Shown one piece after another: positions 1 through 64,000 of a DNA stretch of 64,000 bases. The notes beneath the pieces are model-generated. The model was not told where the DNA came from and ran no database searches. It saw only the letters and a program-made list of their open reading frames with translations. A program made the position numbers and the translations under genes. The stretch is taken from positions 682,001 to 746,000 of the forward strand of contig CP120456.1 of the NCBI GenBank assembly GCA_034226945.1. Direction: 5' to 3'. The stretch is from Picochlorum sp. SENEW3 (taxonomy: Eukaryota). Each line of letters begins with the position of its first letter. Position 1 is the first letter of the stretch.

Positions 1-911
1 TCCAGTACTTGACCTGTAGGGTTCCCTGGATTGATGACGGCAATAGCTCTTGGGCATTTTCCCGAGTCTCTGGCCTGTTGAATAGTTTGCCTGAGCTTAT
101 CGACAGTACACTGCCACCCATCCTGTTCTTCAAGGTAATATCCCACCATAGTCCCTCCTGCAGTATCCATATAACAATCATATATAGTATCATTTATACG
201 GAATGTATTACTTCACACCATACATACCATACAGACTCAAAGTTGCAGAGTACAGGGGATACTGAGGGATGGGCACCAGCACAGCGTCATTCTGGTTCCG
301 AATAAGAATCCTCATGATATAATTCACAGAAGCGCTGGCACCATCTGTCAACCATATATTGTCAACTTCACATGGGTACCCGTCTCTCTCAGAGATACCT
401 TTTGCAACATGCTCGCGACAGATCAAGGCACCCTTTGACTCACTGTAAGCCCCAGTACCACCCTTGATGTTGGACAGGTACTCCCTGGCCCTCGCCAACA
501 CATCGTCAGGGAAGATTTTCTTCGCCTCTTCCTTCTCTAAGAGCTGCATGCACAAATATGACTAAGAGCTCATTTGACGTTGCGCAAAACCCCCGACCCT
601 GAACCTACCTCAGGATAGTCACAAATCGCCAAAACCTGACGAAAGAAGGAGATTGGTTTCTGTTCAAGAATTTGAGGATTACCTACGCAAATCAAATGCG
701 ACGATCAGAGGGTGGCACACGCTTGAGTCGAAGTTGAGACCAACGCACCAATGTTACACTGAACAAGGCTCTCGAAGCCAAGATCTTCCCCATTCCGTAA
801 TTTTTCTCCATGTTGTTGCGCTTTAACGGCAATGGCACCTCGAACAGCATATTCTGCGGCAACGACGTTTGGGTTGATGTTGCTCACGTCGAGAGTAGGA
901 GTTTTTGACAT
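1..911 (-). CDS. Alanine aminotransferase / glutamate:glyoxylate aminotransferase family (class I PLP), 3' end runs off the window
   Basis: Spliced exons (911-749, 682-609, 543-228, 157-1) give INPNVVAAEYAVRG, CNIGNPQ..QKPISFFRQVLAICDYPE, LTDGAS, PIPQYPLYSAT and VINPGNPTGQVL. The N-terminal motifs look closer to AlaAT than to plant GGAT. Confidence 0.9.
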
Positions 912-1241
912 GGTTGTCCTTGTATGTCGATATGTATCTCAGAAAATGTTACGATTGAGTAAACGATAGATTATTAGTAATAGATCTCTATCCATCGCAT
1001 CTGATACTATCCTCTACATTGTAGTAGTAAGATGGAGTACCCTAGTGGTTTGAGACCTCTGATAATTTGCTGAAACCAAACATTCACTTTCCTCGATGGT
1101 GAACCATCGACGACAGTGAACAGTAAAACCTTTGGCGATGGCCCTCAATTTTATGCATTTGATTTACAATATTTAATTCAATTAATCGGGGCTCTGATCG
1201 TCTATCAGAGAGTAGATCAGAGTATAGTAGTATTGATCGAC
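912..1241. promoter_or_regulatory. Bidirectional promoter between AlaAT/GGAT and AGXT
   Basis: 330 bp between divergent ATGs. Contains GTAGTAG (1021), GAGTACCCT (1035), ACCTCTGAT (1055) and further CTCTGAT/ATCAGAG copies. Confidence 0.55.
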
Positions 1242-2669
1242 ATGTTAGCCTCTGTATCCAGGGCGGCAAGAAGAGCCTATCCAGAGGCTCAGGCCTGTTT
1301 CAGGACTGTTTCTTCGACTCAGGCTGCTATGAATACCTCCCTAAGACCTGATGTACGTATTATCGAGGTGATCTGTTGAGTATGCCTGCATATTTGGAAT
1401 TTGTCCTGACGATCGATGTGACACGCGCAGGAAGAGATGCACGCGATTGATGAGTCAAGTAAAGGTCCATCTGGTGTGTTGGAAGTCCCCAGAAGGTTTC
1501 TGATGGGTCCTGGGCCGGCGAATGCCGACCCAAGGGTATTAAACGCGCAGGCTCTTCCTCTGCTTGGGCACATGTGCGTTTATTTTGGTCTGCCGTATAT
1601 TTGATTAAATTTGAGTGTCTAAATGCTAATGTTTTACAGGCATCCACCATTCTTGAAGATTATGGATGAGATCCAGGAAGGCCTCAGGTACCTGTTCCAG
1701 ACAAAGTCTCCATATACACTGTGTGTGAGTGGGACTGGTCATGCTGGTATGGAAGCTTGCATCGCCAATTTGGTGGAGCCAGGGGAGACTGTGATTGTTG
1801 GGAACAAGGGAATTTGGGGAGAACGTGTGTGTGACATGGCGGGAAGATTTGGCGCAAATGTTGTGGAATTGAAGAAAGAGGCAGGCAAGACATTTTCTTT
1901 TGACGAGTTGAAGGCGGCGGTGGAGAAGGAGAAGCCAGCAGTGCTCTTCTTGTGCCAAGGAGAGTCATCTACTGGAGTGCAACAGAGTCTTGCAGGGCTT
2001 GGTGATTTGTGCGAAAAGAATGGCACTCTGCTCTTGGTGGATACCGTCTGTTCCTTGGGTGGAGTTCCATTGTTTGCTGATGAGTGGAAGGTGGATGCCA
2101 TTTACAGTGGAAGCCAGAAATGCTTGTCTGCCCCACCTGGTGCTGCCCCCCTTTTCCTCAGCCAGAGGGCTTTGGACAAGATCAAATCACGCAAGACAAA
2201 AGTGCGCAGTTATTATTTGGACATGAATCTGGTGGGTGACTACTGGGGATGGTATGGCAGCAGAAGCTATCATCACACTGGAATGGTGAGCATGTGGTAT
2301 TCGATGAGAGAGGCGTTGGCCCTCGTCGCCGAAGAAGGGCTTGATGCAATGTGGAAAAGGCATCAATCTGTCCACGAGCAGCTCTGGGCAGGATTGAGCG
2401 AGATGGGATTGAAGCCTTTCGTGGAGGATCCAAAAGATCGTCTGTGCACTGTGAACACCATCAAGGTTCCAGAGGGAGTTGATTGGGCTGCAGTTTGCAA
2501 AAACGCAATGGACAAGTACGAAGTAGAGATTGCTGGAGGACTTGGACCAAGCGCAGGAAAAGTTTGGAGAATTGGACTCATGGGGTACAATGCTACCCCT
2601 GCCACAGTTGAATTGGTTTTGGCAGCTTTCAAGGATGGCTTGACCAAGCAAGGATATCTTCCAAAGTAA
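1242..2669 (+). CDS. AGT: Alanine:glyoxylate / serine:pyruvate aminotransferase (AGXT-type, class V PLP) with mitochondrial-type presequence
   Basis: Exons 1242-1352, 1431-1573, 1640-2669. Motifs LMGPGPAN, LGHMHP, SGTGHAGME, QGESSTGV, DTVCSLGG, SGSQKCL (PLP Lys), YHHT, GKVWRIGLMG. N-terminus MLASVSRAARRAY; C-terminus YLPK is not a PTS1. Confidence 0.93.
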
Positions 2670-2760
2670 ATTGCATGTTGCAAAAACTATGGTTCGATTT
2701 TAGAAAAAATGTAAAATCATTACGTTTATGAGAATCAAAGAAATGAAAGCAAATGAAAAT

Positions 2761-3941
2761 TTAATTATTCAAAAGGGTTTGCATCTTATCCACCGTGTAC
2801 AGCATTACACCATTAGCAGGGGCAGCTCGTAGCAAACATGGAGTAAATCCTCTATAAAATCGCCCCACACCACCTTCACTCCATAAAGATTTCATGGTAG
2901 ATACGAAGTTTGGATACTTTCTTTCAGAGGGAATGATTGAGTCAGTCATCATTGCACTCTTAATCACATCAACTGGATAAATGGCCAGCCAGTACATGAT
3001 TCCACCCAGGCCACCAGCGCCAATAACAACAGGTGCAGAGAGGTCTTTAACTTCACAATTTTGATGCTCTGCCATCTTCCTCTTCATTACCTCAAATGAT
3101 CCCAGATAGATTGCGTTAGCTGGCGTATTCCTGAGTATTGTTGGCCCGAGTCCCTGGAATGGACCTTTGATGCCAGATGTGGCAATAGTTGCCTTAACAC
3201 ACTGAGTTACTGTTGTATAAGGAGCTGCAGTTGTACAAAAAATAAATAAATGTCGTGAATCCAGTGATCAACAAAATTGAATGGAGAAAAACTTACGCTT
3301 GTAGGTAGGATCAGACTTTGCCCTGATAATCTGGACTTGGATCTGCGATTTATAAAAATCTATCGGAGCTTCCGTGAATGCCGCAAGGAAACCCGTTATC
3401 ATACCAGCCTTGTAAAAATCGAGCGTTGTCAGAGTTCTGGTAGTCCCATCTGCATTGGTACCCAGCCATCTCTTTGACTCTCCAAATGCACTGAACAATG
3501 TGGCTCTAAAGAGCATTTGCCCAGCAAGAGGCGATGCAACTCCCTATAGAGTAAATTATACACACAGTGTCATAACAATATTGTATCATCCAACACAAAA
3601 GCCATTCTGCATACCTTGTACAAACCTCCAACTCCTTCCCACTGGAGAGTCTTCTTCAAGCAATCAAAGGCTCCAGAATACACAGGATTCGTTGCGGATT
3701 GTGTCTGTAATCTTACTTTGATAGTATCTACATACATACAGCAGCAATCGATGTTAATTACCGTAACGGATGGCATTGAACAGGTGGTGACCAGAGACAT
3801 ACCAAATGGGTGCCCAACTCCTACGACGGCAATGCCTCCGACAGTTCCAGCAGTACAATCCTTCAGGAATTTCACCACTCCATTGGATGGAGACAACTTA
3901 GCCGTACTCGTCGCCAGGTTTGGTGCTTGAGTCTGCTCCAT
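2761..3941 (-). CDS. Mitochondrial carrier (SLC25), carnitine/acylcarnitine-like subfamily that includes plant BOU and algal CCP1/2
   Basis: Three carrier signature repeats ([34 protein letters not shown]) and [25 protein letters not shown] across 4 exons. Confidence 0.85.
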
Positions 3942-4398
3942 GTGTAACCAAAATTGAAGTGCGACTCGGGAGAAACGAGGATTCCCGAGCGATCTACACC
4001 ACCAAATGAACAAAAAAAGCGAAAAAGACGAAAATGTATCTAGACTATCAAATCTTAATGGCCTTGTAAGCGATTCACACTGGTTTATGGGGCACTACTA
4101 TCTACAATCTGATGGTAGACTTTGTCCATTCTGCCTTGTGTGAACGGTGCATTGTGAGCCCTCAGCAGATTACATTCGTAGTTAAGCCGTGCTAACGAGG
4201 AATGTGGATGGATGCACTGGTTGCGTGAAGACATGAAGGTTTTATCCCTTAGTCTCAATAAAGTCTCAGTGCTAGGTTGATCACTCAACCATGGCCATGT
4301 TTAGCTGTGGACATTACCCATCATGTAGCTGCTGACAGCTGTCACCCTGATTATCTTTCTTTTACATTTCATCGGCGCTTTAGAAGACTGTTGATACC

Positions 4399-5150
4399 AT
4401 GCAAACCATCGTTCGTCGCCAGGGAGGCCGTTTCTATGGCGCTACATGTCGGTGGTTGAGTGACATGCCAACAACGCAAACGCCACCCCCGAACGCAGCG
4501 AGAGGAGCGACTGCTGACCTTTGTGATATTTATATTACCGATCCAGTGGATAAAGTAACACATGGGGGTGTCCAAATCGCACAGCCGATTTTCAAGTACG
4601 CTTGAGAAACCCAGCTCACTATGACCTTAGGGCTTATTTGTTGACAGAACAGGATATCTTCGATCTGCAGGGACCTCGGAGGCAAGATCAGGTTCAGTGG
4701 CAAGATCTCCACTGTTAAGTGCTTTGAGAATAACCCACTTGTGAGGAAAACGCTGGAGGAGGATGGACACGGTCGAGTGTTAGTTGTTGATGGCGGTGGC
4801 AGTTTGAGATGTGCACTGCTTGGTGATAACATCGCTGAGATGGCATATAAGAACGGTTGGGATGTACGTTATGAATCCCTTGTAGTTTGGTTAAGAAAGA
4901 AATTAGGTCAATGTTTTGTGAATTGCAGGGCATTATCATTCATGGTTGCATCCGGGATTCTGAGGACATTGGTAAGATGCCTTTGGGTGTCAAGGCACTA
5001 AATACTTACCCTCTGAAAAGTTCAAAAAGAGATGTAGGGCTTCGAGATGTTCCTTTGACGTTTGCAGGGTGCAATTTTGAGCCAGGAAACTATGTCTATG
5101 CAGACAAGGACGGCATCCTTGTCTCCAAAGAAGAACTTAAAGCAAATTAA
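4399..5150 (+). CDS. RraA-like / 4-hydroxy-4-methyl-2-oxoglutarate aldolase family protein with N-terminal extension
   Basis: Motifs [50 protein letters not shown] over 3 exons. The Arg-rich N-terminus [21 protein letters not shown] resembles a mitochondrial presequence. Confidence 0.9.
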
Positions 5151-5955
5151 TCAATTCATCAGCACTTCCAAGCATCTTCAGCGGCCTCTTTGTATCTCTT
5201 TGTTCATAACTAATTGTCTCGATGTCAGAATGTAAAGATATTCCTAGATCACTCGCGTTTATTTTTTCAATGCTCTTTTTCTTTGCCTTCATTAAATTTG
5301 CTAGGGTTGAATACCGAGGAGTATTCAGCCTCAAATCTGCAGTAACTACAGCTGGTATGGATACATCGATTGTCTGTAGACCGTCATCTATTTCCCTCGT
5401 AACTATTAGTGTATTTCGATCATTGCAATAGTCTACTTGCTTTGCCTGAGTTGCCTGGGCACACTGCATCAATCCAGCCAACATTTGACCAGTTTGACCG
5501 CAATCATCATCCACAGATTGCTTTCCAAGAAAGACTACATCACATGCTTTCATTTGAGCCACATGAGATAGTATTTTCGCAACCTGTAACTGTCTCAGTG
5601 GCTCCTCAGCCAATACGTGCACTGCCTCATCTACAGAACCCTTGGACAAGCCTGTCCTCAACACTTGGACAGCGTCCGCATCACCCACAGTCACAATGGT
5701 CACACCACTAAACACTTTGGATTCCTTTAATCTCAGAGCTTCTTCCAGAGCAATATCACAGAAAGGGTTCAAAGCCCACGCTACTTGAGAAAGATCCAAA
5801 GAACCCTGCATGTAATCAATAAGGCCTTCATCCCTCTTCCTCAACACTCCAATCCAAATCAATATCAGACATACCCCATCCTTATGTACTCGAACGATCG
5901 AGTTGTAATCAGGAACTCGCTTCAAGGCAACAAGGGCTCTTCGAAGAAATGACAT
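5137..5955 (-). CDS. ETFB: Electron transfer flavoprotein beta subunit
   Basis: Motifs VALKRVPD, NPFCDIALEEALRLKE, GKQSVDDDCGQTGQMLAG, REIDDG, DLRLNTPRY..L.N.MKAKKK. One stop-free 69-nt intron at 5806-5874. Confidence 0.92.
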   Translation of the reverse strand: MSFLRRALVALKRVPDYNSIVRVHKDGVCLILIWIGVLRKRDEGLIDYMQGSLDLSQVAWALNPFCDIALEEALRLKESKVFSGVTIVTVGDADAVQVLRTGLSKGSVDEAVHVLAEEPLRQLQVAKILSHVAQMKACDVVFLGKQSVDDDCGQTGQMLAGLMQCAQATQAKQVDYCNDRNTLIVTREIDDGLQTIDVSIPAVVTADLRLNTPRYSTLANLMKAKKKSIEKINASDLGISLHSDIETISYEQRDTKRPLKMLGSADELINLL

Positions 5956-6303
5956 AATCTCAAGGAATTCAACCTGAGCATCGAAATGGCAACTATCTTC
6001 ATCTCATCATGTGCGTATCTAAATATATTGATGGGATAATCAAGCTATTTGACGTTTTAAGCTTGACGTGGCCATGTCCAGCCGAGAGATCTAGATCTCA
6101 GATCTGAGGGCAGTCACATCAGGGACTAAACAATCAGCAAAATCGGTGCATGCATATGACTCAGGAAATTCACATGCGATTGAATATTCTCAATATTGTT
6201 TTATTTATCTGAGTTTCTGAACTCCCCCGAGTGTATCAGTCTTTTGCGTGTACCTTGTCTGTGGCATGAAAGAGCAACGGTGACTCAAGCGCAACATTTC
6301 AGT

Positions 6304-8846
<2,543 letters not shown>

Positions 8847-9196
8847 CATAAGTCATCTTCACTGGTCTATTGAGTACGCATCAATTGACATAACCCACAA
8901 TGTAAATCCCCAAACCAGGAATTGCAAAATTGCAAACAGCAGGCTCGAATGGAGATTGGATCGGCCTGCCATCCCCCTGTGCCGGATTGATGAGGCAACG
9001 AGGGTATTCGAGTATCAGGTCAGAAAGCTTGCATGAACATCAGAGAACTCGATTAAATACAAGATAATAAACCTGGTTGATCGATCTTGGCAGTAAGATG
9101 AGTAGTGTACTGACTCAAACAAAGCACGCCTGCTTCTGCAGTCACTTTCGCAGACAACCAAGTATGTGCCGGATATTTTGGATATAATACAAATCC

Positions 9197-10584
9197 ATGT
9201 ACTCATGTTATATCAAAAATGCAGATAAGCAATTGGGAGCGTCTTTGAATCGCAATAAACAGTTATGGCAGCGTATTTCAGAGTCCCGGGACGGTTTGGT
9301 TACAGCTGCAGTTTCCTCTGAAACTGGATCATATGGTGTCTTCACTCTCAACTATGAGGCTGACAATGTGCGTGATATGATTGAGACAGCAGTTGGTTTT
9401 CGACTTTCACTGGTTCTTACTGTGTGGCCGTTTTTGTAGGAAGATCCAAGGTTGACCAGCACGTGGAAAAAGACTATGAATGTTGTAGTCACAGGAGCTG
9501 CTGGGCAGATTGCAAACCATCTTCTGTTTATGATTGCGTCAGGAGAAGTTTTTGGTAGAGATCAGCCAATTGCTCTTCATCTGCTAGGCTCGGAACGTTC
9601 CAGAGAGGCAGTGGAGGGAGTTGCAATGGAACTGGAGGATTCTCTTTATCCCCTTTTGAGACAAGTGATCATCGGAACGGATCCTTACAAGGTGTTCAAG
9701 GATGCCGATTGGGCTATTCTAATCGGTGCCAAGCCACGAGGTCCTGGTATGGAGCGAGCAGACTTGTTGGACATTAATGGTCAAATCTTTCAGGAACAGG
9801 GCAAGGCCATCAATGAGGTTGCTAGCAGGAACTGCAAGATGATGGTCGTAGGAAACCCCTGCAACACAAATGCAATGATTGCAATGGAAAATGCGCCTGA
9901 TATTCCGAGAGAGAACTGGCATGCTTTGACAAGACTGGATGAGAACAGGGCAAAATGCCAGTTGGGACTAAAGGCTGGAAAGTTCTACACATCTGTTACA
10001 AATATGTGTGTTTGGGGAAATCATTCCACATCACAAGTACCGGACTTTGTTAATGCCAAAATCGGGGGAAAGAGAACTCCCGCAGTTATCAAAGATACAC
10101 AGTGGTTGAAAGAAGAGTTCACACCTACTGTTGCCACGAGAGGTGCAGCTTTGATCAAGAAATGGGGAAGATCCTCTGGAGCATCAACAGCTGTATCTAT
10201 TGCTGATGCACTTCGATCCCTTTATACACCAACTCCTGAAGGAGATTGCTTCTCAAGTGCTGTCTGCACTGATGGAAATCCATATGATCTGGAAGGTACG
10301 AACTCTCATTCTCTCTCTGTCTATTGCATTATCTATATCTGATTCATGTATCGCTTATCATTTTTGTAGAGGGTCTTATTTTCAGTATGCCATGTCGATC
10401 AAATGGCGATGGAACATACGAGGTGATTGACGATTTTGTGATCGATGATTGGCTCAGATCAAAGTTGGAGGCAACCCAGCAGGAATTGATTTTGGAGCGC
10501 GACTGCGTTGGCCACCTGATTCCAAATTCTTCCAGAGCAGTGTGTACTATCAAAGAAGACACAATGTTGCCAGGAGAGAATTAA
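9197..10584 (+). CDS. NADP-MDH: Chloroplast NADP-dependent malate dehydrogenase
   Basis: Motifs [55 protein letters not shown]-terminal regulatory extension C...[10 protein letters not shown]. The N-terminal SYGVFTL lacks the land-plant Cys pair. Confidence 0.95.
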
Positions 10585-10648
10585 TCTTTCTCTGATATAT
10601 TGTCTTGCTGTTTTGAAATTCCATGAGAATTTTTTATCATACATAAAG

Positions 10649-11208
10649 TCACAATGTTTCATGTTTCTTCTTCCTTCTCCTGGTTTTGTGTGCTACCAAT
10701 AAATCATCCTTACTCGTTTTCTGTTTCTTTGGAGCTGAAAACATTTGACTTCGACCCATTTCTTCTTCTTCTTCCTCAACGTCTCCCACCGGGTCTTGTG
10801 ACTGGTTCCTTTTCAGTGTGGCACCAAGTTTACGCTCATGCTGGCGTTTAGAAGAGGACAGTCTTTCGGTCAAGTGCTCATCTACTTTCCATACACTCTG
10901 CATAGATTCCAATAATGGTCTTTCGAACCTTGCCAACGTATTACATTGCATATTCACCCACACCTTTTTCTTTGTTTTTGGTACTTTGTGCCGCCTATAT
11001 CCCAGCCCACTAAATTGTCCCAAGGCAGGCTCTTCTACCGCATCTGCTTGCTCAATCACCTCCTTTTCATTCGTACCAAGCCATTGCGCAGCCTGATCAG
11101 AAGACAACATATCAGTAAAACGCTTCAGCTACAAACAAGGAGCATATCGCATACCAGTCGTAGAGCCTGTCCTGTAGCAACCACTTCGTCCTTCTTCCTG
11201 CCACTCAT
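10649..11208 (-). CDS. Small charged, probably nuclear protein of unknown function
   Basis: Spliced model MSGRKKDEVVATGQALRL|AAQWLG..GLGY..EEEEEEMGRS..RRRKKK, with an acidic patch and an NLS-like tail. Confidence 0.55.
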
Positions 11209-11769
11209 ATCAATTGCTACTAGTATTACTCCTCAGATACATTGTTTCACTTGCGTTCAATCCGGAAAGAAACAACTGAATCTCAGAACTCCTGACTGCT
11301 CGTGAGTGCGCAAGTCCTATTCATCGAAGAGGCGCCAAAAATCACACTAATAATACAAATAATGCTTATTTTTGATACACTTGTTGCATAGGTGAAGGAA
11401 AGACTCGCGAGACCAGTGTATGGCAAATGCAAATGGGCATAGGGCGCCCCAGGATTTGAGTGCCCGGGGCCAATCGGCCCATTCCTGTATCTTTTGAAAA
11501 TAGAACCATAGAAGGATAAAGTGTGTTATACAAGAAAAGTTATTTCATTTCATTGATTTAATTGGAATTGAGCGATCGCATGCGGCATTCTATGAGGTTG
11601 CCAGAAACGAGCAACTTGAAAGAGCTCTTCCCCGGCAGTTGAAAAATCTTTGACCGGTTGTTGGCGAACAATATACATAGTTTTAGCCCCTATCTGTACA
11701 TTAAACGACTTCATCAAGGACTATTGAAAGCCATTTATCGATTGACAGTGGACATTTGTCGACCAATCC

Positions 11770-13851
11770 ATGATGGTCGTTGACCCTACCTGCTCGAGTA
11801 GGGTTGTTGTCGTTCAGGATTTATATGGCCGGTATCTGGGCTATTCTGAGGACAAGGGTGTCCATTTTGCTTCAAAATCTCATAAAATTATTCTCAAATT
11901 GACTGAGGCTGGCGTTGTGCTTGCATTGAGAGAAAACCCCGAACTGGTGTTGATACAGGACAAGGGCTCTGTTCTCGTGGAGAGGAACCCTTTTGATCTA
12001 ACCAAAGCCAGCATAGTTCTCTACTGCAATCTCCAGCGATGTACGATGATTCAATGATCTTCTCTGAGGCATCTGTTTTTTGTGATGATACCATTGTTGT
12101 TTGCAGCTTATGCAATTCAGTTCTCCTCTGCAAAGAGTTTCATAGTAAACTCCCATGGCAAATGTATTGCCTCTGATGAACCATTGAGCACCCGCAAAAC
12201 TTCCAAGCTTTTCAAATTGGAAGTTTTGCTAGACTCTTCTCCCATGAAATGGCCTACACGTATCAATTTACAGGGTACAAGTAGCAAATTGTACCTTGAG
12301 AATTCAAATGGCCAGGTGATGCTTGGAGCAGCTGCCAAATGCTGCACTGAGGAATTCATACTGGAAATTCCATCAGTCCATGCTTCCTCCGATTCTCAAT
12401 GGAAAGGTTGTATTTGGTATGGAGATGGAGAGCACGTGGTGAGTGCTAATCAGGCGTATTCATCTTTGTCTCTGACACGCCAGCATACTTGCTTTGGAAG
12501 AGAGGAGTTCATCTACAATTACGAGGGAAAAAATGTCCTCAGTTTCTGTTTAGTAGAACAAAATAACAGAATAAAAATAAATCTAGAGAATGAGAAGAAA
12601 TTCCAGATGGAAATTTGCTCAAAGCCTTGTGCCATTGTCTCTGTCTATGGAGATGTTCTCTATCCCTTTGTGTTTGATGACCAAGTGGCCAGCAATCGCG
12701 TCGAAACGGTGCATATTTCGGTACAAAACACACGAAAATTGAATTCTGTATGCTCTTCCTGGATATTTAGGCATCACGGTGATTGTATATATTCAATCGA
12801 ATGCTCAGAAACCAGACAGAATCTAATTCTGTCTCCGTTTGGATGTTTGGCATTTTCAGTAAACCAGGATGACAGATATCCTAATCAAGTCGCATTGTTT
12901 GAAGTGGAAATGGTTTGTACACGTCTTTCAGGTGCTCTTACGATTGGTGGTGGGAATGCGTACGTGACTGGCTTCCGTATTTCGTGTGTCCAGAAGTACA
13001 ATGGGCATAAAATGACACTGAATGCCCTTCCCGATGGATCCATCCGGTTGCTGGAGTCTAGTAAGATACCTTGTCCAGACGAAATATTTACCATAGCAGA
13101 CTCCAGAACTGCACAAAATAGTGTATACCTAAAAGGGACCATTTTTGACCCTCATAAGGATGTGATGAGGAAAACCAAGAGCCACATGGTGCTGGGGTCA
13201 CAAATAAACAATCCAACTGTCAGACCGTCTCAATCCTGTGACAATATCGCCGCAAAATTCAGCGAGATGAAATCTGTCGAAGAAAAAAAATGGGGACTTA
13301 TAAGTGCAGCTAGTGCAGAGATGTATCTGGAGTCATTTATCGCAGGTTTCATCTCAAAACATTATGACCTGCAATCTCCTGCTGATATTCAGGTGATCTT
13401 GAATGATCTCTTGCCATCACAGTACATCCACTGCTCCGAGTTCACAGTATTGCGTGATATCCTCTCGAAACAATGCGCCATGAATTCTCCAAACCGCATG
13501 TCTTCAAAAGTTTCTTGCGCAGATATGGTTACGACTGCCATGGTTGATGATGACGAAGAAGGCATCATGCAGATGGCGTCAACTCTCGATGATGAAGAAA
13601 AATGTGAAGCTTTCTTTTGCACAGCATGCAAAGGTAAAACTGGGTTGCTCAAGCCACTGCATCCTGAAATCAACCCGCAGCACCATTTGTATCTCAAAAC
13701 TATGCTGAGGCTGCAGTTTGGGGGCACACGGACTCGGAGAGGACTTCCTACAGCACATCAATCAAACAGGCCAGGCAGCGCACTCGTGCAAAAGTGCATT
13801 TTCCTCGGAGCGTGTGCATTTATGGCATACAAGAAAGTTACTTCGACATAA
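11770..13851 (+). CDS. Uncharacterised protein with fascin/beta-trefoil-like repeats and a hydrophobic C-terminal tail
   Basis: 589-aa ORF plus an upstream exon. Repeated units such as VQDLYGRYL, IVNSHGKCI, LQGTSSKLYL..EEF; C-terminus CIFLGACAFMAYKK. Confidence 0.6.
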
Positions 13852-14146
13852 ACTGTATACTAAAATATACTTGACGCATCATATGTGGCGAGTGGGTTGC
13901 ACATCCAGAACTGGAATAGGAGACTTCCGGATGCATGCATCGCTGCATGGGAAGACCCCAAGAGAGCGCCTTGGACGAACCTGATTTCCAAACCCTAGAC
14001 AAGAGAAGGACAGCAAGGGCTACAAGTACATTATTTGAACAAATTAAATATATGAAAACAAATTAAAAGGATCTGTAAGATTTGAAAGGATTCTACTTGA
14101 TACCAGAAACGAATACACGTAGCGCCGGCGATACCCTCGATCACAG

Positions 14147-17100
14147 ATGCTCGAAACAAGTTTAACGAGCATGCTCGGACCCGTACGAGCTCCTTGTCGA
14201 CTGCAAAGTAGACAAAACTGTAAAAATATCGGACAGAAGTTAGGGTTTGTTCGATTTAATGGTCTGAAGGGAGTTCGTGTGACCAGATCCGCATGGAGTT
14301 CCGGAAAGCCCTCGACTCTTTGGGGCAGGAAGGGTCGCTCTATGGCAACAGTACGTGTTCTAATTTAATAAATTGTTATATAAATTTTACTCTCGTTTTG
14401 AGCTTTGAGACATGTATTCCAACCTCGTTCAGGTGTACGCAAAACACAGTGAGGTGCCAGAGTCACAAGGGCTTTTCAATCCCTCGAACGACAAGGATGC
14501 TTGTGGGGTTGGGTTTGTCGCGGAACTGTCGAAGGTACCAACTCGAAAGACCGTGACTGATTCCTTGGAGATGCTTGTGAGAATGCGGCATCGAGGTGCC
14601 TGTGGATGTGAACCCAACACTGGGGATGGTGCTGGTATCCTTGTGGCGATTCCACATGACTTCCTGGTGCATGAAATCGAGCAATCCAGTGCATTTGTAC
14701 TGCCTAAAAGAGGAGAGTATGGGGTCGGTATGGTCTTTCTTCCGAGGGATCCCGAGCAGTATGACAGCGCAAAGTCTGCATTGAGACGGGTTGTTGAATC
14801 CAGGGGTCACACGATGCTTGGGTGGAGAACAGTGCCAACGGATAGCACCGGCCTTGGAGAAGGTGCTCTCAGGACCCAACCAATCATTGAACAATTCTTC
14901 ATCACCGAGAGTGATAAGCCAAATGGCAAAACTATTGAGCAGCAGATGTTTGTACTCAGGAAATTGATTGAACAGGGGTGGAGGGTTGCAGGTTTGACTG
15001 ATGATGATGCATACATGTGTTCTTTGTCTTCTGAGACAGTGGTGTATAAAGGTCAACTTACTACGGAACAAGTTGAAAGTTTTTTCTTGGATCTTCAGAG
15101 CCCAATGTTTACATCCTATGTGGCATTGGTGCATTCTAGATTTTCCACAAATACATTCCCAGCTTGGCACAGGGCCCAGCCAATGAGAATGCTTGGACAC
15201 AATGGTGAAATCAACACACTCCGTGGAAATGTGAATTGGATGAAGGCAAGACAAGGAGTGATGAGGTGTAACTCTTTGTCTGTAACTGAGAGAACTTTGC
15301 AAAAGCTGCTGCCAATCATACCTAAAGAGCAATCAGATTCTGGTTCATTTGACTCCGTCTTGGAGTTGCTTGTTCGCAGTGGAAGAGACTTGCCGGAGGC
15401 TATGATGATGTGTATTCCAGAAGCATGGCAAAACGATCAGCTGATGTCCCAGGAAAAAAGAGACTTTTACAAGTTCCATTCTTGTATAATGGAGCCATGG
15501 GATGGGCCAGCACTGGTGGCTTTCACAGATGGCCATTTCATTGGAGCAACCCTTGACAGGAATGGACTCAGGCCTGGTCGATATTATGTCACAAAAGACA
15601 AGAGGGTTGTGATGGCTTCTGAGGTAGGAGTTGTCGATATTCTGCCTGAAAATATTGAGAAGAAAGGAAGGCTCATGCCAGGCAATATTTTCCTGGTAGA
15701 CTTCGATTCTCACGCTGTGATTGATGATAAAGAATTGAAGCACAAATATGCAACTTCAAGGCCTTATGGAGAGTGGGTTGAGAAGGAAACTGTTCGTTTG
15801 TATGATGTTGTCAAGAGTGTTCCTCATCCTATCAAACCTCCAGAGATTCAAGGTGCAAATGTCCAAGGGAATGGAAGTGGACCTCCAAAAGGGATACAAA
15901 AGCTTCTCTCACCTTTAAAGGCCTTCGGATATACTACTGAGACGATCGATAAAATCCTGCTGCCAATGTCCTCTACAGCTGCAGATCCCCTGGGATCAAT
16001 GGGAAATGATTCTCCCTTGGCAGTGATGAGTGATAGACCCAAACTGCTGTATGAATATTTCAAGCAATTGTTTGCTCAGGTCACAAATCCTGCCATAGAC
16101 CCTCTGAGAGAAAAATTTGTTACTTCTATGAGAAGTATGATCGGTCCAGAAGGGGATATTACAGAAACTCAGGAGGATCAAGCTCATCGTTTGGATTTAC
16201 CGCATCCATTCCTGAAGCCAGAGGAAATGGAGGCTATCAAGAAGATGCAATTCCGAGGCTGGGCATCAAAGACAATTGATATCACTTGGCCGATCAGTGA
16301 GGGACCGAAAGGTATCACTGCTGCCCTGGATAGAGTGTGTGCTGAAGCAGCTTTGGCTATTGAGGATGGATTTGATTTCATTGTTCTCTCTGACAGGGAA
16401 GCCAACCATTCAAGAGCATCCATGAGCGCATTGATGGCAGTTGGAAGAGTTCATCATCATCTTGTACAGCTGCAAAAGCGATCCAGAGTCGGGTTGTTGG
16501 TTGAAACAGGAGATGCAAGAGAAGTCCACCATTTCTGCTTGTTACTTGGCTTTGGTGTGGATGCCATTTGTCCATATCTTGCAATGGAAACAGTTGTTGG
16601 ACTGCAGCAGGATGGCTTGATTCAGCAGTCATCATCAAGGGATGAGATAATTGATAGATACATCAAAGCAGCCAGGGATGGTGTTGTCAAGGTGATGGCC
16701 AAGATGGGAATTTCAACAGTTGCATCCTACCGAGGTTCCCAAATATTCGAAGCTGTGGGTCTCGGGGATGAAGTCATCAATAGTTGCTTCAAAGGAACTT
16801 CATCGAGGATTGGTGGGTTAGGATTTATGGAATTGGCAAATGATCTTCTCGATCTCCACAAGGTAGCTTATGGTAGTCACTATGAGAGCAATGTCTTGCC
16901 CAATCCTGGATCTTATCATTTCAGGTCGACATCTGAGAACGAAGCACACCTGAATTCTCCCTTGGCAATCGCAAAACTTCAGGAAGCTTCTCGAGAAGGC
17001 AGTATTGCCGCTTACAAGGAGTATTCGAGATTGACCCAAGAATTGAATCGCAAGGTTAACATTCGAGGCATGCTGAAGTTCAAACCATCGCCCACGGGGT

Positions 17101-20100
17101 CAATTCCAATAAGTGAGGTCGAGCCTGCATCGGAAATTTGCAAAAGATTTGTGACGGGAGCAATGTCTTACGGGTCCATTTCTCTCGAAGCTCACACAAC
17201 CCTGGCGATCGCAATGAATTCCATTGGAGGAAAATCAAACACTGGAGAGGGAGGAGAAAATCCTCGACGGCTTGTGCCTAATGAGGATGGATCAAGGAAT
17301 CCTATGAGATCCTCGATAAAACAAGTGGCATCTGGGCGTTTCGGTGTTACAGCAAATTATTTGACCAATTCTGACGAGATCCAAATCAAGATATCTCAAG
17401 GTGCAAAGCCCGGAGAAGGTGGTGAACTTCCTGGTACAAAGGTCAAAGGTGATATAGGTACGCAGAATCTTTGTTGTTTGAACGCTGATGCTCATTCACA
17501 CCCGTCCTAAATTTTGATTTGATATTTCTCTGCAGCAAAAACACGAAAGTCGACAGCTGGAGTGGGACTCATTTCTCCCCCACCTCATCATGATATTTAC
17601 TCCATCGAAGATCTGGCGCAACTCATCTATGATTTGAAGAGCTCCAACCCCGATGCTCGTATATCAGTCAAACTTGTGAGTGAGAATGGTGTAGGTGTCG
17701 TCGCATCTGGTGTTGTGAAAGGCCATGCAGACCATGTCTTGATCTCTGGCCATGATGGAGGAACTGGGGCAGCCAAATGGACATCAATCAAGAATGCTGG
17801 TCTCCCTTGGGAGCTTGGGCTTGCAGAAACACATCAGACTCTCGTAGCGAATGATCTCAGGAGCCGTACTGTTTTGCAGGCAGACGGTCAGATGAAGACA
17901 GGAAGAGATATTGCAGTAGCTGCTTTGCTAGGTGCTGAGGAGTTTGGATTTGCGACTGCTCCTTTGATAACCATGGGATGTATCATGATGAGAAAGTGCC
18001 ACACAAACACTTGCCCAGTTGGTGTAGCTACCCAAGATCCTGTGCTGCGCGCCAAATTTGCAGGAGAGCCGGAACATGTCATCAACTTCTTGTTCATGGT
18101 TGCAGAAGAAATGAGAGAATATATGGCAGAGATGGGATTCAGAACTGTGACAGAAATGGTCGGTAGGGCTGATATGCTTGAGGTCGATGAGGAAGTCATT
18201 CAGGAGAATTCAAAGTTGTCAGGTGTCGATCTCTCAAAGATGTTGATTCCTGCCGCAACTATTCGTCCAGAGGCAAAGCAAACATGTCACATAAAGCAGG
18301 ACCATGGATTGGATACTGGATTGGACCCAGAACTGATTCCTTTATGCAAAGCTGCGCTTCCAGATGATGGAAGCCCAGCAGAGAGTGTTAAAGTCGAGAC
18401 CAAAGTATCTAATGTGAACCGAGCTGTTGGTACTACTTTGTCACACGAGGTGACGAAGAGATTTGGGGAAGAAGGCCTTCCAGCTGATACGATCCACATC
18501 AAGCTGGAGGGACATGCTGGACAATCCCTGGGTGCCTGGCTGTGCCATGGAATCACTATTGAGCTCGAAGGGGATGCAAATGATTATGTCGGAAAAGGCC
18601 TGTCAGGTGGTCTCGTTGCAGTGTATCCTTCGAAGAAGTCATCATTCTCCCCTGAGGAGAACATAATTGCTGGAAATGTCTGTTTGTATGGTGCTACAGC
18701 AGGTGAAGCTTACCTCAGTGGGGTAGCAGCAGAGAGATTCTGTGTACGTAATTCTGGAGCTCAAGCTGTTGTTGAAGGCGTGGGTGACCATGGATGTGAG
18801 TACATGACAGGGGGAACCGCAGTCATTTTGGGCAAGATAGGGAAAAACTTTGGAGCTGGAATGAGTGGAGGGCTTGCGTTTGTCTATGACCCATCTGACA
18901 CCATGCATTCACTATGCAATGTAGACATCGCACAAGATCTCTATCCAATTGTTGAACAAGAAGATATAGACACATTGCACGGTTTGATCAGCAACCATCT
19001 GAAATTCACAGGATCACCGATTGCCCAGAGAATCCTGGAAAATTGGAAAGAGACTCTTCCTGCTTTCAAGAAAGTGTACCCAAGAGATTACAAAAATGCC
19101 TTGGAGGAACAAAAGAGGATTGAGAGTGCACAAGAAGAAGAGAAACAGCTCATGTCCGAAATGGTGCCAGGAGAAGATGCATTTGACACTCTCAGGAAAA
19201 TGGCCAAAAGCATTGTGGACGATGGTGCCAAACTCAGCACGTCTCCAAGAAGAATTGTCTCACCGCCCACACCAAAGTTGTCAGCTGATCTGAAGGAGGA
19301 GTATGACCGTCTTCTCAAAGATGCAACAAGTGGCCTTCCTGTAGCAGGGAGGGAGCCAGTTTGGGATTCAGAGAGACCCAGAATTGTACAGAACGGTGAG
19401 ACACAAAAGCAGGGAGGATTCATGAGGTATGAGCGTGAGCCTTTACCCTATCGTCCAGTGGATGAGAGGTTGAAGGATTATAACGAAGTACTTGCCCCAT
19501 CTGCAAACGGAACAAATTCAGATCTCTTGAAAACACAGAGTGCCAGGTGTATGGACTGTGGTACCCCGTATTGCCTCAATAAGGAAACTGGATGTCCACT
19601 CGGAAACCTGATTCCGGAGTGGAATACATTGGTCTGGCAAGGAAGGTGGAAAGAGGCAGCAGACAGGTTGCTTGCTACAAATAACTTCCCTGAATTTACA
19701 GGCAGGGTCTGCCCGGCTCCTTGTGAAGGCTCTTGTGTCCTCGGCATTAATCAGAATCCAGTCACCATTAAAACCATGGAAGTCTCGATCATTGATAAAG
19801 CATTTGAGGAAGGCTGGATAGTTCCACGCCCCCCAAAGACAAGAACTGGAAGACGAGTAGCTATCATTGGCAGTGGTCCTTCAGGAATGGCAGCGGCTGA
19901 CCAGTTGAACAAGATGGGTCATGCTGTGACAGTGTTTGAAAGAGCTGACCGTATTGGGGGATTGATGATGTATGGTGTACCAAATATGAAGACTGGCAAG
20001 AAGGAGATTGTTCAGAGAAGGGTTGACTTGATGGCCGATGAGGGCGTCAAATTTGTTACAAATGCATCTGTGGGCAAAAATGTGGATGTGAAACTTCTGA

Positions 20101-20981
20101 AAGCAGAATCTGACGCTGTCATTCTTGCTGCTGGTGCTACCAAGCCAAGAGACTTGCCCATCGAAGGAAGGGAGTACAATGGCATTCACTTTGCGATGGA
20201 ATTTCTGACTGCAAACACGAAAAGCCTGCTTGATTCGAACCATGCAGATGGCAAGTACATTTCAGCCAAAGGCAAACGTGTTGTAGTAATTGGTGGTGGC
20301 GACACAGGAACAGATTGCATTGGCACATCTGTGAGACACGGGGCAACAGAAGTAATCAATCTTGAGCTCCTAAGCAAACCTTCAGACACGAGATCTGAGA
20401 GCAACCCTTGGCCATACTTCCCACGAGTATTCAAGGTTGACTATGGCCATGCAGAGGCATCCCATGCCTTTGGTAAGGATCCAAGGGAATATGATGTTCT
20501 CACAAAACGATTCATTGGAGACGAAAATGGAAATCTGAAGGGCATTGAGATCGTTGATGTTGTCTGGACGCCACCTCAGAATGGAGGAAGGCCTACATTT
20601 GAAGAGGTGGAGGGAAGCAGTAGGATCATTGAAGCAGATCTGATACTGCTTGCTATGGGATTCTTGGGACCAGAAGAAACCCTCGCAGAGGCTCTGGGCA
20701 TTGAATGTGATGAGAGATCAAACTTCAAAGCCCAGTATGGTAACTTTGCCACGTCAATAGATGGAGTATTCGCTGCAGGAGATTGCCGCAGGGGCCAGTC
20801 CCTCGTCGTTTGGGCTATCGCGGAGGGTCGCGAGGCAGCTGATTCTTGCCACAAGTATCTGATGACTAAGGATGCATCCTTCCCTGATGATACAGATGAA
20901 TTTACAGGAGGGGTGATTGATCTCGACACATTTGAGAGCACAGGAGGACTATTGGGAGCCTCTGGTGCAGTAGCAGCATAA
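14147..20981 (+). CDS. GLT1: NADH-dependent glutamate synthase (NADH-GOGAT), plastid-targeted
   Basis: Transit exon 14147-14350, mature start [46 protein letters not shown]. Fused beta domain [26 protein letters not shown] and GSGPSG. Confidence 0.97.
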
Positions 20982-21000
20982 ATTGTAAGTACATGTACAT

Positions 21001-22405
21001 TTAAGACATTTTCAAATTCAATTCCTTTGCATTGACAATAGATGGGGCTGCCTTTGGAATAGATTCAAATGGTCCGTCAACAAAGCCCAACACATCTGGC
21101 TTGTTCCACACTGGATAATCCTGCAAAATTGCAGCAACATTGCTTGCTGCAAGTGTTGCCATGCCAGACCTTGTCCATTGCGTCGCAGACGCAATATGAG
21201 GGACAATGACAGCATTCTCACACTCTTTGAGCCCTGGTTTCATCAATGGCTCGTCTTCGAAAACATCCAAACCGACTCTGAACTCTGGATTTTTCTTCAA
21301 GTGAGCAACCAAGGCAACCTCATCAATGACAGGTCCACGTGCTGCATTTACAAGCACTGCATTGGACTTCATCATATTCAATTTCTCTTCATTGATCAAA
21401 TGTTTGGTGTTTTCATCCAGGTTACAGTGCAGACTGACGACATCCGACACCTTCAAGACCTCCTCCACAGTCCCACACCGAGTCACTGTGATCTCATCCC
21501 CACCTTTGCTCTGAACCAACTTGGAGTAATCTTTGACATACTCCTCCAAAAATTTGTTCTCAAACGGATCATAATACACAAGATTCATCTTATGCCCTTC
21601 CACCATCATTCTGGCATACGCAGTACCAATCCTTCCTGCACCAATGATGCCCACAGTTTTACCCTGTAAAAGGTTTCCGACAAAAAGAGTTGGAAGCCAT
21701 CCCTTGTACTTTTCCGCCCGCATAAAGCTATCTCCCTCTACAACTCTTCTCGCAGCAGCAAATGTCAACGCTGCTGCAAGCTCAGCAGTCGTCTCCGTCA
21801 ACACCCCTGGAGTATTACCAACTGGAATACCGCGAGCAGTTGCCTCTGGAACAACAACATTGTTATACCCTACTGCATAATTACTGAAAGCTCTTCCACC
21901 CGCTTTCTTCAATGCTTCAAACAATTCACTTCCCCAGTCTTCCGTAAGCTGCCCAATCACCCCATCACAAGAGTTCCCGATAAATTTCACAATAGTGGCA
22001 TTATCCAGAATTGTCTCTGGAGACTGAGAGATTTCAACTCTGCACCCAGCAGAGGCCAAAATCTGCTTCCATCGATCCCCAGGAAGATTTTTTGTCACAA
22101 TCACTCTTTTGGCTCCTTCTGGATTCACAACCTGCGATCAAACGGCACAATGTCAGAACAGAATCCCAGAAAGCCCCAGTAGTAGACTCCTACAACGATC
22201 CCGCCAACACCCCACCAAACCCGCATCGATTCCCACAATGCTACCCATAAATATATAGATCAGCATTTCATATAAAAAATCATACCTCCACTGGGATCCC
22301 ATTGACCGTTTCTGTAGCCATTGATCGCACCGACTGGACACTCAACCCAAGGTTTTGTCTCGTAGATGCTGCTGTACGATACAATGCACGTGCGATTCTG
22401 TTCAT
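21001..22405 (-). CDS. HPR1: Hydroxypyruvate reductase (plant HPR1-type) with mitochondrial-type presequence
   Basis: Motifs NPEG.KRV.VTK.LPG.RW, DGVIGQLTEDWG, FSNYAVGYNNV, GNTPGVLTETTAEL, GAGRIG, VPHIASA..WTR.GMATLAA. Exon 1 MNRIARALYR..VRSMA; C-terminus LKMS (no SKL). 154-nt intron at 22132-22285. Confidence 0.95.
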
Positions 22406-22601
22406 GATGAATACAACACGAATAATGTTTTTTAAAAACAGTGTCGACATCCCCATCGCTGATGTGGACATTTAAGCAGCGGCCCCTTCCGAGCGAATTC
22501 TTATTCTATTTATACAAGGAACTTTTTTGCGCTTGGTGGTTGGACCGTGTGTTTTACTTTGGCAACACGTCGGATATGTATTCTGTTTGAATATTGTTGT
22601 G

Positions 22602-23633
22602 ATGGAGAGTGTTTTTGAATCGTTTGGACTGAGTTTTGTAATCTCAAATCCACGCGAGCAGGACAATCCAATTGTGTATGCCTCAGAGAACTTTTACAAG
22701 ACAACAGGATACTCTCCAAAAGAAGTCATTAACCGAAATTGTCGGTTTTTACAAGGTAAAGATACATCCCGACAGAGTGTGTGCGAGATTCGGGATGCCA
22801 TTCGGGAGGAGCGAGCTACGTCGACGTGTCTTTTGAATTATAGAAAGAATGGTACCCCATTCTGGAATGCTTTTCATCTAGAACCTGTGAAAGATGTCCA
22901 TGGGATGACGGAATTTTACATCGGGGTCCAAGTCGACGTAACGGAGATGTTCAAGAGTGCTTTGGGAGAGGCTGCAGTGTCTGAATGTTCAAAGGATGTG
23001 TGTAGTAAGGCACAGCAGTTGGCGGATGAGGTGAAAAAGTATGCCGACAAGCTTCATGAGAATGCGCGTGTTAGTGTAGCTGTTGCTGACTCTATACCGA
23101 GTCCTCTTCTGTCAGGTTTGTCAACAATCAATCATGCATTTTGTTTGACGGATCCCAGCATCCCGGGTAATCCAATGGTATATTGTTCACCTGGGTTTTT
23201 ACGTATGACGCGGTATTCGAGTTCGGAGTTGATTGGAAAGCCGTGCTCGATGCTGCAAGGGGAATTGACAGATCAGAAAGAGGTGGAGAAAATCCGGGCT
23301 GCTATTCATCATGAGCCGCCTCGGCCAGTATCGGCTTGTTTGGCAAATTATAGAAAGGATGGAGAGGTATTTATGAATTCTGTTCATATTGCACCGGTGA
23401 ATTGCTCATCAGGAAAGGTGAAGTATTTCTGTGGAGTTCAAAGTGAAGTTCCAATGAATGTAGATGAGGGTTGTAAGACGCGCAATCCATTGGTATTATT
23501 AAAGCAAAAGGGTGTTATAGGAGCTGTGCGAGTGGCGGCTCGAGGACTTGCCGATTCGGGGCTTGTGAGAAAGCCAGATCATCAAGTGCCATGCAATAGT
23601 GTTCTGAATCCTGATAAATTAATGGAGAAATGA
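22602..23633 (+). CDS. Twin-LOV (LOV/LOV, PAS/LOV; TLP1/LLP-like) blue-light sensor without an effector domain
   Basis: LOV1 DNPIVYASENF..NRNCRFLQG..NYRKNGTPFWN; LOV2 GNPMVYCS..GKPCSMLQG..NYRKDG. C-terminal GVIGAVRVAARGL resembles the plant TLP1 tail. Confidence 0.88.
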   Translation: MESVFESFGLSFVISNPREQDNPIVYASENFYKTTGYSPKEVINRNCRFLQGKDTSRQSVCEIRDAIREERATSTCLLNYRKNGTPFWNAFHLEPVKDVHGMTEFYIGVQVDVTEMFKSALGEAAVSECSKDVCSKAQQLADEVKKYADKLHENARVSVAVADSIPSPLLSGLSTINHAFCLTDPSIPGNPMVYCSPGFLRMTRYSSSELIGKPCSMLQGELTDQKEVEKIRAAIHHEPPRPVSACLANYRKDGEVFMNSVHIAPVNCSSGKVKYFCGVQSEVPMNVDEGCKTRNPLVLLKQKGVIGAVRVAARGLADSGLVRKPDHQVPCNSVLNPDKLMEK

Positions 23634-23715
23634 TGTGTTCGTGTAAAATAGACGTAGATGATTAAACGAATAAAAATGAAAATTTAGCATAGAAAAAAAA
23701 AAGGATTCCTTGTCT

Positions 23716-26700
23716 CTATGAGGAAGAGGAGGTTTCTTTTGGTTTTGGCTTTGTTGCTTCATCAACGAGGTACACAAGTCCTCTGAAGTGCATTCCTGAA
23801 TGGTTACTCAGAGACATTTCGCACGTTCTCGACGTAGAATATCCATCAGAACATCCTGCGACGTTGAGATGCTGGAGGGAGGACGAGGTCAATTCTGGGT
23901 ACCTCATTCCCCTGTCACCAGCCATACCACAGCATGGAATGTTGGATGGAACCACCTCATCAGCACACATGGATGCTACCTTCATGAACGACTCCTCAAT
24001 GCCCATTTTCTTTGAAGAACATGGAACATGGATGGCTACAGTATCCCTGACCTTTGAGAAGTCCAACTTATCGAGCATGAAGTGCCTGATAAACTCCACT
24101 GGTTCATACAGAGAGAAACGCAGTGCTGGGTCAGACAAACCGGATTTGATCTGAGCCAAGCATGGCGATGTGTCGCACACGATTGGGTACTTTCCATTAT
24201 CTGATGCTTTCAGCAAAGCTGCCTCGAGTTCAGATCCCTTCTTTGCTGCTGCATCCTTGAAACCTCTGCTGTTAAACATCATACCACAGCAGGATGATGA
24301 CAATCCCTCGGGATACACCACCTCATACCCTCCTTTTTGGAAGATTGACAACAGCTTCTCATGCACACTTGCATTTTCGGTATCGTTCTTAGCTGGTCCC
24401 ATGATTCGTGTCACACAGGCAGGAACATATACCACCTTTCTTGGGATGCCCTTCTCAGCTTCAACCGAGACTTCTGGAGCGGGTGGATTCATGTTCAATG
24501 GAGATGCAGCCTTTGGCATGTATGGGTTCCATTCTGGTACCATGTGTCCTGAAATCTTATTCAATGCTCTGGAAATAGTTTGAAGAGGCCATGGTCCGAG
24601 AATTTGATGGGCCACATTGACAGCCCCAAGGAGTTTGTTAAATGTCCAAGCTGTTGCTCCAAAGTTATTTGCAACCATATCAGCCACCTTGCTTGCCTTT
24701 GGCATTTCATCCATTGCTTCGCTTCTGATATGTTTCACTAATTCACCTGTGTTGATCTTCACAGGGCATTTCTCTTGGCACATACCATCAGCGGCACATG
24801 TATCAATTCCATCGTACTCGAAAGTCTTTGACATTTCCGCAAGCCTTTTTTCTTGCTCTGGCGTCCTGGATGGGATTGACTTCAATCGATAAATTTCCTT
24901 GAATACAGCAATGCGCTGTCTTGGCGTCAAAGTGAGATCCCTTGATGGACAGTTGCTCTCACAAAATCCGCATTCAATACAACGGTTCACGAGCTTGCTT
25001 GCTGTTGGGGATGGCTTCAAATTCTTCACATGCACCATAGCATCCTCATTCAAAATTACGCCAGGATTCAGCACATAATCAGGGTCAAAGATTTCCTTCA
25101 GCTCCCACATCAATTCAGTTGCCTTGGCACCCCACTCCATCTCAACATATGGGGCCATGTTTCTACCAGTTCCGTGCTCTCCTTTCAGAGATCCTCTATG
25201 CTTCACTGCAACAATGTGGCACATTTCATCCATCATGTCCTGGAAACGCTTCACTTCTTCTGGTGTACGGAACCCTTGAGAGAAGACAAGGTGCAAGTTT
25301 CCTTCGAGTGCATGACCAAAGCAGGATGCATCATGGTATCCATGCTTTTCAAACATTTCAATGAGATCCATAGTCATGTCACCGAGCCTATCAGTTGGGC
25401 ATGCAACATCCTCCAGAAGCATCGTCGTTCCATCCTCTCTCGCTCCTCCAACAATAGGAATGAGACCCTTTCTCACATCCCAGTACACCTTGGCATCCTT
25501 TTGGTCGTGCTTAAACTCATATGCATCTAAAGATGTCTCCTTGCCAGGAGCAGGTCCAAATGGAAGTTGAGATCCTTCCAGCGCTACTCGAATCTCTTCA
25601 ATACGAGCCTTCAAATCTTCTTCAGTTTGACCTCTGCATTCAATCAATAGAGCTGCAGCCATTGAGCCACACCCATCAATATCTGGTACCAGGCGAGTCA
25701 TGTCTTCATTCCCAGCACACTCCCTCAATGAAGCCCTGTCGAACATTTCTACAGCATCTACGGATGTTTGAGATCTAAGGACAGCAGCTGCTTGGCAGGC
25801 GGCCTTCACGTGAGGGAACATGACGAATGCAGATGCCTTATTTGGCCACTCTGGCACTGTATTGTAGGTCACCTGTGACACAAATCCCAATGTTCCTTCG
25901 CTTCCAATGATCACTCTCTTGATAATCTCAATCGGATCATCTACTGGAAAATCAACCAAAGCGTTCAAAGAATACCCAGTCGTGCACTTGATGGCAAACT
26001 TTCTGCGAATAAGAGAAGCCAATTGCTTATCCGACTGCACTCTCTTGGCCAAGTCCACCACATTGCTCACCAAATCAGCATGAGACTTCAAAAATGCCTG
26101 CTTACTTTCCTCGCTCGATGTATCCAACACAGTACCATCAACAAAAACCACCCGAAGATCCTTCAACGTGTGATATGTATTCTGTGATACACCGCAGCAC
26201 ATTCCAGAGGAGTTGTTAGACACAATTCCTCCAATCATGCATGAATCGATAGATGATGGATCTGGACCAATTTTATACTGTACTGGAAGCTTGTTCTTCA
26301 TCTTGTGCTGTGCCAAAATCCTATTCACCTCACCCCCAATCAACCCGGGCTCGACGGTAATGCTGCTTCCATCCCCATGAACTGTGAAATTCCTAAAATT
26401 CTTACCAGTGTGTGAAATCTTCACCAAAACAGAATCCGTCAAAGCCTGGCCAGACAAAGATGTACCGGCAGCCCTGAATGTAATAGGAACCCCATGCTTC
26501 TTCGCAATCGGCAACAGCTTGATCGCCTCCTCCTCCGAATGCATCTTGACCACCAACTTTGGATTCAAACGATAAAAACTCGCATCTGTCCCATACGCAA
26601 AAGTCCTCACCGGATCCGTGAATTGCCTTGTCTTGGGCACAAACTCTGAAATCTCCTCGATAAATGCGGCATACCTCCCATCTTCAATTCGACGCCCATC

Positions 26701-27054
26701 CATGTTTTCAAATGCCGTCACCTTGCGATCAAGCTCGTGAGGCTCCACAATGGAAATAGCCCCAACCTCATCAATATGAGTCAATGGTAACGCAGAAGGC
26801 TCAACCTTGGTCTCTACCATCTGTTGCGCAGCTGGTTGCGATGCTGCTGGTCGGGTTTGCTGAAAGCGTCCATGTCCACCACGGAATTCCTCAAAGTTCT
26901 CCAACCCCTTCTTTCCCTTGCCCTTACTCACCAGACCTCGAGAACTGGTATTCAACAACCCATATGCATTGTTATCAGCAGAAACACTACCACCAGCGCC
27001 CCTCTTGGTGACAACAAGATTGTCCAACACGCGTGACACAAGGCGTCGTCTCAT
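23716..27054 (-). CDS. GYD1: Glycolate dehydrogenase / FAD-Fe-S D-lactate dehydrogenase (GlcD plus GlcF-like fusion, algal GYD1 type), intronless
   Basis: Motifs YGTDASFYRLNP, FRAAGTSLSGQA, GPDPSS, GSEGTLG, GHALEGNLH, KGEHGTGRN. Ferredoxin motifs CIECGFCESNCP and CAADGMCQEKCP, two CCG domains. Arg-rich N-terminus. Confidence 0.9.
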   Translation of the reverse strand: MRRRLVSRVLDNLVVTKRGAGGSVSADNNAYGLLNTSSRGLVSKGKGKKGLENFEEFRGGHGRFQQTRPAASQPAAQQMVETKVEPSALPLTHIDEVGAISIVEPHELDRKVTAFENMDGRRIEDGRYAAFIEEISEFVPKTRQFTDPVRTFAYGTDASFYRLNPKLVVKMHSEEEAIKLLPIAKKHGVPITFRAAGTSLSGQALTDSVLVKISHTGKNFRNFTVHGDGSSITVEPGLIGGEVNRILAQHKMKNKLPVQYKIGPDPSSIDSCMIGGIVSNNSSGMCCGVSQNTYHTLKDLRVVFVDGTVLDTSSEESKQAFLKSHADLVSNVVDLAKRVQSDKQLASLIRRKFAIKCTTGYSLNALVDFPVDDPIEIIKRVIIGSEGTLGFVSQVTYNTVPEWPNKASAFVMFPHVKAACQAAAVLRSQTSVDAVEMFDRASLRECAGNEDMTRLVPDIDGCGSMAAALLIECRGQTEEDLKARIEEIRVALEGSQLPFGPAPGKETSLDAYEFKHDQKDAKVYWDVRKGLIPIVGGAREDGTTMLLEDVACPTDRLGDMTMDLIEMFEKHGYHDASCFGHALEGNLHLVFSQGFRTPEEVKRFQDMMDEMCHIVAVKHRGSLKGEHGTGRNMAPYVEMEWGAKATELMWELKEIFDPDYVLNPGVILNEDAMVHVKNLKPSPTASKLVNRCIECGFCESNCPSRDLTLTPRQRIAVFKEIYRLKSIPSRTPEQEKRLAEMSKTFEYDGIDTCAADGMCQEKCPVKINTGELVKHIRSEAMDEMPKASKVADMVANNFGATAWTFNKLLGAVNVAHQILGPWPLQTISRALNKISGHMVPEWNPYMPKAASPLNMNPPAPEVSVEAEKGIPRKVVYVPACVTRIMGPAKNDTENASVHEKLLSIFQKGGYEVVYPEGLSSSCCGMMFNSRGFKDAAAKKGSELEAALLKASDNGKYPIVCDTSPCLAQIKSGLSDPALRFSLYEPVEFIRHFMLDKLDFSKVRDTVAIHVPCSSKKMGIEESFMKVASMCADEVVPSNIPCCGMAGDRGMRYPELTSSSLQHLNVAGCSDGYSTSRTCEMSLSNHSGMHFRGLVYLVDEATKPKPKETSSSS

Positions 27055-27455
27055 GGTATTACGACACTATGAAATCAATCAAATCAGTCTTAATGGAATA
27101 TAAATGAAATACCATCAATGGCATGGCCAGGGTCTGGGAGTCTCATAGTCAAAATCTCCCATCTGGATATCACCAATATATTGCTGTGGGTGGCGCCTTG
27201 TTCGTAGTAGACTAGTCTTCGTAGTAGAGTACCCTGTCCTTTGGTTCATCTCCAGGGCAAGTACTACAAGCATCATTGATATCAACGGATGGTAGATACA
27301 ATTACCTCTGATTTTGATATCTGAGAATTTAATAGAGTATTACTACGAGAAGAAGGGTCTCCTACCACGAACACATTGTATTCTGTCATACAGGCAAGGG
27401 TCTTTGTTGAAGCCGGATACAGTAACAAACACTACGACGAGTAATATCCGTGACG
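27055..27455. promoter_or_regulatory. Bidirectional promoter between GYD1 and SGAT
   Basis: About 400 bp between divergent ATGs. Tandem TTCGTAGTAGA (27201, 27218), GAGTACCCT (27227), ACCTCTGAT (27304) and several inverted CTACGA/CTACTA-like copies. Confidence 0.55.
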
Positions 27456-28888
27456 ATGATGTTGAGACAGTCTCGTAAAGTATCAAAGATTGTTCAGAGG
27501 GCAATGAGCTCTATGCCGGCCTTTGCGGAGGAGGTGTGTCGCTGTTGGTGACATGTGACATGTATTGGTGGTTTCTAAACCTCGTGAGTTTTGGGGTGTG
27601 GTGCTGATCAAATATTTGTTTTTGTATATAGGTTGCTTCTGAGGCAAAGAAAACCTCCACGAGGGCACCATTTTCGTATGAACCTCCTGGGAGGAACCAC
27701 TTGTTCGTTCCAGGTCCGGTGAATATTCACGACAATGTCTTGAGGGCTATGCATGTGGGTGGCCAGAATCACCGCGATGCTTGGTTCCCAGAGTTTTACA
27801 AGACGTGTTTGGAGGAGAGTAAGATGATCTTTGGCACGACTAAGGGTACTCCAATCTTCTGGCCTGGTACTGGAACTGGTGGGTGGGAAGCTGCTCTGAC
27901 GAATACGCTTTCTCCAGGAGACAAAGTCGTGACCTTCAGATATGGACTCTTCTCTCATCTCTGGATTGATATGATGCAGCGCCTCGGACTTGATGTGGAG
28001 GTGATTGACTGCAGATGGGGAGATGGAGCTGATGAGGAGCGTCTTGCAGAAGTATTGAAGGCTGACACTGAGAAGAAGATCAAGGCTGTGTGTGTCGTTC
28101 ATAATGAGACCACTACTGGTGTGACATCAGATATTGGTCATGTGAGGACGACGATGGATGAATTTTCTCATCCAGCAATGCTTTTGGTTGACGGTGTCTC
28201 TTCCATTGGAGCATTGGACTTTAAGTTTGATGAGTGGGGTGTTGATGTGGCCGTCACTGGTTCTCAAAAGGCACTCTCTCTTCCAACTGGTTTGGCTGTG
28301 GTGTGTGCTTCCGAGAAGGCCATTGCTGCGGGCAAGACTGCGACATCCAAGAGAGTGTATTTTGACTTTGCTGATATGCTTAGAACAAATCCATCTGGCA
28401 ATGTGCCATACACACCAGAGCTTCAGATGTTGTATGGCCTCAGGGAATCTTTGAAAATGTTGAGAGAGGAAGGTATGGAGAATGTCGTTGCACGTCATCA
28501 CCGCTTGGCAGAGGGAACCCGTCGCGCTGTGGCTGGATGGGGTCTGGAGACACTCTGCAAAAACCCACGCTGGTACTCTGACTCTCTGACTGTGATCGAA
28601 ACTCCTGAGGGGATTGATTCACAGAAGATTGTAGATATTGCGTACGCAAAGTACAACATGTCTTTGGGCATTGGATTGGACAGAGTCAAGGGCAAGGTGT
28701 TCAGAATCGGACACCTTGGAAACATGGATGAAATAATGCTGAGTGGAGCCCTTAGCGGCGTCGAATTGGCCATGAAAGATGCAGGTGTGCCAATTACTCT
28801 TGGAAGCGGTGTCTCCAAGGCCATGGAGTACTGGAGCGAGACAATGGAGGTCATCCCAACACGGGAGCACTTGGTGCAAGAAGCCTAA
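27456..28888 (+). CDS. SGAT: Serine:glyoxylate aminotransferase (plant AGT1/SGAT type) with mitochondrial-type presequence
   Basis: Exon 1 MMLRQSRKVSKIVQRAMSS, intron 27534-27631, then PGRNHLFVPGPVNI, GTGGWEAALTNTLSPGD, VHNETTTGV, DGVSSIGA, TGSQKALSLP, FRIGHLG. No C-terminal PTS1. Confidence 0.95.
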
Positions 28889-28931
28889 TATGAAATGATT
28901 TTCTCCTCGATTTTGTACAAAAATTATACAT

Positions 28932-29734
28932 TTAATACGATGAACCTCGATTATTTTCCCATATATCATCAATCACTCCAAAGTCTAGTGGCTGGAGGTC
29001 AGGGGCGCTGTGGTCATCTGTCACCATGTATGCATCTTCATCCTCTGATTCCTCATCCTCTTCATCCTCCTCGAAATCTATGTACGGTTCTTCATCATTA
29101 AAATCCCGTCGTAATTGTACAGCCTGACCAAGAACGTGTCCAAGAATCTGGGATGTATCATCCACCATGTCCAAGGACATTGAATGGATTATAGGAGGAA
29201 TACCAACATCATACAGCACTTGAACAATCTCCAACTGATTCAGTTGCCTACATATCATACAATAGTAGTCCATCCTAAATTGTACGCTTGTACCGGACAG
29301 GTGAATAAAAAACATAGCAACACGTACGGAATATTTTGAAACAACAAAACCCTTTCCTGTCCCCACCCACCTCCGTCTATCCAATCAGGAGGTATTGGAC
29401 TCGACCAATCTGGCTCAGAGCCTTCCTGAAAGACCTGTTGAACAGGTGTATATAGCAAATCAGAGGAACACACAATCATTTCAATGGCATTGCCACCTGC
29501 CTCATCGAGTGCCATTCGAATAATTGGCATCTCGGCTACCAAAAACCCAGCCAAAACTATACCCATTTTACCATCATTTTCATAATGATCGTATGTGCTG
29601 GATCGTATGCGGGATTTAGAGCTGTATAAATTCTTCGGTGGAGGGAAAGCGAATGCAATCCTCCCATGCGGACGTGTATGCTGCCTCCGAGATGCTACAT
29701 ACCGATGATGGCACGTGAAAGAGGTAGAAGACAT
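28932..29734 (-). CDS. Putative plastid protein, possibly DUF3783-like
   Basis: Ser/Arg-rich transit-like N-terminus, GIVLAGF..ALDEAGG..C core, acidic C-terminus, one intron. Confidence 0.45.
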
Positions 29735-30294
29735 TGTATTAAATACTCGATATGAGTAATGGAAGCACAGCTGGACAGTTCAATGAGGTCGAATTTTGAA
29801 AAAGAAATGTTTGAATTAAGAAGTCAGCCCTTCTTGTCCAATTGGCTTTGCATGAAGCGTATGCTCAATTCATATGGATTAGCACTATTGCAGTGGATCA
29901 TGCTTGTACTCTACCTTATGTATATATATATATATACATGTACGAGTGGCCACAGCACTGTCACCATAGGGTTCCATCCAATGAGGCCAGCTGCACTGAG
30001 CAGAATATGCATGTACCACGCATCATTCGTCGTGTGGATCCTGTATCCATCCAACTATGGATACAAAGTCATTACACTAGTATCCAAGTTGCCGTATGGC
30101 AACCACTATTGGATTTGAATGTATTCACCATGTTGTGTTCATATGAAATTCTAGGTTCCTAGATCTCGGATCCTTGGATAGGACGCGGCATAAACGAATA
30201 TTCTCCAAGGCACCCTTGCCGGAAGAACAAAATCAAATACAACAATTACCATGAAAATATAATTCATATTAATATTGCAAAGGTCATTCGCGGC

Positions 30295-30462
30295 ATGGGT
30301 AACGCAGCAATTTACGATTCCATACTCCGTCAACAGAAGGAGTCGAGGGACTCTCGGAGGAAGAAGCAAATCGCAAAGGCTGCTAGTACAAAGGAACGAC
30401 TGAGACGCACAAGCGATCGTCTGAAAAACTTGAACGCTCGAAAGGAAGCGGGGAAGAAGTGA
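30295..30462 (+). CDS. Small basic ORF (55 aa), possibly coding
   Basis: MGNAAIYDSILRQQKESRDSRRKKQIAKAASTKERLRRTSDRLKNLNARKEAGKK; below the ORF-track length cutoff. Confidence 0.35.
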   Translation: MGNAAIYDSILRQQKESRDSRRKKQIAKAASTKERLRRTSDRLKNLNARKEAGKK

Positions 30463-30526
30463 GGGGGAGTGAACTTTTGTACAGTATCTGATGACCACAG
30501 TTACATGGGAAAATGTGGCTGCATTT

Positions 30527-31183
30527 CTAATCAGTAGCAGGGACCCATCTTCCTTTCCCTGTAGCTTGATCTATTTCCCAAATTTCCTCAGTATCTTGAT
30601 ACCTATATCCTTTGGCAGCACCACCCTGCAATGAGTATAGACAGAATCATTCACTTGTTTATACGCTCTAATAAATAATTCATGTAATACACACAAGAAT
30701 CCGTGCTACAGTGGATAACAAGTGACGTACATCTAATATAGAGAAAAGGTAATCTTCTACTTTCTGCACCGTGTCCTTGGACACATTGATTGGCTCTCTA
30801 AACACTCTCTGCCTGGCATTACGAAGTGGCGGTGTGATTCCATCTCGCACCTCTCCTGTCGTGGACTCTTCTTCTATAAGGTCGCCGACAACCAATACCT
30901 GGCCTACGTCCCCTGTTTTTACTAAATTGACTTCATCATATGACTTGTAGCATTCGGTTACCCCTGGAAGGTTGAGAACTGTGAGCTGGTATTGCTTCCC
31001 TTGAAAACGAAGAACTCCATTGTAATTGCTCTTATCGAAAACAATCTGGAGATGGTCACTAACATTTTCTTCTTCTCTTAAAATCTTTCTAATTGTCTCA
31101 GCAAGAGCAGGGTCCCTCACTCGCAGGATGAATTCCTCTTCAAACTTCCACTCTCCAAGGATTTCATCCCTTCGTGCAGCCAT
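30527..31183 (-). CDS. TAF7: TFIID subunit TAF7 (TAFII55 N-terminal domain)
   Basis: Motifs EEEFILR, LNLPGVTECYKSYD..LVKTGDVGQ, GITPPLRNAR.R.FR. One intron; last exon ends at 30527. Confidence 0.88.
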
Positions 31184-31439
31184 TCTCTTTTCCTTTCTGT
31201 CGTGATGAAGTAGGGGGAAGAGAAAATGCTTTTTTGGACGTGGCAAAGCCAATGGCACTCATGCCTGTAGATTCGGGGGCATGGAGTCCATGCCATCCAA
31301 GGCCTACGGTCCAGGGCATACGTTGATGGGAGTATGCATCACTGCATTACCCTCTGTCGATGTTTCTGACATCTATGTTCGAAGTGCAAGGTATGCTTTC
31401 AAAAATCATTGGAAAAATTTAGGAGAAAGATATATATAC

Positions 31440-32355
31440 ATGCAGCGAATAAGGAATAGGGGTCTGCAGCGTCTCATATCCAGAGTGGTTGCCTCTGAAG
31501 AGGCAAGGTGGGCAACAGCCGGGTATTCTACTGTTGCCAAGTCGATTCTTGAGATTGATGATGCACAGAAATTTGTAGATTCTATATTTGGAGACGATTT
31601 GGCGTATGTCAAGAAGCGCCTGAAATCTGTGCTCGATAGGCCTGTTCAACCTGGGAAGACTGCTGAGGAATTATCACCTTCTGAGCGAGAGGTATGGCAA
31701 TCTTTGGTAGAAGGCGTGGTTATTGAGATTTAAAAACATAGTTGGATTTTTGCAGGCTATCTTTGAATTATTTCGGCTTCATAATTCGTCTATGAAGGTG
31801 TCTGGGGGTCATATGATAAAGGCAAAGGTGATCAAGAAGGACAAGAAGAAGATTATTTTGGATACTGGGGTGAAGATGGCAACGATTGGGACTCACGAAA
31901 TTACACCTGACTCTATCTTGGAGAAGGCACTAGGGCCTCGGGACGATGGATCTGTGTGTGTGGGTGATACAGTGCAAGTGTTTTTGGAAAGTGTAGAAAC
32001 ACCAGAAGGTGACATGCTGGTGACTGGGCAAGAGTCTGCAGTGCAGAGAAGGACAAAGGCTGTATGGGCGGAGCTGCTGGAAAGATTAAAGGATGGAAAG
32101 CCTGTGAAAGGACGTCTGTTGAATTCGCTGGCAGGAGGATATTCTGTGGGTGTAGCTGGTATTGTTTGCTTTCTTCCAAACAGGAATGCATCCAAGATAA
32201 CCGTTTCACAAATAGGCGAACTTGCAGATTATAGAGTCATACAAATGAATGCATCTAGAAGCAATGTGGTTTTGGAAGATTGTAGATTGCAGCATAGAAA
32301 GCATGGCAAGACCAGTAAGAGGCCTGGCCGGAGGGGTGAATTACTCCGATATTAG
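31440..32355 (+). CDS. S1-domain ribosomal protein, probably mitochondrial bS1
   Basis: Arg-rich presequence. S1-like segments IILDTGVK, VGDTVQVFLESVETPEGD and VKGRLLNSLAGGYSVGVAGIVCFLP. Confidence 0.75.
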
Positions 32356-32410
32356 ATACAGTGTAACACATGGATTTTTATTACAAATCATAAATGTTTG
32401 ATACATAAAT

Positions 32411-33492
32411 ATATGACTTCCACAGCAGTCCCCTTGCTGAGCATCTCCTGGTCCCGAGGATACCAGTTTGATCTCTCAAGCAGTGTTCCAACCAAGCTGG
32501 AAAGGCATCACACTTGGGGTGCCTTGACTGAAGGCACCACTCCATAAACTTTTCCTTTACCAAGCTGGCTTGATTTTGGTATAGTTGAAGTCGTCCACGG
32601 TCTTGATGGACATGGTAGATTGTGGTTTATGAGGCCGTCTTGGAGAAGTGGCTCCAACAACGGACGTCTGCTTGACAGCAATGGTGTGCTTGACAGCAGT
32701 ATCCCTATCCTTGACGACTGTCCAGTTTGCCTTGCTGTCGACGCCTGCAGCCACGGTGAAATGTTGTTCCATGTTGGCCGCTGCTTTCCTGGCACGCCTG
32801 TTCTGTCGCCTCCTGAAATTCTTCTTGGCAGCCTTGGAGTACTGCTCGGCAGGCTCCGGCACCGCCACCTCCAGGAGCCCTCTTTGGAACAGCGGCGTGG
32901 GGTGCTTCCACGTGTTGGCACGGCGTGGTCTGAACTTCTTGGCCACTGCAGCATGTCACAGAAATACGTGTGAGATCATCATCATGTCCACGGTGGCATC
33001 CACAAAGGCACGGGCACCGCCAGGCCTCCAGGTGGGATCCTGGCAAGCAGCGGGCAAGGCCATGACGAAGCGGGTCTCGTGTGTTAACAACGCCACCCAA
33101 CTCCCGGTGTCACCACCCACCATGCCCCCAAACCCACCTCCCCGGGGGCTCAAACACTGTAATATGATATAAGACACGTACTTTGGATAACGATAGCAGC
33201 AATGCGCGCTTGATGAGCGAGTCGGTATGAACTCGAATCGAATCAGATCGTGAGCAGTGGAACGAGTTCCCTTGTGTTTGTGGTGCCTGCGTGGTTGTTT
33301 GGCAGTCACGGTAGCACGTGTATGTTTTGAGTGTCAGTTATCTGACGTTGCGATGTTGTTTGTTGTATTTTGTTTGCGGGAGGTGGTTGGTATGGTGGTG
33401 CATTTGAGCGGTTGTTGGGTCCCGATGGCGCCTGGGGGGTCCTGCCCTCATCCCCTCCCATGGCGCCGGGTGCTGGATGGGACAGCGAGCGT
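32411..33492. repeat. GC-rich dispersed repeat, copy A (longest)
   Basis: 32687-33492 is nearly identical to 58422-59233; 32411-32628 is repeated at 33721-33938. Confidence 0.9.
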
Positions 33493-33720
33493 ACGATGGG
33501 CATTTCCTTTCGACCGCCCTCCCGCAACGGAATCAAAGCACCGCCAAGCAACAGATTGTCAAATGTCGTCGGGACGCAAGGGCAGTATGAGTTCCTTGGA
33601 TATGATGGCAGGCCTGACACACGTGTGCCCAGGTGGTGTAAGTAGATACAGGCATAGTAGGGTTACACGTCATGGCGTGATTGATTCATACAAACATGTG
33701 CATTTTCATACAGTGTGAGA

Positions 33721-34086
33721 ATGTGACTTCCACAGCAGTCCCTTTGCTAAGCATCTCCTGTTTCCGAGGATACCAGTTTGATCTCTCAAGCAGTGTTGCA
33801 ACCAAGCTGCAAAAGGCATCACACTTGGGGTGCCTTGACTGAAGGCACCACTCCATAAACTTTTCCTTTACCAAGCTGGCTTGATTTTGGTATAGTTGAA
33901 GTCGTCCACGGTCTTGATGGACATGGCAGATTGTGATTTATGTATGTGTATGTTTTGAGTGTCAGTTATCTGACATTGCGATGTTGTTTGCGGGAGGTGG
34001 TTGGTATGGTGGTGCATTTGAGAGGTTGTTGGGTCCCGATGGCTCCTCAGATGAGGTCCTGACCTCATCCCCTCCCATGGCGCCGG
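33721..34086. repeat. Internally deleted, more diverged tandem copy C of the same repeat
   Basis: Matches copy A 32411-32628, then jumps to the 33318-33470 segment. Confidence 0.85.
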
Positions 34087-34461
34087 TTGTGTTAGTCTAT
34101 CTTTGAGTAAATCTTGAGTTCAATTTTAAATTTGAATACAATCAAGTGTGAATGATAAACATGCACTTAAGGTTTAGATGTCAATGCTCAAACCTTGCAA
34201 TGTGCATTCAATTTTGTTTTGACCTGCATCTTTTCATTAGCCACAATCATATCGACAAGGGGCTGTTCAGTGGATCTTGTTCTTGAAATCCTCAAATGTT
34301 GGATGTTGATTGCAGATACTATCATCAAAGAGGAGTGTGCTGTGCTACCTCAGAATTTTGTTGTCCCTTTCCTCCAGATGATGGGAAGATGGCATCATCC
34401 TGGATTAAGGATTCAAAAGCTGCATGAATCAAAAGCAGATGTGAACACGTGGAAGAATATA

Positions 34462-36087
34462 TTAAAACATATCAAGCAGTGACGTACTTGCATTTATTCC
34501 ACACAGCAAGGATTCCATGGCAGAGTCCGTTGGTGTTGCCAATGGCGGTGGCATCTCATTCGGATCAGAGCCCTTGAATTGAAACAGGTGAGAATTTTCA
34601 AAGTTGCCATTATCTTGTCTAACATCTAATGGCCTTGTGCTCGGATAGAGCTCGGTATGGTGGCTTTGTGGATGATCTACCTGTGCATTCAGATGAGGAA
34701 TCTCCAATATTGGGACATTGTCAGTTGGCGGGGACTGAGACATCATTAGTTGTACAAATGCTGCAACAGGATCGTCGGTTGGTCCACTTTGTCTGGAGGT
34801 GGTGGGCTCTCCTGCTTGAACAAGATTGGTGACCGCAGGAATCTTATTCTGGGGCAGTGTTGGGACATAGAATCTTTCCATAGAGGCAAGATTCCCACAT
34901 GCATGTACGTTGCCTCGTTGCTGCTGCTGGTACTGAAGTTGTTGCTCTTGCTGCTGCTGCTGTAAATCATGGTTGAGTTCCTGGAGCCAATGTGCCAGAG
35001 AGTTTTCCATGCATTGCTGATTGTTTGTCTGGCTCTGCCATTGTGCAAATGGAGATGTTGTATTCTGTGCATGGGCTGTCAAATTAATCGTGTGCCTGGA
35101 ATGAGAGTAATCCTCAACCTTTCCTTTCTTCATTGACTGTGTCCTGCGTATCGCATGCTGCGATTTCTCATCCTCAATATCGTCCATCATAGAAGAAAAT
35201 CGTTTCTGTCCTGATGATGCTGCTTTCCGAAGTCGCGCACTCAATCTTTTGGGAGTAGCCAAGGAATCAAAACTTTCTTTTCTTGCAAAATCTCCCCCTG
35301 CTGGAGAAATTGGTGGAAATAGCTGTACAGGAGTGAAACTGCTCTCCCAGCCCGGCCAAGATGAGTCAACTTCCATGAACATTTCAATATGAGCAGCTCC
35401 AGTTGGGACATCGTTATTTGCCAGCACTCTGATTGGCTGAGAAACTGATGTCCCAATCAAGGATCCATTGGCATCAAATGCTCCACACACAAGCCTAAAG
35501 CATCTGCATCCAACGTGTGTCACAGCTTCGTCCAATGAGAGATACATGTATCTCGAATCCTTCATGTTGGAGTTAGTCCTATCTAATCTCCCTCCTGTTG
35601 ACGCTGGAGATTTTGGAGTATTACAATTACTCCCTGAGCGTTTACCCATCTTTCCAAATCGCTGGATGGCTCTCATGACTGGACCCTCACACCCTCTCTT
35701 GCATTCTCCTCTATTCACCAGGATCCAATCATATAAGCCATCTTTGTTCATCATGTGATTCATTTCGTCTCCAATTCGTGTATCATACACAAGATATGCA
35801 GACAAAGTAACCACCTCGTCATTCGTGAGTGTTATCTGATAGCTGATCCCCCCACAATCTCCCAATTCTGGAACAGCAGGACCTCCATGCATTGCCTGTT
35901 TTGAGTGCAGCTCCCTTTTGCCGTCTTTCTCCATTAACACCACCTCAATCTGATTATACGACCATCGCTTCTTCCCCAACTTGTATGCCTTGATTTCCTG
36001 GGCCGAGGGCACGCCTTGCACCACCTCCTGGAAACTTGCCCCTCTTGTAGTTGAGATTGGACACAATGTCCTCCCATTTGCCTCCAT
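34462..36087 (-). CDS. Putative transcription factor-like protein (globular N-terminal domain, basic patch, Gln-rich low-complexity C-terminus)
   Basis: Intronless ORF of about 540 aa from MEANG. FRLVC..SVSQPIRVLANND strand motif, basic PKRLSARLRK, polyQ tract. Confidence 0.5.
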   Translation of the reverse strand: MEANGRTLCPISTTRGASFQEVVQGVPSAQEIKAYKLGKKRWSYNQIEVVLMEKDGKRELHSKQAMHGGPAVPELGDCGGISYQITLTNDEVVTLSAYLVYDTRIGDEMNHMMNKDGLYDWILVNRGECKRGCEGPVMRAIQRFGKMGKRSGSNCNTPKSPASTGGRLDRTNSNMKDSRYMYLSLDEAVTHVGCRCFRLVCGAFDANGSLIGTSVSQPIRVLANNDVPTGAAHIEMFMEVDSSWPGWESSFTPVQLFPPISPAGGDFARKESFDSLATPKRLSARLRKAASSGQKRFSSMMDDIEDEKSQHAIRRTQSMKKGKVEDYSHSRHTINLTAHAQNTTSPFAQWQSQTNNQQCMENSLAHWLQELNHDLQQQQQEQQLQYQQQQRGNVHACGNLASMERFYVPTLPQNKIPAVTNLVQAGEPTTSRQSGPTDDPVAAFVQLMMSQSPPTDNVPILEIPHLNAQVDHPQSHHTELYPSTRPLDVRQDNGNFENSHLFQFKGSDPNEMPPPLATPTDSAMESLLCGINASTSLLDMF

Positions 36088-36699
36088 TCTCCTCGATAAA
36101 GCGTGTATGATGCTTCTGAATCTCTTATTTGTCCCGATTGGAGGCAATCGCCAGAAAGAGATAGGGATCTCGCTCACGAATCACGTGTTCCCAGTCTCTG
36201 TTCCGTCTTTGCCTGTCTCCTGTCCCGCCAAAGACCTGGGAAGCAATTCTGCAACAAAGACACCACCTTTGAATCAAAATAGTTGAATTAAAAAGGAAAA
36301 ATCCCTCAACGCAAGTATCATGGACCAATCTTCCACCAAAGTAGATACAGATTCACAAAACCAGGGATGGCAGATCTACAAGAGTAGATTCCTCTGCTCC
36401 ACCACTCATACCCCCAAATCGTACCTGATGAGGTGCTGATAGGCAAAGTAGAGTAATTATATGTATTAATATTCATTGATTGGAGACTATATGGGTTGCA
36501 AGGGCATAATTCACACGTAGCTTCCCGACCAGGTAGATCAACCCGAAATGGATGTCGGAGGACCGATCAATTCCATCCTGAAAAGGGGGGATGTACCCAA
36601 GGAGGTTTTCAATATCTATTTAAGAAAACTTATTCCCTTTTGACATTGAGTCCATATGTTTTGACCAGAACGGCGATCAATATACATTTTGAATGCACA

Positions 36700-37780
36700 A
36701 TGTCTGATAAAAATACAATATGTGGCCCAAGTGGCGCTGTTGCTCCAGAGACCGAGAGTGGTCCTCGAGTTGAGGACAATGCAGTTGAACAGAATGTGAC
36801 TCAGGAACAGCCTCAGAATAGCGTAGTAATAAAAGAGGTAACAGATGAGAATCTAAGAGCGGCGTTGATGGAGTTGTTGGAAAAGAGCGATTTAAATGTG
36901 ACAACAGGTGCGTCACAATGTTTGACTTTTTTTCATGGATTTGATCGGATTTTAATGAGTATGATTGATTTGTAATGTAGCTAAAATGTTGAGGAAGGAA
37001 CTGGAGAAGATATTTGGGGATTTATCCGGGAAAAAGTCCTTTATAAAGGAGGAGATTACACAGTATGTGATGCGGCAGCAGGACGATGGCAATGACGATA
37101 CTAATGATGCCGACGATGAGGATAAGGATGATGATGGTGATGAAGAAGACGTTCCGGTAGCTCGATCAGGGAAGAGGCGGGCGCGATTTGGGCAAATCTT
37201 GTCCTATGAGATGAGCGAGTTTCTTGGAATGGAGGAGTGTCCTCGAGGGCAGGTTGTGAAAAAGTTGTGGGAATATATCAAGGGGAATAAGCTTCAGGAC
37301 CCTAAAAATGGACAGAGAATAATATTAGATGATAAACTCAAGGTGTTGTTTCCTGGGAGGAAATCTCTAAACATGTTTGCCATGAACAAGCTGATCAGCA
37401 AGCATGTTTTTATTGATGACACAATGTATGAGCAGAGCAGCGTGAAGAAGAAGCCAAAAGAGAAGAAAAGGGCCAACCCTCCTCCAAAGAGCACTGAAGC
37501 GAAGAAATCAAAGGCTGATGGGGCAAAGAAGACAAGTGTGTTCTCCAAGCCTGTCAAGTTGTCACCAGAGCTGCAGGCTTGGATGGGGAGCGAAACATCC
37601 TCACGCCCAGAAATAACGAAAAAGTTCTGGGAGTATGTCAAGGAACATAATTTGCAGGATTCTTCGGATCGAAGATATGTAAACGCTGATGATACCTTGC
37701 AGTATCTAACAGGAGAATCTCACTTCAAGGCATTTACCTTTATCAAGTTGATAAAGGATCATGTCCTGGGGTTTGCATAA
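36700..37780 (+). CDS. DEK-C plus double SWIB/MDM2 protein (UAF30-like)
   Basis: DEK-C-like LMELLEKSDLNVTT..LRKELE. SWIB motifs RGQVVKKLWEYIKGNKLQDP and RPEITKKFWEYVKEHNLQD. Confidence 0.88.
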
Positions 37781-37863
37781 ATCGCGTATTTAATCGTATG
37801 CTGGTTTCTATCAGAAATCGAGTATGTATATTCTGTTGCAAAATATGAATACCTGTAAACATT

Positions 37864-38862
37864 TTAATTCTTCACCTTGTCAGCAGGAATGAGGCCAACG
37901 TTTTTCAAAATGCCAACAGCAGACTTGTCTAAATTCAAAGTATACATGTGCAAGCCTGGCACTCCAGCAGCAAGGAGCCTCTGGCACATTTGTGTCCCAA
38001 GAGACACACCAAACGCTTTGACAGCCTCATCATTGTCTTTGATGGTTTCAAGCACATTTGTGATATGCTCTGGCACATACGTCTTGCAGAAGCTTGTCAT
38101 GCGCTTAAATCCACCATAGTTCATTATAGGCATGATGCCTGGAAGAATTGGAACATTGATGCCAGCAGACTTGCAATCAGTCACAAACTTGAGAAACAAA
38201 TCAACATCATAAAAGAGCTGTGTGATCACAAAGTCAGCACCGGCTTCAACCTTCTTCTTTAGATAATCAATGTCTTCCCAATACTTCTTCTTCATCTCCT
38301 CTGGATCGTCTACAATCTGATCTGGATGTGCTTCTGGGTACCCACTCACACATATTCCAAAGTAATCTCCATGCTTTTCGCGAATATACTTGACCAAATC
38401 CAGAGCACATGCAAATCCTCCTTCTACTTGTGTAAACTTGTCCTCTCCATGAGGTGGATCGCCCCGCAAAGCGAGGATGTTTCTGATCCCTGCTTCTTTG
38501 CACTGCTGTAGGGCCGCCTCGAGCTTTTCAACAGGCATATTCGTGCATGTCAGATGCATCATAGTCTCCGCTTGAACCTATACAGCGTCAGAAATTCATT
38601 TAATCTCACTCACGTGGGATTATGCAGTCAATAGACGACCTACCTCGTTCTGCATCTTCTCGGCAATTGTCAGAGTCAGGTCTGCTGTCGACCCTCCAGC
38701 ACCCCATGTAATGTCACAGAACAATGGATCCAGGGATTTCATATATATCTGACGCTGATGAAGGTTTTTGACCCCTTCATCGGTCTTTGGAGGAAAGTAT
38801 TCAAACGAGTAAAATGTCTCTCCATTATCAATTTTCGAGTTGATCTTCTCTATGATCTTCAT
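37864..38862 (-). CDS. MTHFR: Methylenetetrahydrofolate reductase, eukaryote-type catalytic domain only (about 310 aa)
   Basis: Motifs [72 protein letters not shown]. Stop directly after the barrel; intron 38578-38643. Confidence 0.93.
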
Positions 38863-38984
38863 CTTTGTCAATCTGAGTTTTAATATGAAATATGAATTAT
38901 TTTTCTACGTTGAAATTGATTAGTCATTGAAATAAGGGCATTGCATGCCATGTTGCATTATTGATCGAGTGGTGGTCAGCACCT

Positions 38985-40159
38985 CTAGGATTCTCTGGCT
39001 AGGCTATCAATGAGAAGACTCGTGTGCTCTGTGGCGATAAGCAACTCATCAAAAAACGCCTCCTTCATGGGTTCCGGAAGTGTCTGCCCAAATGTGTTCA
39101 GGGCATCCCGGATAACTTTTTGGGGTGGGTGTTCACAGGAGTAGTCAAGATATGTATGTGCTGCATCTCTCTGGACCAGGTCAATCTTTTCCACGCAGAC
39201 TGAGCCTATTCTGTTCCCTATTGCAATCTGACTCACTGAAATCATATAAATATGGGCACAGAGCCTGCATTATAGTGCAAGAAAATAGTATTCAAAGACA
39301 CATTGGACAGTCAAGATGGATTCACATGAAAAACACAACAGTACCTTGATGCGAGCGTGCGCAAGTCCTCCGGGAGAGAGCATGTGCTACATTCTATTCC
39401 AATTGATCGTAATACATGTGCATACTCAGTAGCACATGCACTGGGCTGGAGTTCTGGATCAGGAATGTCTGAGGGCCTTGTTGCCCGAAGCTGCTTAATG
39501 TCCTTACGAATGCAATCTCCCCTGTATATTCCCAAACCCACCGGGTCTATGACCCATTCTTCTGCATTATGGTTGTCAGCTATGACGCTGCGGATTGCAT
39601 GACGTGCCCGCTCCACAGCCTCTGCCATGGAGGTATGTACCTGTTCCAAATCTACAAGATACTGTTCATAGTGCTCTTCTTGAAACGCCCATCTCTCAAA
39701 GGGAGGGATATTTGGTCGAGCTATACGAGAGCGCTCAAATCTGTTCATTTGCTCTGATTCTGCCAGAAAATTTGAGACGGTCTCAGGAAAGGATAGGCCA
39801 TTCTTGGTACTGTAGTCAAGAACCCGACGCACGGGCCCTCTGGCTTTCAAATCTCCTGCATCAAAATCAGGCTTCTCATCCTCTTGGCCCCAGTCTTGAA
39901 CATAGACGTGATCCACAATGCCCTTATCCCCGTCGCTGGGTGGCATGGCATTGGAGGCTGAAAATCTCCCCACTTGCCAACGCGGCCCACCATCTGCTCT
40001 TTTAGCGTTACTTGAACGCATCCAAGCAGAATATAGCACCTATAACAGAATATAATGTAAATTATTTAGTTTTAAAGCAATTTGTATAGGGTTTTGTCTG
40101 CGTACCTGTTGTTGGCACATGTCTCGTCTCGTCGATATAGCAGCTTTGTGTACAATCAT
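38985..40159 (-). CDS. Divergent plant-type heme oxygenase-like protein
   Basis: YEQYLVD, LGIYRG..IRKD, PS..ATEYA..L, LCAHIYMISVSQIAIGNRIG and EAFFDE parallel the plant HY1/HO helices. Confidence 0.6.
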
Positions 40160-40176
40160 GCTTTATACAGTCCCAT

Positions 40177-41569
40177 TTATTTCGTAATATGCATCAATGT
40201 AGATTGATAATCGTGTTTGTATGGAAATACCCGGAAATCTGAATAGATGAGCTTTCCTGATGCTTCATAATGCATTCTGTTGAAACATGGATCACACCAA
40301 TAGAATGGAGTATGGGGTGTCCTGATATCATTATACGTCACTTTCCTTGCAGTTTTCGACAAGCATACTTCACAATTTCTATAGTGTTCCAGTACTACTC
40401 CAGGGGCACGGATTCTGCATGGATATTGGTCCTTGTACACTGGATCTGACACGGAGTTGTGTGTCCTGACGTCTTGAAACACCATCAGGTGCTCACAGCA
40501 TTTCTGATGGCAAAACAATCCTGGGGATGACATGCCTAATTGTACTTGAAGATCTGCGAAGCACTTCTCTTCCATAGAGACGATGGAAAAAGAATCGGTG
40601 TATTTCCCTCTACTGCTGGATTCCTCATCCTGCTGCCAGGTGTGGTGAAGGGGGGCTTTCAACTTGTTCTCCCTGTAGACAAAGGCATTCGAGTTATGTA
40701 CGCTCATGATATGGTATCAGTATTCGTAAAAACAAGTTGTATATATCCCAAGAGCAGTACCTTAAGTATCGAACGATCGTCGCAGATAAATCCTCTTCAG
40801 GAGCATGCCGCCTGTCCTCAAAGAATGTACCCTCCACATAAAAGTACGCTGATGCGTCATATATCTTTTCTGGCTCTTGTCCCTGCTGTAATCTCATGTT
40901 GTTATACTCTGTTTCTACATTTTTTACATTTTCGTCCATGACGCAGTAGATGCTGTCCCGCAGGGAGCATAGGCTTGTGCTTCCTAAAACAAGCCACTCT
41001 TCACTCACATATGATGGTGTCTGTGACAAATGAATCGAAAGTCGAATAACAATGTCATCATCACCTACTCTTTCCCTCATCGTCGAATTTTTATTGCATG
41101 ATGCACTGTCTCCCAATGACAGCTTGCGACCTGCAGATTTGTTTGACGACTCTGGCACTGTTCCCTCCCCTGATGTATGTTGCAAACAATGTAAAATCCC
41201 TGCTGCTGCCTCTCTCTCCGCCTCCCTCTCTTTTCTACACTTTTGGAGAGCTTGCTCATATATTTGAATGATCTCACGCTTCTGCTCAACGTGCCCATGG
41301 TGCCTTTTCTTCGTTTTCGACGGACTACTGTGGTTCTTGGGTTCAAACTCGGGAATTTGAACGTTCAGAATCTCATCCTCACTCCGCAGTCGCAAATCAC
41401 TGGCATCCACAGACGTTTTGTTTCTCTTTTTATTCTCATTAATGGCGCATTCGATCTGTTTGCGAAGCTCTGACGCTTTATTTTGGAATTCACGAATTCG
41501 AACTGGCTCCAAAACCCGTCCTTGTTGGGGAGCAGAGTCTGGATCACTGATGAGACTACTAGGATCCAT
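40177..41569 (-). CDS. SNAPC3: snRNA-activating protein complex subunit 3 (SNAP50/SRD2)
   Basis: Motifs EWLVLGS..L..LRDSIYC, SAYFYVEGTFFED.R, FCHQKCCEH, CEVC..WCDPCF..MHY. Confidence 0.88.
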
Positions 41570-41748
41570 GATCAAATCACAGATGTAAGGCGGAATTGGA
41601 ACTGGGCGCACTGAATATGACTGCAGCATGTAGAGAGGAATTTTGACAGATAGATCCCTGTGTATGATTGGCAACATGGGCTTAGTTCCGTCATTTTTTT
41701 ACAAACAGAGACATATTTGAACAAAAAGTCGAAAGAATATACAGTAAT

Positions 41749-42873
41749 TTATATGTAAGTCAGGTCTGGTGCAGCGTCAACCAGGTCTCTCAGCCCGAAT
41801 TTCTCTCCAATGTGGGGCCTCACGTCATCGACATGGGCAAGCTGCTCTAAAAAGGGAATCAGTCTTAGCAATTCGACATCTTGATCATCATCGTACCAAG
41901 ACTCGATTGGAATGCCATTTTCCAATTGAAACCCGAATGCCTGGGGAGAATTGTCAACGATAATAGTGTGGGCCAAGTCTCTGCCCAGGACTGTTAAATC
42001 TTTCAGATAATTTCCTTCCCACACCACGCAGGAATCTCTGTATACCCTGTGACGAATGTATCTGCCATTAGGGTCAACAATGTCCAAAAGCTGCTCTGCG
42101 TAGATCTGCTGGGATGCTGTGAAGACGACAATCTCAAAACATCTGGCCATTCGCTCCAGAAAGGTATGAAGATGTGGTCTCTTTCGAACCGCCACCATGT
42201 GTGTTATATTTCCAAGTGGAACTGGAAACATAAAATCTGTACCTTCACATGTATCATCCAGTGTTGAGTGCACTAGTGTCTCATCCAGGTCCAGCACAAG
42301 AGTTTTCTTCTTCTGACTGTGTCGTGTCAACCTAGGAAGAAGAAAATCATTTCTGGCTGGGACACAAGCGCTTAATGGAGGAAGAGTTTTAATGAATGCG
42401 AATGGGTCAAATTCGATCTCTTCATACACCTCATCGTCAGCATCATTGTCCGACACCTGCCCAGTTGTTGCACATGACACCTCCTGATGTGACGCAACCA
42501 CTTCGCTACAATCAGAATATGTCACCACTTTAGATGATATCTGAGAAAAAGTGACTGACGAGGAGTGTGGGGGCGTATTCTCTGACCTATTGAGGCCATT
42601 CTGTTCCAGTGATTCTGCTGTCCTCGTGGAATTGTCCGTGGATATTGTATCTTCAGCTGCTACAGGTTGCGAGTTCACAACAGGTGTTTCCAAATCTATC
42701 ACAAGATTCTCTTCTGATTCTTCTGTTCTTGCAGAAGACGCCTGCTCTAGAACTACACACTTGGAGCGTTTGCGCCCATCCTGCACTCGTGTGCTGACGA
42801 ATCCTTGCCTCTTTCTTGCAGCAGACGTAATCAAATCTACCTTTTCTTCTTTATTTTGTCGCATCTTCACCAT
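41749..42873 (-). CDS. SCP/CTDSPL2-like CTD small phosphatase (FCP1 homology); 5' exons uncertain
   Basis: Motifs LVLDLDETLVHS, RPHL..FLE, VFTAS, YLKDLTVLGRDL, IVDNSPQAFGFQLENGIPI. Confidence 0.9.
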   Translation of the reverse strand: MVKMRQNKEEKVDLITSAARKRQGFVSTRVQDGRKRSKCVVLEQASSARTEESEENLVIDLETPVVNSQPVAAEDTISTDNSTRTAESLEQNGLNRSENTPPHSSSVTFSQISSKVVTYSDCSEVVASHQEVSCATTGQVSDNDADDEVYEEIEFDPFAFIKTLPPLSACVPARNDFLLPRLTRHSQKKKTLVLDLDETLVHSTLDDTCEGTDFMFPVPLGNITHMVAVRKRPHLHTFLERMARCFEIVVFTASQQIYAEQLLDIVDPNGRYIRHRVYRDSCVVWEGNYLKDLTVLGRDLAHTIIVDNSPQAFGFQLENGIPIESWYDDDQDVELLRLIPFLEQLAHVDDVRPHIGEKFGLRDLVDAAPDLTYI

Positions 42874-43776
42874 CGTCTTTTACTCGTATGGTGTAAAAAA
42901 AAGCAAAAACAAGGCCTTCAGGGTCACAACACAGACCTACACAACCGGGTGGTGATCTCATCAGCATCAAAACAGTCGATCAGAATTACTATGGTTACTA
43001 TCCATGTCATATTTCAAGGTCTGTAATGCCCTGTTCCCTCTGGACAGCTCCCCTGTCGACGTGAGAGTTTCCCGCCCAAATCGTATGCCACGCGTTCTCA
43101 CGACCCAACCCCTCTTTCGCCCCCAGAAGGACATCAAACACAATATACAAGTATATAAAAGTATTTTATAGCCAATACCAGCCAAAACATGCTCATACCT
43201 TGTCTCTGATGTTTCTAGAAAGACACCCACGTGCTCAAAAGAACTCTCAAGAGTTTCACAGGGCTCTCTCGGTTCCAAAGCAACTCCTCCCTCTCTTATC
43301 CCTATTTAATGCCTAGAGAGCTTATATTGACGCGATAGTAGCGTCTTTGGAGCCTCCCGACGTTCAGCGAGGAGGCGCGCCTCCGCAATTCACACACCGT
43401 GTGCGGCGCGAGTTGTGTATCTGCTGTACTGTAGATACAAAAATTTTCCACTCTTGTAATTTATTGATTTTTTGATACACAGTTCAGGTGGGTTTGGGTC
43501 TATTTTGTGCATGCCGGGATGGCTGCTCGGGCGCTGCTTGTGGTTCGCACGGTGCCGAGGTTCCAGGGTCAAATTATTCGATTCCGAATTCTAAATGCCC
43601 TGCTTCGGAATTAGATAATTGTTTGCCACGACGTCCTACATACTTTGCGGATGCTCTGATCCATTCACAGGTACAAACTGATAAAAAGTATTGATTAATT
43701 TGAAGCCATAGCCCTGTATTCTCTGCACTTTTTAGGAATAGGGAGACATTCTAGTTGAATAGTGGAATTGGATTCC

Positions 43777-44434
43777 ATGGGGCAACGTTCTAGCCGCGAG
43801 GCTCGTGATAAGCCATCGTTCAATGGTGTTAGAGTGAGTTTGATATGGTAGAGATCGTGTGAATGGCAGATCTGACCCCTTTGTCTTGAATACTTGTAGA
43901 TGACACAGGCACTTGGTACTAGGCTGGGTTTGACGGAATCCAAGGCATCCATTATTTTAGAAGAAAGCGCGAGCGATCTGATGAAAAGCAAGGATCCAGA
44001 AATTAGGGCAGCTGTGTCACTGTCATCGAGGTTCGTGTGTAGGGTTCTGTATCTGTGCTGTGAGTCTGCATTCCTCTGACACTGCGGTGTTTCAACTATA
44101 TAGGGTCGACAAGGATGTGAAAATGGCAACAGAGAAGCTTATTGAAAAGAATAAAATTTTAGCGAAAGCTCTGCAGACAAGCAAGCACGTGAATGACCTG
44201 TTGCTTGCTCGGGAGGAGGAGGAGATGGAGAAGATAGATAAATTGTCAAGGGATATACTTGAAAAGGAGGCAATCAAGTATCATTTAGATGTTGAGCATG
44301 AAGAAGAGGCACCGTGTGAAGTGTATGAGGAAAAAGTCTTGCGTTGCTATTTGGATCATGCAGGAGATCCTTTCAAATGTAGATCTGTCGTGGAAGAGTA
44401 TGCGGAATGCGGAAAGCGTGTTACTGTTCAATAA
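43777..44434 (+). CDS. Mic19/CHCHD3-like MICOS subunit candidate
   Basis: Three-exon model starting MGQRSS (myristoylation-type), coiled-coil middle, and C-terminal CX9C-X10-CX9C. Confidence 0.65.
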
Positions 44435-44475
44435 ATATTTATTTCATAGACATCGAGCATTTGAAATGAAAAATA

Positions 44476-46313
44476 TTACGAAAGTTCAAAATTGAGGGTT
44501 CGAAGATTCATGACCAAGTCTTGGTCGTAGCCTGGGCCACCATTGCATGGTCTAACTGCTCGAAGTGGCTCCAAGAGTTCCCATGGGTCACATCTCCAGC
44601 CACTGCACACCGCCTTCAACTGCTCCCTATCCAGAGTAGCCAGCAGCATTCTAGTTGAACCGTAAAGCTCTGAAGTAAGTTCGTAGGCATCCATAGAGTT
44701 GGCTGGTGGGGGGCCCAGTGTGACTGCTGCATCATACGTGACATCTGGGCGACAGGTAAGCCGGATGACACCATCGAATAGAGCTCTTCTAATACCAAAC
44801 GATTCCCCCTCTTTCTCTTCTGGTCCAGCATGTGGGACGGAACAAGCATCTTCTGCTATGGTTGACCAGGTATTTGCTTCCCACAGCCTGGACATGCCTT
44901 GCAGGTGGGAGGATCCTACGACTCCAACAACAAGAGCTCCTGACCCTGCTTTTGCGCCCGCCTCGTACAGAGATTTAACGAGCACCGCATCCCTTTCTTC
45001 AAATAAAATTTTTTCTGTCACATTGGTCGAGTTCAGGTCCTTTTCAAAAGGAGCATTGGAGACTAAATCATGATAATTCGAGGCACATTGAATCCCAAAA
45101 GCTGTATCTAAATCAGCCAATGTTGGGCACATGAGCATTCTTTGGTATGTTGTTAGCTTTGGTCTGTCTCCATAGACCAAGTTCGCATCGGTGCACAGAG
45201 CAGCAACATAAGCTAAATGCTCACTGTAAATCATATTTGATGCCACCAAGTCTTTCCAAACAGACGATGCTAATATATCCCCAGTATCTTTCAGGCGGGC
45301 GGCAAGCTGAGAGATACCAAGTGTTTGTGAGTCTCTTGGGCCATCTGGTGTCACACGCAGGCAGCTCTCCAAATTCACAGAATTCCCAGTCTCAGACCCA
45401 TGCGAAGGATTCAAAGCAGTCTCAACAACAACACTGTGTGGCTTCTCCTCCACAATAAACCTCCCGATTCGAGAATCCTCTGTGTCAGCATGAACTGTAC
45501 CAAATACTGCAATTTTAGCATTATTGGGAGCCTCCAACCATAAATCTGGGCCTCCATGTATGTCTGTAAAAGCCTGGCATCGTATCCCATGGACCCTACC
45601 ATGTCCCCTGTGGCACGCGTCGCGATGCAGGCTAGTATACGTATTGCTCAAAGGTATACAGTGTATCATCATCTGCAACCAAATGATAGGTATTACCACG
45701 CAGTCATGTGATCACCCACCGTGTGATGCCCAAACCACCCATTTCATTGTGACACTCAACATCTCGTTTGGCAGCTTCAGAATTCATGAGTATCATCACA
45801 CCACCCAGCATATGACCATCGCAGCCCATAGTAATGATACTATAAAGCGCGACTCGCACACACATGAGCAATGTCAGATATATGCTTGTCAAAAAATTGT
45901 AACATCACCAGCAGCCACCACAATGAAAAAACAGAATGCGTAGCCTCAGATAGGAGCGAAAGACTTTGATGAATCGTTCTCTACATATCTAGTAGTTCAG
46001 TTGAACTATGCATGTATTGTAACATCATCAGCCACACACCAGGGCAAGCCTGACTCTGTTGTTCAATCCACTTGTCCCCACATGGTCTCATAGAAATCCG
46101 CTAATAGCGATCATCAAACAATGTAACTTTGTCGAAAAAGTCACATCAGTGTGTGTAACAACAAAAAGCATCATCGACCATGGAGCACTGATTGCCATGC
46201 CGGCTGGAAACAGAGTCACCAATTCTGCCGGCAATACCAGACCACCCAACCCACCCCAAACACTTTTATATTCTTTTTTCATCTTGATTTGATCCATATG
46301 AATGACCTACCAT
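44476..46313 (-). CDS. TraB-family protein; first intron (45673-46310) hosts snoRNAs
   Basis: Motifs IAVFGTVH, VVVET, YGDRP, EERDAVL, VVGVVGSSHLQGM. ATG|GTAGGT donor at 46310 and TTGCAG acceptor at 45673 (exon 1 inferred). Confidence 0.75.
45769..45920 (-). ncRNA. C/D-box snoRNA, U27/snR74-like (18S 5'-end A methylation guide)
   Basis: C-like GTGATGT, guide GACAAGCATAT antisense to 18S AUAUGCUUGUC just upstream of CTGA, C' GTGATGA, D CTGA, terminal stem. Confidence 0.75.
45940..46035 (-). ncRNA. C/D-box snoRNA, U80/snR60-like dual 25S guide
   Basis: GCATAGTTCA before D' CTGA pairs with 25S UGAACUAUGC. AGTCTTTCGCTCCTAT before D CTGA pairs with 25S AUAGGGGCGAAAGACU (one G-U). Terminal stem GTGGC/GCTAC. 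Confidence 0.85.
46081..46182 (-). ncRNA. C/D-box snoRNA with two guides to the 25S GTPase-associated region
   Basis: Stem CATGGTC/GACCATG and C-like ATGATGC. GTTGTTACACAC plus CTGA pairs with GUGUGUAACAAC; TTAGCGGATTTC plus ATGA pairs with GAAAUCCGCUAA. Confidence 0.8.
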
Positions 46314-46592
46314 GACGTTGTCGCAGTCCTCTGAGAAATTGATGAAAGCATGCACACCTCCGTTCAATAAGACTCAATTACCATTCCATGAGACACAGTA
46401 TGACACTATAATGATATTTTAAATCTAGCTGACTGCTGAGGTGTGGAGTAGGCGTGTATCCAAATCCACCGGGTTCCGGGATTTCCTTCAATAAAACATT
46501 TAAATGTTTTTTGCTCGGTGTTGTTGACAGAAAACCGTGTGGTAGCCAACCCTTGTCGTATAGTATACGAAAACGTCTCACATAGTAGAAAT

Positions 46593-48450
46593 ATGTTTCG
46601 AACAGTGGTAAAAGGGCGTGCGGGTATCTGTCTTTCCCGCTGTGGTAGTAGGCTTGGGGAAATTTTGGAATGCCAGACAAGACCGGGTTCGACTGTTGCA
46701 AGGAACCTTGTCGCTGTTGAAAGTGGCATACATGATGGGAGAAATATCAAAACTCCGTCGACTGGGAACAAGGCCGTGAAGGGTGGAGGTGCGGTTCCGA
46801 GTCACTACCCTGCTCACCAAACGGCAGGTCACCAGCACCAGGGGGAGGTGACACATCACAAAGAGGAAGAACAAGAGCAATCTTTGAAGAGCGGTATTCC
46901 AAATTATGGTGGAAGGAGCCCATCTGGGAATCCCGTGAAGCAGGAGAAAGGGTGGAGAATGGGGAGTATTCCTCGCCCCAGTGAGATGGTGTCCATGTTG
47001 GATCAATATGTCGTTGGTCAGCAACAAGCGAAAAAGGTGCTGTCTGTTGGAGTGCATAATCATTACAAGCGAGTTGAACACGGACGTGGACAGTCTTACA
47101 ATCAGGAAGACGCTGTGGAGGACTCTAGATCCATCAAGATTGGCAAGTATCCAGATTTGGTTGAGAAGGGCTTGCCTGTGGATGAGGCAGAACGGTACAT
47201 GCGGTTGAATTTGATGGCTCGAACAGATCCTGCAGCAGCAGTTGCGGTTAAATCATATGCTTCTGCTTTAGCGGAAACAATGGAAGAGAGAATTCGCCAG
47301 GAGAATACTCAGGCAAGTTCTGGGAACAAGGTTCAAGCTTCACAGGATAAGGAGAGTAAATATGACGATGTGGAGATTGAAAAGAGCAATGTCTTGATAT
47401 TGGGTCCTACTGGTTGCGGCAAGACATTATTGGCGAAAACATTGGCAAAATTGGTGAACGTGCCATTTGCAATGGCAGATGCAACAACTCTGACACAGGC
47501 TGGATATGTTGGAGAGGATGTTGAGAGCATACTGTACAAGCTGTATCAGGCTTCAGGATATGATGCAGTGGCTGCTCAACAGGGTATTGTGTATATCGAC
47601 GAAATTGATAAAATTACCAGGAAGTCGGAAAATGTCAGCATTACTCGAGATGTGAGTGGCGAGGGAGTTCAGCAAGCATTGTTGAGGATGCTTGAGGGAA
47701 CGGTCGTCAACGTTCCAGAAAAAGGAGGTAGAAAGAATCCTCGTGGCGAGTTTATTTCAATAGATACAACAAATATCTTGTTCATCTGTGGTGGGGCTTT
47801 TGTGGGTCTGGATAAACTGATCACAGAGAGACTCACCACATCATCCATTGGATTCGGTAATCCTGTACGAGCAAAGCTTCAATCATCTTCTGATAGCGCA
47901 GAAGTTGCCATGGAATACAGCAATGCTCTTCTCCAAGCCGAGCAGAGAGATTTGATCCACTATGGACTCATTCCTGAATTTGTAGGAAGATTTCCAGTCA
48001 TGTGCTCTCTTGGCATGCTGAACGAAGAAGAATTATCTCGTGTACTTCTGGAGCCAAAAAGTGCTTTGATAAAGCAATACAAGGCAATGTTTGCGAGGTG
48101 TAACGCCAAGTTTGTTGCCACAGATGAAGGTGTGAAAGCAGTTGCACGAAAAGCCTTCAGGATGGGTGTTGGAGCAAGAGGCCTGAGGTCTCTCTTGGAA
48201 AATCTATTGCTTGATGCATCATACCATGTATGTGTTTGTGATGTTTCATACGATGTCATTGACATGCTGATTGATGTACAATTCTGTGCAGGCTCCCGAA
48301 GATGATGTTGAAGGCTGCATACTTCACGTTGATGAAGTTCAGGAACCACAGGCAATCCTTTGCAAAGGAAAAGGTTCATTCGAAACAAAAATGAAGGATA
48401 TTAAATTGTCTCTCGAAGACAACGATGAATTTGAAGCTGCAACAGTCTGA
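46593..48450 (+). CDS. CLPX: Mitochondrial ClpX ATPase
   Basis: Motifs [76 protein letters not shown] loop, GARGLR. Final exon after intron 48227-48291. Confidence 0.95.
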
Positions 48451-48699
48451 TCATGAACACTATGCCTCTCCACTGTTGTACCACCACATTTTCCCTGTAT
48501 AATATTTCAAATTTTCCCTTGTGCTTTCCCATGTACCTTGTTGCATAAGATATATCCACTAGCAATAGTGGCGAACAGATGCAATTGTAAATACAGCGAG
48601 TGTAACTGAAAGAGAAGATCTTCCACACTGTGGTTTGCTCAAGCCAAAACTATCTGGCTCCGACGAACCTCAGCCACTTCTAATTGAGATTCTATCGCC

Positions 48700-49515
<816 letters not shown>

Positions 49516-49548
49516 TAGATGAAAAAAATACATGTAATTGATCAAAAT

Positions 49549-51971
49549 TTATGCGTTGACAGCAGATCTAGCCCGTGTTAATATGCCATTGAGCAGCTTC
49601 GTGTTGCTGTCTGGATCATCTGAACTCCAAGAATAGAACGGAATAGATGCAACATACCATCCTCGTGCTCTGAGCATATCGTCCCTTGCTAGAGAATCAC
49701 CTAAAGGCTCTCCTGCTCTGGTGAAATGAAGAGGCCCATCTATTTCCAGTGCAATCTTTTCTTTTGGGAATGCAATATCAATGGAAAAGCACCCGTCAGG
49801 TGTCATGTATTCCATTTCATGCTCCTCAGACATGTCCAATAAGGTTTGTGAGACGTGGGAATGAAATTCAGATATTCTGCATAGAATTCAATTTGTCAAA
49901 AGGATGAATGCAGAGGGTGCCATTCTCAGAGGCAGATGGATCATATAGGTAAATTGGCATACCTGACTTTTCTCGTGATGTCTTTCCACGCTTTTTCTGC
50001 AATGTCTTCTAGGCTATCTGGAATGGTCCAGGGCTGCTCTGGGCTTCTGGCCTCCAATATCAATTTTGATTGAAACACTTGTGTAAGGGTTTCCTGCTTG
50101 ACATTGAGATTGGATGATATTTGCTTCATGAGGAAATTCCAGGTTTCTCTATCCATTGCATCAGATACTGACAAGGCCCATAGTATATTGGCAAGTTGGA
50201 AAGATTCAGGGGCATCACCACTGCTAGCCCTTTGCAATACCTCTGCTTTGACACTTGATGCCATTTCTGAATCTTTGAAACCAAGAGAAGCGTAACCCCA
50301 CAGCATATTTCCAAAATGCTGATACGAAAAGGTATGTAACTTTTTCGGAATATATGTCGATGCAGCCTTATATAACGCAGTGCACGAGTGCCTGAGTTTC
50401 GCAAATGCCCACAGGACATTGCTCAGATTTTGGCCCTCGTACTCGTCCATCTTTTGGACAACACTACCTGCTATCAGATTCATCGCTGCCTTGTTGTAGT
50501 AGTCTAACCTCGCACACGACCATGATATGTTTGCGATTTCCTGAGGCTTGAAATCTTGCATCTTGATGAGGGCGGACGTCATCAAATTCTCCAGAGCAGG
50601 CAGCCCGGGTGATTCCAATCGAGTTCCGAGGGACCAAAAATAATTGGACAGGTTTTGGCAAGAAAATTCACTGGAAGTCTTGGGGTCCTTCAATCTAGAA
50701 CATATTTCATTCGAGAGTAGATCAAAAAGCTTCTGATTAGCATCACTCTGTCCTTTGACTCCTTGCATTGATACAGAAACAGAAATACTCCAAACAGCAT
50801 TGGACAGGTTCTGCGGAGTCCAGTCAGAGTAATCAATGGAAGCATTCGAGGCTATTGCAGAAAGAAACTCCCGACTTATAGGTTTATCTAGATGTGCAAA
50901 ACTCCATAGAATATTCGATACAGACTGAGCGCTAAGGTGTGGTAATAGTTCAATAGCCTGTTGGACAACATCATCAAACACTGGATGGTATGCTTCAAAG
51001 CTGCTCAGGCTCCAAACCAAATTTGACTGCAGGATACCTTGTGGTCGTAAGTTATGAAAGCATGTATCCAAAAAGGTGAAGATACGTACCAAATTTTGAG
51101 GAGAGAATTCCCGAATTTTCTTCTGGGCCACATCACAGACCTGTTGAAGGCAATCTTTCCCTGGATTGAAATCAACATTCGCAAATCCCCACAACGTCAA
51201 GGCTATATTTTGAGCATTATATGATGGAAGTAAAGGCATCGATGCATCTACCAGCTCTTTGAATACCGTGGCATCGTGTGCTCCCAATTTGCTAAGACCC
51301 CAGACAGAGTTGGAGAGAGCTTGTGCACTGAATCCATCAATCTTCTTCAACAGTTCCCTCTTCAGACAAAGCATAGTTGCTTCTTGTGGTGCATAATCCT
51401 CACATTTTGCGAATGATAATAAACAGTTGGCAATGTTTTGATCCGTGAAATCGGCAATCTTCTTTTGAATCTCAAATTCGATGGCTTTCATGACTCTATC
51501 ATTGGGGGAGTACCTCAGCAGAGCTATTGCCCAAAGAGAGTTTGCGATATTCTGAGGCAATCCTTGAGATATTTTGTGGTATAACAGGCAATTGCAAAGA
51601 AAATCCAAAACATTTTCTGACCTATACTCCAGCTTAGCAAAGCCCCATAACACATTTGCTATATTCCTGATGGCCAGTGATGATGATTTGGATGGTATTT
51701 TGCTCACCAATTGATGAAATTCCTCGGAGGACCTGATCTCCTTTAACATCATGGGAGCCATATCAAAACTTGCTAGGCGATGAATTGCTGTTGATATATT
51801 GACTCCATCAAAGTTCTCCAGATCTCTATTAACAATATTGAGGATATCATGAGCAGTTTTTGCATGGGTGATGTCCCTGTTGATGCGTATCGCAAAAGTT
51901 CTTGCAAGATTTTTTGTAACTGGCTTTTTTTCAAACCCATGCGTATGCCGTGGTCGATAAGTTGAATGCAT
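49549..51971 (-). CDS. Octotricopeptide-repeat-like helical repeat protein with C-terminal RAP domain (organellar RNA binding); start uncertain
   Basis: Many PQNxAN/SNxxW repeats of about 38 aa. RAP domain SIDIAFP..IALEIDGPLHF..RD..L...GW. Confidence 0.85.
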
Positions 51972-52441
51972 TATATCTGCATCATAAATATAAGGTATTG
52001 TTACTCAAATATTCCCGGACTACTTCAACAGATTATTCACATATTCCCAATCACACACTCCCAACCACTGCTGTCTTTGACACGGGCGCATACAACGCCA
52101 CGCTCATCGTACCAGTATCATTATTATTATTAGATGAAATATGAAGAAAATCAAGCGAAGGCGCAGGGTGCTCTATGTTGTCACGCATTTTCCCGCCCCA
52201 ATATGATGGGAGACGTGTGTTGTAATTTGACTCTTTCGAACCCCTTCGATTCGATTTGGGAGGCGACATTTTCAACGTTTCATTCCATTAATACGAAAGA
52301 AACTGAAATTGAACTATACAAATGGCCGCTTACTCCACTCTCCATATAGCATCACGAGGGGCTTCATGCAGAGTCATAAAACCCCATGCAAACAAAATCA
52401 TACATCTGACTCCATGCAACCAGTATTAGACCCCATCCAAT

Positions 52442-52957
52442 CTATTTATCAGGCAAAATATAAATGCGAGACATACCATTTTGTGGTATCATACCTGCGG
52501 GATACAATTGGGGAGGAGGTGGTGGCGGCACACCCCTTGGAGGACTGAGGAATCCAGGCCCGTGATTCGGCAGTGAGGGTGGTGGCGGTGGCCTTCCCTG
52601 AGGCCTGTGTGTTTGGATCATAGGCGAAATCATTGCCGAACGCTGTCCTCCAGGATGTGGCGGATATATCTGTGGAATATATCCTTGACTATTCATGGAG
52701 ATATACTGAGGATGACTTCCCACAACCGGGGTGCTTGGGGGTAAATCGGGCCTACCACTTCCACCTGGTACATTAAATGATGTTCTTCTGACTTCATCCC
52801 TTCTTTTGCGCTTCCTATCGTCCATGGTACACTGCATTTGAAAGGCAGACTCGCCTTCCCTGCGGACCGTGTTCTGGTTTCCTGTGTACCAAGGTTTTGG
52901 GCTCGTATCTCGCTGATAGCCTGCTTTAAAGTAGACAGTGATTTCTTTCAAATCCAC
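52442..52957 (-). CDS. Short proline-rich protein of unknown function; boundaries uncertain
   Basis: RKRKRR basic patch followed by PPPPP tracts. Confidence 0.4.
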   Translation of the reverse strand: MDLKEITVYFKAGYQRDTSPKPWYTGNQNTVRREGESAFQMQCTMDDRKRKRRDEVRRTSFNVPGGSGRPDLPPSTPVVGSHPQYISMNSQGYIPQIYPPHPGGQRSAMISPMIQTHRPQGRPPPPPSLPNHGPGFLSPPRGVPPPPPPQLYPAGMIPQNGMSRIYILPDK

Positions 52958-53351
52958 ACGAGATGCTGTCGTGCGTTTTTATGAAGTCTGAGAAAGAATT
53001 CACGGGTCAACATAGACGAGACTGGCCAGTCCAGACCTTGGCAAGTATTCCATCCCTGTTTCGTTACAGAATTTACTCAGCATCAATCTGATTCAAACAT
53101 GAGATGTTGGTTGGATTTTGAATGGAGAAAATCGGAGGCTGTGATAATCTGGATAATCCGGGTGTTTTATTGGACTGTCCAATGGTCAACAAGACACAGT
53201 CTCAGACTGGAGTCTAGTCACTAGACAGTCTCTAGGGGCAAATTTGTCCGTGTCGCGAAACCTAGTGTACTCGCATTCAATATTGCTTGACTCATGGGCC
53301 ATTGTCAAGAAAGATTGTAAATTACAGAACCGCTGTATTATCATAGTATTA

Positions 53352-54287
53352 TCATAGTATTCGTCCAGCTCGAATAGGTTTGTGGCGAAAGTGCTTGACA
53401 AACTCTGAGCCATCAGATGTACAATCTGCGGTAATACTCCTAGTGCTTTGCAGTAATGTCTTGGTATTGTAGCAGAGTTGCATTTTGTTCTCTCTGAGTA
53501 TGAACAGATCGGCAAACATGTCTGCTCTGTACTCTGGGTCCATCTCCAGATCAATATCATGCACAGATAATTCCAAATCTGCATCACGAAAGTCACATGG
53601 TCTATTTTGAAGTCTATATTTCTTCCCAAATATGTGGAAATCAATCGCATGCCCTAATTCATGGCTAATAACGCCTTCAACTGTTTCATCAGATGCATTG
53701 AATACTCGTGATGACAAAACAACGGTAGACACAGAGTCTGCTGGCCTTGCCGGAAATCGATCATACGGTACACAGTATGCATAATGTCTACAGCATTCTC
53801 GCGTCAAGATGTCGTCCTGTGTATCTCGCTGTGAGCAGCATTGATATGGCTCGACCCCTTGGAGAGAGGGAGGAATGAATGTCCCACACCTTCCTTTGTT
53901 ATAATCTTTTGCTGGATCACCAGGTGATCCAGTTGGCAAGGACTTTGTGACCCCATATATAGCGAGTCGAGCATTAAATCCAGCGCCTATTTCCCTCTGA
54001 ATCAAGTGCACACTGTTCAAAAAGTAGTCTGCAATGTGTTGCGGAATCTCAGGCCCAATCAAATCCTCAGATCTCAACAATCCACCACTCCACGCTCCTG
54101 AGGGAATAAGTAAATGCGAGATAGCCACCATAGCACCGCTTCCAACCAAGATTTGTCGACGGTCGATGTCTGTCGATTGAGCTGATGAATGTTTCTGAGC
54201 TCTGCTGAGCGTGTGTCTCCTTCTTGTCGAGAGTTTGACCGAGCACGGCGTTTGGTTGGATTTTGCTCGATTCAATCGGTATTTCAT
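53352..54287 (-). CDS. Putative thylakoid-lumen protein with an HExxH zincin motif
   Basis: Transit-like N-terminus, twin-arginine DRRQIL, hydrophobic stretch and AWS cleavage site. SHELGHAID with a downstream EYRAD; Cys-rich. Confidence 0.6.
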   Translation of the reverse strand: MKYRLNRAKSNQTPCSVKLSTRRRHTLSRAQKHSSAQSTDIDRRQILVGSGAMVAISHLLIPSGAWSGGLLRSEDLIGPEIPQHIADYFLNSVHLIQREIGAGFNARLAIYGVTKSLPTGSPGDPAKDYNKGRCGTFIPPSLQGVEPYQCCSQRDTQDDILTRECCRHYAYCVPYDRFPARPADSVSTVVLSSRVFNASDETVEGVISHELGHAIDFHIFGKKYRLQNRPCDFRDADLELSVHDIDLEMDPEYRADMFADLFILRENKMQLCYNTKTLLQSTRSITADCTSDGSEFVKHFRHKPIRAGRIL

Positions 54288-54471
54288 TTTTTAATAACTC
54301 AATATAATTCTATATTTGCATATTAAATTTCAAATTCTTTGCGATCGAGAATTTCAATAGCGGAAAGGAACTCGCGTAGAAAATCTCTACTTGCCTTCTT
54401 CACGAACAAGTACAACGTTTCATTCAATATCTGCACCACTCATCAACACATCCAGATTTTTTCGGTATTTA

Positions 54472-56609
54472 TTAGATCCTTGTAAACGCTGTCATGTAGC
54501 CAAAATCGTCATCTGCCTCATCCACGTGCCCTGAGCATGCTGCTGGGCAGTCCCATGTTGCCTTCTTGATGAGAGCTTCCTTGTAGGGTGCCATCAGCAT
54601 CTCGGCTTCTCCTGTGAGCGTATCCACGGTATAAGCACTCCCTTCTAAAATACCAACGCATGTATCTGTTTTGTCATCGTCGTCCATCAGGGAAAGACAG
54701 ACATCATCAAAGCCAATGTTGCCTCCACCAGGCCTGATGTTGTACAGTGGCAGAATGGCCGGCGTTTCAGATAAATCACTTCGTCCAAGGAGCTCTACCG
54801 CTCCTTCTATAGCTACTATGTCGCTTCCTCGTATATGCTGTTGCCATAGTATTTGCATAAAACCATTTGAGTCCATGTGTTTTCTGCACTCCTTGTACAT
54901 TGCAGACCTCGCTTGCTGGTCATAATGTCCAGTAAGAATGGGAAAGTCCAGTACTATGAGGTCGATGGGTCCATTAATGCACCAGAAGCTATCGTCAAGT
55001 GTACAGCGGTCGATACAGGTGTCAAAAGTTCTCACCGTTATGTGATGTTGCTGTGCTGCAAACACTTTTTTCATTGCAGTGACTGCATTATCAGTTCCAC
55101 CCACGTCATCCCTCGATCCAATCTGTATTATGACAACATTTCCTTTTCTTGACAGTTGATAGTCATGCATCATGGAAAACGCTTCCATTCGATGTTTCAT
55201 TGTTTCAAGTAGCAAACTTGCAAGGATACGTGCTGGTACAACATCCTCCACACTCCCCAATAAGAAAATTTCCCCTGGCTTCACACAGCAATTGATCGAC
55301 TTTTCTTCCAATAAGAATGCAGGATATCTGGCGGATACATTGAGTATACCCACTGGTGCATTCCATGGGCTCTTTGGATCAAACAAGCCCTGCCCAGGCA
55401 ATGAACAAGTCCACATGCCACCACATCCCTTGTTCGCCAATGATTCATACAAGGAGTGCAAACAAAGGGTGTATTCTTTATCTGATAACGTTTTGACATC
55501 AAGCAGTTGCAAAATGTCGCCAGGATTCCCTTTCGTATGGACGAATACCTCCAAATCCTTGTCCCCAACTCTCTTGAAAACTGGATGTGGCTTTGAGTAC
55601 AAGGTAAACACCAAATCACCTGCGTGTGTATCCACCGTCTCTTCCCCTTCATCTTCATATATCAAAGTATCTCCCTCTCTACTTCCTTTACGAATTACGA
55701 GGTGAAACGTCTTCTCCGAGACAAACTCCTTGCCCGAGTAGTCAACTCGTCTCCTGGAAACAGTCACAGGTTCTGTGCATCCGAAATTTAGTTTTTCTAT
55801 TGGTAAGGTAACTTTTCTATGTAATGTATCATGCTTTTTTAATTTAGGTCCCATTCGTCTCATTCGCGAAAGCTCACCAGCCCCACGGCTGACTTGACGA
55901 GATTCCTCAGGAGTCAACGTTGGCAGTCCCTTGCCAGGATTCGTCTCCATATAATCCCTACATTTATCATATACTGCTCTTCTATCTTCATTCGTCAGTA
56001 CATCAAAAGCCTTTGCCACATCAAGAAACTTTTGAGCGATCGCTTTGCGTTCTTCCTCTGAAGATGCCTTATGCTTGTCTGGGTGGTATAACAAAGAAAA
56101 TTTGCGGTACGCAGCACGGACCTCTGACGCGCTCGCTGCGCGATCGAGGCCCAAGATACCATAATAGTCCTTTTTAGGATCAAATTTGTCGTCATCAAGA
56201 GCTCGCGCATCACCATCCTCGTGCGCCTGCTCCTTGGCCTCTCGTGCCTCCCTCGCCCGTTCCTCCTTCGTCTTGTATGCAGATCCCTCTCTTTTCCTTC
56301 GTTCCTCTTCCCTATCATGCTCTAATTTCGCTTGCTCTTCAGATTTTTTTCGCATTTCTTCCATCAATCTCTGAAATGCCTGAGGATCTGTAACGCGAAG
56401 ACCACCAGAAGACCCTCCTCCTCTCTGCAGTCTCTGTCGATTGTATTCTTCATTGCGAAGGGCCACTTCCTGACCTGAATCCCTGTACAATGATTGAGAT
56501 GCATGTAATCATGCTGTGCTCTTTCCATTCCGCCGCATAAGACACCAAATACCAACGACGAGTGCAACAACGTTCAGTATCGTTCAGCGTACCGTAATTG
56601 AAGTGCCAT
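54472..56609 (-). CDS. DnaJ/Hsp40 protein with an extra C-terminal alpha/beta domain
   Basis: J domain DYYGILG..AYRK..L.YHPDK..F..V..AF.VL, DnaJ-C segment (GEE..AGDLVF..HPVFKR), then about 280 further residues. Short first exon at 56609. Confidence 0.85.
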
Positions 56610-56785
56610 GGCTTGATTTGGATTTACATAAATTCAAATTAGAAATAACATGATACAGTGCGAAGCTGAGGTGCCATTAAGCGAGTGTCTCGTCGACACC
56701 GTGGACGATCGAATTTGGCCAATTCGCTGCATGCAAAGAGACCTATAGTGTATTGCATGCAGTTGCATTATACCATGCATGATTT

Positions 56786-57873
56786 CTACCTTACGAAGAC
56801 ATCTCGCATTGCAGAACCTTTTGTTGTACGCTGTTCGTTGAATGGGATATTTATCCATCCGTTTGACTCCCTATCGAAATACCATTGCCATAATGTGCAT
56901 GGCCTATGAAGGTCACCTTCCTCGTATGGAATCCCCAAAACATACTGATTTGGAATCCTATTGTGCCACGGATTGCCGATGAGACGCCTACCTGATTTAA
57001 AATATACATGATCCCCTCCATACATGTAAATTTCCCTGGCATCATCTGACATGACCCGGTAGTATGCTCTGTACTTGAGCAATGTTCTTGTCCAGATGTG
57101 TCTATACAAAAAGATTCCAATCGATCGATCATCTTGGATTTTACTATACACTGGTACATAATAATTTGTGGGTTCTCCTCTGTACACAATACCTATATCC
57201 TTCCTGGACAAGGATTCTGGTGTTGGAATGTGATCTGCTGTGAAGCGCACCCCAAGTGATCTGTGATATTTCATATCCTTCTTCTCCATCTCGATGCACT
57301 TGCGATTGGATTTCCACCAATCCTTCATATCTTCTTCATTCTTCATACATGATTTATACTCATGGAAATGTGTTCCATCGTTCAGTACATACCACCGTTC
57401 ATTCCCGACATGCACATCCGAGTCCTCAAATGGTGATGCATGATCTCCAATTTTGACCTTTGCAACGCGAACGATTCCTATGCGATCAAATGTATGATCT
57501 GACTGCAGCGCAGATATCGAATCTTCGAGCATATTGGCATAGATTGGGGACTGGGTCCAGACAATGTCTTGTATACAACTCGAAGAGCCATGCAGAGACA
57601 CCTGGAACATGATGTTCTCAGGGAACTGGATCATCTCATCGTCGATATATATTGGGCCATTAGATTGGTTATCAACGCCGCTTGAGTAGAGCGATGACAT
57701 CTCAGGATGAGGGGAACCTATCGCAGCTGTTACAGAGACTGTTGATGAGTTCAAAGGAACTCTCTCCTTGGTGGGATAAAAGCCACTCTGCGCGTGTAAA
57801 ATTAATATAATAAGATTTATGATATGTTTCTCCACAAGAAAGTACAGATTCACACCATTTGAGAATCAGACAT
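56786..57873 (-). CDS. Hypothetical protein (about 340 aa, aromatic-rich)
   Basis: 355-codon open frame with a plausible short first exon MSDSQM and one intron. No family recognised. Confidence 0.5.
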
Positions 57874-58421
57874 TCTGCAGATCTTTCGAAATTCGAAACC
57901 AGGCACCCGCGAATGATCAAATTACTAGACAGAGAAGGCTTATTTCATTTATGAATAGTACAAGCATATAATTTAATTGAAATATTTCGGTTGGGATCGT
58001 TTGCATGGTGTCATGGTCTGAATCAGTTGGTAGACCGTTGTCGGATCTGGATCTCCAGTGGAGCTAGGAGATCTCATCTAGATGAACCATGCACGAGGCT
58101 CATCCGCGAGCGCCACCACCCCACGTTGTTCGACATGGGCAGAGGAGAAAGGATATCTTTTACATGATGCTTTTTCTCTTGTGATAAAGTTTTTCTTCGA
58201 GTTCCATCTAGCCTTTGTCCAGTCAGTGGTACTTCCAAACAGGAACTCTTCAGCCAGACCCATATAGGGTGCCTTCTTCATCAAAGTGACATGCATCATT
58301 CGTGGGGGCACCATCTACAGCAACTTGAACGCCCTTTCCTGGATTCAAGTTGACAATGGTTTCATTGGATCTCGCTTGGGAACATCGCGATACAGACAAT
58401 CACCAGCTATTTGTCGTGATA

Positions 58422-59233
58422 TGCTTGACAGCAGTATCCCTATCCTTGACGACTGTCCAGTTTGCCTTGCTGTCGACGCCTGCAGCCACGGTGGCATGTT
58501 GTTCCATGTTGGCCGCTGCTTTCCTGGCACGCCTGTTCTGTCGCCTCCTGAAATTCTTCTTGGCAGCCTTGGAGTACTGCTCGGCAGGCTCCGGCACCGC
58601 CACCTCCAGGAGCCCTCTTTGGAACAGCGGCGTGGGGTGCTTCCACGTGTTGGCACGGCGTGGTCTGAACTTCTTGGCCACTGCAGCATGTCACAGAAAT
58701 ACGTGTGAGATCATCATCATGTCCACGGTGGCATCCACAAAGGCACGGGCACCGCCAGGCCTCCAGGTGGGATCCTGGCAAGCAGCGGGCAAGGCCATGA
58801 CGAAGCGGGTCTCGTGTGTTAACAACGCCACCCAACTCCCGGTGTCACCACCCACCATGCCCCCCAAACCCACCTCCCCGGGGGCTCAAACACTGTAATA
58901 TGATATAAGACACGTACTTTGGATAACGATAGCAGCAATGCGCGCTTGATGAGCGAGTCGGTATGAACTCGAATCGAATCGAATCAGATCGTGAGCAGTG
59001 GAACGAGTTCCCTTGTGTTTGTGGTGCCTGCGTGGTTGTTTGGCAGTCACGGTAGCACGTGTATGTTTTGAGTGTCAGTTATCTGACGTTGCGATGTTGT
59101 TTGTTGTATTTTGTTTGCGGGAGGTGGTTGGCATGGTGGTGCATTTGAGCGGTTGTTGGGTCCCGATGGCGCCTGGGGGGTCCTGCCCTCATCCCCTCCC
59201 ATGGCGCCGGGTGCTGGATGGGAGAGCGAGCGT
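58422..59233. repeat. GC-rich dispersed repeat, copy B
   Basis: Near-identical to 32687-33492 in the same orientation, with a few substitutions, one extra C and one extra TCGAA unit. Confidence 0.92.
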
Positions 59234-59287
59234 GGACGCAGTGTTCATTTACATGCTATTCGCCTGTATTACATGATAGTCTTTTTC

Positions 59288-62200
59288 TCATGTTGTCAAA
59301 GATGTATCACAGGGTATTTGAAGTGTATTCGCTGTTCCAGAAGCAACCCTCCACGAAATCTCCTCCTGCTGATTACTAGAGCGCTCAAGCTGCATTAGCT
59401 CGTCATATTCATCCAGAAAAGGAATCACTGCAGGTGCATTGAATTCTGTTTTGCCGCCCAACTGATTAGATCTGTCCAGTCGACGCAGTTGTCCTGAGAG
59501 GAGTATTATTGAAGACGTTTGGCCGATGGTATCTCCAAAGGTAACCTTTACTATTTTGGCCACGTGCAGAAGTTTTCGGATTCTGCTTGTGATCTCTTTT
59601 GCCACAATTTTCGCCCTATTCTGGATGAATGTCTTTCTAGATATCCTTTCCATTTCTTGAGTATGAAAACCAATTGCCTCAGTGCTCAAGACATTTCCAA
59701 GGGAAGGTTTTCTTTCAATGTTTTCATTACTCCATGACTCTTCTTCTTGAATAGATTGCCCTTGCACCTGAAAGGGGCTCCTAGTAGCTTCTTTGTCACG
59801 ATATTTGAAACTGATTCGCGCACGATCATTGCTTCGAAAATCAAGATACTTTGAAATTTGATCAACTAGAGACTCCTCTGAGTTCTCAAGTATGTATAGA
59901 GCAGCTAACCTAGTCCAGCCTTCAAGCAACTCCAACATATCTGACGAGCCTGATTCTGCAAGTGACTGTATATCATCTATATCAGACTGAAGGAACCTCA
60001 ATACAATTGGTCCTCTCCCTGCATACACAACGTATTAGTAAATAACCCTTTCCTTTAACATTTAATCAATTTTACACACCTAGAGCATTTCCCACTGCAA
60101 CAATAGACTCTGAGCCTGGAAGAGGAGCAAATTGTAAAGCACCCAGAAGACCAAAACAACTTCCATGTCCATAATATTCTTCTTTCTCTCCGTGAGTGTG
60201 GCTTTTCACAGATTTGACGACGCCACTAAGCAGATGGAAGATACCGAGGCTTTCAGACTGCTCATTGATGGTGCAAATCAGCTGCTGTGGCTTGTACTCT
60301 TGTACAAGACCCATTTGCCAGAGCATCTTTGCGGTCTCAGAATTCAGACCGGAGAATGGTCTCAGGGTGCAGAAAATATCCTTAAACTTTGGAGGCCTCC
60401 AAACAGGTCCCGTGAGTTCTAATTTCGTTAACTTGTCATCAACGTGGCTGTGAATTATTTCACCTTCATTTTCTTCCATCACACCTGCATCTACTAGATC
60501 TTCTACAAACTTTTGCATGCTTTTAAGGACAACAAGGGCGGCACGATACGACTGGATGGCCCTGAAAGTATCTGGTGCTTCCACTTCTCTATCGATGATG
60601 AAATCATGGGATTTCTTGATTTCTTGCTCTACCTCTTGCAGTAATGTCCAGAAATTTTCATCATGGAGCTTGAGCCATTTCACATGCTCACTTGTAGATA
60701 GAGCTAAATGATATTCTATTGCTACTTCACATGCAACAAGCATTGTTTTCCCTAAGTAATGGCGAAAAATCTTATTCATCAATGAATATGGATAATATAA
60801 GATATATTTCGCCCAGGTGTGCGCCCGTTTGAAAGATTTGGTTCCTTTGTATGATAAATAAGCCATTGTATGGACAACGATACCTTCTCTAGCCTTTCTC
60901 ATCAACAGTTCCCAAAGATCTAATCGGTCTTGGATGGCTTCCAATTTTTCATTGCAAACTTGCTCTAGAATAAGATATGCAGCAATAGACAGCTTTCCTC
61001 CTATTCTTCGCTGCTTAAAACGACGTTTGAGTCCTCCAATCAACCGATGTCTAATTTCTTTTAAGGCACTATTGTTCAGCGCGCTGCATGCATTGAAATG
61101 ATGAAGATCGATGTAATTCGACAATGACTCTATGCGATAATAAAATTCAACCAAGTCTTGACGAACCTATCTGAATGCTTGCTATTCACTGCATTGTCAT
61201 TCTCTTGGAAGCCAGACACTTTACCGGTTTCGCTATGTTCAGTGCGTATGTCTTGCTCGTCATTCAATATGAATTCTTCCTTAAGCTGATCAATATGCGA
61301 ATTCAGGTGTAGATGATGCGAAATTAGTCCAACCTGGCCGCCTCTGGAGTTCATCGTATCACTGCATGGCAAAAGAAAGGAAAGCAAAATAAAGAGAACA
61401 GGTATGGAAGCCAACAATTCTGGTGGACATACATGGAACCGCTCTGCAACACATGATCAAAATTCGCACGATTTCCCATCAAATCAAGCTTTCTGGTCAG
61501 GCTATCAGGTCTAATATTTTGTTGCTGCAATTCGGCATGAAGCCGCCTTCCTGTTGCAGTGTTCAAAGTCTTATGATTTCGAAGGAATCTCCTGTCCTCG
61601 GCTTCTTCGGAATCCTCGATTTTACTCATAGACAGTTTACTTAGGTATGCGACAACGTCCTGGAATCTAGCCGGATGTGAATGCTTTTTTTCTCTTACTG
61701 AATGATTCTCTGATTGTCTGACGCCCAAGCTTGCTTGACGATCGAGGTTTTTCCGGAGACTTTCTTGAATTTCTTGACGAGAGGCTGCTGGCATGCTGGA
61801 GTAGTTTCGATTCAGCTCCTCTCGCTCAAACTCCTCCTCTTCAACACTATTCTCTATTTCAGTTCCTCCTTCTACAAGAAGAGTCTGAAGATCCTGGAGA
61901 ACTTTCTTGCCCGATTCACTAGTCAAGCAATGCTGGTCTGATTCATCAGAGGCTCCTGTCAGGTCATATTTACCTATCGTTCGCCTTTCTATCCCACTCT
62001 CAATGTCCACCACAGGCTCTCCATGATTTTTGCCTTCTTCTAATTCACTGCTGTGGCTCATGCCCAGCGAAGGCCCCTGATAATGGCATTCATTATTGTT
62101 TCCAAAGTCATCTGCATCCTCACTGTCAGTGAAATCCTTCAGGCCATCTTCACTGCTAATATGAGAAAAATTATCGCTATTATCATGTTTTTTCCAAAAT

Positions 62201-64000
62201 ATTCTCAGTGTCACAATCTCAAATATAATCTGCTTCGCTCCATACCACAAAGTGCTGACAAAGGCTTTTGCAACTCCAGAATATGAATTATCGTCCCATG
62301 TGGCATTTTTACCTTGGCTGATTTCTATCACATCCTCAGAAGACTGCCCAAATGATTCCAGCTTTTTGGTAAGATCGACATATTTGGCCACAATTTCCCA
62401 GTCAGCCCCAGCAAGAAACACATCATCATTATCCTTGTACCGTTGTATGCAGAGTCTTGTATGCTCCAAAAATGTCATTTTAGCTTTGTTCTGAATCATT
62501 TTCGCTTCTCTCGAGGTTTCATTCAGCTTTAAAGACTTCAGAAGTGGTGCAATGAGGGGGGCGTTGATAATCAGAGTGAGAACCACAAAACTTGCTGTCC
62601 ACAAGGAAATATCAGAGATGACAACCTTCTCCCCATAGTCGCCAGAATATGAGCTCGAAGATAACGATGCCAACATGATGAGAGAAACGGCACCGCGTAA
62701 TCCAGACCAACCGGTAAAAGCAATCTCCGCAACGGTAAGAGGTTCACCGACCAGATGGAAAAGAGGGTTGAAAAGTGCAACACAGCCAGTCCTAATGAGT
62801 AGCATGAAGATATAGACTAGAATGATCGATGCATAGGTCATTGCATCTTTTGGAATTTGCGTAATCGATCCAATTAAGAAGTTTAAAGATGCCACGCCTG
62901 CCCAGAAGAACACCAAACCATTTGCTGCGAAAGATATCATGTCCCAGACTGCTTCAAATGCACCTGATTTATATGACGAGCCCGTCATACCCCACAGCAT
63001 GGTCATGTTCCCAAACAATCCAAATATTACAACAGAAATAACCCCAGATCCTCCAGCCACCGCATTTGTGATATAATATGATAGATACGCCATCGCTAAC
63101 ACATATGTTGCCTCAATGTGAGCACCTGTATACAAGAACTCTGGTAATGTGCTAGGAAAAGACAAAAGATACAAGTCTGCTGCATACCTGCCCCCCTCCA
63201 CCGAATCCACCTCATGATATAATATGAAATCATAGAGAAACCCAAGCCTATCCCAAATCCAATGGATGATAACTTGATGATATCCACAATTATAGTTGGT
63301 ATCACACTCCACACCGAGGGAGAATTTGTTGTAGACGCATCTTCAATGATCTTCTGGAAAACTTCAAACAATGTGATACCAGTGGCATCATTCAACAAAG
63401 ATTCTCCTTCCATGATAGCTGTCAATATTGCTGGGCCATGTACCTTTTTCAAAATCGAGGAGACTGCCAGGGCATCTGTTGGAGCAATGATGGATGCAAA
63501 CAGTGCACCATACACCCAGCTCCAACCCGGCGAACCGTCAAATCCCAAAACAAATAAAATCAAGGAAGTTAAAATAATTGCAGTGATGATGACCATAACG
63601 ACCGCCAGCATAAGAGAATGAAAAATTGTCTTCCGAAACATATAAATGTCAATTCGAATTGCCTGTTCAACTATCAGCGGCGGTAGGAACGCATAAAAGA
63701 AAAGATCAGCAGGCTGAATTCGTAGCCATAATGTTACTGCATTTCCAATCTCTAACAGGTTCACGTAGTAGTTGAGTATTCCCAGCAGAGCTCCTGATAT
63801 GAGAACATAGACAGTTGACAACTTCCCAAACAAAAAGCAGGTTGCCAACAATGCAAGAGAGGCAAATAAGAAAGCATCATAGCCTCTTAAAGGTACTGTG
63901 CAGTAATTAAATGTATCTGCAACAGTCAATGCTCCTTTAATTTCAAATTCAGAGAAGAAGAACAAATTTGACCATTACCTGGGAGGTATACTCTGTTTGT
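59288..64000 (-). CDS. SOS1: SOS1/NHX7-like plasma-membrane Na+/H+ antiporter (CPA1) with long cytosolic tail; 5' end beyond the window
   Basis: Motifs FLPPLI, IAPTD, MEGESLLNDATG, SGVISVV, WSGLRGAVSL. C-terminal cNMP-binding-like segment (GIFHLLSGVV..G.CFGL). Several introns. Confidence 0.88.

Follow-up and report, generated by a model that had tools for sequence, protein, structure and literature searches.

The window is the whole 64,000-nucleotide stretch of DNA that we analyzed. Pfam and homologue searches placed 14 genes at positions 1 to 28,888. Eight are the genes named in the initial annotation, and each was found where it had been placed: an AlaAT-family fragment, an AGXT-type aminotransferase, a mitochondrial carrier, NADP-MDH, NADH-GOGAT, HPR1-type HPR, GYD1-type GlcDH, and SGAT. 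The other six are interspersed among them and have no evident pathway link. The features are as follows.

1..911, minus strand: AlaAT/GGAT-family aminotransferase, 5' part (Pfam Aminotran_1_2; barley AlaAT2 3tcm; exons and ATG at 911 from frames)
912..1241: head-to-head spacer between AlaAT and the AGXT-type gene, 330 bp (ATG positions)
1242..2669, plus strand: AGXT-type (class V) alanine:glyoxylate aminotransferase (Pfam Aminotran_5; 2huf; human AGXT; frames)
2761..3941, minus strand: mitochondrial carrier family protein (Pfam Mito_carr on two ORF pieces; ATG)
4645-5001, plus strand: RraA-like gene, no evident pathway link (Pfam)
5137-5955, minus strand: ETF beta, no evident pathway link (Pfam)
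6504-8784, plus strand: DEAH-box helicase, no evident pathway link (Pfam)
about 9301-10584, 5' end approximate, plus strand: chloroplast-type NADP-malate dehydrogenase (NADP-MDH; 7mdh, 1civ; joints in X2, X7, and X8; last exon)
10427-11331, minus strand: gene without a Pfam family, two introns (spliced contigs)
11746-13851, plus strand: gene without a Pfam family, one intron (spliced contigs)
14412..20981, plus strand: NADH-dependent glutamate synthase (NADH-GOGAT), fused large and small subunit type (Pfam; joint in X2)
21001..22405, minus strand: HPR1-type hydroxypyruvate reductase (HPR; Pfam 2-Hacid_dh; named homologues; joint in X2, X7, and X8; frames)
22406..22601: head-to-head spacer between HPR and the LOV gene, 196 bp (ATG positions)
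22602..23633, plus strand: kinase-less twin-LOV protein with two PAS/LOV domains (two Pfam PAS_9; phototropin LOV matches)
23716..27054, minus strand: GYD1-type glycolate dehydrogenase (GlcDH; Pfam; named homologues)
27055..27455: head-to-head spacer between GlcDH and SGAT, 401 bp (ATG positions)
27456..28888, plus strand: serine:glyoxylate aminotransferase (SGAT; 6pk1; CHLRE_01g005150; joint in X2, X7, and X8; frames)

In the core, HPR and the twin-LOV gene are divergent, the twin-LOV gene and GlcDH converge, and GlcDH and SGAT are divergent. Among ORFs of at least 150 aa in the window, there was no PGP, GDC, SHMT, or GLYK, all of which the initial annotation had also reported absent.

GlcDH contains FAD_binding_4, FAD-oxidase_C, and Fe-S domains (Pfam), so that an FAD oxidase is fused to an Fe-S/GlcF-like part. 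It is 79% identical to its Nannochloris homologue and 71% identical, across 93% of its length, to Chlamydomonas CHLRE_06g288700, the GYD1 locus in the available text of PMC12174325 and PMC8320531 (Table 2). The fusion and the orthology to Chlamydomonas GYD1 make it a GYD1-type enzyme. SGAT matches Arabidopsis SGAT (6pk1; E value, 1.6e-145) and is 73% identical to CHLRE_01g005150. It has an intron at 27532-27629. HPR is 75% identical to CHLRE_06g295450 (HPR1) and 85% identical to a Picochlorum SENEW3 model named hydroxypyruvate reductase. Its PDB matches are only distant glyoxylate reductases, and its HPR1 class was set by the named homologues instead. It has an intron at 22130-22283, and its stop codon lies 19 bp from that of GOGAT.

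Where the start could be mapped (AGXT-type, HPR, GlcDH, and SGAT), the enzyme has a presequence-like first exon or N terminus. No PTS1-like C terminus was seen in the AGXT-type enzyme, HPR, or SGAT. Both features fit the mitochondrial glycolate route of chlorophytes.

The AGXT-type protein matches mosquito AGT (2huf; 6e-119) and human AGXT (about 1e-100), and its presequence-like region is an N-terminal exon. The best match of the AlaAT-family gene is barley AlaAT2 (3tcm; 6.5e-31), from the approximately 200 N-terminal residues in the window. The gene runs past the left window edge, and no N-terminal presequence was seen. At the level of sequence, its AlaAT/GGAT-family membership is confirmed; its activity on glyoxylate is putative. 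For the carrier, comparison with the atlas and PDB reaches only the Mito_carr family and not BOU versus other carriers. A literature search on Cre06.g295400 returned no paper bearing on the BOU assignment.

NADP-MDH is closer to chloroplast NADP-MDH (7mdh, 3.6e-140; 1civ, 1e-138) than to the next MDH class (1e-86). It has introns at 9368-9439 and 10294-10367. Its C-terminal extension, in the last exon, contains two Cys residues, which we take to be the redox switch. Both the closer match and this extension are those of the chloroplast enzyme. NADH-GOGAT contains GATase_2, Glu_syn_central, Glu_synthase, and GXGXG domains fused to Fer4_20 and Pyr_redox_2 (Pfam, over 14409-20981), with an intron at 17456-17533. 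We infer C2-cycle roles for NADH-GOGAT, NADP-MDH, and the carrier. The twin-LOV protein matches phototropin LOV domains with E values of about 1e-34, and its first domain retains the NCRFLQ cysteine motif. Its closest atlas clusters are LOV-only proteins of approximately 400 aa.

The initial annotation called this cluster operon-like. In the transcriptional sense it is not. Eight genes are on the plus strand and six on the minus strand. The genes have their own introns, and the spliced transcript contigs follow them gene by gene. The genes are thus neither co-oriented nor joined in a single transcript. Eight joints of the GT..AG or CT..AC type were found in contigs of runs X2, X7, and X8, which come from three studies; X1 yielded none. 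The sole contig across the LOV gene and the 3' end of GlcDH joins convergent genes. X7 and X8 had no contig over GOGAT or the two genes without a family, and X2 had gaps in GOGAT; we infer nothing from this or from contig depth.

Three gene pairs are head to head. Their short spacers are ordinary in a genome this compact. No 8- or 9-mer was common to the three spacers or to four or more of the six promoters in the cluster. Two 7-mers were found, both AT rich and also present in the background. The GlcDH-SGAT spacers of the window and of two metagenome contigs (L001 and L003) could be aligned only over SGAT exon 1.

Clusters of primary-metabolism genes are uncommon in eukaryotes. We simulated random gene order with an assumed 6,500 to 9,000 genes; we take the gene number of Picochlorum SENEW3 to be about 7,400. 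At least 3 of 11 core genes fell within 4 consecutive genes in 4e-5 to 6e-5 of the simulations. The same test with a published 17-gene Chlamydomonas list gave 2.4e-4. At least 5 of the 17 genes within 14 consecutive genes never occurred (0/300,000). With gene number assumed, the simulated probability of HPR, GlcDH, and SGAT lying in four consecutive genes is about 4e-5 to 4e-4 per genome; such a run would be expected in roughly one of every 4,000 to 20,000 randomly ordered genomes. On these simulations, the grouping put forward in the initial annotation is real and nonrandom. Its genes also come from unrelated families, as had been claimed for all but AGXT and SGAT. Identity between the AGXT-type enzyme and SGAT is only about 29%, and 25 kb separates the two genes. 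The locus thus has at least three nonhomologous genes of one pathway closer together than chance, as in a eukaryotic metabolic gene cluster.

Synteny was followed in metagenome contigs (L-numbers) and in locus tags of named algae. SGAT is head to head with GlcDH in all four contigs in which GlcDH identity exceeds 72% and the upstream sequence covers at least 1 kb (L001, L003, L009, and L010). L009 and L010 look like one lineage, which leaves three lineages. In all three contigs above this identity that extend at least 1 kb downstream of GlcDH (L001, L003, and L074), the LOV gene comes next after it. L001 exactly repeats the order S1-TAF7-SGAT-GlcDH-LOV-HPR-GOGAT. In L003 (83% GlcDH identity), HPR, GOGAT, and MDH are missing from the contig stretch examined, so the cluster is not kept together as a whole. 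An ORF that looks aquaporin-like from its two NPA motifs and an ORF with no assignment lie there between LOV and the DEAH helicase.

The tags of SGAT and GlcDH are adjacent in Nannochloris desiccata (g09646 and g09647) and in Chlorella vulgaris (GlcDH D9Q98_005775; SGAT D9Q98_005776). In Micractinium CCAP 211/92, HPR (ABPG77_007856) and GlcDH (ABPG77_007858) are two tags apart. The core SGAT/GlcDH linkage was found in none of 73 more distant, mostly prasinophyte-like contigs and not in Chlamydomonas. The conserved linkage on which the initial annotation staked its reading therefore stands for the core (SGAT/GlcDH in L001, L003, L009/L010, Nannochloris, and C. vulgaris; HPR in L001 and Micractinium). 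It fails for HPR, GOGAT, and MDH in L003 and for the 73 distant contigs. The head-to-head SGAT/GlcDH pair is older than the Picochlorum-Chlorella split. GOGAT, NADP-MDH, the carrier, the AGXT-type gene, and AlaAT are outer members, which differ between lineages. The GlcDH, HPR, and SGAT clusters share a "longest contig" value of 323881, and HPR and SGAT of Micractinium conductrix share a value of 552609. Both are suggestive only and were not counted as linkage.

The initial annotation had left novelty to a literature check. The photorespiration grouping in Picochlorum is already known, and the present finding is a rediscovery. In the available text of PMC7826186, its supplement, and PMC12198440, a photorespiration functional gene cluster of Picochlorum SENEW3 is credited to Foflonker et al. 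2016 (Algal Research 16:465). The accessible part of PMC7826186 counts photorespiration among previously reported clusters. That of PMC12198440 reports coexpression under salinity stress for some SENEW3 functional clusters and lists photorespiration among them. The supplements of PMC12198440 and PMC11092101 gave no gene names from which the order of SENEW3 genes could be read. The portions of PMC12366059 and PMC11156908 available to us contain nothing on a photorespiration cluster.

We read the locus as a genuine, nonrandom C2-cycle neighborhood in the nucleus of a trebouxiophyte of the Picochlorum clade, of the same kind as the SENEW3 cluster and not an operon (probability, roughly 0.7). Paired genes may share the short bidirectional promoters (196 to 401 bp), or proximity may place them in one chromatin domain. 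Glycolate oxidation, two transaminations, and hydroxypyruvate reduction would thereby be switched together. We infer that the cluster members are coregulated.

Neutral linkage is possible but improbable. Here, rearrangement in a small, gene-dense genome would have brought the genes together and ordinary microsynteny would have kept them so, without significance for regulation or selection. TAF7, the S1-like gene, MTHFR, the DEAH helicase, and RraA are likewise syntenic in L001, L003, and L009. TAF7, the S1-like gene, and MTHFR keep the same distances in the metagenome contigs, and part of the conservation is therefore ordinary microsynteny. The losses from L003, the 6/14 genes without an evident pathway link, and the search for 8- and 9-mers, which found no promoter word common to the cluster, also fit neutral linkage. 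Against it are the rarity with which random order would put three core genes into a run of four (about 5e-5 to 4e-4 per genome), the head-to-head SGAT/GlcDH pair in three contig lineages, the adjacent tags of this pair in two named genera, and the renewed linkage of HPR in Micractinium. A second, independent carrier-HPR neighborhood conserved over two green-algal classes (PMC7826186 supplement) also argues against it.

It is very unlikely that the clustered genes are nonphotorespiratory paralogues, acting for example in amino-acid/glyoxylate metabolism in the dark, with the true C2-cycle genes elsewhere. For photorespiratory ammonia, plants rely on a GOGAT isoform other than NADH-GOGAT, which counts for this explanation. 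The AlaAT and AGXT-type genes were placed by family and not by orthogroup, and the search covered the window, so further copies may lie elsewhere in the genome. However, the best named Chlamydomonas matches of the core are GYD1 (71%), HPR1 (75%), and SGAT (73%). These loci are listed and studied as photorespiratory in the available text of PMC12174325 and PMC8320531 (Table 2).

Also very unlikely is a bacterial relic, in which a bacterium with a serine-cycle-like sga-hpr operon supplied SGAT and HPR together and the two stayed linked: in the alga, GlcDH and the LOV gene stand between SGAT and HPR, which differ in orientation, the bacterial HPR-family matches are just 27 to 40% identical, and none of 68 loci of the closest bacterial SGAT relatives has a GlcDH relative, even though 45 of them have an HPR-family gene 0.2 to 3.7 kb downstream on the same strand. 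These SGAT relatives (37 to 61% best-segment identity, most 53 to 58%) come from Gemmatimonadales, Betaproteobacteria, and Hyphomicrobiales, including Methylocapsa and Methylobacterium. The linkage is also missing in Chlamydomonas and the 73 distant contigs, and it therefore looks secondarily assembled within Trebouxiophyceae.

The C2-cycle neighborhood might also be read more boldly. SGAT, GlcDH, the twin-LOV gene, and HPR could be an old, selected Chlorellales unit to which the gene for a kinase-less blue-light receptor is integral. Light sensing would then be wired to mitochondrial glycolate recycling at one locus, and the Picochlorum cluster would be a compaction, around this core, of a looser ancestral linkage. 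The LOV gene shares its 196-bp divergent spacer with HPR and adjoins the 3' end of GlcDH. We regard this as speculative and doubtful. Chlamydomonas chromosome 6 carries AGT1, the carrier, HPR1, SHMT2, and GYD1, which this extension takes as the looser linkage.

The photorespiration cluster is a compact natural module for studying, and engineering, the coordination of glycolate recycling in algae. That significance was already argued for Picochlorum in 2016. Added here are the reach of the SGAT/GlcDH pair to Nannochloris, Chlorella, and Micractinium (some of which have HPR close by) but not to Chlamydomonas or prasinophyte-like algae, and the twin-LOV gene inside the core. We found no paper that states either point; the 2016 and 2018 Picochlorum papers may cover both.

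Bacterial sga-hpr operons of the serine-cycle type likewise link SGAT to an HPR-family gene (45/68 loci). They are co-oriented, compact, and without GlcDH, whereas the algal genes are monocistronic, spliced, and divergent. The nitrate-assimilation cluster of Chlamydomonas, Ostreococcus, and Picochlorum is also a eukaryotic primary-metabolism cluster of unrelated families with separate transcripts. It serves another pathway and is kept across classes, whereas the SGAT/GlcDH core does not reach beyond Picochlorum, Nannochloris, and Chlorella relatives. The available text of PMC7826186 and PMC12198440 reports the nitrate cluster as coregulated.

A carrier and HPR are adjacent or near each other in Chlamydomonas (Cre06.g295400/295450), Volvox, Chromochloris, Coccomyxa, and Chlorella variabilis (Foflonker and Blaby-Haas 2020, PMC7826186 supplement). 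The Picochlorum pair missed the distance cutoff used there. Both genes are in the window, but here they are separated by 17 kb and seven genes, and the orthology of the carrier to Cre06.g295400 is putative. The 2016 SENEW3 cluster is listed beside nitrate, urea, acetate, and glucose clusters in the accessible text of PMC12198440. As far as the available part of the PMC7826186 supplement describes it, it consists of colocated photorespiration genes that include HPR and a mitochondrial carrier. The locus described here likewise brings together photorespiration genes of a Picochlorum nuclear genome, HPR and a mitochondrial carrier included.

The window has a G+C content of about 45% and a high gene density. 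Its eukaryotic nuclear genes include those for TAF7, a DEAH-box helicase of the splicing type and a subunit of the snRNA-activating complex, and the nearest named relatives of its proteins are trebouxiophytes. The cluster at 1-28888 contains 14 genes:

1-911, minus strand: AlaAT-family gene, 5' part only in the window (top PDB match barley AlaAT2, 6.5e-31)
1242-2669, plus strand: AGXT-type aminotransferase (mosquito AGT 6e-119, human AGXT about 1e-100)
2761-3941, minus strand: mitochondrial carrier
4645-5001, plus strand: RraA-like gene
5137-5955, minus strand: ETF beta subunit
6504-8784, plus strand: DEAH helicase
about 9301-10584, plus strand: NADP-MDH (chloroplast NADP-MDH 3.6e-140 versus 1e-86 for other malate dehydrogenases)
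10427-11331, minus strand: gene without a family match
11746-13851, plus strand: gene without a family match
14412-20981, plus strand: NADH-GOGAT (large-subunit domains fused to Fer4_20 and Pyr_redox_2)
21001-22405, minus strand: hydroxypyruvate reductase, HPR (75% identity to Chlamydomonas HPR1)
22602-23633, plus strand: kinase-less twin-LOV protein
23716-27054, minus strand: glycolate dehydrogenase, GlcDH (71% identity to GYD1)
27456-28888, plus strand: serine:glyoxylate aminotransferase, SGAT (Arabidopsis SGAT 1.6e-145)

The initial annotation had described an operon-like photorespiration cluster with eight named genes. All eight were found in this interval. The carrier was confirmed as a mitochondrial carrier, and its BOU label is putative. 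The NADP-MDH contains two cysteines within a C-terminal extension. GlcDH shares 79% identity with Nannochloris desiccata, 78% with Chlorella vulgaris and 71% with Chlamydomonas. Core photorespiratory genes were absent from 29-64 kb of the window among ORFs of at least 150 aa. The gene closest in theme in the right half encodes methylenetetrahydrofolate reductase (MTHFR; 37864-38562, minus strand), about 9 kb right of SGAT. This enzyme is part of one-carbon metabolism, downstream of glycine cleavage. GlcDH is in the FAD-oxidase family, some plant members of which are said to hand electrons to ETF. A link between GlcDH and the ETF beta gene inside the cluster is conceivable; the related metagenome contig L003 does not contain ETF beta. 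A gene without a family match adjoins SGAT at 28932-29779 (minus strand). Its relatives lie near the cluster in metagenome contigs L001 (7543-7800) and L003 (14849-15604), in the latter at another place.

The cluster is real and is statistically unlikely to have arisen by chance. Marked genes were placed randomly among an assumed 6,500-9,000 genes, the null being random gene order; SENEW3 has about 7,400. The finding itself was chosen post hoc. A run of 4 neighboring genes held three or more of 11 textbook core genes in 4-6e-5 of the genomes simulated. A second list was taken from Table 2 of PMC8320531, which gives 17 Chlamydomonas photorespiration genes. Five functions in that table are represented in the cluster (GDH, AAT, AGT, SGAT and HPR1), and the AAT and AGT1 counterparts are putative. 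At least 3 of the 17 fell in 4 consecutive genes in 2.4e-4 of simulations, and at least 4 fell in 14 consecutive genes in 3.7e-5. At least 5 in 14 were seen in 0 of 300,000 simulations (analytic expectation, 3e-7).

The cluster is not operon-like in transcription, and that part of the initial annotation was not upheld. Eight genes are on the plus strand and six on the minus strand. Contigs of public sequencing runs X2, X7 and X8, from three studies, bridge exons over eight gaps bounded by GT..AG or CT..AC. Two joints are in MDH and two in the gene at 10427-11331. One each is in the gene at 11746-13851, GOGAT, HPR (22129/22284) and SGAT (27531/27630). Run X1 covers the whole stretch with zero joints and is DNA-like. 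The spliced contigs are gene-sized, e.g., GlcDH 23670-26988, HPR 21033-22401 and SGAT 27630-28899 plus exon 1. One X2 contig runs over the LOV gene into the GlcDH 3' end, which does not prove a single transcript because the genes are convergent with stop codons 82 bp apart.

Gene orientation alternates between head-to-head and tail-to-tail across the cluster. The head-to-head pairs are AlaAT and AGXT-type (330 bp between ATGs), HPR and LOV (196 bp), and GlcDH and SGAT (401 bp). AGXT-type and the carrier are tail-to-tail. So are GOGAT and HPR (20981-21001) and LOV and GlcDH (23633-23716). The stop codons of the last two pairs are 19 and 82 bp apart, respectively, so within each pair the 3' untranslated regions necessarily touch or overlap.

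The AGXT-type, HPR, GlcDH and SGAT proteins have basic, presequence-like N termini, which lie on a separate first exon in AGXT-type, HPR and SGAT. No PTS1-like C-terminal tripeptide was found in these last three, and no N-terminal extension was seen at the AlaAT-family start. Chlorophytes have a mitochondrial glycolate pathway, and the predicted targeting of the four proteins would fit it.

The twin-LOV gene lies between HPR and GlcDH. It encodes 343 aa with two LOV/PAS domains and no kinase. Domain 1 contains an NCRFLQ cysteine motif, and the motif in domain 2 is altered. The closest atlas clusters are LOV-only proteins of streptophytes of roughly 400 aa. Its position is kept in three related metagenome contigs: L001 (13452-14441), L003 (13761-14813) and L074 (3288-4340).

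Sixteen green-algal GlcDH proteins were aligned and used to scan metagenome contigs, and the 80 loci retrieved were searched with the window proteins. GlcDH identity exceeded 72% in 7 of the 80. Four of these seven extend 1 kb or more upstream (L001, L003, L009 and L010, the last two near-identical), and in all four SGAT was head-to-head with GlcDH. Three of the seven extend 1 kb or more downstream (L001, L003 and L074), and in all three the LOV gene came next after GlcDH. L001 (87%) contains S1-like, TAF7, an unknown gene, SGAT, GlcDH, LOV, HPR and GOGAT up to the contig end, which is the window order. The SENEW3 HPR model is about equidistant from the HPRs of the window (85% identity) and L001 (84.5%), and on this ground the analysis assigned the window to a Picochlorum-clade lineage distinct from SENEW3. 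L003 (83%, 61% G+C) contains S1-like, TAF7, SGAT, GlcDH and LOV in sequence, with MTHFR (1-276) also syntenic. Beyond LOV it contains a relative of the window gene at 29255-29779 and an ORF labeled aquaporin-like from two NPA motifs in its translation, then the DEAH helicase, carrier and RraA-like genes. HPR, GOGAT and MDH were not found within its 23 kb.

The Picochlorum-like contigs L003 and L074 have a G+C content of 61% versus 44-46% in the window, L001 and L009; their proteins are nonetheless 81-86% identical. The GlcDH-SGAT spacer of L003 is rich in simple GC-rich repeats.

SGAT, HPR, LOV and GOGAT were found in none of the 73 remaining loci (GlcDH identity of 72% or less). Upstream sequence of 3 kb or more was available for 29 of these, and downstream sequence of that length for 37. 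Three loci with complete flanks had genes for class I aldolase, pullulanase, enoyl-CoA hydratase, tRNA-guanine transglycosylase and a ubiquitin hydrolase around GlcDH; a fourth had genes for an LHC protein, a kinase and an XPG-like nuclease. Three prasinophyte-like contigs (L028, L031 and L032) contain a DEAH-helicase fragment at positions 1-155, 10 kb upstream of GlcDH, with 78-79% identity to that of the window over 38-51 residues. This may be chance or a very old linkage.

Adjacency in named genomes was read from consecutive locus tags, presuming that tags run in gene order. SGAT g09646 adjoins GlcDH g09647 in Nannochloris desiccata, where HPR is elsewhere (g04604). GlcDH D9Q98_005775 adjoins SGAT D9Q98_005776 in Chlorella vulgaris. 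In Micractinium CCAP 211/92, one gene, known by tag alone, lies between HPR ABPG77_007856 and GlcDH ABPG77_007858, as LOV does in the window. The links in the contigs, Nannochloris and Chlorella date the SGAT/GlcDH core at least to an ancestor shared by Picochlorum, Nannochloris and Chlorella.

Chlamydomonas SGAT is on chromosome 1, and GYD1 and HPR1 are far apart on chromosome 6. GlcDH and SGAT are on differently sized contigs in Volvox reticuliferus, Edaphochlamys and C. eustigma, as are GlcDH, SGAT and HPR in a pedinophyte. Judged from these genomes, the core is not general among green algae. The linkage expected in relatives holds for SGAT/GlcDH in the close contigs, Nannochloris and C. 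vulgaris, and fails in the 73 distant loci and Chlamydomonas. The cluster is partly conserved, and its membership outside the core is fluid. In Table 2 of PMC8320531, 5 of 17 genes have chromosome 6 identifiers (GDC-H g253350, GDH g288700, SHMT2 g293950, AGT1 g294650 and HPR1 g295450). SHMT2, AGT1 and HPR1 span at most 30 identifier steps, beside the carrier g295400. As far as that table goes, this grouping may be a trace of a looser linkage in an ancestor.

Gene identities, separate spliced transcripts, short divergent spacers and the constant head-to-head orientation of SGAT and GlcDH are directly established. From these we infer that gene pairs may share bidirectional promoters or one chromatin domain and would thereby be switched jointly. 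PMC12174325 describes the Chlamydomonas orthologs GYD1 and HPR1 as core photorespiratory proteins induced under CIA5 control, which by analogy makes a common switch plausible. Several results count against it. No 8- or 9-mer common to six cluster promoters was found, and the spacers fail to align. Unrelated neighbors are as syntenic as the pathway genes, and the L003 stretch has lost HPR, GOGAT and MDH.

The closest bacterial SGAT relatives share 37-61% best-segment identity, mostly 53-58%. An HPR-family gene lies 0.2-3.7 kb downstream on the same strand in 45 of 68 bacterial loci, including Methylocapsa and Methylobacterium. A GlcDH relative occurs in 0 of the 68. Linkage of these two steps has thus arisen separately in bacteria. 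Both the layout of the algal cluster and the narrow taxonomic range of its linkage argue against a retained bacterial operon.

Our literature search retrieved no paper stating SGAT/GlcDH adjacency in Chlorella or Nannochloris, and none that counts a LOV gene as part of the cluster; the Picochlorum papers of 2016 and 2018, outside its reach, may state either. Clustering of photorespiration genes in Picochlorum is itself already published. PMC7826186 (Foflonker and Blaby-Haas 2020) counts photorespiration among five functional clusters reported earlier and credits Foflonker et al. 2016. Its supplement file 1 (sheet "known") lists a carrier and HPR neighborhood in Chlamydomonas, Volvox, Chromochloris, Coccomyxa and Chlorella variabilis. 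It places the pair beyond its distance cutoff in Picochlorum, and the window agrees with this entry: 17 kb separates the carrier from HPR, and further pathway genes surround the two.

Follow-up and report, generated by a model that had tools for sequence, protein, structure and literature searches.

A nuclear RraA-like gene beside an aminotransferase and a mitochondrial carrier in Picochlorum: a possible enzyme of glyoxylate handling

RraA-type proteins and the algal member

In Pseudomonas putida's HMG/CHA aldolase, the residues G-D...R-D serve the pyruvate pocket, the stabilisation of the enolate and the binding of the metal. Gly-101 lines the pocket, Arg-123 is essential and Asp-124 is a metal ligand, and most motif-bearing RraA homologues are held to be likely class II pyruvate aldolases, according to PMC5065237. 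The RNase E inhibitor RraA of Escherichia coli has V-D and R-Q where the algal protein described here has G-D and R-D. A protein of Thermus, with HMG aldolase and oxaloacetate decarboxylase activity, and the yeast RraA-like protein YER010C, with aldolase and decarboxylase activity, were reportedly characterised by Mazurkewich et al. in 2014; the metal-binding and catalytic motif is said to be given there as (G/D)-x20-R-D together with an acidic residue at the third position following R-D. The class I aldolases HOGA1 and KHG have an unrelated fold and work through a Schiff base, not a metal. Their likeness to the algal protein lies in the proposed function only, namely the conversion of 4-hydroxy-2-oxoglutarate to glyoxylate and pyruvate (a reaction that PMC4945632 names), paired with AGXT.

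We analysed a stretch of 64,000 nucleotides from Picochlorum sp. SENEW3 (contig CP120456.1, positions 682,001 to 746,000; hereafter the window), which contains a gene for a protein of this type (Table 1). Contrary to its counterparts in Thermus and Pseudomonas, the algal gene is nuclear, spliced and placed among photorespiration genes. The PF03737 profile matches exon 2 (2.3e-16, 60.8 bits, profile positions 29-86) and exon 3 (1e-19, 71.7 bits, positions 88-152), against a cut-off of 24.5, and therefore continues across the intron; the RraA-like superfamily is recognized above the curated cut-off over the full domain. NCBIfam TIGR01935, 'RraA family', scores 205 bits (cut-off 123.8) on P0005, a relative 85% identical to the window protein. 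The model NF006875, 'ribonuclease E activity regulator RraA', is passed (219 bits, cut-off 136) and the enterobacterial RraA equivalog TIGR02998 is failed (166 bits, cut-off 241.25), so the name alone leaves the function unsettled. The LigK/PcmE/ProA equivalogs are failed as well (TIGR02798, 41.2 bits against 304.5; NF006731, 46.5 against 179), and the window shows no aromatic-catabolism genes; an HMG/CHA aldolase proper would lie in a protocatechuate or gallate 4,5-cleavage gene set.

Table 1. Features of the Picochlorum window, with positions counted from its first nucleotide
Feature	Position	Strand	Details
AGXT: class-V aminotransferase, alanine/serine:glyoxylate type	1242..2669	+	basic N-terminal extension; runs convergently to the carrier
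SLC25 mitochondrial carrier	2761..3941	-	4 exons, 320 aa; identical to P0124
Divergent spacer	3942..4398	.	457 bp, from carrier ATG (3941, minus) to RraA ATG (4399)
RraA-like gene	4399..5150	+	three exons, 203 aa, PF03737
RraA-like exon 1	4399..4595	+	aa 1-65 plus 2 nt
Intron 1	4596..4670	+	75 nt, GT..AG; joint 4595->4671 in X2, X7, X9
RraA-like exon 2	4671..4863	+	VVDGGGS and G117-D118 (codons 4822-4827)
Intron 2	4864..4928	+	65 nt, GT..AG; joint 4863->4929 in X2, X7, X9
RraA-like exon 3	4929..5150	+	R139-D140-S-E-D143 (4953-4967), PLKSSKR, D189-K-D-G; stop TAA 5148-5150
D-2-hydroxyacid dehydrogenase (hydroxypyruvate-reductase-like, HPR-like), cluster member	21004..22137	-	
Glycolate-dehydrogenase-like (GlcDH-like): FAD-linked oxidase and 4Fe-4S dicluster protein	23719..27066	-	
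Second class-V aminotransferase of the cluster	27632..28885	+	

Both the catalytic motif G117-D118-x20-R139-D140-S-E-D143 and the second motif D189-K-D191-G192 are intact in the spliced protein, and all 40 aligned algal and bacterial homologues agree without exception in the G, D, R, D and D..DG columns. The GD, RD and DxDG motifs that a sequence-only reading of this DNA had called intact are thus present after splicing.

The fold was studied on the AlphaFold model of P0005 (mean pLDDT 84.3), which stands in for the window's own spliced protein. The model has an RraA-like fold: it superposes on the structures 3c8o, 1q5x and 1j3l with TM-scores of 0.89-0.93 and rmsd of 1.6-1.9 Å (0.92 and 1.7 Å for 3c8o). 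The nearest solved relatives are Pseudomonas aeruginosa RraA (3c8o, E 5.8e-50, 52% identity to the algal protein in the fold search) and Thermus thermophilus HB8 RraA (1j3l, 1.1e-41, 42%), of the ~160-aa type and with the same domain over the whole length (TM 0.91-0.92 for the two). Both keep R-D; the preceding pair is G-D in 3c8o and G-G in 1j3l. E. coli RraA (1q5x) shares fold and core length (TM 0.92, 42% identity). The Saccharomyces cerevisiae protein YER010C (2c5q, E 1.1e-8) is a eukaryotic member of the fold. Its identity is 17% and its chain longer, at 230 aa; within the family it falls in the long branch rather than in the small RraA branch. Compared with the aligned bacterial proteins, the algal one adds a presequence-like extension, a conserved PPP(D/N)..R stretch and an insert of nine residues (P.PVD.V).

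The model also matches the HMG/CHA aldolase 3noj (E 5.9e-12), with which the algal protein has an alpha-beta-beta-alpha fold in common, although it is only 23% identical and about 70 residues shorter. Residues 85-198 of P0005 align with 68-181 of 3noj; the two ranges are equal in length, so that G118, D119, R140 and D141 of P0005 correspond to 101, 102, 123 and 124, and equivalents of G101-D102...R123-D124 are present. By analogy, the common chemistry would be that of a class II pyruvate aldolase with an oxaloacetate decarboxylase side activity. Motif and modelled fold together give good support to a predicted RraA-type metal-dependent (class II) pyruvate aldolase/oxaloacetate decarboxylase, the class that had been proposed from the letters of the DNA. 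The protein itself is a new member of an already known family. We infer a catalytic activity of this kind, with 4-hydroxy-2-oxoglutarate, oxalomalate, parapyruvate or oxaloacetate as candidates for the physiological substrate; the literature searched yielded no enzyme assay of an RraA-like protein from a plant or alga.

Gene structure, N-terminal extension and expression

Both intron joints are seen spliced in RNA-like contigs from three of four runs, belonging to three studies (X2, X7 and X9); the contigs of the remaining run, X1, are DNA-like, with intron 1 read through and no joints. Spliced joints are the RNA evidence here, the labelling of runs as RNA being a guess. Contigs of X7 (record 16, beginning at 4381) and X2 (record 12, beginning at 3960) span the start codon, and an in-frame TAG lies upstream of it at 4381-4383. 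The RraA-like gene first noticed at these positions therefore stands as a three-exon model with a PF03737 domain. Judging from gene length, the published annotation apparently starts at Met23, which would remove the presequence; a cytosolic or dual form may also exist.

Exon 1 encodes a presequence-like extension (approximately residues 1-28), followed by a conserved segment and the first strand. The extension, of about 28 residues ahead of the conserved PPPN, contains four R+K and one D+E. It is also conserved in P0005, in whose model the block-mean pLDDT is 53-55 for residues 1-30 and 66 for residues 31-40. All 23 full-length chlorophyte orthologues have such an extension (21-70 aa, with 3-7 R+K and 0-4 D+E), and it is absent from all nine bacterial rows of the alignment. 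In mitochondrial presequences, an arginine stands two to three residues before the cleavage site. R-x-(F/Y/M) stretches are seen by eye near the end of the extension in many orthologues; algal chloroplast transit peptides can look similar to such extensions. The N-termini of AGXT and ETF-beta from the same window resemble the RraA extension. The basic, presequence-like extension probably directs the RraA-like protein to the mitochondrial matrix: the extension noted at the outset is basic, of low pLDDT and conserved, and its mitochondrial-type label is our inference.

In controls of a Picochlorum transcriptome, RraA reaches about 160 TPM (PMC12198440 supplement; gene identity judged from gene length), 6-7 times the level of AGXT. 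Under control, atrazine and glyphosate conditions, the values are 160/123/114 TPM for RraA, 38/57/167 for the carrier, 24/19/9 for AGXT and 43/33/70 for the GlcDH-like gene (PMC12198440). With glyphosate the carrier rises 4.4-fold, RraA falls to 0.7 and AGXT to 0.37 of the control, within this one transcriptome of three conditions; RraA and AGXT thus both go down, opposite to the carrier and the GlcDH-like gene. The head-to-head partners RraA and carrier respond to the herbicides in opposite directions, with no co-regulation in that transcriptome. The Chlamydomonas orthologue Cre13.g578150 has been detected as a protein, 2.3-fold more abundant in the light than in the dark (PMC6369806 supplement).

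The AGXT/carrier/RraA block

The carrier said to share a promoter region with the RraA-like gene is indeed its head-to-head neighbour. The spacer between the two start codons is plausible as one shared bidirectional promoter, and we treat it as a candidate: contigs of the carrier extend into it to 4033-4035 and an RraA contig begins at 4381, contig ends not being transcript ends. The carrier is named, in JGI/KEGG style, among the SLC25A20/29 amino-acid and carnitine carriers. At its site in helix 4 it has an Asn (Arg-Asn); amino-acid carriers have Asp or Glu there (Arg-Asp/Glu).

Within 29 kb of the window lie AlaAT, AGXT, GOGAT, the HPR-like and GlcDH-like genes and the second class-V aminotransferase. 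A photorespiration gene neighbourhood of green algae was reportedly described by Foflonker et al. in 2016, who may already list the gene. The Picochlorum RraA-like gene sits within the published photorespiration cluster. In PMC7826186, the carrier orthologue is grouped with HPR as a photorespiration neighbourhood; RraA by name is absent from that paper and its supplement. A neighbouring malate dehydrogenase was considered as a partner supplying oxaloacetate in the same compartment and rejected: it is presumably of the plastid NADP type, by its signature, and is kept in only one of the related loci (L006). ETF-beta and a DEAH helicase were likewise rejected as functional partners, neither being kept in L001, L009 and L011, the three loci compared over a longer span.

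The order AGXT(+)/carrier(-)/RraA(+) is found again in Coccomyxa-like and Trebouxia-like contigs. Among 20 intron-bearing loci, the carrier adjoins RraA in all nine that have at least 1.5 kb upstream of RraA, and AGXT comes next in seven of the eight that reach past the carrier. The loci with the block belong to one Coccomyxa-like alga, to Trebouxia-like algae, whose loci are not independent of each other, and to one unplaced chlorophyte. In Chlorella vulgaris (two assemblies), Micractinium tetrahymenae, Trebouxia sp. C0010 and Parachlorella kessleri, the genes bear consecutive locus tags or accessions, which speaks for adjacency if tags run in gene order. Linkage, which the sequence-only reading had asked to see in other algae, is therefore not unique to Picochlorum, and clustering with photorespiratory genes is found in several species, in the content of the window and in the conserved block.

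The genes that flank the block vary among lineages. In L001, L009 and L011 (filtered tblastx over 10 kb 3' of RraA and 9.2-9.4 kb 5' in each), the others of the window's 29 gene bins are absent, save for the glycolate-dehydrogenase-like gene in the Coccomyxa-like L001, where it lies directly upstream of AGXT. In L006, RraA and carrier are adjacent in tandem and not divergent, so a shared divergent promoter is not the sole cause of adjacency. In Klebsormidium, the gene kfl00085_0090 separates AGXT from the DEAH helicase.

In Chlorophyceae, AGXT, carrier and RraA are unlinked in the genera compared (Chlamydomonas, Tetradesmus, Scenedesmus and Pleodorina). RraA of Chlamydomonas reinhardtii maps to chromosome 13, and chromosome 6 carries GYD1, AGT1, the carrier and HPR1. 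The genes sit on separate contigs in C. incerta, Tetradesmus obliquus and Scenedesmus sp. PABB004, and in Pleodorina their locus tags are about 190 apart. Both genes of C. sorokiniana are on one contig, with accessions 149 apart. The closest prokaryotic RraA homologues (10 loci, ~3.5 kb on each side) gave no metabolic clue from their context; the bacterial neighbours are mixed, with Hsp20, MutY-like, DUF423, glycogen phosphorylase, topoisomerase and an MFS transporter.

The literature searched contained no conserved AGXT/carrier/RraA neighbourhood, nothing relevant on RraA with photorespiration (Arabidopsis gene codes led to omics lists only) and nothing under Cre13.g578150 or Cre06.g295400.

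Possible roles in glyoxylate metabolism

Since RraA is kept beside AGXT and the SLC25 carrier in trebouxiophyte green algae, distantly related ones among them, and in places beside a glycolate-dehydrogenase-like gene, we read it as belonging to the mitochondrial glyoxylate branch of algal photorespiration. Tentatively, and with somewhat less than even confidence, we favour for the RraA-like protein the role of a mitochondrial class II pyruvate aldolase/oxaloacetate decarboxylase acting on glyoxylate/pyruvate aldol adducts in the photorespiratory glyoxylate branch. The nuclear-encoded enzyme would be brought to the matrix by its basic presequence. There, glyoxylate would come from glycolate dehydrogenase and pyruvate from AGXT, and the reaction of glyoxylate with pyruvate and oxaloacetate would yield 4-hydroxy-2-oxoglutarate and oxalomalate. 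By cleaving adducts of this sort, and also parapyruvate (HMG, the pyruvate dimer), the RraA-like enzyme would give back glyoxylate and pyruvate; aldol cleavage and oxaloacetate decarboxylation would pass through the same pyruvate-enolate intermediate, with a divalent metal. PMC4945632 describes these two condensations (oxalomalate from oxaloacetate, 4-hydroxy-2-oxoglutarate from pyruvate), presents both products as inhibiting aconitase and isocitrate dehydrogenase strongly, and mentions a weak aldolase activity in plants to which it assigns no enzyme.

The link to photorespiration is a hypothesis founded on gene position, and a better supported one than the first reading could have known. That reading's photorespiratory role gains from the conserved linkage and the published cluster and loses from the unlinked genes of Chlorophyceae and the lack of co-regulation with the carrier under herbicides. 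The same two points, together with an expression far above that of AGXT, fit an oxaloacetate decarboxylase/parapyruvate (HMG) aldolase of the housekeeping kind that has no particular connection to photorespiration and whose neighbourhood would be the inherited order of a compact divergent pair with a short control region. We regard this as quite possible, though on balance improbable. Members of the family occur widely among bacteria, fungi and plants and mostly keep the motif (PMC5065237), the closest atlas clusters come from chlorophytes and streptophytes, and parapyruvate, which arises from pyruvate by a chemical route, acts as an inhibitor of the 2-oxoglutarate dehydrogenase complex (PMC11951559). 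Against inherited order speak the three genes that stay together while other neighbours change in L001, L009 and L011, the L006 pair that is adjacent even in tandem, and the nature of the partners: glyoxylate enzymes together with a mitochondrial carrier, which published work places with HPR in a photorespiration neighbourhood.

Adjacency to AGXT and to a carrier with an SLC25A20/29 name would also suit the breakdown of hydroxyproline. In animals, 4-hydroxy-2-oxoglutarate is cleaved in mitochondria and disposal of the resulting glyoxylate depends on AGXT; the walls of green algae contain much hydroxyproline. On this view the protein would do in algae what mitochondrial HOGA1 does in animals, AGXT would clear the glyoxylate and the carrier would import the amino acid. 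Yet neither the window nor the related loci contain a hydroxyproline dehydrogenase or related gene, the remaining neighbours are photorespiratory (GlcDH-like, HPR-like, GOGAT), and the Asn of the carrier differs from the Asp/Glu of amino-acid carriers, which makes this role very unlikely. About as unlikely, and to us slightly more so, is a protein regulator that would bind an RNase E/G of the organelle, or a DEAD-box helicase, and inhibit it in the manner of E. coli RraA. The score of NF006875 and a fold near-identical to that of E. coli RraA (1q5x, 2yjv; TM 0.92-0.93) point that way; the failed TIGR02998, the G-D/R-D kept here and in 40 of 40 homologues in place of V-D/R-Q, and a neighbourhood of no RNA-decay genes, whose DEAH helicase is not kept in the three long loci, point away from it.

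The role in glyoxylate handling can be extended to the whole block, in a version that we consider speculative and rather unlikely. AGXT, the SLC25 carrier and RraA would form a conserved mitochondrial 'glyoxylate module', in which RraA would be the missing plant and algal 4-hydroxy-2-oxoglutarate/oxalomalate lyase that shields aconitase and isocitrate dehydrogenase while glycolate dehydrogenase acts. The Arg-Asn carrier would bring a photorespiratory hydroxy or keto acid, be it glycolate, glyoxylate, glycerate or hydroxypyruvate, through the inner membrane.

To our knowledge, RraA-like proteins with the aldolase motif occur in all kingdoms, and we know of no physiological substrate of the eukaryotic ones; the inner-membrane transport steps of photorespiration are, as far as we know, largely unassigned. 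If the neighbourhood reflects inherited gene order only, the RraA-like gene is a usual representative of a family already known. One small gene set makes two questions testable, that of the substrate of eukaryotic RraA and that of the glyoxylate which photorespiring cells produce next to pyruvate and oxaloacetate: the conserved AGXT/carrier/RraA block, joined in one lineage by a glycolate-dehydrogenase-like gene, offers a candidate enzyme, and the same block offers a candidate mitochondrial transporter.

An expressed and spliced RraA gene

The RraA-like gene that the sequence-only reading placed at 4399-5150 is expressed and spliced, and it encodes a full-length RraA-fold protein with the metal-binding and enolate-stabilising residues of HMG/CHA aldolase. 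Exons 2 and 3 match PF03737 (Pfam RraA-like/aldolase) at profile positions 29-86 and 88-152, respectively; the profile therefore runs on over the second intron. The joints 4595->4671 and 4863->4929 were found exactly in contigs from three runs of three studies, and two spliced contigs reach 5' beyond the ATG at 4399, which an in-frame TAG (4381-4383) precedes. In a fourth, DNA-like run there are no joints and intron 1 is read through. P0005, a 206-aa protein of a related alga from a 1,062-nt contig, shares 85% identity with it from end to end, including the N-terminal extension, and confirms both exon junctions. Exon matches, spliced contigs and P0005 thus bear the gene out.

RraA and ETF-beta are convergent, with a coding overlap of 14 nt at 5137-5150 (stop codons at 5148-5150 and 5137-5139, respectively). 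As RraA contigs extend to 5196-5229, the two transcripts overlap at their 3' ends. In P0004, a 237-aa transcriptome protein of another alga, the central RraA segment is present twice in tandem, owing either to faulty assembly or to an internal duplication.

With the carrier's neighbours in the PMC12198440 supplement assigned from back-calculated lengths (reads x 75 / transcript count), RraA is well expressed in Picochlorum, and RraA and the divergent carrier change in opposite directions in the three conditions covered, too few to decide on co-expression. The carrier is PSENEW3_00002035, and its translation exactly matches a database protein of Picochlorum sp. SENEW3. For the Chlamydomonas RraA orthologue, Dataset S2 of PMC6369806 gives mean protein values of 5.3e7 (dark samples) and 1.24e8 (light samples). 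At 6304-10584, public annotation apparently fuses the DEAH helicase and malate dehydrogenase; both InterPro domains are also present in the older v2.0 model g365.

Features around RraA, with gene number, back-calculated length and mean TPM (control, atrazine, glyphosate) from the PMC12198440 supplement
Feature	Position	Strand	Remark	Gene	Length (nt)	TPM
Alanine-aminotransferase-like gene			upstream of AGXT
AGXT (class-V aminotransferase, alanine/serine:glyoxylate type)	1242-2669		tail-to-tail with carrier	2034	1428	24, 19, 9
SLC25 carrier, four exons	2761-3941	-	head-to-head with RraA; start codons 457 bp apart	2035	1181	38, 57, 167
RraA, three exons	4399-4595, 4671-4863, 4929-5150	+	203-aa spliced product; introns 75 and 65 nt, canonical GT..AG; annotated from Met23 at 4465	2036	686	160, 123, 114
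ETF-beta			first gene downstream of RraA	2037	819
DEAH helicase			downstream of ETF-beta	2038 (fused model)	4281
Malate dehydrogenase (MDH)			after DEAH helicase	2038 (fused model)	4281
Glutamate synthase	14409-20978		after MDH
D-2-hydroxyacid (hydroxypyruvate-reductase-like) dehydrogenase	21004-22137
PAS-domain gene	22476-23630
GlcDH-like (glycolate-dehydrogenase-like) FAD-oxidase/4Fe-4S protein	23719-27066		1,116 codons	2043	3339	43, 33, 70
Second class-V aminotransferase	27632-28885
MTHFR gene	37867-38577

Before the conserved PPPN segment RraA has about 28 residues, of which four are basic and one is acidic. All 23 full-length chlorophyte orthologues examined carry such an extension, 21-70 residues long, and all nine bacterial rows of the alignment lack it; in the P0005 model, the mean pLDDT is 53-55 for the first three ten-residue blocks and 66 for the fourth. 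We read it as a putative mitochondrial presequence, because the adjoining AGXT and ETF-beta N-termini have the same style. The extension noted earlier is thus present; its mitochondrial character is a reading from these neighbours. The back-calculated gene length suggests that the annotated RraA start is Met23, so that the presequence is omitted from the public model. Five orthologues (P0009, P0020, P0040, P0043 and P0093) also start directly before the conserved PPP segment; such short models are probably truncated, or a sign of a second, cytosolic form.

Catalytic residues and enzyme class

The motifs of RraA are G117-D118-x20-R139-D140-S-E-D143 and D189-K-D191-G192. An alignment of 31 algal and nine bacterial homologues shows no variation in their G, D, R, D and D..DG columns. 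The GD, RD and DxDG motifs are intact, as first read. Small RraA proteins from P. aeruginosa, Geobacillus, T. thermophilus and E. coli are the closest solved structures. In place of the algal G-D and R-D, the E. coli protein has V-D and R-Q and that of Thermus G-G and R-D; P. aeruginosa RraA keeps both pairs. The match to 3noj, the Pseudomonas putida HMG/CHA aldolase structure, joins ranges of equal length (query 85-198, chain 68-181) and thereby places the algal G-D on residues 101-102 and R-D on 123-124. In that enzyme, according to PMC5065237, Gly-101 belongs to the lining of the pyruvate pocket, the essential Arg-123 stabilises the enolate, and Asp-124 serves as metal ligand; that paper also holds that most RraA homologues bearing such a motif are probably class II pyruvate aldolases. 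The AlphaFold model of P0005 has a mean pLDDT of 84.3, a TM-score of 0.89-0.93 to RraA structures and an E-value of 5.9e-12 to 3noj.

Family tests place the protein among RraA-like proteins by both PF03737 and TIGR01935. It belongs neither to the LigK/ProA HMG/CHA aldolase equivalogs nor to the enterobacterial RraA equivalog. It is nevertheless expected to work like the LigK/ProA aldolases, unlike enterobacterial RraA. The class itself, metal-dependent pyruvate aldolase/oxaloacetate decarboxylase, is a prediction in which we have good confidence.

The sequence is otherwise ordinary: a feature search assigns it to a cluster that numbers 467 proteins, most of them from chlorophytes; the next cluster is streptophyte. 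Chlorophyte RraA-like proteins carry a T-P-P-P-D/N-x-x-R segment directly N-terminal to the fold and a nine-residue insert, P-x-P-V-D-x-V, both missing from the aligned bacteria (columns 88-125 of the homologue alignment A1). Elsewhere, in NCBIfam models, an RraA-like domain is fused to hexulose-6-phosphate synthase (NF005442), or to a fumarylacetoacetate-hydrolase (FAH)-family domain (NF009399, at 338-447 of the 501-aa model). As oxaloacetate decarboxylases and acylpyruvases are among the members of the FAH family, the latter fusion hints at a common pyruvate/oxaloacetate chemistry.

The AGXT/carrier/RraA block in green algae

A scan of metagenome contigs with RraA exon 3 gave 40 loci, 20 intron-less and bacterial-like, 20 intron-bearing and algal. 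Nine algal loci with at least 1.5 kb upstream of RraA could be scored for neighbours. The carrier is head-to-head with RraA in eight of them (L001, L004, L005, L009, L011, L014, L015 and L018), and AGXT follows in the window's orientation in seven of the eight loci that reach past the carrier. Judged by the named proteins that they match best, L001 is Coccomyxa-like (85-88%), L005, L009, L011, L015 and L018 are Trebouxia-like, and the ninth locus, L006, is an unplaced chlorophyte. Filtered tblastx against 29 window gene bins found in common only GlcDH-like, AGXT, carrier and RraA, in that order, for L001; only AGXT, carrier and RraA for L009 and L011; and malate dehydrogenase, RraA and carrier for L006. 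The three-gene block has therefore been kept while all its surroundings changed. In L006 the carrier lies directly downstream of RraA in tandem, and no AGXT occurs within 10 kb; its three shared genes lie on one strand (VFQP010000594.1, 4403-12429), with adjacency kept and orientation changed.

Adjacency also emerges from accessions, assuming that tag order is gene order, in Chlorella vulgaris (KAI3429701 AGXT, KAI3429703 RraA; in a second assembly KAL4855134 RraA, KAL4855135 carrier, KAL4855138 AGXT), Micractinium tetrahymenae (ABPG75_010878 carrier, ABPG75_010880 RraA), Trebouxia sp. C0010 (ABBQ32_006572 RraA, ABBQ32_006573 carrier) and Parachlorella kessleri (N2152v2_009572 RraA, N2152v2_009575 AGXT). 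Linkage in other algae, proposed earlier as a check, is thus found and is not unique to Picochlorum. In C. reinhardtii the genes are unlinked, with RraA on chromosome 13 and GYD1, AGT1, the carrier and HPR1 (hydroxypyruvate reductase) on chromosome 6, the last two 120 bp apart. They lie on separate contigs in C. incerta, Tetradesmus obliquus and Scenedesmus sp. PABB004. In Pleodorina their tags differ by about 190, and in C. sorokiniana, where they share one contig, their accessions differ by 149. The block thus characterises Trebouxiophyceae (Chlorellales, Trebouxiales, Coccomyxa) and not green algae as a whole.

Positions 1-28885 are the "photorespiration" cluster of this alga in Foflonker et al. 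2016, as relayed in passages of PMC12198440 and PMC7826186. The PMC7826186 supplement lists a neighbourhood of the mitochondrial carrier (Cre06.g295400 and orthologues) beside hydroxypyruvate reductase, with a Chlorella variabilis AGXT model in the same list; for Picochlorum (g362/g365 row) the only pair marked is AGXT and the DEAH helicase. The supplement gives that pair as conserved in C. variabilis and the streptophyte Klebsormidium nitens (kfl00085_0080, kfl00085_0100), where kfl00085_0090 sits between the two genes. "RraA" is missing from the PMC7826186 text and supplement. We found no literature description of the conserved block, nor of its GlcDH-like extension in one lineage, though Foflonker et al. 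2016 may list the gene; both are apparently new in the searched literature.

In the helix-4 stretch GL..T.LRN.PAN, Arg-Asn is common to all 23 chlorophyte carrier orthologues (P0124-P0173, P0124 being identical to the window's). Under the contact-point rule of Robinson and Kunji, amino-acid carriers reportedly have Arg-Asp/Glu, and keto-acid carriers Arg followed by Gln, His, Asn or Thr. Hence the carrier's KEGG-style name, "carnitine/acylcarnitine carrier 20/29", may be misleading, and it could plausibly transport a hydroxy or keto acid.

A possible role in the glyoxylate branch

Judging from its family, RraA would form a pyruvate enolate on bound Mg2+ or Mn2+, and would therefore be able to cleave 4-hydroxy-2-oxo acids with a 4-carboxylate and to decarboxylate oxaloacetate. 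The extension suggests that it acts in the mitochondrial matrix, and the neighbourhood that its substrates stem from the glyoxylate branch. Chlorophyte glycolate dehydrogenase and AGXT are mitochondrial, and together would place glyoxylate, pyruvate and oxaloacetate in one compartment. Excerpts of PMC4945632 describe how glyoxylate and oxaloacetate form oxalomalate non-enzymatically, which decarboxylates to 4-hydroxy-2-oxoglutarate; both inhibit aconitase and isocitrate dehydrogenase strongly, and the plant aldolase is there called unidentified.

The adduct role put forward by the sequence-only reading is partly supported: the motif residues and the recurring block speak for it, the unlinked genes of Chlorophyceae against it. 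Its main rival has the same enzyme doing general housekeeping, by decarboxylating oxaloacetate or cleaving parapyruvate, and takes the gene order for an accident of inheritance. Parapyruvate (HMG, the pyruvate dimer) arises by chemical reaction and is an inhibitor of the 2-oxoglutarate dehydrogenase complex, according to PMC11951559, which favours such housekeeping; we consider this rival a real but rather doubtful alternative. A part in hydroxyproline breakdown ranks as improbable, and a protein regulator of RNases as marginally more so. The whole chain, a mitochondrial RraA aldolase/decarboxylase acting on glyoxylate-branch adducts, is held tentatively, at slightly less than even confidence.

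For photorespiration we regard this as a lead rather than a result: RraA would return the adducts to glyoxylate and pyruvate, for AGXT and alanine aminotransferase, and an enzyme that splits them in this way fits the conserved AGXT/carrier/RraA block.

Follow-up and report, generated by a model that had tools for sequence, protein, structure and literature searches.

The closest described relatives of the gene reported here are the LLP/PLP/TWIN LOV 1 proteins of plants. For about 20 years no function could be assigned to them; control of ascorbate was then described in tomato. In tomato and Arabidopsis, PLP binds and inhibits GDP-L-galactose phosphorylase (GGP) in the dark, and blue light deactivates this inhibition (excerpts of PMC10291033). 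The genomic setting has also been described. The photorespiration gene cluster of Picochlorum was published by Foflonker et al. (2016), as cited in PMC7826186 and PMC12198440, and according to excerpts of these two articles the cluster is partly co-expressed under salinity stress. In the excerpted supplement of PMC7826186, the 'photorespiration' neighbourhood comprises HPR and a mitochondrial carrier, and neither LLP nor glycolate dehydrogenase (GYD) appears in it. No report tying Picochlorum to a LOV receptor was found in the literature searched, which covered the 2016 description of the cluster through the articles citing it. The same literature yielded no report tying a LOV protein to glycolate dehydrogenase, and no measured flavin binding, photocycle or partner for any chlorophyte LLP; PMC12366059 contained no synteny data. 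In the searches made, LLP/PLP in green algae was without known biology.

The window (the whole 64,000-nucleotide stretch of Picochlorum DNA that was analysed) carries a twin-LOV gene, LLP, between the HPR and GYD genes of this cluster. The features are as follows, in positions of the window.

1623-2666, upstream of the cluster: second class-V aminotransferase
9452-10339, upstream of the cluster: malate dehydrogenase (MDH)
14412..20981, + strand: NADH-type glutamate synthase (GOGAT), two long ORFs (Pfam)
21001..22405, - strand: HPR, 416 aa; exon 2 at 21001-22129, intron at 22130-22283, exon 1 at 22284-22405
22406..22601, no strand: 196 bp separating the divergent start codons of HPR and LLP, presumably a shared promoter
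22602..23633, + strand: LLP (twin-LOV) coding sequence, 343 codons and TGA, intronless (Pfam, RNA contig, dN/dS)
22632..22937, + strand: LOV1 core, residues 11-112, canonical GxNCRFLQ, Cys47 (TGT) at 22740-22742 (Pfam, structure match, AlphaFold2, alignment)
22941..23063, + strand: helical linker, residues 114-154 (AlphaFold2 helices 114-118, 122-146 and 148-154)
23136..23450, + strand: LOV2 core, residues 179-283, variant KPCSMLQ, Cys215 (TGC) at 23244-23246 (structure match, AlphaFold2, alignment)
23487..23549, + strand: C-terminal helix, residues 296-316, with the family motif LKQKGVIGAVRVAARGL (AlphaFold2 and alignment of 25 LLPs)
23716..27054, - strand: GYD, 1112 aa, convergent with LLP; FAD-oxidase and 4Fe-4S domains (Pfam)
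27456..28888, + strand: serine:glyoxylate-type class-V aminotransferase (SGAT), 98-nt intron at 27532-27629 (Pfam, RNA)

The window resembles a compact green-algal nuclear genome, with a G+C content of about 42-51% in 2-kb windows.

The LLP coding sequence begins with an ATG at 22602 and ends with a TGA at 23631-23633. Four public runs (X1, X2, X7 and X8) were compared with positions 20900-29000. None of the runs listed was recorded as RNA; X2, X7 and X8, which came from three studies, were inferred to be RNA from spliced joints, namely an HPR joint from 22129 to 22284 and an aminotransferase joint from 27531 to 27630, both present in all three. Contigs of these three RNA runs also covered LLP, with a depth unsuited to ranking genes. 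The X2 contig was collinear with the genome over 22610-24252, and therefore the LLP coding region is free of introns within it. At the 5' end, the contigs of X1, X2 and X8 started at 22609/22610, 7-8 nt past the first base of the ATG, and that of X7 over LLP at 22629. On the other side, the HPR contigs ended at 22395 (X2) and 22401 (X7), short of the HPR start codon, and 22526-22608 was uncovered by the RNA contigs of the four runs. An intron acceptor at 22608/22609 was considered and rejected, as the X2 contig has adapter directly at 22610 and no joint was reported there.

A metagenome scan provided two related loci, designated L001 and L002. Similarity between L001 and the window sets in about 16 nt upstream of the ATG, with one synonymous change as the only difference in codons 1-9; the ATG at 22602 was therefore kept as the start. 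The 5' UTR is taken to be either very short or uncaptured, and the N-terminus is not fully secured. Beyond these approximately 16 nt, no alignment of the 196-bp intergenic region was obtained with either L001 or L002. The homologue on L001 is cut short at the LOV2 motif, and the final 160 bases of this locus look unrelated. Over the first 213 codons, the L001 homologue differs from LLP at nine residues (dS 0.56, dN/dS 0.033), which means that LLP is under strong purifying selection. The LLP ORF is a genuine, expressed gene.

LLP matched PAS_9 twice (Pfam, E 6.3e-36), and no other domain was found in it, kinase included. When compared separately with solved LOV domains, the LOV1 stretch gave E 2.9e-34 (oat phototropin LOV2 with its helices), and the LOV2 stretch gave E 1.1e-27 with the reactive Cys aligned. 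In the match to 4wf0, the linker sequence aligned with the helix behind the oat LOV2 domain. The AlphaFold2 model (mean pLDDT 85.2, pTM 0.71) places LOV1 at residues 11-112, helices at 114-154, LOV2 at 179-283 and the motif-bearing helix at 296-316; part of this model was superposed by Foldseek on oat LOV2 with flanking helices (2v1a; TM 0.90, rmsd 1.7, 142 columns).

The closest named match was a 268-aa model of Picochlorum sp. BPE23, with 99% identity over 39% of the query, and a 344-aa protein matched LLP at 99% across its full length; the next relatives were 53-64% identical. Further matches came from Chlorella sorokiniana, C. vulgaris, Nannochloris, Auxenochlorella and Bryopsis, and included many 'putative LOV domain-containing proteins' of ferns and liverworts, Marchantia MpLLP, a PAS/LOV protein of Klebsormidium and the angiosperm TWIN LOV 1 proteins. 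The best full-length matches were proteins of LLP length, those of chlorophytes scoring 260-778 bits; with 343 aa and no effector domain, the window protein fits the range of about 340-470 aa taken for stand-alone members of the family. Among longer proteins, the best were phototropins (234 bits or less, 37-41% identity), and the search among them revealed no fused form closer than the relatives of LLP length.

Two maximum-likelihood trees of 40 and 49 rows were built by quick search, with branches supported by SH-aLRT only and no bootstrap. Phototropins and LLPs were split at SH-aLRT 100 in both trees. The window protein fell in a Picochlorum-like clade (99) nested among trebouxiophyte LLPs, and the streptophyte LLPs formed a separate clade in both trees (95-96). 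In addition, a motif after LOV2 with the consensus LRQKGVVGAVRVAxRxL was shared by the 25 aligned LLPs, from chlorophytes to angiosperms, and G307 and R314 were invariant in this alignment. On our own reading of the alignment, this motif can be taken as a mark of the LLP family. The gene is thus assigned, from sequence and phylogeny, as the Picochlorum orthologue of the plant LLP/PLP/TWIN LOV 1 family.

The initial annotation had described a kinase-less LOV/LOV gene of the TLP1/LLP type, with a canonical NCRFLQ in LOV1 and a Cys-retaining PCSMLQ variant in LOV2, lying between HPR and GYD. The Pfam result, the positions of Cys47 and Cys215, the domains of both neighbours (2-Hacid_dh; FAD-oxidase and 4Fe-4S) and, for the family, the database matches, the 25-LLP motif and the trees all bear this out. 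Its distance of about 200 bp to the HPR ATG proved to be 196 bp, and that of 82 bp to the GYD stop was exact. The span of 22406..23633 was right at its end; 22406 is the first intergenic base, and the gene starts at 22602.

The LOV1 motif of LLP is the canonical RNCRFLQ (Cys47), and the LOV2 motif is KPCSMLQ (Cys215). A residue survey was performed on an alignment of 121 sequences, consisting of the query and 120 listed matches. We tracked eight LOV positions that are flavin contacts in LOV crystal structures; the Arg beside the Cys is the phosphate-binding residue. At the LOV2 Cys position, Cys was present in 114 sequences, Tyr in five and Pro in one, with one gap. The residue after it was Arg in 104 of the 121 sequences and Ser in ten, and the window protein has Ser216. 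The residue before it was Asn in 106 of the 121, and the window protein has Pro214. The ten rows with Ser for Arg (P0001, P0002 and P0004-P0011) all belonged to the Picochlorum-like clade, and seven of them also had Pro for Asn. In a sister subclade (P0015, P0019, P0020, P0022 and P0023), the LOV2 Cys was replaced by Tyr, the residue corresponding to Gln219 by Leu and that corresponding to Asn249 by Cys. Since the Ser state is confined to ten Picochlorum-like sequences and the sister subclade has no LOV2 Cys, CSMLQ is conserved and specific to its clade, within a lineage whose LOV2 drifts from the canonical flavin site. In the window protein, the flavin site of LOV2 may be weakened or altered.

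At the LOV1 Cys position, Cys was found in 90 of the 121 sequences and Gly in 15, and every angiosperm TWIN LOV 1 in the 25-LLP alignment had Gly there. Angiosperm-type LOV2 motifs (NCRFLS or NCRFLN) were present in 13 of the 121 sequences.

Given a LOV2 without Asn and Arg next to its Cys, a model with two sensors may be wrong. It is conceivable, as a tentative alternative, that LOV2 here is no longer photoactive and acts as a structural or partner-binding PAS domain, making the protein in effect a single-LOV sensor. The substitutions at Pro214 and Ser216, the restriction of the Arg-to-Ser change to Picochlorum-like proteins and the further loss in the sister subclade all point this way. The family also tolerates one dead LOV domain, as seen in the Gly at the LOV1 Cys position; in Arabidopsis and tomato PLP, LOV1 is non-functional and has Gly for Cys (excerpts of PMC10291033). 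A single-LOV protein of this kind would be the mirror image of angiosperm PLP, whose LOV1 is the inactive domain. Against a loss of photoactivity, LOV2 of the window retains Cys215, Gln219, Arg232, Asn249, Asn259 and Gln280, the CSMLQ form is conserved across proteins merely 53-64% identical to that of the window, and the domain still matches solved LOV domains at E 1e-27.

HPR contains 2-Hacid_dh domains (Pfam), its 154-nt intron is backed by the spliced RNA contigs, and the joined frame is open. Its start codon, on the minus strand, appears as CAT at 22403-22405 and is separated from the LLP ATG by 196 bp; the GYD stop at 23716-23718 lies 82 bp from the LLP stop. The SGAT start codon is one of 27456, 27459, 27504 and 27513. 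The GOGAT and HPR stops are 19 bp apart, so the 196-bp and 82-bp spacings around LLP are ordinary for this compact genome.

The linkage of LLP with GYD was read from locus tags, accession numbers and contigs of the LLP and GYD matches. In Picochlorum BPE23, LLP is M9435_002014 and GYD is M9435_002013. The pair is likewise adjacent in Nannochloris desiccata (LLP g04605 and GYD g04606; also KSW81_000664 and KSW81_000663). Chlorella vulgaris carries LLP D9Q98_005777 and GYD D9Q98_005775 on one 2,596,179-bp contig, and in a second assembly of this species the two accessions are two apart on a 735,423-bp contig. In the Auxenochlorella hybrid, LLP (B21015) and GYD (B21005) share one contig with accessions two apart, and haplotype A is the same. 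At most one gene thus separates LLP from GYD in Picochlorum, Nannochloris, C. vulgaris and Auxenochlorella, which by raw count are four of the six named taxa with usable tags or contigs. This tally omits Tetradesmus (tags from different assemblies) and C. sorokiniana (GYD not among the named matches). Five further LLP/GYD pairs were taken as lying on the same contig from equal largest contigs (13,245, 14,895, 22,991, 36,833 and 247,993 bp), and four of the five LLPs group closely with that of Nannochloris, so that they are not independent cases.

LLP and GYD were unlinked in Apatococcus lobatus (contigs of 2,446,392 and 5,806,630 bp) and Scenedesmus PABB004 (224,650 and 315,182 bp). In the tree, all linked rows fell in one 34-row clade (SH-aLRT 98), across which LLP identity to the window protein falls to about 38-45%, and both unlinked rows were in its sister group; the LLP-GYD neighbourhood is therefore at least as old as the common ancestor of these Chlorellales. 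The photorespiration cluster itself was already published, and its linkage of LLP with GYD across Chlorellales is new here. A scan of viral contigs gave ten LOV loci, judged apart from their neighbourhoods, and none was an LLP orthologue next to photorespiration genes.

L002 encodes an LLP 63% identical to that of the window and has the same order of GOGAT, HPR, LLP, GYD and aminotransferase. The enzymes are 80-90% identical between the two, and four ORFs beyond the cluster are also collinear (53-63% identity). Because the collinearity extends beyond the cluster, this comparison reflects only the general synteny of close relatives and is not specific to LLP.

The N-termini of LLP and its neighbours differ in character. 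LLP has no N-terminal extension; its first residues (MESVFESF) are acidic and already form the A' helix of LOV1. Asp and Glu are absent from the first 23-28 residues of HPR and SGAT, GYD starts with MRRRLVSR, and all three enzymes have Arg/Lys-rich, presequence-like extensions (read from the sequence, not by a targeting predictor). As the former is acidic and unextended and the latter are basic and extended, LLP and its enzyme neighbours may reside in different compartments, and direct action of LLP on these enzymes is less likely. A complex prediction with LLP 1-325 and GYD 105-770 returned 'no answer' with a score of 0.00 in both of two runs, an outcome that is neutral on binding.

These observations bear on a second alternative, according to which the twin-LOV protein functions within the cluster as a blue-light-gated regulator of glycolate oxidation or C2-cycle expression, for example through binding of a transcription factor or an enzyme precursor, with its linkage to GYD retained by selection. 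It finds support in the adjacency or one-gene distance in the four genera named, in the placement of LLP beside GYD in the DNA of both the window and L002, in the five further same-contig pairs, in the single clade of linked rows despite the low LLP identity across it, and in the 196-bp divergent region common to LLP and HPR. It is opposed by the unlinked genes in A. lobatus and Scenedesmus, by the contrast between the acidic N-terminus of LLP and the basic extensions of HPR, SGAT and GYD, by the reach of the window-L002 synteny into unrelated genes, and by the plant partner, which is an enzyme of the ascorbate pathway (excerpts of PMC10291033); moreover, the linkage stands without a baseline for the chance retention of gene pairs. 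We consider such a regulator unlikely. Its more specific form, in which the twin-LOV protein has been coupled to GYD since before the split of Chlorella, Auxenochlorella, Nannochloris and Picochlorum and gates glycolate oxidation or C2-cluster expression by blue light, appears slightly less probable still.

The initial annotation had proposed a cluster-associated blue-light or redox regulator of the C2 pathway. The position inside the cluster is confirmed; no result here shows the regulatory role, which did not gain from the ordinary spacings, the non-specific synteny with L002 and the differing N-termini, and nothing in this analysis supported the redox variant. The synteny that it suggested for other chlorophytes was found within Chlorellales, in the four taxa given above, and not in Apatococcus or Scenedesmus; this positive outcome sustains the regulatory proposal at a low probability. 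Its remark that the plant proteins have no known role in photorespiration was fair, and a role of plant PLP, the inhibition of GGP in the dark, is now known (excerpts of PMC10291033).

The lead of phototropins among the longer matches and the name 'Phototropin-2' given to the LLP orthologue in one C. vulgaris assembly might suggest that the ORF is what is left of a phototropin, truncated or degenerating, rather than a distinct receptor. This was rejected as highly improbable, given a placement in the LLP clade at SH-aLRT 100 from the phototropins, the LLP C-terminal motif, the end of the frame at 23633, only 82 bp before a convergent gene, and the dN/dS of 0.033.

The explanation that we favour, with moderate confidence, is that the gene is an LLP/PLP orthologue encoding a soluble blue-light partner switch, and that its linkage with GYD reflects retained gene order or shared expression. 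LLP would be a soluble switch without enzymatic output. By homology, LOV1 would bind FMN, and blue light would form an adduct between the flavin and Cys47. Through this adduct, the helical linker and the conserved C-terminal helix that follows LOV2 could be packed differently, and this would change the partner protein held by LLP. By analogy with PLP of tomato and Arabidopsis, LLP might bind its partner in the dark and let it go under blue light. Movement would most likely occur in the helices that follow each LOV domain, with the conserved C-terminal helix as the foremost candidate for the surface where a partner is held or released. Flavin binding, photocycle, partner switch and cellular location are what we infer for this protein from its relatives and its sequence.

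The place of LLP beside GYD is an old feature of Chlorellales that most likely reflects retained order or shared light-dependent expression and not direct control of the enzyme. Shared light-dependent expression with HPR from the 196-bp region, or retained gene order, would also explain the linkage. The presence of LLP beside GYD in every Chlorellales lineage examined is more than neutral retention predicts, and this counts against the explanation that we favour.

Two modest points are new here, namely the clade-specific LOV2 variant on a lineage with a decaying LOV2 and the conserved GYD neighbourhood. The latter yields a concrete hypothesis that can be tested in Picochlorum, a genus with biotechnological uses. 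If it were true, blue-light gating of photorespiration would be a photoreceptor output not known in plants, whose orthologue controls ascorbate synthesis; if the linkage is merely retained gene order, LLP is an ordinary orthologue. The decay of LOV2 here, set against that of LOV1 in angiosperms, may serve as a natural experiment on which LOV domain signals.

Compared with known systems, Picochlorum LLP is closest to the plant LLP/PLP/TWIN LOV 1 proteins (Arabidopsis, tomato and Marchantia MpLLP), with which it shares tandem LOV-type domains without an effector, a similar length, the C-terminal helix motif and the tree clade. It differs from them in having a canonical LOV1 with its Cys and a divergent LOV2, whereas the angiosperm proteins have Gly for Cys in LOV1 and NCRFLS or NCRFLN in LOV2. 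With 343 aa, it has almost no N-terminal extension, in contrast to the plant LLPs of about 390-460 aa, and, unlike plant LLP, it adjoins glycolate dehydrogenase. Phototropins share the tandem LOV domains and the helix after each of them, with 37-41% identity over the LOV region; however, they possess a C-terminal AGC Ser/Thr kinase domain that is absent from LLP, and their clade and the sequence after LOV2 are different. The locus lies in the same region as the photorespiration cluster of Foflonker et al. (2016), as far as that cluster is described in the excerpts of the articles citing it, with HPR, GYD and the aminotransferase around LLP and with GOGAT and MDH nearby.

The deposited Picochlorum sp. 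BPE23 model of LLP, the twin-LOV gene, is a protein of 268 aa (P0003) that shares 99% identity with the 343-aa ORF over just 39% of the length of that ORF. The single-exon LLP ORF, which RNA contigs support, suggests that the BPE23 model was wrongly built. At the 5' end, RNA contigs from three runs began at 22609/22610, shortly after the predicted ATG of LLP (22602), and those of the divergent HPR stopped slightly before its ATG (22403-22405), at 22395-22401. Within positions 22395-22629 of the window, no contig of the four runs covered 22526-22608. The contig ends at the two gene starts reflect either near-zero 5' UTRs, contigs that are too short, or the use of other start codons. At the 3' ends, the genes of the convergent pair GOGAT/HPR end 19 bp apart (window 20981-21001), and 82 bp lie between those of LLP/GYD. 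LLP and GYD may overlap at their 3' ends, since a single contig from X2, a public run inferred as RNA from spliced joints, continued from the LOV gene into GYD (window 23633-24252).

Further genes with possible links to photorespiration were located on both sides of the LOV gene:

1623-2666, second class-V aminotransferase, less than 21 kb upstream of HPR
9452-10339, malate dehydrogenase (MDH), less than 21 kb upstream of HPR
37867-38562, methylenetetrahydrofolate reductase ORF, about 9 kb past the aminotransferase that follows GYD

Methylenetetrahydrofolate reductase belongs to one-carbon metabolism, which is tied to the glycine/serine steps of photorespiration. In Chlorella variabilis, the gene given beside HPR in an entry of the supplement to PMC7826186 is an alanine-glyoxylate transaminase, and the same supplement places its Picochlorum SENEW3 orthologue two genes from an MDH. 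With the second aminotransferase and the MDH upstream of HPR, the photorespiration cluster may be larger than the five-gene group at the LOV gene.

Matching sequences were also found on a metagenome contig and an IMG/VR contig. A metagenome contig of 2247 bp (L001) matched the LLP gene as far as codon 214 (GKP), followed by unrelated sequence (2089-2247) with an ORF on the opposite strand. The match breaks off precisely at the Cys motif of LOV2, and L001 appears to be either a chimeric assembly or a copy that was disrupted. On a 255-kb IMG/VR contig (L003), the stretch 10001-10858 encodes a sequence corresponding to twin-LOV residues 1-292 (29% identity), which, judged from this match, may represent a two-LOV protein on a large virus-like contig.

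A subclade sister to the Picochlorum-like LLPs was formed by P0015, P0019, P0020, P0022, and P0023. In all five, the LOV2 Cys was replaced by Tyr, and Gln219 and Asn249 were also lost, with LOV1 still canonical. This is the opposite of the situation in angiosperms, in which the dead domain is LOV1.
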